IMG/VR virus record: IMGVR_UViG_2808606651_000002
Strand: one strand, 5' to 3'
DNA from: an uncultured virus (IMG/VR IMGVR_UViG_2808606651_000002)
Taxonomy: Duplodnaviria > Heunggongvirae > Uroviricota > Caudoviricetes
DNA length: 20,000 bases
The first letter of the stretch is position 1; every line of letters starts with the position of its first letter. Below are positions 1-20,000 of the stretch, piece after piece. The position numbers and the translations under genes are program-made. Below the pieces are notes generated by a model. The model worked only from the letters and a program-made list of their open reading frames with translations. It was not told the DNA's origin and did no database searches.

Positions 1-435
1 AGCTTCTCTTAAATGTCCATAATAAGCATGTTTACCATTTCCCATATCTATTAGTACATAATTTCCACCTATACCAGTATAGGCTACTGCTTCTACTGTT
101 CCATCTGATATTGTATGTACACCTACTTTTTCAGAACTAAAATCTCTAAAATTAGTAGGCTGTACATCTATTCCTGTATGCCCTATACTTCCGTATAAAG
201 TTCCTATATTTTGTCTTGCCCAAGCTGTCAAACCGAATCCCTGCAATACCACATAATCCTCTGCGAAAATATGCCCACCTGCATTTATTGAACTTCCGTT
301 ACAATCTTTGTTATTTGTCATTGCTCCACCTATTGCAAATATTAAAACTACAGGCAATAATAAGAACAAAATAAAAAAAGGTAAACAACCTAACGCTACC
401 TTTCTTCCTGCTTTATTCTTTTTTTCATCTTCCAT
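1..435 (-). CDS. Conjugative cell-wall hydrolase with M23 peptidase domain (5' part; runs off the window)
   Basis: Hand translation from ATG at 435: MEDEKKNKAGRKVALGCLPFFILFLLLPVVLIFAIGG...GHTGIDVQ...SDGTVEAVAYTGIGGNYVLIDMGNGKHAYYGHLREA. N-terminal TM, HxGxD and YGHL M23 motifs, AAGGAG RBS at 444-449, no stop to position 1. Confidence 0.88.
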   Translation of the reverse strand, partial: MEDEKKNKAGRKVALGCLPFFILFLLLPVVLIFAIGGAMTNNKDCNGSSINAGGHIFAEDYVVLQGFGLTAWARQNIGTLYGSIGHTGIDVQPTNFRDFSSEKVGVHTISDGTVEAVAYTGIGGNYVLIDMGNGKHAYYGHLREA

Positions 436-458
436 TTTATCAACTCCTTTTCAATTTA

Positions 459-483
459 TGTTATAATATCTCTTACAAGGAGG
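459..483 (+). promoter_or_regulatory. Extended -10 promoter (TGnTATAAT) and RBS for the 491-1015 gene
   Basis: TG at 459-460, TATAAT at 462-467, AAGGAGG at 477-483, ATG at 491. Confidence 0.7.
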
Positions 484-490
484 TATTACT

Positions 491-1015
491 ATGTTAACCA
501 CTATAAAAGAAATTCTTAACACCAAAACCAATAATATTTTTCATAAATACATATATTTCAGTGCTATACTTTCAATATTTCTTTATTTTAATTTACTAAA
601 AATTGATTTAAGTTATTTAAAAAATTATTATGTTATAAATTTTATAAATGAAAATCATTATAAAATAATTGAACTTTACCTTTTTTCTCTCAAATTACTA
701 GGAATATTATTTTTATTTCATATACTAAAATATAAGATATATCCTATAATCTATATTTTCTATAAAGGTTCATTACATAACAATAATTCCATAGATGAAC
801 TAATTTATTTCTTTAGTAATTTAACTTCAAACATATTCTTTATTACATATCCTCTTTATAAAGTAAAAATACTTAATTTTAATTTTGATATTATACAAAT
901 ACTAAATAATCTTTCTTTTAATTTAGGAAGTATCTTTCTTTTTACAGGATTATCTATTTTATTAATTAATATTTGTATATATCTAATCAGCATATTTTTA
1001 CCTAATAAAAAATAA
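491..1015 (+). CDS. Hypothetical multi-pass membrane protein, opposite strand to the transfer operon
   Basis: 174 aa with about 4 hydrophobic segments, strong RBS and own promoter; family not recognised. Confidence 0.7.
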   Translation: MLTTIKEILNTKTNNIFHKYIYFSAILSIFLYFNLLKIDLSYLKNYYVINFINENHYKIIELYLFSLKLLGILFLFHILKYKIYPIIYIFYKGSLHNNNSIDELIYFFSNLTSNIFFITYPLYKVKILNFNFDIIQILNNLSFNLGSIFLFTGLSILLINICIYLISIFLPNKK

Positions 1016-1225
1016 TAATAACTTATATATAATTATCGCAATTAACACATAAAAAAAATAAGGAAAGTAATAATAATTTATAATTATACTTTCTTTTTTT
1101 ACTTTAATCATTGTTTTATTTTCTAACTTTTCTAATTCTTTTATCTTAAAATTCACTTTATCCTTTACCCTTATATAATAAAAATACAACAATGGAAACA
1201 ACACTATTAATATCACAATAAACAT
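998..1225 (-). CDS. Small hypothetical membrane protein (2 TM)
   Basis: 75 aa, hydrophobic N- and C-termini, GAGGT RBS upstream; 3' end overlaps the 491-1015 gene by 18 bp. Confidence 0.6.
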   Translation of the reverse strand: MFIVILIVLFPLLYFYYIRVKDKVNFKIKELEKLENKTMIKVKKESIIINYYYFPYFFYVLIAIIIYKLLLFFIR

Positions 1226-1252
1226 ATATACTACCTCACTTTTAATTTTGCT

Positions 1253-1612
1253 TTATTTTAAGAAATCCAATTTACTTAATTCTTTATTTAATTCTTCAAT
1301 AGAACAATTTATATTCATCACTAAATAATTTATCTTTTCAACATCTATTTTTACAAAATCTTTCACATAATTTATTGATTTATCATTAATAGGTAAAAAC
1401 ATTTGTTCAAAATCTACAGCTAATACTAAAGTTATTTTTTCTACTATACTAAGAGTAGGTGGAGTTAAACCTCCCTCATAATTTTGTATTGTTCTAAATG
1501 AAACACCTACTTTTTTTGCTAATTCTTTTTGTGTTAAGCCTAATTCTTTTCTTTTATTTCTCAAATTTCTTCTAAAATTTTGAGACATTTGACTATCAAT
1601 TTCTTTAAACAT
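1253..1612 (-). CDS. XRE/Cro-C1 family HTH transcriptional regulator
   Basis: LRNKRKELGLTQKELAKKVGVSFRTIQNYEGG..PT is a classic HTH_3 signature. Confidence 0.9.
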   Translation of the reverse strand: MFKEIDSQMSQNFRRNLRNKRKELGLTQKELAKKVGVSFRTIQNYEGGLTPPTLSIVEKITLVLAVDFEQMFLPINDKSINYVKDFVKIDVEKINYLVMNINCSIEELNKELSKLDFLK

Positions 1613-1626
1613 AATACATCACCTAT

Positions 1627-1971
1627 CTACCTTAAACTTCTCATTTCTTCTTTTATTTCTTCTACAGCATTATTTATAAGCAATAATAAAGAATCTATTT
1701 TATTTAATGTATCTATTGACTTTTTTCTACTATTCAATTCATTTATACCTAACATTCTATTTAAACTTATATTTAAAGCTATAGAAATTGATTCCATAAC
1801 TGCAGAGGTAGGTATAGTTTTTTTATTTTCATAATTTTGTATAGTTCTGACAGAAACTCCAACAATAGAAGCCAATTCTTTTTGAGATAAACTTAACTCT
1901 ACGCGTCTTTTTTTCATATTTTCACTAAAATTGTTAAGTAAAGCTGTGTAATTATATACTTGTTTTCCCAT
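1627..1971 (-). CDS. XRE/Cro-C1 family HTH transcriptional regulator (paralog of 1253-1612)
   Basis: MKKRRVELSLSQKELASIVGVSVRTIQNYENKKTIPT. Start probably the ATG at 1971 (AAAGTGGT RBS-like upstream) rather than the GTG at 1983. Confidence 0.88.
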   Translation of the reverse strand: MGKQVYNYTALLNNFSENMKKRRVELSLSQKELASIVGVSVRTIQNYENKKTIPTSAVMESISIALNISLNRMLGINELNSRKKSIDTLNKIDSLLLLINNAVEEIKEEMRSLR

Positions 1972-1988
1972 ATTAAAACCCACTTTCT

Positions 1989-2024
1989 AAAAACAGGATA
2001 ACTATTTCTAGCTATCCTGTTTTT
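1989..2024 (-). terminator. Intrinsic terminator-like hairpin overlapping the stop codon of the ConG-like gene
   Basis: Minus strand AAAAACAGGATAGCTA-GAAA-TAGTTATCCTGTTTTT: 16-bp stem (one G-U), GAAA tetraloop, U-run. Confidence 0.75.
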
Positions 2025-4008
2025 TTATTTCTGTTGCTTCTCTTGATAATTTTTCACTAAATTCAGCTTGTGATGTACGAACTGAATTATTAACCTCATT
2101 TTTTATACTATTTCTTTGTTCTGTTCTATGATTAATCTGTTCAGATGAATTATTAACTTGTCTATTACTTACATCAACTTGACTATTAGACAAATCACCA
2201 TTTCCTGAATAATCAAATTGATTATTAAATCTTTCTTTATTAATATTACTTTCTAAAGAACTATTATTATAACGACTAAAATTATCTGAACTTCTTTCTA
2301 AATTATCATTTCTCATAAAATTACTTTCTGAACGCTCTAAACTATTTGAACTATTACTTAAATAATCAGATTGACTTGTTCTATAATTATCATAATCATA
2401 ATTATTTCCTCTTGTCATATTTAAACTTTGATTATATTCTGTTTGTGGTGTGCGAACTGAATCGTTTATAACTTCTTTATTCATTATTCTTTGTTCTTCA
2501 TCTAAAACAGGCTGATTATTTAAAGAATTACCATTTACATTATTCTGATTATTACTTGTAACTTCTTGTGGTGTACGTTCTACTTCTTCATAATTATAAC
2601 GTTCTCGAACTTGTAGTGAATCTAGATTTTCTTCTGGTGCTTTATTTTCTTGATATGAATTTCCTTGTTTATTCATATCTTGATTTTCGCCACTCGATCC
2701 GCTGTTAAATATCGAACCATTAAATCTAGGTTTTTTCATCATTCCGTTAAGTGTTGACATTCCTATATTTCCTACTCCACCTGCTGAAAGAGTTGCTAAA
2801 ATCTGTTTTCTATTCTTCCACATTGCCACTAAAGATACTACAAGTAATATTGTTGATGTTGTATATATAGTTACTGGCGAAGCATTTGAACTCTCCATTA
2901 TTTTTCTAGTTAAATTCATCACTAATGATACCAATAATATTACTAACCCCAACATTGCCTTTATTGCATATAAACCAAATAAATTTTTAAATACACTTAT
3001 ATAACTCATTCTCATAAATGGTAAATAAGAAGCTAATAATGTAAATGGTACTATTAATATATAAAAAAGTATCTGTATCTGAATTATAAAATTAAAAAAC
3101 GCTATTACATTAAAAGGTAACATCAATATTAAATTCATAATTACAGATAAAAAAGATACTGTAAGTTTATGAGTAACTACTTCATCTGAAATATAATAAT
3201 TTTGTTTATCACTTAATTTATCATCTAACTTTTTCTTATCAGCAAATTCATATTTTTCTAAATACTCTTGTTCCTTTTCATTATCTCTTTTTACTAACAA
3301 ACTATCAATCCTACTTTTTCCATCTACACCTTTGAAATTAGGATTACTATTTACTTTTTCTTTATCTAACTCATTAAAATTTAAAAGTAAAAATGGTTGT
3401 TCTACTGCTTGCTTAAAAAACTTCTCCCTTAATACATCTTTACCATCTAATTTTTCATCACTTCCTAATAATTTATCTCCACTCGTCGCTATAGTCGACT
3501 GAACATCATTAGAAAACTCATTAGCACTATTAATTATACTGCTTGCATTAGTAATCCATAAAGTACATATCCCAATTAAAAGTACTAATTGAAACATATC
3601 TTTTACTCCTCGATGTGCAGATACCATATAACGCATACCTGCGACTACCGCACCAATAAAAAATAAAAGTACTCCATATTTACCAAATACATTATTGTAT
3701 ATAGTTGAAGATGTATCACCTAATAAATTTACAATACTATTTAATGCATCACTATCGTACAACATTTTTAAGAAAAAATCTGTAATACTCGCAACTACTT
3801 TAGCTATACTAAAAAAGAAATTAGCTAAATAATTCATCATTACAGAAGTATTTGCCCAAGTCCAATTACTATCATGCATATAACTTTTATATTGTTCTAA
3901 ACTATTATATTTATCATCAATACTTGAAGCATATACTACACTTATTGTAGAAAAAACAAATAATAATAAACTTATCATTATATATATTATCTTCCTCTTT
4001 TTCGTCAT
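2008..4008 (-). CDS. Polytopic T4SS membrane protein, ConG/TcpH/Orf15 (VirB6-like), with Asn/Ser-rich C-terminal tail
   Basis: Signal-like N-terminus, several TM clusters, F..AVEQPFLLLNF motif typical of the family, long polar tail; position in the conjugation module. Confidence 0.85.
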   Translation of the reverse strand: MTKKRKIIYIMISLLLFVFSTISVVYASSIDDKYNSLEQYKSYMHDSNWTWANTSVMMNYLANFFFSIAKVVASITDFFLKMLYDSDALNSIVNLLGDTSSTIYNNVFGKYGVLLFFIGAVVAGMRYMVSAHRGVKDMFQLVLLIGICTLWITNASSIINSANEFSNDVQSTIATSGDKLLGSDEKLDGKDVLREKFFKQAVEQPFLLLNFNELDKEKVNSNPNFKGVDGKSRIDSLLVKRDNEKEQEYLEKYEFADKKKLDDKLSDKQNYYISDEVVTHKLTVSFLSVIMNLILMLPFNVIAFFNFIIQIQILFYILIVPFTLLASYLPFMRMSYISVFKNLFGLYAIKAMLGLVILLVSLVMNLTRKIMESSNASPVTIYTTSTILLVVSLVAMWKNRKQILATLSAGGVGNIGMSTLNGMMKKPRFNGSIFNSGSSGENQDMNKQGNSYQENKAPEENLDSLQVRERYNYEEVERTPQEVTSNNQNNVNGNSLNNQPVLDEEQRIMNKEVINDSVRTPQTEYNQSLNMTRGNNYDYDNYRTSQSDYLSNSSNSLERSESNFMRNDNLERSSDNFSRYNNSSLESNINKERFNNQFDYSGNGDLSNSQVDVSNRQVNNSSEQINHRTEQRNSIKNEVNNSVRTSQAEFSEKLSREATEIKKQDS

Positions 4009-4028
4009 TTCTAACTCCTTTCATAAAT

Positions 4029-4057
4029 AAAAAAAGATAACATTTTTTGTTATCTTT
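4029..4057 (-). terminator. Intrinsic terminator after the lipoprotein gene
   Basis: AAAGATAACA (4033-4042) and TGTTATCTTT (4048-4057) form a perfect inverted repeat ending in a U-run on the minus strand. Confidence 0.7.
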
Positions 4058-4067
4058 CTTTAATAAT

Positions 4068-4439
4068 TTATTTAATATTTATCTCTTCATAAACAGGTTT
4101 AGATACAATTTCAGAAATTCGCTTATTCCAACCAGAACCAAACTCATCAACTTTACCATCTGTATCTCTTATAAAGTAAAATTCATAATTCTCACCTTTT
4201 TTTTCTTGAATAGCATATAATGTCTTTTTTCCTTGAACCGCACCTGCATTTACATCTACATTTTCATAAACCTTAATATTAACATTTTCTCTTTTGATTT
4301 GTTTAGATTCATCAACACCTTTATTTTCATAACTTATAACTTTATTTATATCACTATCATATTTTTTACTTGAACTTGAACAACCTACTATACTAATACT
4401 TAATATAATAGTTGCTAATATCATTAACAATTTTTTCAT
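4068..4439 (-). CDS. Lipoprotein, YddJ/DUF4467 cystatin-like; putative entry-exclusion protein
   Basis: Lipobox IVGC followed by KKYDSDINKVISYE...KRENVNIKVYEN, the pattern recalled for ICE-encoded DUF4467 lipoproteins; adjacent to the ConG homologue. Confidence 0.72.
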   Translation of the reverse strand: MKKLLMILATIILSISIVGCSSSSKKYDSDINKVISYENKGVDESKQIKRENVNIKVYENVDVNAGAVQGKKTLYAIQEKKGENYEFYFIRDTDGKVDEFGSGWNKRISEIVSKPVYEEINIK

Positions 4440-4471
4440 TATAAAAACACTCCTAATCTTTTTATAATGCC

Positions 4472-4500
4472 ATTATATCAATTATTAATGATATTTTCAA
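4472..4500 (-). promoter_or_regulatory. Near-consensus sigma-A promoter for the lipoprotein gene
   Basis: TTGAAA (4500-4495), 17-bp spacer, TATAAT (4477-4472), with TGn extension; AGGAG RBS downstream. Confidence 0.8.
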
Positions 4501-4502
4501 GT

Positions 4503-4694
4503 CTATACATTTTTATTTAAATGTTCCTTTATCCATATTATATAAAATACTAAAGTTAAAGCTAATACTAATAAAAATAATAAATTTATTAATTCTACAT
4601 TATATATATTATTAATTCTTTTTATTTCTAATACTGCACATATTAAAAATAAAAAATAACATATACTTACTAAATACAATTTTAAATTTTTCAT
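4503..4694 (-). CDS. Small 2-TM membrane protein
   Basis: 63 aa, two hydrophobic helices, starts 1 bp after the upstream stop. Confidence 0.7.
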   Translation of the reverse strand: MKNLKLYLVSICYFLFLICAVLEIKRINNIYNVELINLLFLLVLALTLVFYIIWIKEHLNKNV

Positions 4695-4695
4695 A

Positions 4696-4911
4696 TTATC
4701 TACCTTTATATTTTCGATATTTTTTAAAAATACTAAAAACTAATAAAATATAAATAAAAAACATTACTAATAATAAAACAAATAATAATGATAATCCTAT
4801 TCCATTTCCTGCAATATCATATACTATTTTTATTCTTGATATTCCTACCATTGTTGATAAAATATAAAATAAAGTTATTATTGTCAAAGCTATTTTTCCA
4901 TCTTTACTCAC
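4696..4911 (-). CDS. Small 2-TM membrane protein (GTG start)
   Basis: 71 aa, two hydrophobic helices and a basic tail, starts 1 bp after the coupling-protein stop, GAGGG RBS. Confidence 0.7.
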   Translation of the reverse strand: MSKDGKIALTIITLFYILSTMVGISRIKIVYDIAGNGIGLSLLFVLLLVMFFIYILLVFSIFKKYRKYKGR

Positions 4912-4912
4912 T

Positions 4913-6301
4913 TTACAACCCTCTTTCTTGTATCAATTCCATTATTTCCTGACCTACTAAATCACCATTTACTATATATGGTGATAAAAATACTTTAGGT
5001 CTATCAACCATTTCTTTTATTTGATAATATCCCGTTCCTTTTAATCCTATTTCTTTATATGCTGTATTTGTTTCGCCAAATATCATTTTATATCCGTCAT
5101 TTGACAAACTTCCTAACGCTATCCTTAATCCTAATTGATCTCTTACTTTTCCGTCGAGAACATCAGTATCAGGTCTTTGTGTTGCAAAAATTACAAATAC
5201 TCCTGCTTGTCGACCTTTTACAACAATGTTAGTAAGTTTTGACATTACTTCTTTTTTTTCTTTATTATCTAATACAGAAACAAAAGCTAATAATTCATCA
5301 AATATTAAAAAATATGGTTTAATTCCATAAGCTACATAATCCTCACCAAAATTATCTCCTGTAGATAACATTTCTTTATATCTATTATCCATTTCTAAAG
5401 TTACATCATCTAATAAATTTATTACATCTTCTTTTTCATATACTACTAAATTCTTTTTAGATACATAACCTAATTTTGTTAAATCGGATATTTTAGGGTC
5501 GATTATATTTAAATAATAACCTTTTTTTAATATTTCTTTTATCAAATAAAATATTAAATAAGATTTCCCTGTTCCTGTTCCACCAACTATTAAAGCGTGA
5601 GGACTTTTTCTAAACTCCCATATTACACTTTTCATTAATTTTAATTTATTATCTTCTACATTATCATCACTAAAATTTAATCTATCTTTTAATGAAAATT
5701 TAGATAATGTATATATTATAAATTCATCTATTACTTGTTTATCTTTCAATTCTATTTTAAATGTATATTCTAATTTTGTTTCTAACTCTAAAAATTCTTT
5801 TTGAAATTTTGAACCATCTAATCTAATATATATTTGAATTTCATTTTTATTTTGCTTTATGTAAAACTTCGGAAAATATAAATCTTTGTAACTTTCCCTG
5901 CTTTTCACCAAACCTTTTACATTAAAAATATCTTCTAATCCTTTGCTTACACTTGTATTAGACACTAATTGAGGTTTTATAAAATATCCTGACGTGAATA
6001 TTAATTCAGCTAGCTTTTGAATATTTCTTACTCGCTCTAATAAATTATTCAACAAAATGTAAGATACTAATATTACTGGTACTGATATTCCTATTGTTAA
6101 TAACAATATTTTCAACCAATCTTCTTTTAAATTAGATATATCTATATAGTAATTATAAATCACTACAGATAATACCAGCAGGAAAATTATTGTTATTAAT
6201 TCTCCTACTGTTCTTTGATATATCTTTTCATCATTTTTATCTATTTTATATGCTAAAGGTCTTTTAAAATATTTTATAAATAATTTTTCTTTCTTATTCA
6301 T
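4913..6301 (-). CDS. Type IV coupling protein, FtsK/SpoIIIE type (TcpA/ConQ/Orf21-like)
   Basis: Two N-terminal TMs, PHALIVGGTGTGKS Walker A, LIFDE Walker B, KGRQAG and TQRPD motifs. Confidence 0.93.
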   Translation of the reverse strand: MNKKEKLFIKYFKRPLAYKIDKNDEKIYQRTVGELITIIFLLVLSVVIYNYYIDISNLKEDWLKILLLTIGISVPVILVSYILLNNLLERVRNIQKLAELIFTSGYFIKPQLVSNTSVSKGLEDIFNVKGLVKSRESYKDLYFPKFYIKQNKNEIQIYIRLDGSKFQKEFLELETKLEYTFKIELKDKQVIDEFIIYTLSKFSLKDRLNFSDDNVEDNKLKLMKSVIWEFRKSPHALIVGGTGTGKSYLIFYLIKEILKKGYYLNIIDPKISDLTKLGYVSKKNLVVYEKEDVINLLDDVTLEMDNRYKEMLSTGDNFGEDYVAYGIKPYFLIFDELLAFVSVLDNKEKKEVMSKLTNIVVKGRQAGVFVIFATQRPDTDVLDGKVRDQLGLRIALGSLSNDGYKMIFGETNTAYKEIGLKGTGYYQIKEMVDRPKVFLSPYIVNGDLVGQEIMELIQERGL

Positions 6302-6303
6302 AA

Positions 6304-8793
6304 CTAAGCATACCTTTCTTCTGCATAAGCTACTTCTGATTTTTCTACAGTTTTAAATGCTTGTGTCCACTCACTAAATAATGAATGTACGCTTAATTTT
6401 GCTACTCGACCGTATATATCTTTAAATAAACATTGACCTTTTACCATATTTGATAAAATATCCATATTTACACTGTTATTTTCTAATCCTAAATGTTCTA
6501 ATATGTGTACTCTTTCTTGTTCTTCGTCAAATGCAAATATACTACCATAGTTACCTGCTATATTATTTTCATCTTTAATATCAAATACTGATTGAGTAAT
6601 AAATACTAAAGCATTATTCATACTTCTTCCTATACGTTCTAACGATTTTTTAGTTGCTCGTCCTATTTTACTTGTATTAAATGCCCATGCCTCATCTACA
6701 TAAATTATTGTTTCTTCATCTGGATTACTTCCAAATAAAGACATAAATTTTCCTAATACTTGCATTACTACTAAACTTTTTTCTTGTGAATCCGTATATG
6801 TATCTTTACTATCTTTAGCATCTGGTAAATCTAAACCATATACTTGTAATATTGTACTTTTATTATTTAATGATAATGTATTATTACTACCATCAAAGAA
6901 TAATAATTTTAACATTCCATTTTGTGTTTTTTCGTATAAATTGTCTCCTGCTTCAACTATTTCTACATCTTCATTTTCTTGCAATTCTTTTATAATATGC
7001 AAACTTCCAACTGTTTCACCTTGTTGTTTTAAATCTACTATTTTTCTAATTGCTTTTAAAAGTGCTGTTTCTATCTTTCTATCATTTGTTAAGTCTACCA
7101 CTTCATCAAACATTGCTTTTGTTAATTCTACTGCTTCTGCACCATCTAAAAATGTTACTGGGTCTAAAATTCCCCAATTTTCTTTTTTAGTATAATCTAT
7201 TGTTAAATATTTTATACTGCTTAAAAGTTTTGCAAATAACGGATATAATCTATTATTTTCTTCACTTTCAGTTATTCTACTAAACCACTTTTGCATTTCA
7301 CTTTTTGGGTCAAAATACAATGTTTTTACATCTAACATTAAACTTTGAATATATATTAATTTCGCTAAAAATGATTTTCCTTTTCCTGTTTTTCCTGTAA
7401 TTGCTATATGTGGTGAATCTGTTTTTGTTCCTGCAATACCTTTATTTGCTATCATAGGGTGAAATAACACTATATCCCTCGAAGCATGAATATTATCTTC
7501 TAATAATTTTGCCGATTTTGTAAATCTATCAATTCTTCCAAGATAAAATCCTATTTCCATTCCTAAACTTTGACCTACTCCAAATAATACTTCCGATAGT
7601 GCTTCTGTTGTAGTTGTTTGAATCCAATTTCTATACATTCCAAGTTCGCTACCTTGTAATAAAAGATAAAATAATTGTAATTGATCCGCAACTGGAGCTA
7701 TTACATTTATTTTTTGTCTTTTTAATTCTTTTTTCACAAGTCGAACTTGTCTTAATAATTCTTCTTTTCTAGTATTCGATAATGTTATCACTAATAACCA
7801 TTCAACAAAATTTTTAGATTGTGAATGTTCATTATCTATCCTATCCATTAAAAAATTATTTCTCATACTTTCATCTTTTAATTTTTCATTACTCATAAAT
7901 TCTTCTTTTACTTCATGAGCCTTTGAACGTATTTTATGTGATAATTTCATATCAAAAGTAGTTTTATCTACAGGCTTAAATTTTAAATCAACTTCTACAG
8001 GGTAACCTTGCGATTGTAAATTTTCAAAAATATGTAAATTATTCATTAAATAATCTGTACTTTCTAACACTAAATAACTTTTATAAATGGTTGTATCTTC
8101 TGTATCAATTTTTATAAGTCTTTTTTCTGTAGTATCTAATTCTGCATTTGCTATTTGATTACTACCTCTCAAAATACTTTCTTCATCTACATTATGATAC
8201 ACATTACCTAAAAAGTTATATCTTATTAAATAATTCAATTCATCTTCTGTACATCTTCTTATATCAAGTACCCTTAAACTATTAAATACACTTGCTTCTG
8301 CTTGTGTAAATTTATAAAAATACTCGTCTGTTACTTCTATTTCAAACCCTAATGAACTTGCTAATTTATCAGTAACACCACTTACAGCATTTTTAACTGT
8401 ATCTTTTATATCTTCCATTTCTGAATATATTCTATCTATCCTTACTCCGATATAAAATTCATATTTTGTTATTTGTCCTAATTCTCTTTCTAAAAGATTA
8501 ATAGCTTCTTTTCCATAATATTCAGCTACATCTTTATATCTAACATCATAATCATTAGCCAAAATATTAAGTCTTTCATCTAAATTCATATTTTTAGGTA
8601 ACATTTTTAAATGAATATCCTTAAATTTTATTACATCATCTAACAAACTTGTAAATCTACTTTTATATTCTTGTTTTTCATTTGTATTTGCCCTTGAAAT
8701 TATTTCAGGACTTATTTTATAATATGAATATATACTACCTGACTTTGTCAATAGTATATTTTGATATGTCCTTTTTAAAGGAAATTTAAACAT
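6304..8793 (-). CDS. VirB4-like conjugative ATPase (ConE/TcpF/Orf16-like)
   Basis: 829 aa, SPHIAITGKTGKGKS Walker A, FDPKSE, YVDEAW Walker B, RIGRSMNN..ITQS, GQCLFKDIYGR. Confidence 0.93.
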   Translation of the reverse strand: MFKFPLKRTYQNILLTKSGSIYSYYKISPEIISRANTNEKQEYKSRFTSLLDDVIKFKDIHLKMLPKNMNLDERLNILANDYDVRYKDVAEYYGKEAINLLERELGQITKYEFYIGVRIDRIYSEMEDIKDTVKNAVSGVTDKLASSLGFEIEVTDEYFYKFTQAEASVFNSLRVLDIRRCTEDELNYLIRYNFLGNVYHNVDEESILRGSNQIANAELDTTEKRLIKIDTEDTTIYKSYLVLESTDYLMNNLHIFENLQSQGYPVEVDLKFKPVDKTTFDMKLSHKIRSKAHEVKEEFMSNEKLKDESMRNNFLMDRIDNEHSQSKNFVEWLLVITLSNTRKEELLRQVRLVKKELKRQKINVIAPVADQLQLFYLLLQGSELGMYRNWIQTTTTEALSEVLFGVGQSLGMEIGFYLGRIDRFTKSAKLLEDNIHASRDIVLFHPMIANKGIAGTKTDSPHIAITGKTGKGKSFLAKLIYIQSLMLDVKTLYFDPKSEMQKWFSRITESEENNRLYPLFAKLLSSIKYLTIDYTKKENWGILDPVTFLDGAEAVELTKAMFDEVVDLTNDRKIETALLKAIRKIVDLKQQGETVGSLHIIKELQENEDVEIVEAGDNLYEKTQNGMLKLLFFDGSNNTLSLNNKSTILQVYGLDLPDAKDSKDTYTDSQEKSLVVMQVLGKFMSLFGSNPDEETIIYVDEAWAFNTSKIGRATKKSLERIGRSMNNALVFITQSVFDIKDENNIAGNYGSIFAFDEEQERVHILEHLGLENNSVNMDILSNMVKGQCLFKDIYGRVAKLSVHSLFSEWTQAFKTVEKSEVAYAEERYA

Positions 8794-8853
8794 TTATTTT
8801 CTCCTCTCTTTTGTAATAAAATATATTTCTCACGAAAAAAATTTTATTTTCAT

Positions 8854-8913
8854 AAAAAAAAGACCCTGATATATTATTCTAAACTTATATTTAAAATAAA
8901 ATATCTAGGGTCT
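8854..8913 (-). terminator. Long terminator-like hairpin between the TcpE-like and VirB4 genes
   Basis: AGACCCT (8861-8867) pairs with AGGGTCT (8907-8913), extended by GATAT/ATATC and an imperfect inner stem; U-run follows on the minus strand. Confidence 0.65.
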
Positions 8914-8915
8914 AT

Positions 8916-9278
8916 TTAATTAAATTTTATATGCTTGCTTCTATATTTAATTTCTTCATCAAAACTATATTTTTTGTTTTTCATATTAATTCCTATTTTC
9001 CATTTCAAATAATCATATAAATATATCACCATGCTTTTACCATCAACATTTATATTAATTATTGCCCATGTTATAAAAATAGGAAAACCATAATAAGCAT
9101 ATCCCATTACTTTTACCATTGGAATTATTCTATCCAATATGTAAAAAAGAAAAGCTATTACAAAAAAAATAGCGACTGTTACGACCCTAATTCCATTCCT
9201 TGATATTGTATATCCTTTTATTTGCCGAATTTTCATAGGTTCTTTTAATGCCTTTGTATAATTGTATAAACTTTTCAT
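8916..9278 (-). CDS. TcpE/ConD-family conjugal transfer membrane protein (VirB3-like)
   Basis: YNYTKALKEPMKIRQIKG N-terminus, two TMs, DGK..YLYD motif; directly upstream of VirB4. Confidence 0.85.
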   Translation of the reverse strand: MKSLYNYTKALKEPMKIRQIKGYTISRNGIRVVTVAIFFVIAFLFYILDRIIPMVKVMGYAYYGFPIFITWAIININVDGKSMVIYLYDYLKWKIGINMKNKKYSFDEEIKYRSKHIKFN

Positions 9279-9281
9279 AAT

Positions 9282-9521
9282 CTAATTGAAAAATAGTTTA
9301 AAGAATCCAGAAATACCTTTTAATACTAATTCTGTTTCTATTACTACTAAATATACAAAGCCACCAGTAACTACTGTTCCTATCATTCCTTTCAAGCCTA
9401 TTTTAAACATAGCAACAATAGCTAATGCAATTATTACCATTATTAAAATTGGGCCTGCAATTCTCCTAAACTCTGATAGTGCAGAATCTCCATTAATTGC
9501 CATTAACATTAAATCATTCAT
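9282..9521 (-). CDS. TcpD/ConC-like small 2-TM conjugation protein
   Basis: 79 aa, two hydrophobic helices, positioned between the TcpC-like and TcpE-like genes. Confidence 0.65.
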   Translation of the reverse strand: MNDLMLMAINGDSALSEFRRIAGPILIMVIIALAIVAMFKIGLKGMIGTVVTGGFVYLVVIETELVLKGISGFFKLFFN

Positions 9522-9539
9522 TTTATTTACCTCTCTTTT

Positions 9540-10625
9540 CTAATTATGTTCTAATTTCTCCACAAAATACTTATCATCTTTTACTATTATAGTTAATTTA
9601 AATTTTTCTCTAGTCGATAATTTAAAATCTTTTTCTTGAATAACTACTGTAGTTATTACTAAATATTTATCATTATCTTTATAGACTTCAAAATTTTCTA
9701 AAGTATTAAATTCTTTTCCTGATAAACTTTCAGGATTTTTCATTATATATTGCATTTCTTCTTTTTTATAAGTTGTATATTTTTTAAAGAAATCTTTTGT
9801 AAAACTTTCTAATTCCTGACGTTTATCTTTTTCTGTTTCTAATTTTACTTCTTTTTCTTGATATGATCCTGTCGCTGTATCTTTAGGAATATCAGAAAAA
9901 TAAGGAAAATCACAAACTAAATAATTATTATCAATTATTTTAACTGGTACATTTAATATTTCTTGTTTATTTTTTTTATTATCTTTATTCTTTAAAGTAT
10001 AACTAACAATATATTTATAAACCTGTACATCTTTTTCTTTATCTTCTACTGTATATAATCTTATAGAATTTAAAGAACGCTCTACATCTGATGTATCAGC
10101 TATATTATCTTTTAAATTTTCTAAAGATAATAGTTCTAAAGCTTTTTTTCTCTCTTGCTGTTTTTCTCTATCATAATTTATATATAATGTAGCAAAATTT
10201 TTAGCAAAATTATCTGTTCTTGCATTATATATAGGTATTCCCTGTATCTGATTTTCAATTTTTTCTATAGCATTTATATTATTAGATAATTTTATTTTAT
10301 CCATTCCCTTAGTCGCTATAAGAAAAATACTTGAAGATAATATAGAAAATACTATAAACCAAACTGTAAAAACAATAAATTTATTTTTACGTTTATTTAC
10401 TTCTAATTTTCTTGTAAATTCTTCTTGTTTTATATACTCTTTATTTTCACCTATTACTACATCTTTTGCTGTAGACATTATTTTATTAGGTTCTTGTTTT
10501 TTTCTTTGTTTTGCTAAAATCTTCTCTTGTTTTTTAGCTTGCTTTAATGCTTGCTTTTCTAATTTTATTCGCTGTTTTTCTTGTTGTTTTTCTATTTTCT
10601 TTTGTAACTTCTCTAAACTTGCCAT
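9540..10625 (-). CDS. TcpC/ConB/Orf13-family conjugal transfer protein (VirB8-like)
   Basis: Charged cytoplasmic N-terminus, one TM, then two NTF2-like halves (FAKNFATLYINY; LESFTKDFFKKY...KYFVEKL). Confidence 0.87.
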   Translation of the reverse strand: MASLEKLQKKIEKQQEKQRIKLEKQALKQAKKQEKILAKQRKKQEPNKIMSTAKDVVIGENKEYIKQEEFTRKLEVNKRKNKFIVFTVWFIVFSILSSSIFLIATKGMDKIKLSNNINAIEKIENQIQGIPIYNARTDNFAKNFATLYINYDREKQQERKKALELLSLENLKDNIADTSDVERSLNSIRLYTVEDKEKDVQVYKYIVSYTLKNKDNKKNKQEILNVPVKIIDNNYLVCDFPYFSDIPKDTATGSYQEKEVKLETEKDKRQELESFTKDFFKKYTTYKKEEMQYIMKNPESLSGKEFNTLENFEVYKDNDKYLVITTVVIQEKDFKLSTREKFKLTIIVKDDKYFVEKLEHN

Positions 10626-10990
10626 TATTCATACCTTATATAATCTTCCGCAAATCGTTGATTAAACGGATTTTCAATCTGCTCATTTTGTTTTTCTTTA
10701 AAATCAATTATTTTTACTTTATCAGCCACTACATTATAACTATATATTTTTATTCCATTTTTCTCATAGTTATTATTTTGTAATGTACCTGTTATTATTA
10801 CTCTACCTTTTGATTTTAAATAATTAAATAAATACTTTGCACTATTTCCAAAAACAACTACATCTATAAAATTAGTTTTTTCTTTATTTTCTTCTACCGC
10901 TAAAGAAAATCTTAACATCTCTTTACCTGCAGAAGTAAAATTCAACTCTAAATCTTTTGTAACTCTTCCCATTAAAATTACCTGATTCAT
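10625..10990 (-). CDS. ssb: Single-stranded DNA-binding protein
   Basis: MNQVILMGRVTKDLEL...FSLAV...NFIDVVVFG..A...KG..V..TGTLQ OB-fold; TAATG overlap with the TcpC-like start. Confidence 0.92.
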   Translation of the reverse strand: MNQVILMGRVTKDLELNFTSAGKEMLRFSLAVEENKEKTNFIDVVVFGNSAKYLFNYLKSKGRVIITGTLQNNNYEKNGIKIYSYNVVADKVKIIDFKEKQNEQIENPFNQRFAEDYIRYE

Positions 10991-11034
10991 CTTCTATCCT
11001 ACCCCTTTCATTTTCTAATGAATATTTATCAAAC

Positions 11035-11184
11035 TCATGGTTTTTTACCAGTTTTTAAAAACTTTAAAAATTGTTCTATATTACTTATATTACTTTTTTT
11101 CAAATAATAAATTAATAAAATTACACTTAATATTATTAAAAAATAAATCATCAACTGTATTTTTTTATTACCTTGAAAAATCAT
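11035..11184 (-). CDS. Possible 49-aa single-TM peptide (not in ORF track)
   Basis: Hand translation MIFQGNKKIQLMIYFLIILSVILLIYYLKKSNISNIEQFLKFLKTGKKP fills the gap in the operon; RBS is weak. Confidence 0.3.
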   Translation of the reverse strand: MIFQGNKKIQLMIYFLIILSVILLIYYLKKSNISNIEQFLKFLKTGKKP

Positions 11185-11195
11185 AATTTTATTTA

Positions 11196-11429
11196 CTAAC
11201 CTATACACTCTAATAACTCTCTTTGATATTTATTTATTACCATTTTACAATCATCTTCATTATGAAAATATCCTAACTCACTAACTAAATTTTTATTTGA
11301 TTTTACTAATATCATATCTACTTTATTACTTTGAACTACTATATAATATCTATATTCTTTTTCTGAACTTTTTAAATTTAACTTTTTACTTATTTGTTTT
11401 ACGTGTTCTAATATGTTCATTCTTTTCAA
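11196..11429 (-). CDS. Hypothetical protein (paralog of 11433-11723)
   Basis: 77 aa, AGGAG RBS overlapping the upstream stop; YY...LGYFHNEDDC...KYQ motif. Confidence 0.75.
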   Translation of the reverse strand: MKRMNILEHVKQISKKLNLKSSEKEYRYYIVVQSNKVDMILVKSNKNLVSELGYFHNEDDCKMVINKYQRELLECIG

Positions 11430-11432
11430 CTC

Positions 11433-11723
11433 CTAGTCCCAATACCCATATTCATTTAATTCTAATATTTTCTTTTGATACTTTTCTCTTGCTTTTTGAC
11501 AATCTCCCAAATTATTAAAATATCCTAATAAAACAAATGTATTTGTTTGTTTATTTTCTATTTCTATTGATACTGTATTGTTTAATATTGCTAAATAATA
11601 TTTACTGCTTTCTTCATATTTATGTTTTTCATTGCATTTATTTTTATATTCTTTAAATTCTTTTATAAATTGCTCAAAATCATTTAATGTAGGTCTTTTT
11701 TTTCTCAAATTGTTCACTTCCAT
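11433..11723 (-). CDS. Hypothetical protein (paralog of 11196-11429)
   Basis: 96 aa; YY...LGYFNNLGDC...KYQ motif. Confidence 0.72.
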   Translation of the reverse strand: MEVNNLRKKRPTLNDFEQFIKEFKEYKNKCNEKHKYEESSKYYLAILNNTVSIEIENKQTNTFVLLGYFNNLGDCQKAREKYQKKILELNEYGYWD

Positions 11724-11756
11724 TTATACTTTTTCTTTTTCTTTTTATCACTCCTC

Positions 11757-11820
11757 AAATTAAATATATCTAAAATAAAGATAGTCAGTTAAACCAACTA
11801 CCTTTATTTATATTTAATTT
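11757..11820 (-). terminator. Terminator-like hairpin after the adhesin gene
   Basis: Minus strand AAATAAAGGTAGTTGG...CTGACTATCTTTATTT, whose mismatches are G-U pairs on the minus strand only; outer AAATTAAATAT/ATATTTAATTT arms. Confidence 0.7.
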
Positions 11821-14805
11821 TTATTTCACTTTTCTTTTTATTCCAAAGAAACCTAATACAAAAGTTAGTAAAGTCATTAAAATATAACCTAACATATTAT
11901 TATATCCTTGTGAATTTTCTTTTACTGCTGATGTTTTAGGTAATGTTTTTTCTTTTGGCTTCTCTTTTTCTTTTGGTTGTTCTGGTTTTGGTGGCTGTTC
12001 TTTTTTAGGTACATTATTAACTACTACCTCACTTTCATAACCATTACCAAAATCAATTTGATATGCTTTATTTTCATATTTACCACCATTAGAATTAAAA
12101 TCTTCTTTTACTTTCATAGGTGATGTTATATGAATACTATTACCTTTTACTACATATTTTTCAAAAAATTCTTCTGGATTATCAACTGTAAATAATTGAT
12201 AAGCACCTTTAGGAGTTATCCCTGCTTTTTTAAGCATTTCTTGTACTTCTTTAGGTGATTTTTCTAAACTTTCATAAGATTTTACTGTAATTCCTTTTAC
12301 TTCATCATTATTAGAATCTACAATTTTTACATCTTTTTCTAATAATTCTAATGCTTCTTCTGGATAATCATCTACATAATAAAATCCTTTTTTAATATCT
12401 TCTTTTGTCGCTTTAATTCCTTTATATTGGTCTAAATCCCATAATAATTTATAATAATTAATTGAACCTCTTTCAACTTGTTTCCCATCAATTAAAACTC
12501 CATCTTTATTATAATTATGTTTTTCAGGTTTGATCAAATTATTATTAGGATTATCTTCATCATTAGGTTTACCTGGTGTACTTACCTTAACAATATTAGA
12601 ATATACTTCATAATCATTATTAATTGTTAAACTAAAATTATTTTTATAAGTTGCACCATCATTTATTACTGTACCTACCAATGTTGGAATAGGTGCTAAA
12701 ATAGATTTTGTTAAATCTTTATTCAACTGTTCTAATAATTTTGCTGTCGCTGATAAAGTAACTGTATGAGTATCTTTATTATAAGATAAATCATAATCTT
12801 TACTTTCTTCTTTTGTTTTTTCAACATCTAAAATATAGCCTTTAGGTAAACTATCTTTAATTACATACTTGTCAATTTCTTTTCTTCCTGCAGGTAATTC
12901 TTTTGTTCTTAATTCCCATTTAACAGTGCTTAATTTTGATACATACTGATTATTGATATCTTGATTTTCAACATTTTTTACTTGTTTTTCAATATTAGGT
13001 ACTACATTTACTTTATAATAATTATATTTAACAGTAACTACATCTAAAGTTTTTGGAACTTCTTTATAAACTGGGTCATCTGGTTTTGGTGGTTCTACTT
13101 TTAATTCTTCTAAAGTTGGTTTATCTGGTAATGGTTTTTCATTTTCATAAACTGGTTCTTTAGGTGGTTGATTATAAACAAAACTTTTTAATTCTGAACT
13201 CTTACCAAATAAATTAAAAGCTATAGCATATAAATCACCTTGTTTATGAGTGTTATAAAATTTTCTAGCTTGATTATCATAATCTCTTCCTAATTGGTCT
13301 CTTACTAAACTTTCCTTATCTTTATCATAAGAATAATGTGTATAAGTCAGACTACTTCCCATTCCTACTGTTAAAAATGTTCCCTCTGGGGTAGATTCAA
13401 AATTCTTATATGAAGCACTTAAATTAGAATACATAACACCGTTTTTTTCTCTTAAATTAGATGAATGAGGTGCTACAGTTCCTACATTTTTATCAAAATC
13501 AACTCTTGAACCTTGACCCCAATCGACATCACCTACTACTGTTCCATATCCTATTTTTAATGGATTTCCATTATCATCTACAAAATCAAATTTTAATTTA
13601 AAAGTTTTCATATTTTGATAATCAAAATAAAAACCTCCACCAGTTGCATAACTTACACTAAACTCTTGATTAATTGTAGGCTTACCATTTTTAACTGTAC
13701 CCATTGGCTCACCTACCTCTACAGTTACAATAGCATGTACTTTTCTTCCGTCAAGAGTTTCACCCATATTAGTTATTTTAAATTTATCTCCTGTTTTTAC
13801 ATTAGAAAATTTAACCCATTTACCTGATTCTGTATTAGGTAAACCATAATCTTTATCCAATACTAAACTATCAGTTATTTTCTCTAATTGTGTATCTGGA
13901 TTCCAATCTAAACCATTTTTTAAAGTTACTGTATTAGTCTTTTCTGTATCATTTACAACTAATATATCTTTATAATATGCTAAACTTCCTTTACCTGCTT
14001 CATTAAATGTACCATAAACTGAAATTCCATCTTTTGAAAATAATAAAGGTTTACCTTTAATTAAAGTATCTTTTTCTTTTTCTTGTTCTTCACGCATTTT
14101 TTTATAAATTGCTAAATCACGTTCATATTTTTCTTTTTTCTCTTGATTGCGTTTTACTATATCTAAATTTTCTTTTGTGATTCTATCAACTTCATTATTA
14201 TAATCAGTTGTTTTCTTTTCATTTTCTGATTTTATTTCTTCGTTTTTATTTTTTACTTCTTCTAACTTTTTATTATATTCTGATAAAGCTTTTTCATAAG
14301 CTATTTTTTTATCTTCATTTTCTTTTGTTACTTTTGAAATTTCTTCTTGATTTTTTTGTTTATCTTTTAAATAAGTTTCAGTTTTATTACTTATTTCTTC
14401 GGCTTTCTTCTTATATTCTTCTTGTACTTCTTTTGTTACTTTTGATAATTCTTCAGTAGATTTAACTGTACCTTTATCTACTATTTCTGATTTTTCTACT
14501 TTTACTCCACCATTAACAGCTTTTTCTACTGCCTTTTCTAATTCTGGAGATTTTAAATTTACTTCTACAGAACCTTGACTTTGATTCACCTTACCTTGTG
14601 AATTATTTGCTTCTGGGGTAGATTCAGGTTGTTTAGTAACTGAATTTGTTGCAGGATTATCTGTTTTATCTACATCACTAGCAAAGGCTTCATTATCTGT
14701 TGCTAATCCTATTGCTACTGCTGTTGCTAATCCTAATCCTACTGATACCAAATTTTTATACTTTTTACTCTTTCTTAATGTATATTTTTCTTCTGGTTTT
14801 ATCAT
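11821..14805 (-). CDS. Antigen I/II-family (SpaP/SspB/PrgB-like) cell-wall-anchored adhesin, putative aggregation protein
   Basis: YSIRK-like signal, DNPATN, helical A region, V domain, Pro-rich P region, C domains (LPAGR, NDGATYKNNF, WDLDQYK, GFYYVDDYPEEAL, AYQIDFGNGY), LPKTS plus TM plus basic tail. Confidence 0.92.
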   Translation of the reverse strand: MIKPEEKYTLRKSKKYKNLVSVGLGLATAVAIGLATDNEAFASDVDKTDNPATNSVTKQPESTPEANNSQGKVNQSQGSVEVNLKSPELEKAVEKAVNGGVKVEKSEIVDKGTVKSTEELSKVTKEVQEEYKKKAEEISNKTETYLKDKQKNQEEISKVTKENEDKKIAYEKALSEYNKKLEEVKNKNEEIKSENEKKTTDYNNEVDRITKENLDIVKRNQEKKEKYERDLAIYKKMREEQEKEKDTLIKGKPLLFSKDGISVYGTFNEAGKGSLAYYKDILVVNDTEKTNTVTLKNGLDWNPDTQLEKITDSLVLDKDYGLPNTESGKWVKFSNVKTGDKFKITNMGETLDGRKVHAIVTVEVGEPMGTVKNGKPTINQEFSVSYATGGGFYFDYQNMKTFKLKFDFVDDNGNPLKIGYGTVVGDVDWGQGSRVDFDKNVGTVAPHSSNLREKNGVMYSNLSASYKNFESTPEGTFLTVGMGSSLTYTHYSYDKDKESLVRDQLGRDYDNQARKFYNTHKQGDLYAIAFNLFGKSSELKSFVYNQPPKEPVYENEKPLPDKPTLEELKVEPPKPDDPVYKEVPKTLDVVTVKYNYYKVNVVPNIEKQVKNVENQDINNQYVSKLSTVKWELRTKELPAGRKEIDKYVIKDSLPKGYILDVEKTKEESKDYDLSYNKDTHTVTLSATAKLLEQLNKDLTKSILAPIPTLVGTVINDGATYKNNFSLTINNDYEVYSNIVKVSTPGKPNDEDNPNNNLIKPEKHNYNKDGVLIDGKQVERGSINYYKLLWDLDQYKGIKATKEDIKKGFYYVDDYPEEALELLEKDVKIVDSNNDEVKGITVKSYESLEKSPKEVQEMLKKAGITPKGAYQLFTVDNPEEFFEKYVVKGNSIHITSPMKVKEDFNSNGGKYENKAYQIDFGNGYESEVVVNNVPKKEQPPKPEQPKEKEKPKEKTLPKTSAVKENSQGYNNMLGYILMTLLTFVLGFFGIKRKVK
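14677..14789. repeat. 113-bp direct repeat, copy A (signal-peptide coding); copy B at 17184-17296
   Basis: Manual alignment: 107/113 identical, all 6 differences synonymous. Confidence 0.92.
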
Positions 14806-14851
14806 ACTATATCCTTTCTTTTTTTTAATTGATCACTTTAGTGAATAATTT

Positions 14852-14881
14852 AAAAAAAGGGTAAAATTTTCTCTTACCCTT
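14852..14881 (-). terminator. Intrinsic terminator between the surface-exclusion and adhesin genes
   Basis: Minus strand AAGGGTAAGA-GAAAA-TTTTACCCTT-TTTTT. Confidence 0.75.
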
Positions 14882-14894
14882 GTTCTAAAAAATA

Positions 14895-17306
14895 CTAAAT
14901 TCTATTTCTTCTATATAGTCCAAATATTAAAATCAACAATAGAACACCTAAAAAACTTGATAAAATTGTTGTTGCTTCTCCTGTTTTAGCAAGAGAACCT
15001 GAACTTAAAACATTATTATTTTCTAAATTACCTTTATTTTTTAATTCTTTTGCTAATTTTTCTAACTCTAATGATTTTTGTTGTTTATTATATTCTGATA
15101 ACAACAACGTATATTTATCTTGTAATTCTTTTTCTTGAACTTTTAATTGTTCTAATTTAGTTTTCTCTACTAATAATTTTGCTTCTAACATTTCTTGTTG
15201 TTTTGTTGTTTCTTCTAACAATGCAGGAGCATTTTGTAATTTATTTAAATAAACTTTTGTTTCCTCTAATTTATTTTCTAAATTACCTATTACTTGCTGT
15301 TGCTCTTTAATTTCTTGTTGTTTTACTTTTATATCTGCTTCTAATCTATTAAAATCAAAAACAACATTATCATAAACAACTTGTTTTTCCTGCTGTTGTT
15401 CTTTAATTTCTTTTAATTCTTTTTCTGCTACTTCTAATGCTTGTTGTTTTACTTTTATATCTGCACTTAAATTATCATAATTTATTTGTGCTTGTTCCTG
15501 AATTTCAGTATTTTTCTCTAATTCTTTTTGTGATTCTTTTAAATTTAATTCTGCTTGTTGAGTTAATTCTTTTGTTGCTAATACATTATTTAAATTATTT
15601 GCAACTTCTTTCAAAGTATTTTGAGTAACACTTAATACACTTTTTGCATTTTCTTTTGCTTGTTGTTTCTGAATATTATTATTATCTTTTATATCATAAT
15701 CAGATTTTGCTGTATCTAATACTGCTCTTAATTGTTCTGGTGTACGAGTTTGAGGTATTTCTTTTACATCAAAATTATTTTTAGTTGAATTTCTAACTTC
15801 TTCTTCACTTACAGTAATAAAATGAACTCCTGTACCTTGTGAAACAGAAAAATCAACACCTAAATAATCTTTTTGAGGATTATTATAATTAATCCCTGCA
15901 ATACTTTGAGCGTGCAACCATTCTGTACCATTTAACATAAATTTTAAAACAGCATTATACAATAACTCTTTTAATGCACCTTTTGAAAGCTTTTTATCAG
16001 TATTTGATATACCATAAAGATTTTCATAAAACTGACCTTGACTCATTCCATACTCACTAGCTACTTTTGATATGCCAGCTTCATTATGACCTTTATATAC
16101 ACCAAAATTACTATTAACATATTCATCAGCTACTTTTTTAGCAAAATCTATAGCTGAACTTGTTACTACAGTATTTTTAGTACCGAATTGTTTTCTAATT
16201 TGATTAACTAAATCACTTGCAAATAATGATAATTCTTTTCTTACTTCATCTGATAAATTATTTACATCTAACAATGTATCATCATCATTTTTATTTTTCT
16301 TATAAGTATTTAATTTTAATAATTTTTCATTTTCTGATTTTAATACTTCTTTAGCTTTATCTCTTGTAGATTCAGGTAAACTATAATCCATATAAGTTTT
16401 TAAAGCCTGCACATATTCATCACTTAAAACAATATTATTAATACTATCTACATCATTTTGAGCCTTAACTAGCTCTTTTTTAGCTTCTTCTAATGCTTTT
16501 TGAGTTGCTTCTGCCTCTTGTGTTTTTACTAATAAATCTTGTTTTTGTTCTGATACTTGATTTTCTAATTTATCTTTTTCAGAAGTTAAATTATCAATTT
16601 TATCTTGTCTTTCTTTATCAAGCTTTTTAGCTTCTTCTAATGCTTTTTCTTTATTTACAACATTTTCTTTTGCTAAAGCTAATTTTTTATTAGCTTCTTC
16701 TAATGCTTTAATTACTTTATCTGCATTAGTTCCAGATAATATATCTTTAGCATTTTGTAATTTAGATTCTGCTTCTTGTGTTTTTAATTTAGATTGTTCT
16801 AATATTTTTTTAGCTTTTTCTACTTTCGATAATGCTTCTTGTTTTTCCTGCTGTTTTGTTGCTTCTTGACCTTTTAAAACTGATAATTTTTCATTTTCTG
16901 ATTCTATTTCTTCGTTTTTATTTTTTATATCTTTATTTGTTCTTTCGATATTTTCTGGTGTAGATTCTTTTGAAAGTTTCTCTAATTCAGTTTTTTCTTT
17001 CGTTACTTTTGATAATTCTTTATTAATACTATCTACTATACCTGATTGTTCTTTTACTTGACCTTTTACATTATCTAAATTTGATTTTGCTGTAGATACT
17101 TCTTCTTTAGTTACTACTTTAGATTCAGTTTTTTCAACATTTTGTTTAATACTCTCAACTGTAGAATTATTTACTACTTCATTACTAGCAAAGGCTTCAT
17201 TGTCTGTTGCTAGTCCTATTGCTACTGCTGTTGCTAATCCTAATCCTACCGATACCAAGTTTTTATATTTTTTGCTCTTTCTTAATGTATATTTTTGTGT
17301 ACTCAT
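14895..17306 (-). CDS. Sec10/PrgA-like surface-exclusion protein (coiled-coil stalk with CAP-like head), sortase anchored
   Basis: Long coiled coils flank ELSLFASDLVNQIRKQFG...GHNEAGI...GQFYENL...FMLNGTEWLHAQSIAG; LAKTG plus TM plus RRNR. Confidence 0.88.
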   Translation of the reverse strand: MSTQKYTLRKSKKYKNLVSVGLGLATAVAIGLATDNEAFASNEVVNNSTVESIKQNVEKTESKVVTKEEVSTAKSNLDNVKGQVKEQSGIVDSINKELSKVTKEKTELEKLSKESTPENIERTNKDIKNKNEEIESENEKLSVLKGQEATKQQEKQEALSKVEKAKKILEQSKLKTQEAESKLQNAKDILSGTNADKVIKALEEANKKLALAKENVVNKEKALEEAKKLDKERQDKIDNLTSEKDKLENQVSEQKQDLLVKTQEAEATQKALEEAKKELVKAQNDVDSINNIVLSDEYVQALKTYMDYSLPESTRDKAKEVLKSENEKLLKLNTYKKNKNDDDTLLDVNNLSDEVRKELSLFASDLVNQIRKQFGTKNTVVTSSAIDFAKKVADEYVNSNFGVYKGHNEAGISKVASEYGMSQGQFYENLYGISNTDKKLSKGALKELLYNAVLKFMLNGTEWLHAQSIAGINYNNPQKDYLGVDFSVSQGTGVHFITVSEEEVRNSTKNNFDVKEIPQTRTPEQLRAVLDTAKSDYDIKDNNNIQKQQAKENAKSVLSVTQNTLKEVANNLNNVLATKELTQQAELNLKESQKELEKNTEIQEQAQINYDNLSADIKVKQQALEVAEKELKEIKEQQQEKQVVYDNVVFDFNRLEADIKVKQQEIKEQQQVIGNLENKLEETKVYLNKLQNAPALLEETTKQQEMLEAKLLVEKTKLEQLKVQEKELQDKYTLLLSEYNKQQKSLELEKLAKELKNKGNLENNNVLSSGSLAKTGEATTILSSFLGVLLLILIFGLYRRNRI
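14945..14993. repeat. 49-bp direct repeat, copy A (sortase-anchor coding); copy B at 17395-17443
   Basis: 48/49 identical; encodes LAKTGEATTILSS(F/L)LG. Confidence 0.92.
17184..17296. repeat. 113-bp direct repeat, copy B
   Basis: Matches 14677-14789; encodes KYTLRKSKKYKNLVSVGLGLATAVAIGLATDNEAFAS. Confidence 0.92.
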
Positions 17307-17350
17307 AATATTCTTTTCTAACTCCTATCTTTTTTCTATAAAATTTTTTA

Positions 17351-18028
17351 TTATCTAACTTTTTTTAATAATCCTGCTAATACTAATCCTAATGCACCTA
17401 AAAGACTTGATAAAATTGTTGTTGCTTCTCCTGTTTTAGCAAGTTCTTTTACTTCTTTAATTTCTGCTAATGTATTAGCATTTTGCAATTTTTGTCCTAA
17501 AACTTGTTTTTGTTCTGGTGTCAATTTATCTGTATTTTCAATAACACCTTTTAATTCATCTTTATCTTTAGTAATATCTACTACATTATTAAATTCTTTT
17601 AATGTTTTAGTATTATCTTTCTTATTTTCAAGAATATCTTTCTTATCTTCTTCAGCTTTCTTTTCTTCTTCTGGTTTTAATTCAGGTTTATTTTCTTTTT
17701 CTTTCTCTTTTTCCTTTTCTACTGCATCTTTTTCTTTTGGTTTTTCAGTTTCCTTTTCTTTGTCTTTTTCTTCTGGTTTTGGTTTATCATCAACTACTGG
17801 TGGTTGTTCTGGTGTAGTTGGTTCTGTTGGTTTAACCTCATCTTTAGGCTTTTCACCTTCTTCTTTTGGTTGTTCTGGTACTACTGGTTTATCATCAACT
17901 ACTGGTGGTTGTACATCTTCTACTGGTTTATTTACTACTTCATCATCAGAAGCCTTAACTACTCCTGTTCCACCTAACACTGCACTTGCGATAACTGTTG
18001 TTAAAATAATTTTTGTTGTTTTATTCAT
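17351..18028 (-). CDS. Pro/Glu/Lys-rich sortase-anchored surface protein (PrgC-like)
   Basis: Likely start MNKTTK at 18028 (GTGAGGA RBS) rather than 18082; signal peptide, QPPVVDDKP twice, KE-rich stalk, LAKTG anchor. Confidence 0.82.
   Translation of the reverse strand: MNKTTKIILTTVIASAVLGGTGVVKASDDEVVNKPVEDVQPPVVDDKPVVPEQPKEEGEKPKDEVKPTEPTTPEQPPVVDDKPKPEEKDKEKETEKPKEKDAVEKEKEKEKENKPELKPEEEKKAEEDKKDILENKKDNTKTLKEFNNVVDITKDKDELKGVIENTDKLTPEQKQVLGQKLQNANTLAEIKEVKELAKTGEATTILSSLLGALGLVLAGLLKKVR
17395..17443. repeat. 49-bp direct repeat, copy B
   Basis: Matches 14945-14993. Confidence 0.92.
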
Positions 18029-18105
18029 AATTGTTGTCCTCACTTTTTCTTTTTTTTTTATTTTTGCAAAAATAAAAAACATTAATATAATGTACCAATG
18101 CTTTT

Positions 18106-19359
18106 TTAATATAAATTTTCTATAACTTTTTGTTTTTTGTTTATGTAATCTTCTATTAACTTTTCCTTTTCCTTTTCATTAATTTTTGCGAAAGATACTA
18201 TTTCGCCTATCGTATCATAATCTTTATTTAACAATCCTTTTTCTTTAGCTTCTTGATCAGCTTGCAGAACTAACGCTAAAGAAGTAGAGGCTTGTGTTAT
18301 TAAAAATGATTTTTTTCTTTCTATTGTTTTTTGTTTCTTAACATTTTCAAACTTAAATTTCATTGAACCTTGAATCAACTGTTCCCATTTATCCCAATAT
18401 TTTAATTTTTCCTCTGTTTCAAATACTGAAAAATAACTATTTAATACCGATACTGATTTTTCTTTTAATCGTTTTGACTTTGAAATTTGCTTAAAAAATG
18501 AATTTGCTTTATCATCTCTCATTACTATTTCAAACCTGTTAAAGTTTAAATCAATTTCTTCATTTTCTTGTTGTAATTGTATTCCTTTTTTATAAAAACG
18601 TAAAAACAAATTACTTTTCTTACTTCCACAATAAATAGTCATTCCTTTTGAAACTCCATTTTTTGTTTCATGCATAAAATTAAAACTCTGAAATTTTGTA
18701 ACAATTAACTCATTATGTTCACGTATTTTTTTTTCTAACTCTTCTAGTTCAAATAAAGGTGAAAAATCATCAATAGCAATATCTAACCGAGTAATTTTAC
18801 CTTTATAAGCTATTACTGTATCAAAGAAATCAAAATAATCTTCTTCCTTTTCAAATAATAATTCATCTAAAAGCCTGCAACCCTCACCAGTTATTTGTAA
18901 ATTACAATGATTATAACTTTCATCACCAAAAAATAAATTAATTCCTTTATATTCTAAACAAAACTTATAATTATAAAATCTTTTTTCAGAATATACTATG
19001 TCATTTTCACTTATTCTTAATAATGTAGAAAACATATTAATAACATCTCTTTTTTCAAAATAACTTTTTCTCATTGCATAAAATGTACATTGAAACCAAT
19101 CCAAACCTATAAAAAGATTATCATTCACTTTATCAGTTATATCTACTACTTTAGATTTTACTGTTTTTTTAGTTTTTTCATATCTTTTTTTTAGTATTAA
19201 TTCTACAAACTCTAATCTATCAACAAAAATTATATTATTTTCTTTCTTAGTTGATAGATTAGACCTATCAATTAATTTTCTAAGTCCGATTTTTGAAATT
19301 TTATAATCTATAAAACTACAAAAATCATCACATTCAGAAATTGTAATATAATTTTTCAT
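18106..19359 (-). CDS. MOBT relaxase / Rep_trans replication initiation family (NicK/Orf20-like)
   Basis: LDWFQCTF, GEGCR, ITRLDIAIDD, GMTIYCGSKKS..FLRFYKK and RFEIVMRDDKA motifs; lies next to oriT. Confidence 0.93.
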   Translation of the reverse strand: MKNYITISECDDFCSFIDYKISKIGLRKLIDRSNLSTKKENNIIFVDRLEFVELILKKRYEKTKKTVKSKVVDITDKVNDNLFIGLDWFQCTFYAMRKSYFEKRDVINMFSTLLRISENDIVYSEKRFYNYKFCLEYKGINLFFGDESYNHCNLQITGEGCRLLDELLFEKEEDYFDFFDTVIAYKGKITRLDIAIDDFSPLFELEELEKKIREHNELIVTKFQSFNFMHETKNGVSKGMTIYCGSKKSNLFLRFYKKGIQLQQENEEIDLNFNRFEIVMRDDKANSFFKQISKSKRLKEKSVSVLNSYFSVFETEEKLKYWDKWEQLIQGSMKFKFENVKKQKTIERKKSFLITQASTSLALVLQADQEAKEKGLLNKDYDTIGEIVSFAKINEKEKEKLIEDYINKKQKVIENLY

Positions 19360-19434
19360 AAAGTATAATCCTTTTAAAGTAAAAATCGCTTTATATCAAC
19401 GTTTTAATCATTCACCATTTATACTTTTTTTATT

Positions 19435-19483
19435 TTAACCCCCCTTATTAGTTAGTTGGGGGTTAAGCGTGCCAAAGGCACGC
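19435..19483 (-). other. oriT / nic site of MOBT type
   Basis: Minus strand GCGTGCC-TTT-GGCACGC then TTAACCCCCAACTAACTAATAAGGGGGGTTAA. Same layout as the Tn916/ICEBs1 oriT (C-run, CTAA, G-run hairpin), directly upstream of the relaxase. Confidence 0.85.
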
Positions 19484-19580
19484 CTGCCTAGTAGCTTTTG
19501 CTTGTTTCGTCCTTGTTGCGTGCGGGCTTATCGCCCGTACTCACGTACTTACTCGCAAGCTACTTTTCGGCAGTTTTTTT
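19484..19580. other. GC-rich branched stem-loop next to oriT (single-strand origin or structured RNA)
   Basis: CTGCC/GGCAG, AGTAGCTT/AAGCTACT and GTGCGGGC/GCCCGTAC nested inverted repeats in otherwise AT-rich DNA. Confidence 0.55.
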
Positions 19581-19608
19581 ATTTTTTACCAACTAATAAT
19601 AATTTGTT

Positions 19609-19653
19609 AAATAAGAAGTTATATTGTTGTTTTAACTATATAACCTCTTATTT
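19609..19653 (-). terminator. 16-bp hairpin directly after the DUF961 gene
   Basis: Minus strand AAATAAGAGGTTATAT / ATATAACTTCTTATTT, fully paired with one G-U; short U tail. Confidence 0.55.
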
Positions 19654-19661
19654 TAAATTAA

Positions 19662-20000
19662 TTACTTTTTATCATTTCCAACTACTGCTGAACCTTTACG
19701 CTTAATATCTTCAGCAGAAATTTTATGTAAAAGGTCGATTCTTTCTAATTCACCTTGTTTTAATTCTACTGCTGATACTTTTAATGTTACTTCACCAACT
19801 AATTCAACTGGTGTATCAGGCTCAAAATTAACTTCTTTTAAGAAAACAACGTCAAAAGTTTCCCCTACTTTATCAGAATATAAAGTTACTATATACTCTT
19901 TTTGACCTGGAAATCCGTATCTATCTTTTGAACGTGATTTTGTAAATTTTAAATTACCTAACATCTTTTCTACATCAACTACTATTTTATTAAATCTCAT
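19662..20000 (-). CDS. DUF961 / YdcP (HelP) / Tn916 Orf22-Orf23-like OB-fold protein
   Basis: IVVDVEKMLGNLKF...YIVTLYSD...F..DTPVELV...ISAEDI resembles the family; position upstream of oriT and relaxase. The start sits at the window edge. Confidence 0.8.
   Translation of the reverse strand: MRFNKIVVDVEKMLGNLKFTKSRSKDRYGFPGQKEYIVTLYSDKVGETFDVVFLKEVNFEPDTPVELVGEVTLKVSAVELKQGELERIDLLHKISAEDIKRKGSAVVGNDKK

Follow-up and report, generated by a model that had tools for sequence, protein, structure and literature searches.

Conserved terminator-type hairpins in the predicted transfer operon of a MOBT-type ICE from Gemella, and a candidate antitermination RNA in its leader

We analysed a window of 20,000 nucleotides, which forms part of a 28.2-kb mobile element in a 1.76-Mb Gemella genome. 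Among six minus-strand hairpins (hp1 to hp6, in the direction of transcription), hp2 to hp6 are real, conserved, sense-strand elements of the intrinsic-terminator type, and we infer that they terminate transcription. They punctuate what is predicted to be one long transfer operon, driven from a leader that lies outside the window. VirB4, the coupling protein, the ConG-like protein, two regulators and a cell-wall hydrolase would thus be made only via read-through. As to how polymerase passes the hairpins, we tentatively favour an element-encoded, RNA-based antitermination acting from the leader, at somewhat less than an even chance.

The mobile element and its transfer genes

The first-pass annotation had placed the hairpins on a MOBT ICE. 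This assignment was borne out by a Rep_trans relaxase, an oriT like that of Tn916 and ends that could be defined. The relaxase gene (18106..19359, minus strand, as are the other window genes given here) matched Rep_trans at E 1.6e-36 and Rol_Rep_N at E 7.1e-12, and its product shares 21% identity over 329 aa with Tn925 MobT (E 7e-16). A GC-rich, structured, oriT-like region lies 5' of this gene (19436..19575, minus strand) and terminates in CTTAACCCCC..CTAAC..GGGGGGTTA. The motif is identical in G014, L018 and G034, and a related motif is found upstream of mobT in Tn925/Tn916. The ICE owes its mobility to an ISL3-family DDE transposase, and its target duplications are 8 bp long. Its left end, at L001:654 and therefore outside the window, carries an inward TG-TATAAT and its right end an outward -35; regulators and recombinase sit at the far end.

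The first gene of the transfer region (19662..20000), whose start is at the window edge, encodes a 112-aa protein with weak DUF961/HelP-like similarity (DUF961 E 0.0051, below the cut-off). Other transfer-region genes encode a wall-anchored PrgA/SEC10-type surface exclusion protein (14895..17306; TIGR04320 E 1.7e-77), an antigen I/II family, PrgB/SspB-like adhesin (11821..14805; AgI_II_C2 E 2.9e-39; NF033804 E 1.1e-189, under that model's cut-off), a VirB4-type ATPase (6304..8793; AAA_10 E 7.1e-98), a lipoprotein (4068-4439) and a CD3337/EF1877-family, ConG/VirB6-like membrane protein (2008..4008; NF046089 E 4.8e-60).

Hairpins at the gene junctions

Each hairpin was folded as RNA and compared with 200 dinucleotide shuffles. 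All six were present on the minus strand where they had been noticed, with free energies of -17.6, -15.7, -22.4, -23.9, -13.6 and -20.7 kcal/mol for hp1 to hp6 and z-scores of -7.69, -4.83, -6.95, -6.65, -6.14 and -9.04; for none of them did any of the 200 shuffles fold as well. The operon strand folded better by 3.3-8.7 kcal/mol for hp1 to hp4 and hp6, each with 1-3 G-U pairs, whereas hp5 is symmetric, so that the proposed bias towards the operon direction holds for five of the six. The eight nucleotides past the stem contained five U for hp2, hp3 and hp6, seven for hp4 and hp5, and two for hp1. The AT-rich hp1 (19609..19653, 17 pairs), just 3' of the stop of the DUF961/HelP-like gene and beside oriT, thus has no U-tract and does not resemble a terminator, which reduces the six terminator-like hairpins originally proposed to five.

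The other hairpins, all on the minus strand, lie close to the next start codon. The stem of hp2 (14852..14881; 10 pairs, three of them GC, and a U-tract) ends 51 nt from the start codon of the adhesin gene, and that of hp3 (11757..11820), which is long and AT-rich, has three G-U pairs and is followed by UUUUAGAU, ends 52 nt from the next start codon. The strongest barrier among the hairpins is hp4 (8854..8913), with 23 pairs, a GACCC/GGGUC base and an eight-U run, 67 nt 5' of the VirB4 start codon. The AT-rich hp5 (4029..4057), with its U-tract, closes the lipoprotein unit about 21 nt 5' of the ConG-like gene, and hp6 (1989..2024) overlaps the end of that gene; two XRE-type regulator genes follow, the first of them 10-22 nt past the end of the hp6 stem. 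VirB4 and ConG-like genes directly behind hairpins, and about 20 bp left before the start codons after hp5 and hp6, had both been described correctly. Runs of A and T flank hp6, which therefore also scores on the plus strand, and a lenient scan formed hp3, hp4 and hp6 on the opposite strand as well.

Comparison of terminator positions in related elements, a check proposed in the first-pass annotation, found a terminator at the hp2 junction in 7/7 relatives having both anchors, hp3 in 7/7, hp4 in 10/11, and hp5 and hp6 in 5/5 each. The stem of hp3 carries compensating changes in L016 and L017. Replacement sequences in the relatives are unrelated, yet again consist of a hairpin and a U-tract; such changes include unrelated terminators at the hp2 junction in L016 and L017 and another sequence for hp5 in L018. 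At the hp3 junction G034 has a different strong hairpin. Neither hp2 nor hp4 was found in G034, the most distant relative (65% identical), in which 21 nt separate the TcpE and VirB4 genes. As for hp1, it is retained in G014, and L018 and G034 have a hairpin of other sequence at the same position.

We ranked hairpin strength against 254 host terminators. Whereas hp4 was stronger than 94% of them, hp2 and hp5 were among the weakest 6% and hp3 among the weakest 18%, with hp6 at the 32nd percentile. Hairpin density was ordinary for the host: of the co-directional junctions, 5 of 15 in the window, 9 of 22 in the whole element and 388 of 1294 (30%) in the host carry one. Stem-to-start distances of at most 55 nt were found for 6 of 9 element hairpins against 71 of 358 host junctions (hand-calculated binomial of about 0.003, the junctions of one element not being independent). 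A simple terminator scan reported 5 sites, against 2.3 +/- 1.7 in shuffles, and detected hp2 alone of the six; the lenient whole-window scan gave 9 minus-strand and 11 plus-strand sites, where 5 shuffles yielded 0-5. Raw counts are similar on both strands and so give no reason to prefer the operon strand, whose hairpins are set apart by compactness, intergenic placement and conservation.

Promoters, leader and candidate factors

The promoter score counted how many of the 12 hexamer bases agreed and added one point if a TG preceded the -10; the -10 was filtered further, and the cut-off was 10. From the left end of the element to position 4500, no intergenic promoter scored at least 10. There is one near-consensus internal promoter, TTGAAA-17-TGaTATAAT (4500-4472, minus strand; 11/12 hexamer matches and the TG), 5' of the lipoprotein gene. 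This promoter is retained in L010-L013, L020, L018 and L016. Given this promoter, hp5 probably closes a nested transcription unit, and the lipoprotein gene, with a predicted promoter of its own, would be the exception among the genes behind hairpins. Weaker intergenic matches (9/12) occur at 11792-11763, on hp3, at 14828-14801 and at 19610-19581, with several more in the leader. Only 10-67 nt separate the stems of hp2 to hp6 from the next start codons. This leaves little or no room for a promoter, and no other strong intergenic one was found upstream of 4500, so that the genes behind the hairpins would depend on read-through. In this respect the claim that a read-through mechanism is needed agrees with spacing and promoter scan; its further step, to a processive antitermination system, is more conditional.

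Within the leader, about 120 nt (L001:272-393, minus strand) form a conserved, structured element. Hairpins T_L1 and T_L2, with U-runs, lie 5' of it (about L001:515-553 and 600-646), and terminator T_L3 (L001:88-121, minus strand) lies about 85 nt 5' of the first gene. A terminator-type hairpin is also found at the T_L3 position in L018 and G034, so that G000, L018 and G034 all have a terminator between leader element and first gene. The element was found in 5/5 related elements, with 95.7% of cells paired and G-U pairs that agree with the operon strand. Four pairs were altered on both sides, and the covariation score of 0.246 was matched by 1 of 500 shuffles, whereas slid controls gave 0-1 such pairs and scores of 0.017-0.108; these values come from five sequences of about 3-4 lineages, in an alignment fitted to the model. 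The structure is thus our best candidate for a cis-acting RNA, whose RNA nature and action on polymerase we infer. It also occurs in a 5-kb transposon without transfer genes (G005); it is part of the transposon backbone and may have another role.

No ConAn1 or NusG-like gene had been recognised at first, and the proposed profile search beyond the window agreed: neither ConAn1 nor a NusG paralog was detected in the window or in the whole 1.76-Mb genome. For ConAn1 there was no match to PF17362, a model that also misses pLS20's own protein, and with a pLS20-family profile the best E was 1.6, the control reaching 1.5e-91. The best match to canT (34.0 bits) equalled the best of 20 shuffles, and no Rfam family matched.

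Antitermination and its alternatives

The antitermination that we favour would be of the Tn916 canT, HK022 put or EAR kind. The leader element would be transcribed first, just 5' of the first conserved terminator, and would render polymerase resistant to the terminators downstream. This is supported because the hairpins are real, biased to the operon strand, conserved and close to start codons, and because hp4, before VirB4, beats most host terminators. It is weakened because hairpin density is host-like, several hairpins could leak, and hp2 and hp4 are missing in G034. Against a role of the leader element count the position of T_L1 and T_L2, 5' of it and so beyond its help, and its presence in the G005 transposon; the missing canT likeness and Rfam match count against a canT-type reading.

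Known systems bear on the question from both sides. Internal terminators have been called "a good indication" of an antitermination system (PMC8955417). In Tn916, a MOBT ICE, the cis RNA canT is required for passage of T1-T3 (Wirachman & Grossman 2024, PMC11658703). The Gemella element resembles Tn916 in its relaxase, related oriT motif, terminators predicted both close to the left end and within the transfer genes, distal regulators and recombinase, and, given the promoter parts at its ends, a possible coupling of expression to circularisation. It differs in having no canT sequence likeness, more hairpins (five in the window, nine in the element and three more in the leader) and an ISL3 DDE transposase instead of a tyrosine integrase, and its system is predicted from sequence. 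The pLS20 conjugation operon, with many internal terminators, is served by the bipartite processive conAn system (PMC8191782), and its leader has an attenuator (PMC13401043). Both this operon and that of the Gemella element are long Gram-positive conjugation operons in which many internal terminators occur. In both, an internal promoter has a terminator behind it (constitutive P29/Ter30 in pLS20, 4500-4472/hp5 here), and an extended leader with a long, imperfect stem-loop and then a terminator precedes the first gene; unlike pLS20, the Gemella element has no detectable ConAn1 and starts with a DUF961/HelP-like gene. The prgQ operon of pCF10 likewise has genes for a PrgA-type exclusion protein and an antigen I/II-type adhesin followed by T4SS genes, and the same scan found hairpins after prgA (-14.4) and prgB (-16.4), at 5 of 23 junctions in all, which counts against antitermination; PF17362 has no match in pCF10 either. 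We know of no established processive system in pCF10 apart from the leader IRS1 switch. No counterpart of the IRS1, Anti-Q and PrgX leader control described in PMC7117660 was recognised in the Gemella element.

Measured against host terminators, three of the five hairpins are weak, so that passive leaky termination is nearly as likely as antitermination. Enough polymerases would slip past for conjugation with no dedicated factor, giving a step-down gradient from abundant surface exclusion protein and adhesin to few T4SS proteins, while the hairpins would shield toxic membrane components against read-in and the internal lipoprotein promoter. The host-like density, the pCF10-like hairpins after the PrgA-like and PrgB-like genes and the failure to find a known antitermination factor fit this, as does a predicted internal terminator of Inc18 plasmids that turned out to be non-functional (PMC8955417). 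However, the very strong hp4 directly precedes the genes for VirB4 and the coupling protein, which are essential; very little transcript would survive the passage of T_L3, hp2, hp3 and hp4 one after another; and both systems with several functional internal terminators studied, pLS20 and Tn916, had a processive system (PMC8191782, PMC11658703).

It is unlikely that the region comprises several units, restarted by weak or non-consensus promoters at hairpins or conserved blocks, with the hairpins as ordinary unit ends. The conserved promoter at 4500-4472 sets a precedent, as does the distal part of the element, which has two perfect TTGACA-17-TATAAT promoters and terminators of its own, and the roughly 40 conserved nucleotides that separate hp4 from the VirB4 ribosome-binding site or the 9/12 site overlapping hp3 could serve; but the short gaps and the promoter scan upstream of 4500 argue otherwise, the site on hp3 is not retained in L016 and L017, and promoter-like sites in the window (121) are fewer than in shuffles (150.2 +/- 12.2). 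Less probable again is a mainly post-transcriptional role, as 3'-end stabilisers or RNase processing sites setting segment half-lives, or as structures in the transferred single strand, which would suit hp1 beside oriT and the hairpins that form on both strands but not the U-tails on five of six, the G-U preference for the mRNA strand or the unrelated replacements that are again hairpin plus U-tract.

Antitermination of this kind has already been published for Tn916 (canT, 2024, PMC11658703) and pLS20 (conAn), and would not be new for MOBT ICEs. Under antitermination from the leader, the hairpins would still stop spurious transcripts, read-in and RNA that starts at the internal promoter of the lipoprotein gene.

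Gene content and ends of the element

The stretch (G000:C1:1346390-1366389) belongs to a 1.76-Mb Gemella genome assembled as a single contig of 30.6% G+C, and its own G+C content is 21-29%. All its long frames except one are carried by the minus strand. In the operon sense, the first gene (-) encodes a DUF961/HelP-like protein, with a family match below the cut-off (E 0.005) and a resemblance to Tn925 YdcP restricted to the N-terminus. It is followed by a Rep_trans relaxase (family match), three wall-anchored surface proteins including a PrgA/SEC10-type exclusion protein and an antigen I/II adhesin, small proteins, then SSB, TcpC, a TcpD-like protein and TcpE, VirB4 and an FtsK-type coupling ATPase, two small membrane proteins and a lipoprotein, a CD3337/EF1877 (ConG-like) membrane protein, two XRE regulators and, last in the window and extending past its edge, an M23/lysozyme hydrolase. 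A GC-rich structured stretch (19436-19575) ends in CTTAACCCCC..CTAAC..GGGGGGTTA, a sequence identical in three relatives (G014, L018 and G034) and resembling the stretch located 5' of mobT in Tn925/Tn916; we read the region as oriT-like. Megablast of the whole window against a plasmid collection gave no match, and the best VirB4 relatives found there by protein search were only about 40% identical. The first-pass annotation had assigned the element to the MOBT ICEs. This assignment was borne out by the Rep_trans/MobT relaxase with its adjoining putative oriT, by a Firmicute-type T4SS set (VirB4, coupling ATPase, TcpC, TcpE, ConG-like protein and hydrolase), and by the integration of the element, with defined ends, at differing sites.

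The whole element, which includes the window, measures about 28.2 kb (G000:C1, about 1338869-1367043, corresponding to L002:7480 to L001:654 in the two flanks). An empty site in another genome (G020) unites both flanks with an 8-bp overlap. Perfect 8-bp target duplications were found in G000 (GAAATTTA) and in G014 (TTAAATTT), where the whole element occupies another site; in G005, the flanks agree in 5 of 8 bases only. The last gene encodes an ISL3-family transposase (NF033550, 234.4 bits for a cut-off of 180), which together with the two perfect duplications is what is expected of an ISL3 transposon, and no tyrosine or serine recombinase was seen among the genes of the element. On its sequence, the element thus resembles an ICE that moves by ISL3-type transposition, with an ISL3-family DDE transposase as its only recombinase. 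Full-text literature searches, judged from their listings, returned no paper on an ICE moved in this way. The G014 copy is inserted into the loop of a terminator-like palindrome of the host (AAAAAGACACAG TTAAATTT AAACTGTGTCTTTTT; C5/C6, L022:1283-1303 and L026:160-190), a possible hint at the targets that the transposase prefers. G005 carries a shorter transposon (about 5 kb; C7:680877-685673) that shares the ends, the transposase, the leader hairpins and the structured leader element but lacks transfer genes, which suggests that a small ISL3-type transposon either gained or lost the transfer module.

Hairpins of the transfer operon

Six minus-strand hairpins had been proposed to cut the transfer operon, in operon order at 19609-19653 (hp1), 14852-14881 (hp2), 11757-11820 (hp3), 8854-8913 (hp4), 4029-4057 (hp5) and 1989-2024 (hp6). 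All six were present at these positions and folded far better than shuffled sequences (z -4.8 to -9.0; 0 of 200 shuffles as good). For five of them, the operon-strand fold was 3.3-8.7 kcal/mol better than that of the opposite strand, owing to 1-3 G-U pairs. If an intrinsic (Rho-independent) terminator is taken to be a stable hairpin with a U-rich tract immediately behind it on the transcribed strand, hp2 to hp6 are predicted terminators (dG -10.8 to -23.1; 5-7 U in 8 nt). The hairpin hp1, located between the first gene and the oriT-like stretch, is followed by 2 U in 8 nt and is, on its sequence, not terminator-like. The orientation that the first-pass annotation had read from G-U pairs and U-tails thus stands for the G-U bias of five hairpins and for the U-tails of hp2 to hp6, and fails for the tail of hp1. 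Several intrinsic terminators are therefore predicted inside the conjugation operon, as in pLS20. A simple terminator scan of the window recovered hp2 alone among the six hairpins. A more lenient scan of the whole window returned 9 minus-strand and 11 plus-strand sites (0-5 in shuffles), so that the operon strand is not favoured by counts alone.

Relatives were drawn from a genome-contig scan, a metagenome scan and whole-genome searches (12 target sequences), and each hairpin was scored in the targets holding both its flanking anchors, G014 being outside the counts. A terminator-type hairpin was kept in 7/7 relatives for hp2 and likewise for hp3, in 10 of 11 for hp4, and in 5/5 for both hp5 and hp6, the majority of these relatives being more than 90% identical and hence not independent. 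The informative comparisons involve L016/L017, at about 82% identity, and L018, at about 78%. In L016/L017, hp3 shows compensating stem changes and two unrelated classic terminators stand at the hp2 position instead; in L018, another hairpin with a U-tract takes the place of hp5. G034, the relative most distant from the element (64-73% DNA identity), has neither hp2 nor hp4 (its TcpE-VirB4 gap is 21 nt) and carries at the hp3 junction a strong hairpin different from hp3. The comparison of terminator positions in related ICEs, proposed as a check, therefore showed that the hp2 to hp6 junctions are kept in most relatives, with the loss of hp2 and hp4 in G034. Two neighbouring small proteins (96 and 77 aa; 11196-11723), encoded first after hp3 and kept in relatives, share the motif GYF(N/H)N..DC..(A/I)..KYQ and matched no family. 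A block of about 40 nt (AAAATAAAATTTTTTTCGTnAGAAAnATATTTTATTACA, 8794-8860), located between hp4 and the ribosome-binding site of VirB4, has diverged less in L018 than the genes on either side; its sequence does not look like a sigma-A promoter.

The hairpins were compared with those of the host genome using a crude ORF map (1632 genes), one scan rule and intergenic gaps only. Outside the element, a hairpin of -8 kcal/mol or better was present at 254 of 310 convergent gene ends (median -16.3) and at 388 of 1294 co-directional junctions (30%). The corresponding co-directional figures were 5/15 in the window and 9/22 in the whole element, indicating that the hairpin density is ordinary. The room behind the hairpins is not ordinary for the host. 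The distance from stem to next start codon was at most 55 nt in 71 of the 358 host junctions whose hairpin scored -10 or better (median 114 nt), and in 6 of the 9 element hairpins: it was 51, 52, 67, 21 and 10 nt for hp2 to hp6 and 38, 214, 28 and 84 nt for the hairpins beyond hp6. The spacing of about 20 bp previously noted after the hairpins at 4029 and 1989 was thus measured as 21 and 10 nt.

Leader and circle junction

The approximately 650 nt located 5' of the first gene, beyond the window edge, hold no convincing frame. The interval from the left end of the element to the first gene contains three hairpins with U-runs. They are kept, with changes, in G005, and the third has a positional counterpart in L018 and G034. 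As for canT, a predicted terminator near the left end would insulate the DNA-processing genes. Between the second and third hairpins lies a block of about 120 nt (L001:272-393), hereafter the leader element, which is much better conserved than the surrounding genes. A covariance model built from four copies found a fifth in G034, again just 5' of the first transfer gene. In these five sequences, a small sample with an alignment fitted to the model, 95.7% of cells pair, four pairs show changes on both sides, and the covariation score is 0.246, a value reached by 1 of 500 shuffles; slid controls gave 0-1 pairs changed on both sides and scores of 0.017-0.108. A terminator-type hairpin separates the leader element from the first gene in G000, L018 and G034. 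Presence of the leader element within the 5-kb G005 transposon devoid of transfer genes indicates that it is part of the transposon backbone. A 24-aa small ORF in the leader element was rejected, its ATG being missing in G005 and L018 and its frame shifted by an indel. In a zipper-type attenuator such as pLS20 cATT, the first gene is preceded by a terminator that comes after a long imperfect stem-loop, and sequence further upstream is complementary to this terminator; of these features, the leader shows a predicted stem-loop and a predicted terminator.

The right end of the element reads TTGACAAAGAACC outward and the left end GGGTGTATAAT inward (L002:7480-7492 and L001:643-654). TTGACA faces outward at 7 nt from the right end; TG-TATAAT, immediately followed by a hairpin with a U-run, faces inward and begins 3 nt from the left end. 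Joining the ends gives a TTGACA-TATAAT spacer of 12 nt plus any coupling bases, of which about 4-6 would complete a promoter. At the homologous place, L018 has an uninterrupted TTGACA-17-TATAAT. Together, these sequences make it plausible, though unproven, that circularisation would create a junction promoter. In canT-type systems, it is only by circularisation that the main promoter becomes connected with the transfer genes. The accessible part of PMC6350997 concerns IS2-like elements and is uninformative on ISL3 circle junctions.

Known factors and passage through the hairpins

We searched for known antitermination factors. PF17362, cited for ConAn1 processivity domains in the accessible part of the conAn paper (PMC8191782), gave 0 ConAn1 matches in the whole genome. 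It also failed to match the ConAn1 of pLS20 itself (gene 28, 172 aa, as identified from the same part of that paper), both in a six-frame search and by direct hmmscan of the protein. The negative result is therefore weak, and PF17362 is a poor screen for conAn systems; it was dropped as sole evidence for ConAn1 and replaced by a pLS20-family profile with a positive control. The pLS20 p28 protein used as query gave 0 matches in the genome, and a profile of p28 and 10 relatives, which may still miss small, divergent forms of ConAn1, gave a best E of 1.6 among the 15,191 open frames of the genome (pLS20 control, 1.5e-91). For canT, defined as sequence related to the 452-nt canT region, blastn of the Tn925 region against the element reached 34.0 bits at best, 20 shuffles giving 24.0-34.0. 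The single NusG match of the genome lies far off (959,601-959,924), and no second NusG-family gene of LoaP/RfaH type was found in or near the operon. In conAn-type systems, a conAn2 RNA stands immediately downstream of conAn1; here, no Rfam family was detected in the window, leader or distal part. The first-pass annotation had recognised no ConAn1 or NusG-like gene; profile searches extended this absence from the window to the whole genome, and the proposed search reaching the upstream flank yielded no factor.

A need for read-through of the genes located behind hp2 to hp4 and hp6 is well supported. Termination may simply be leaky, a reading that we regard as quite possible: hp2 and hp5 rank within the weakest 6% of host terminators, hp3 belongs to the weakest 18%, and hp6 reaches the 32nd percentile. 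Against it stand the strength of hp4, which exceeds 94% of host terminators, and the many barriers in series.

Hidden promoters behind the hairpins are an unlikely explanation. Promoters were scored by hexamer matches, plus 1 for TG before the -10, with a cut-off of 10. No intergenic promoter scoring at least 10 was found from the left end of the element to position 4500, a region in which weaker 9-of-12 matches occur in intergenic stretches. The best operon-strand site in the window is at 4500-4472 (TTGAAA, 17 nt, TATAAT, TG upstream). This site, in front of the lipoprotein gene, persists in L010-L013, L020, L018 and L016 although the surrounding spacer diverges. Together with hp5, the lipoprotein gene thus makes up a nested unit resembling the P29/Ter30 arrangement described for pLS20 in the accessible part of PMC8191782. 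Beyond the window, the distal part carries terminators of its own and two identical perfect promoters whose spacer contains the palindrome ACGTAATTACGT. These promoters belong to a repeated cassette (L002:11369-11397 and 9470-9498 (-); L018:1-30 and 741-770) with a perfect TTGACA-17-TATAAT and the 12-bp palindrome, each promoter being followed by a hairpin with a copy-specific stem and the constant loop AAGCAACTACC. The cassette looks like a shared operator and 5' RNA element before uncharacterised small genes. Finally, post-transcriptional or DNA-level roles of the hairpins, of which hp1 alone has no U-rich tract, are improbable.

We tentatively favour a dedicated RNA-based antitermination system, as a possibility that we place slightly above leakiness because of the strength of hp4, the barriers in series, two experimental precedents, and the conserved, structured and rightly placed leader element. 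The initial proposal thus stands as to the need for read-through; a dedicated system is no more than narrowly preferred. A more specific version is doubtful: the leader element would be a new protein-independent antiterminator RNA, efficiently made only from a circle-junction promoter, with its -35 contributed by the right end and its TG-TATAAT by the left. This RNA would take RNA polymerase past a dozen terminators over 28 kb to the far-end transposase gene, so coupling the expression of transfer genes and transposase to excision.

The concept of terminator read-through is already published for pLS20 and Tn916. If read-through is actively controlled here, it would be a third, unrelated solution beside conAn (pLS20) and canT (Tn916) to the problem of how a long, toxic transfer operon can stay off in the face of stray transcription and yet be expressed when needed. 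In the accessible part of PMC11658703, Wirachman and Grossman voiced the suspicion that systems of this kind are common among ICEs, a view that the Gemella element would then support. The analysis provides a defined candidate RNA and a defined terminator set, testable with simple reporters, and what looks like a clean case in which an ISL3-family DDE transposase mobilises an ICE of Gemella, a commensal of the human mouth and airways.
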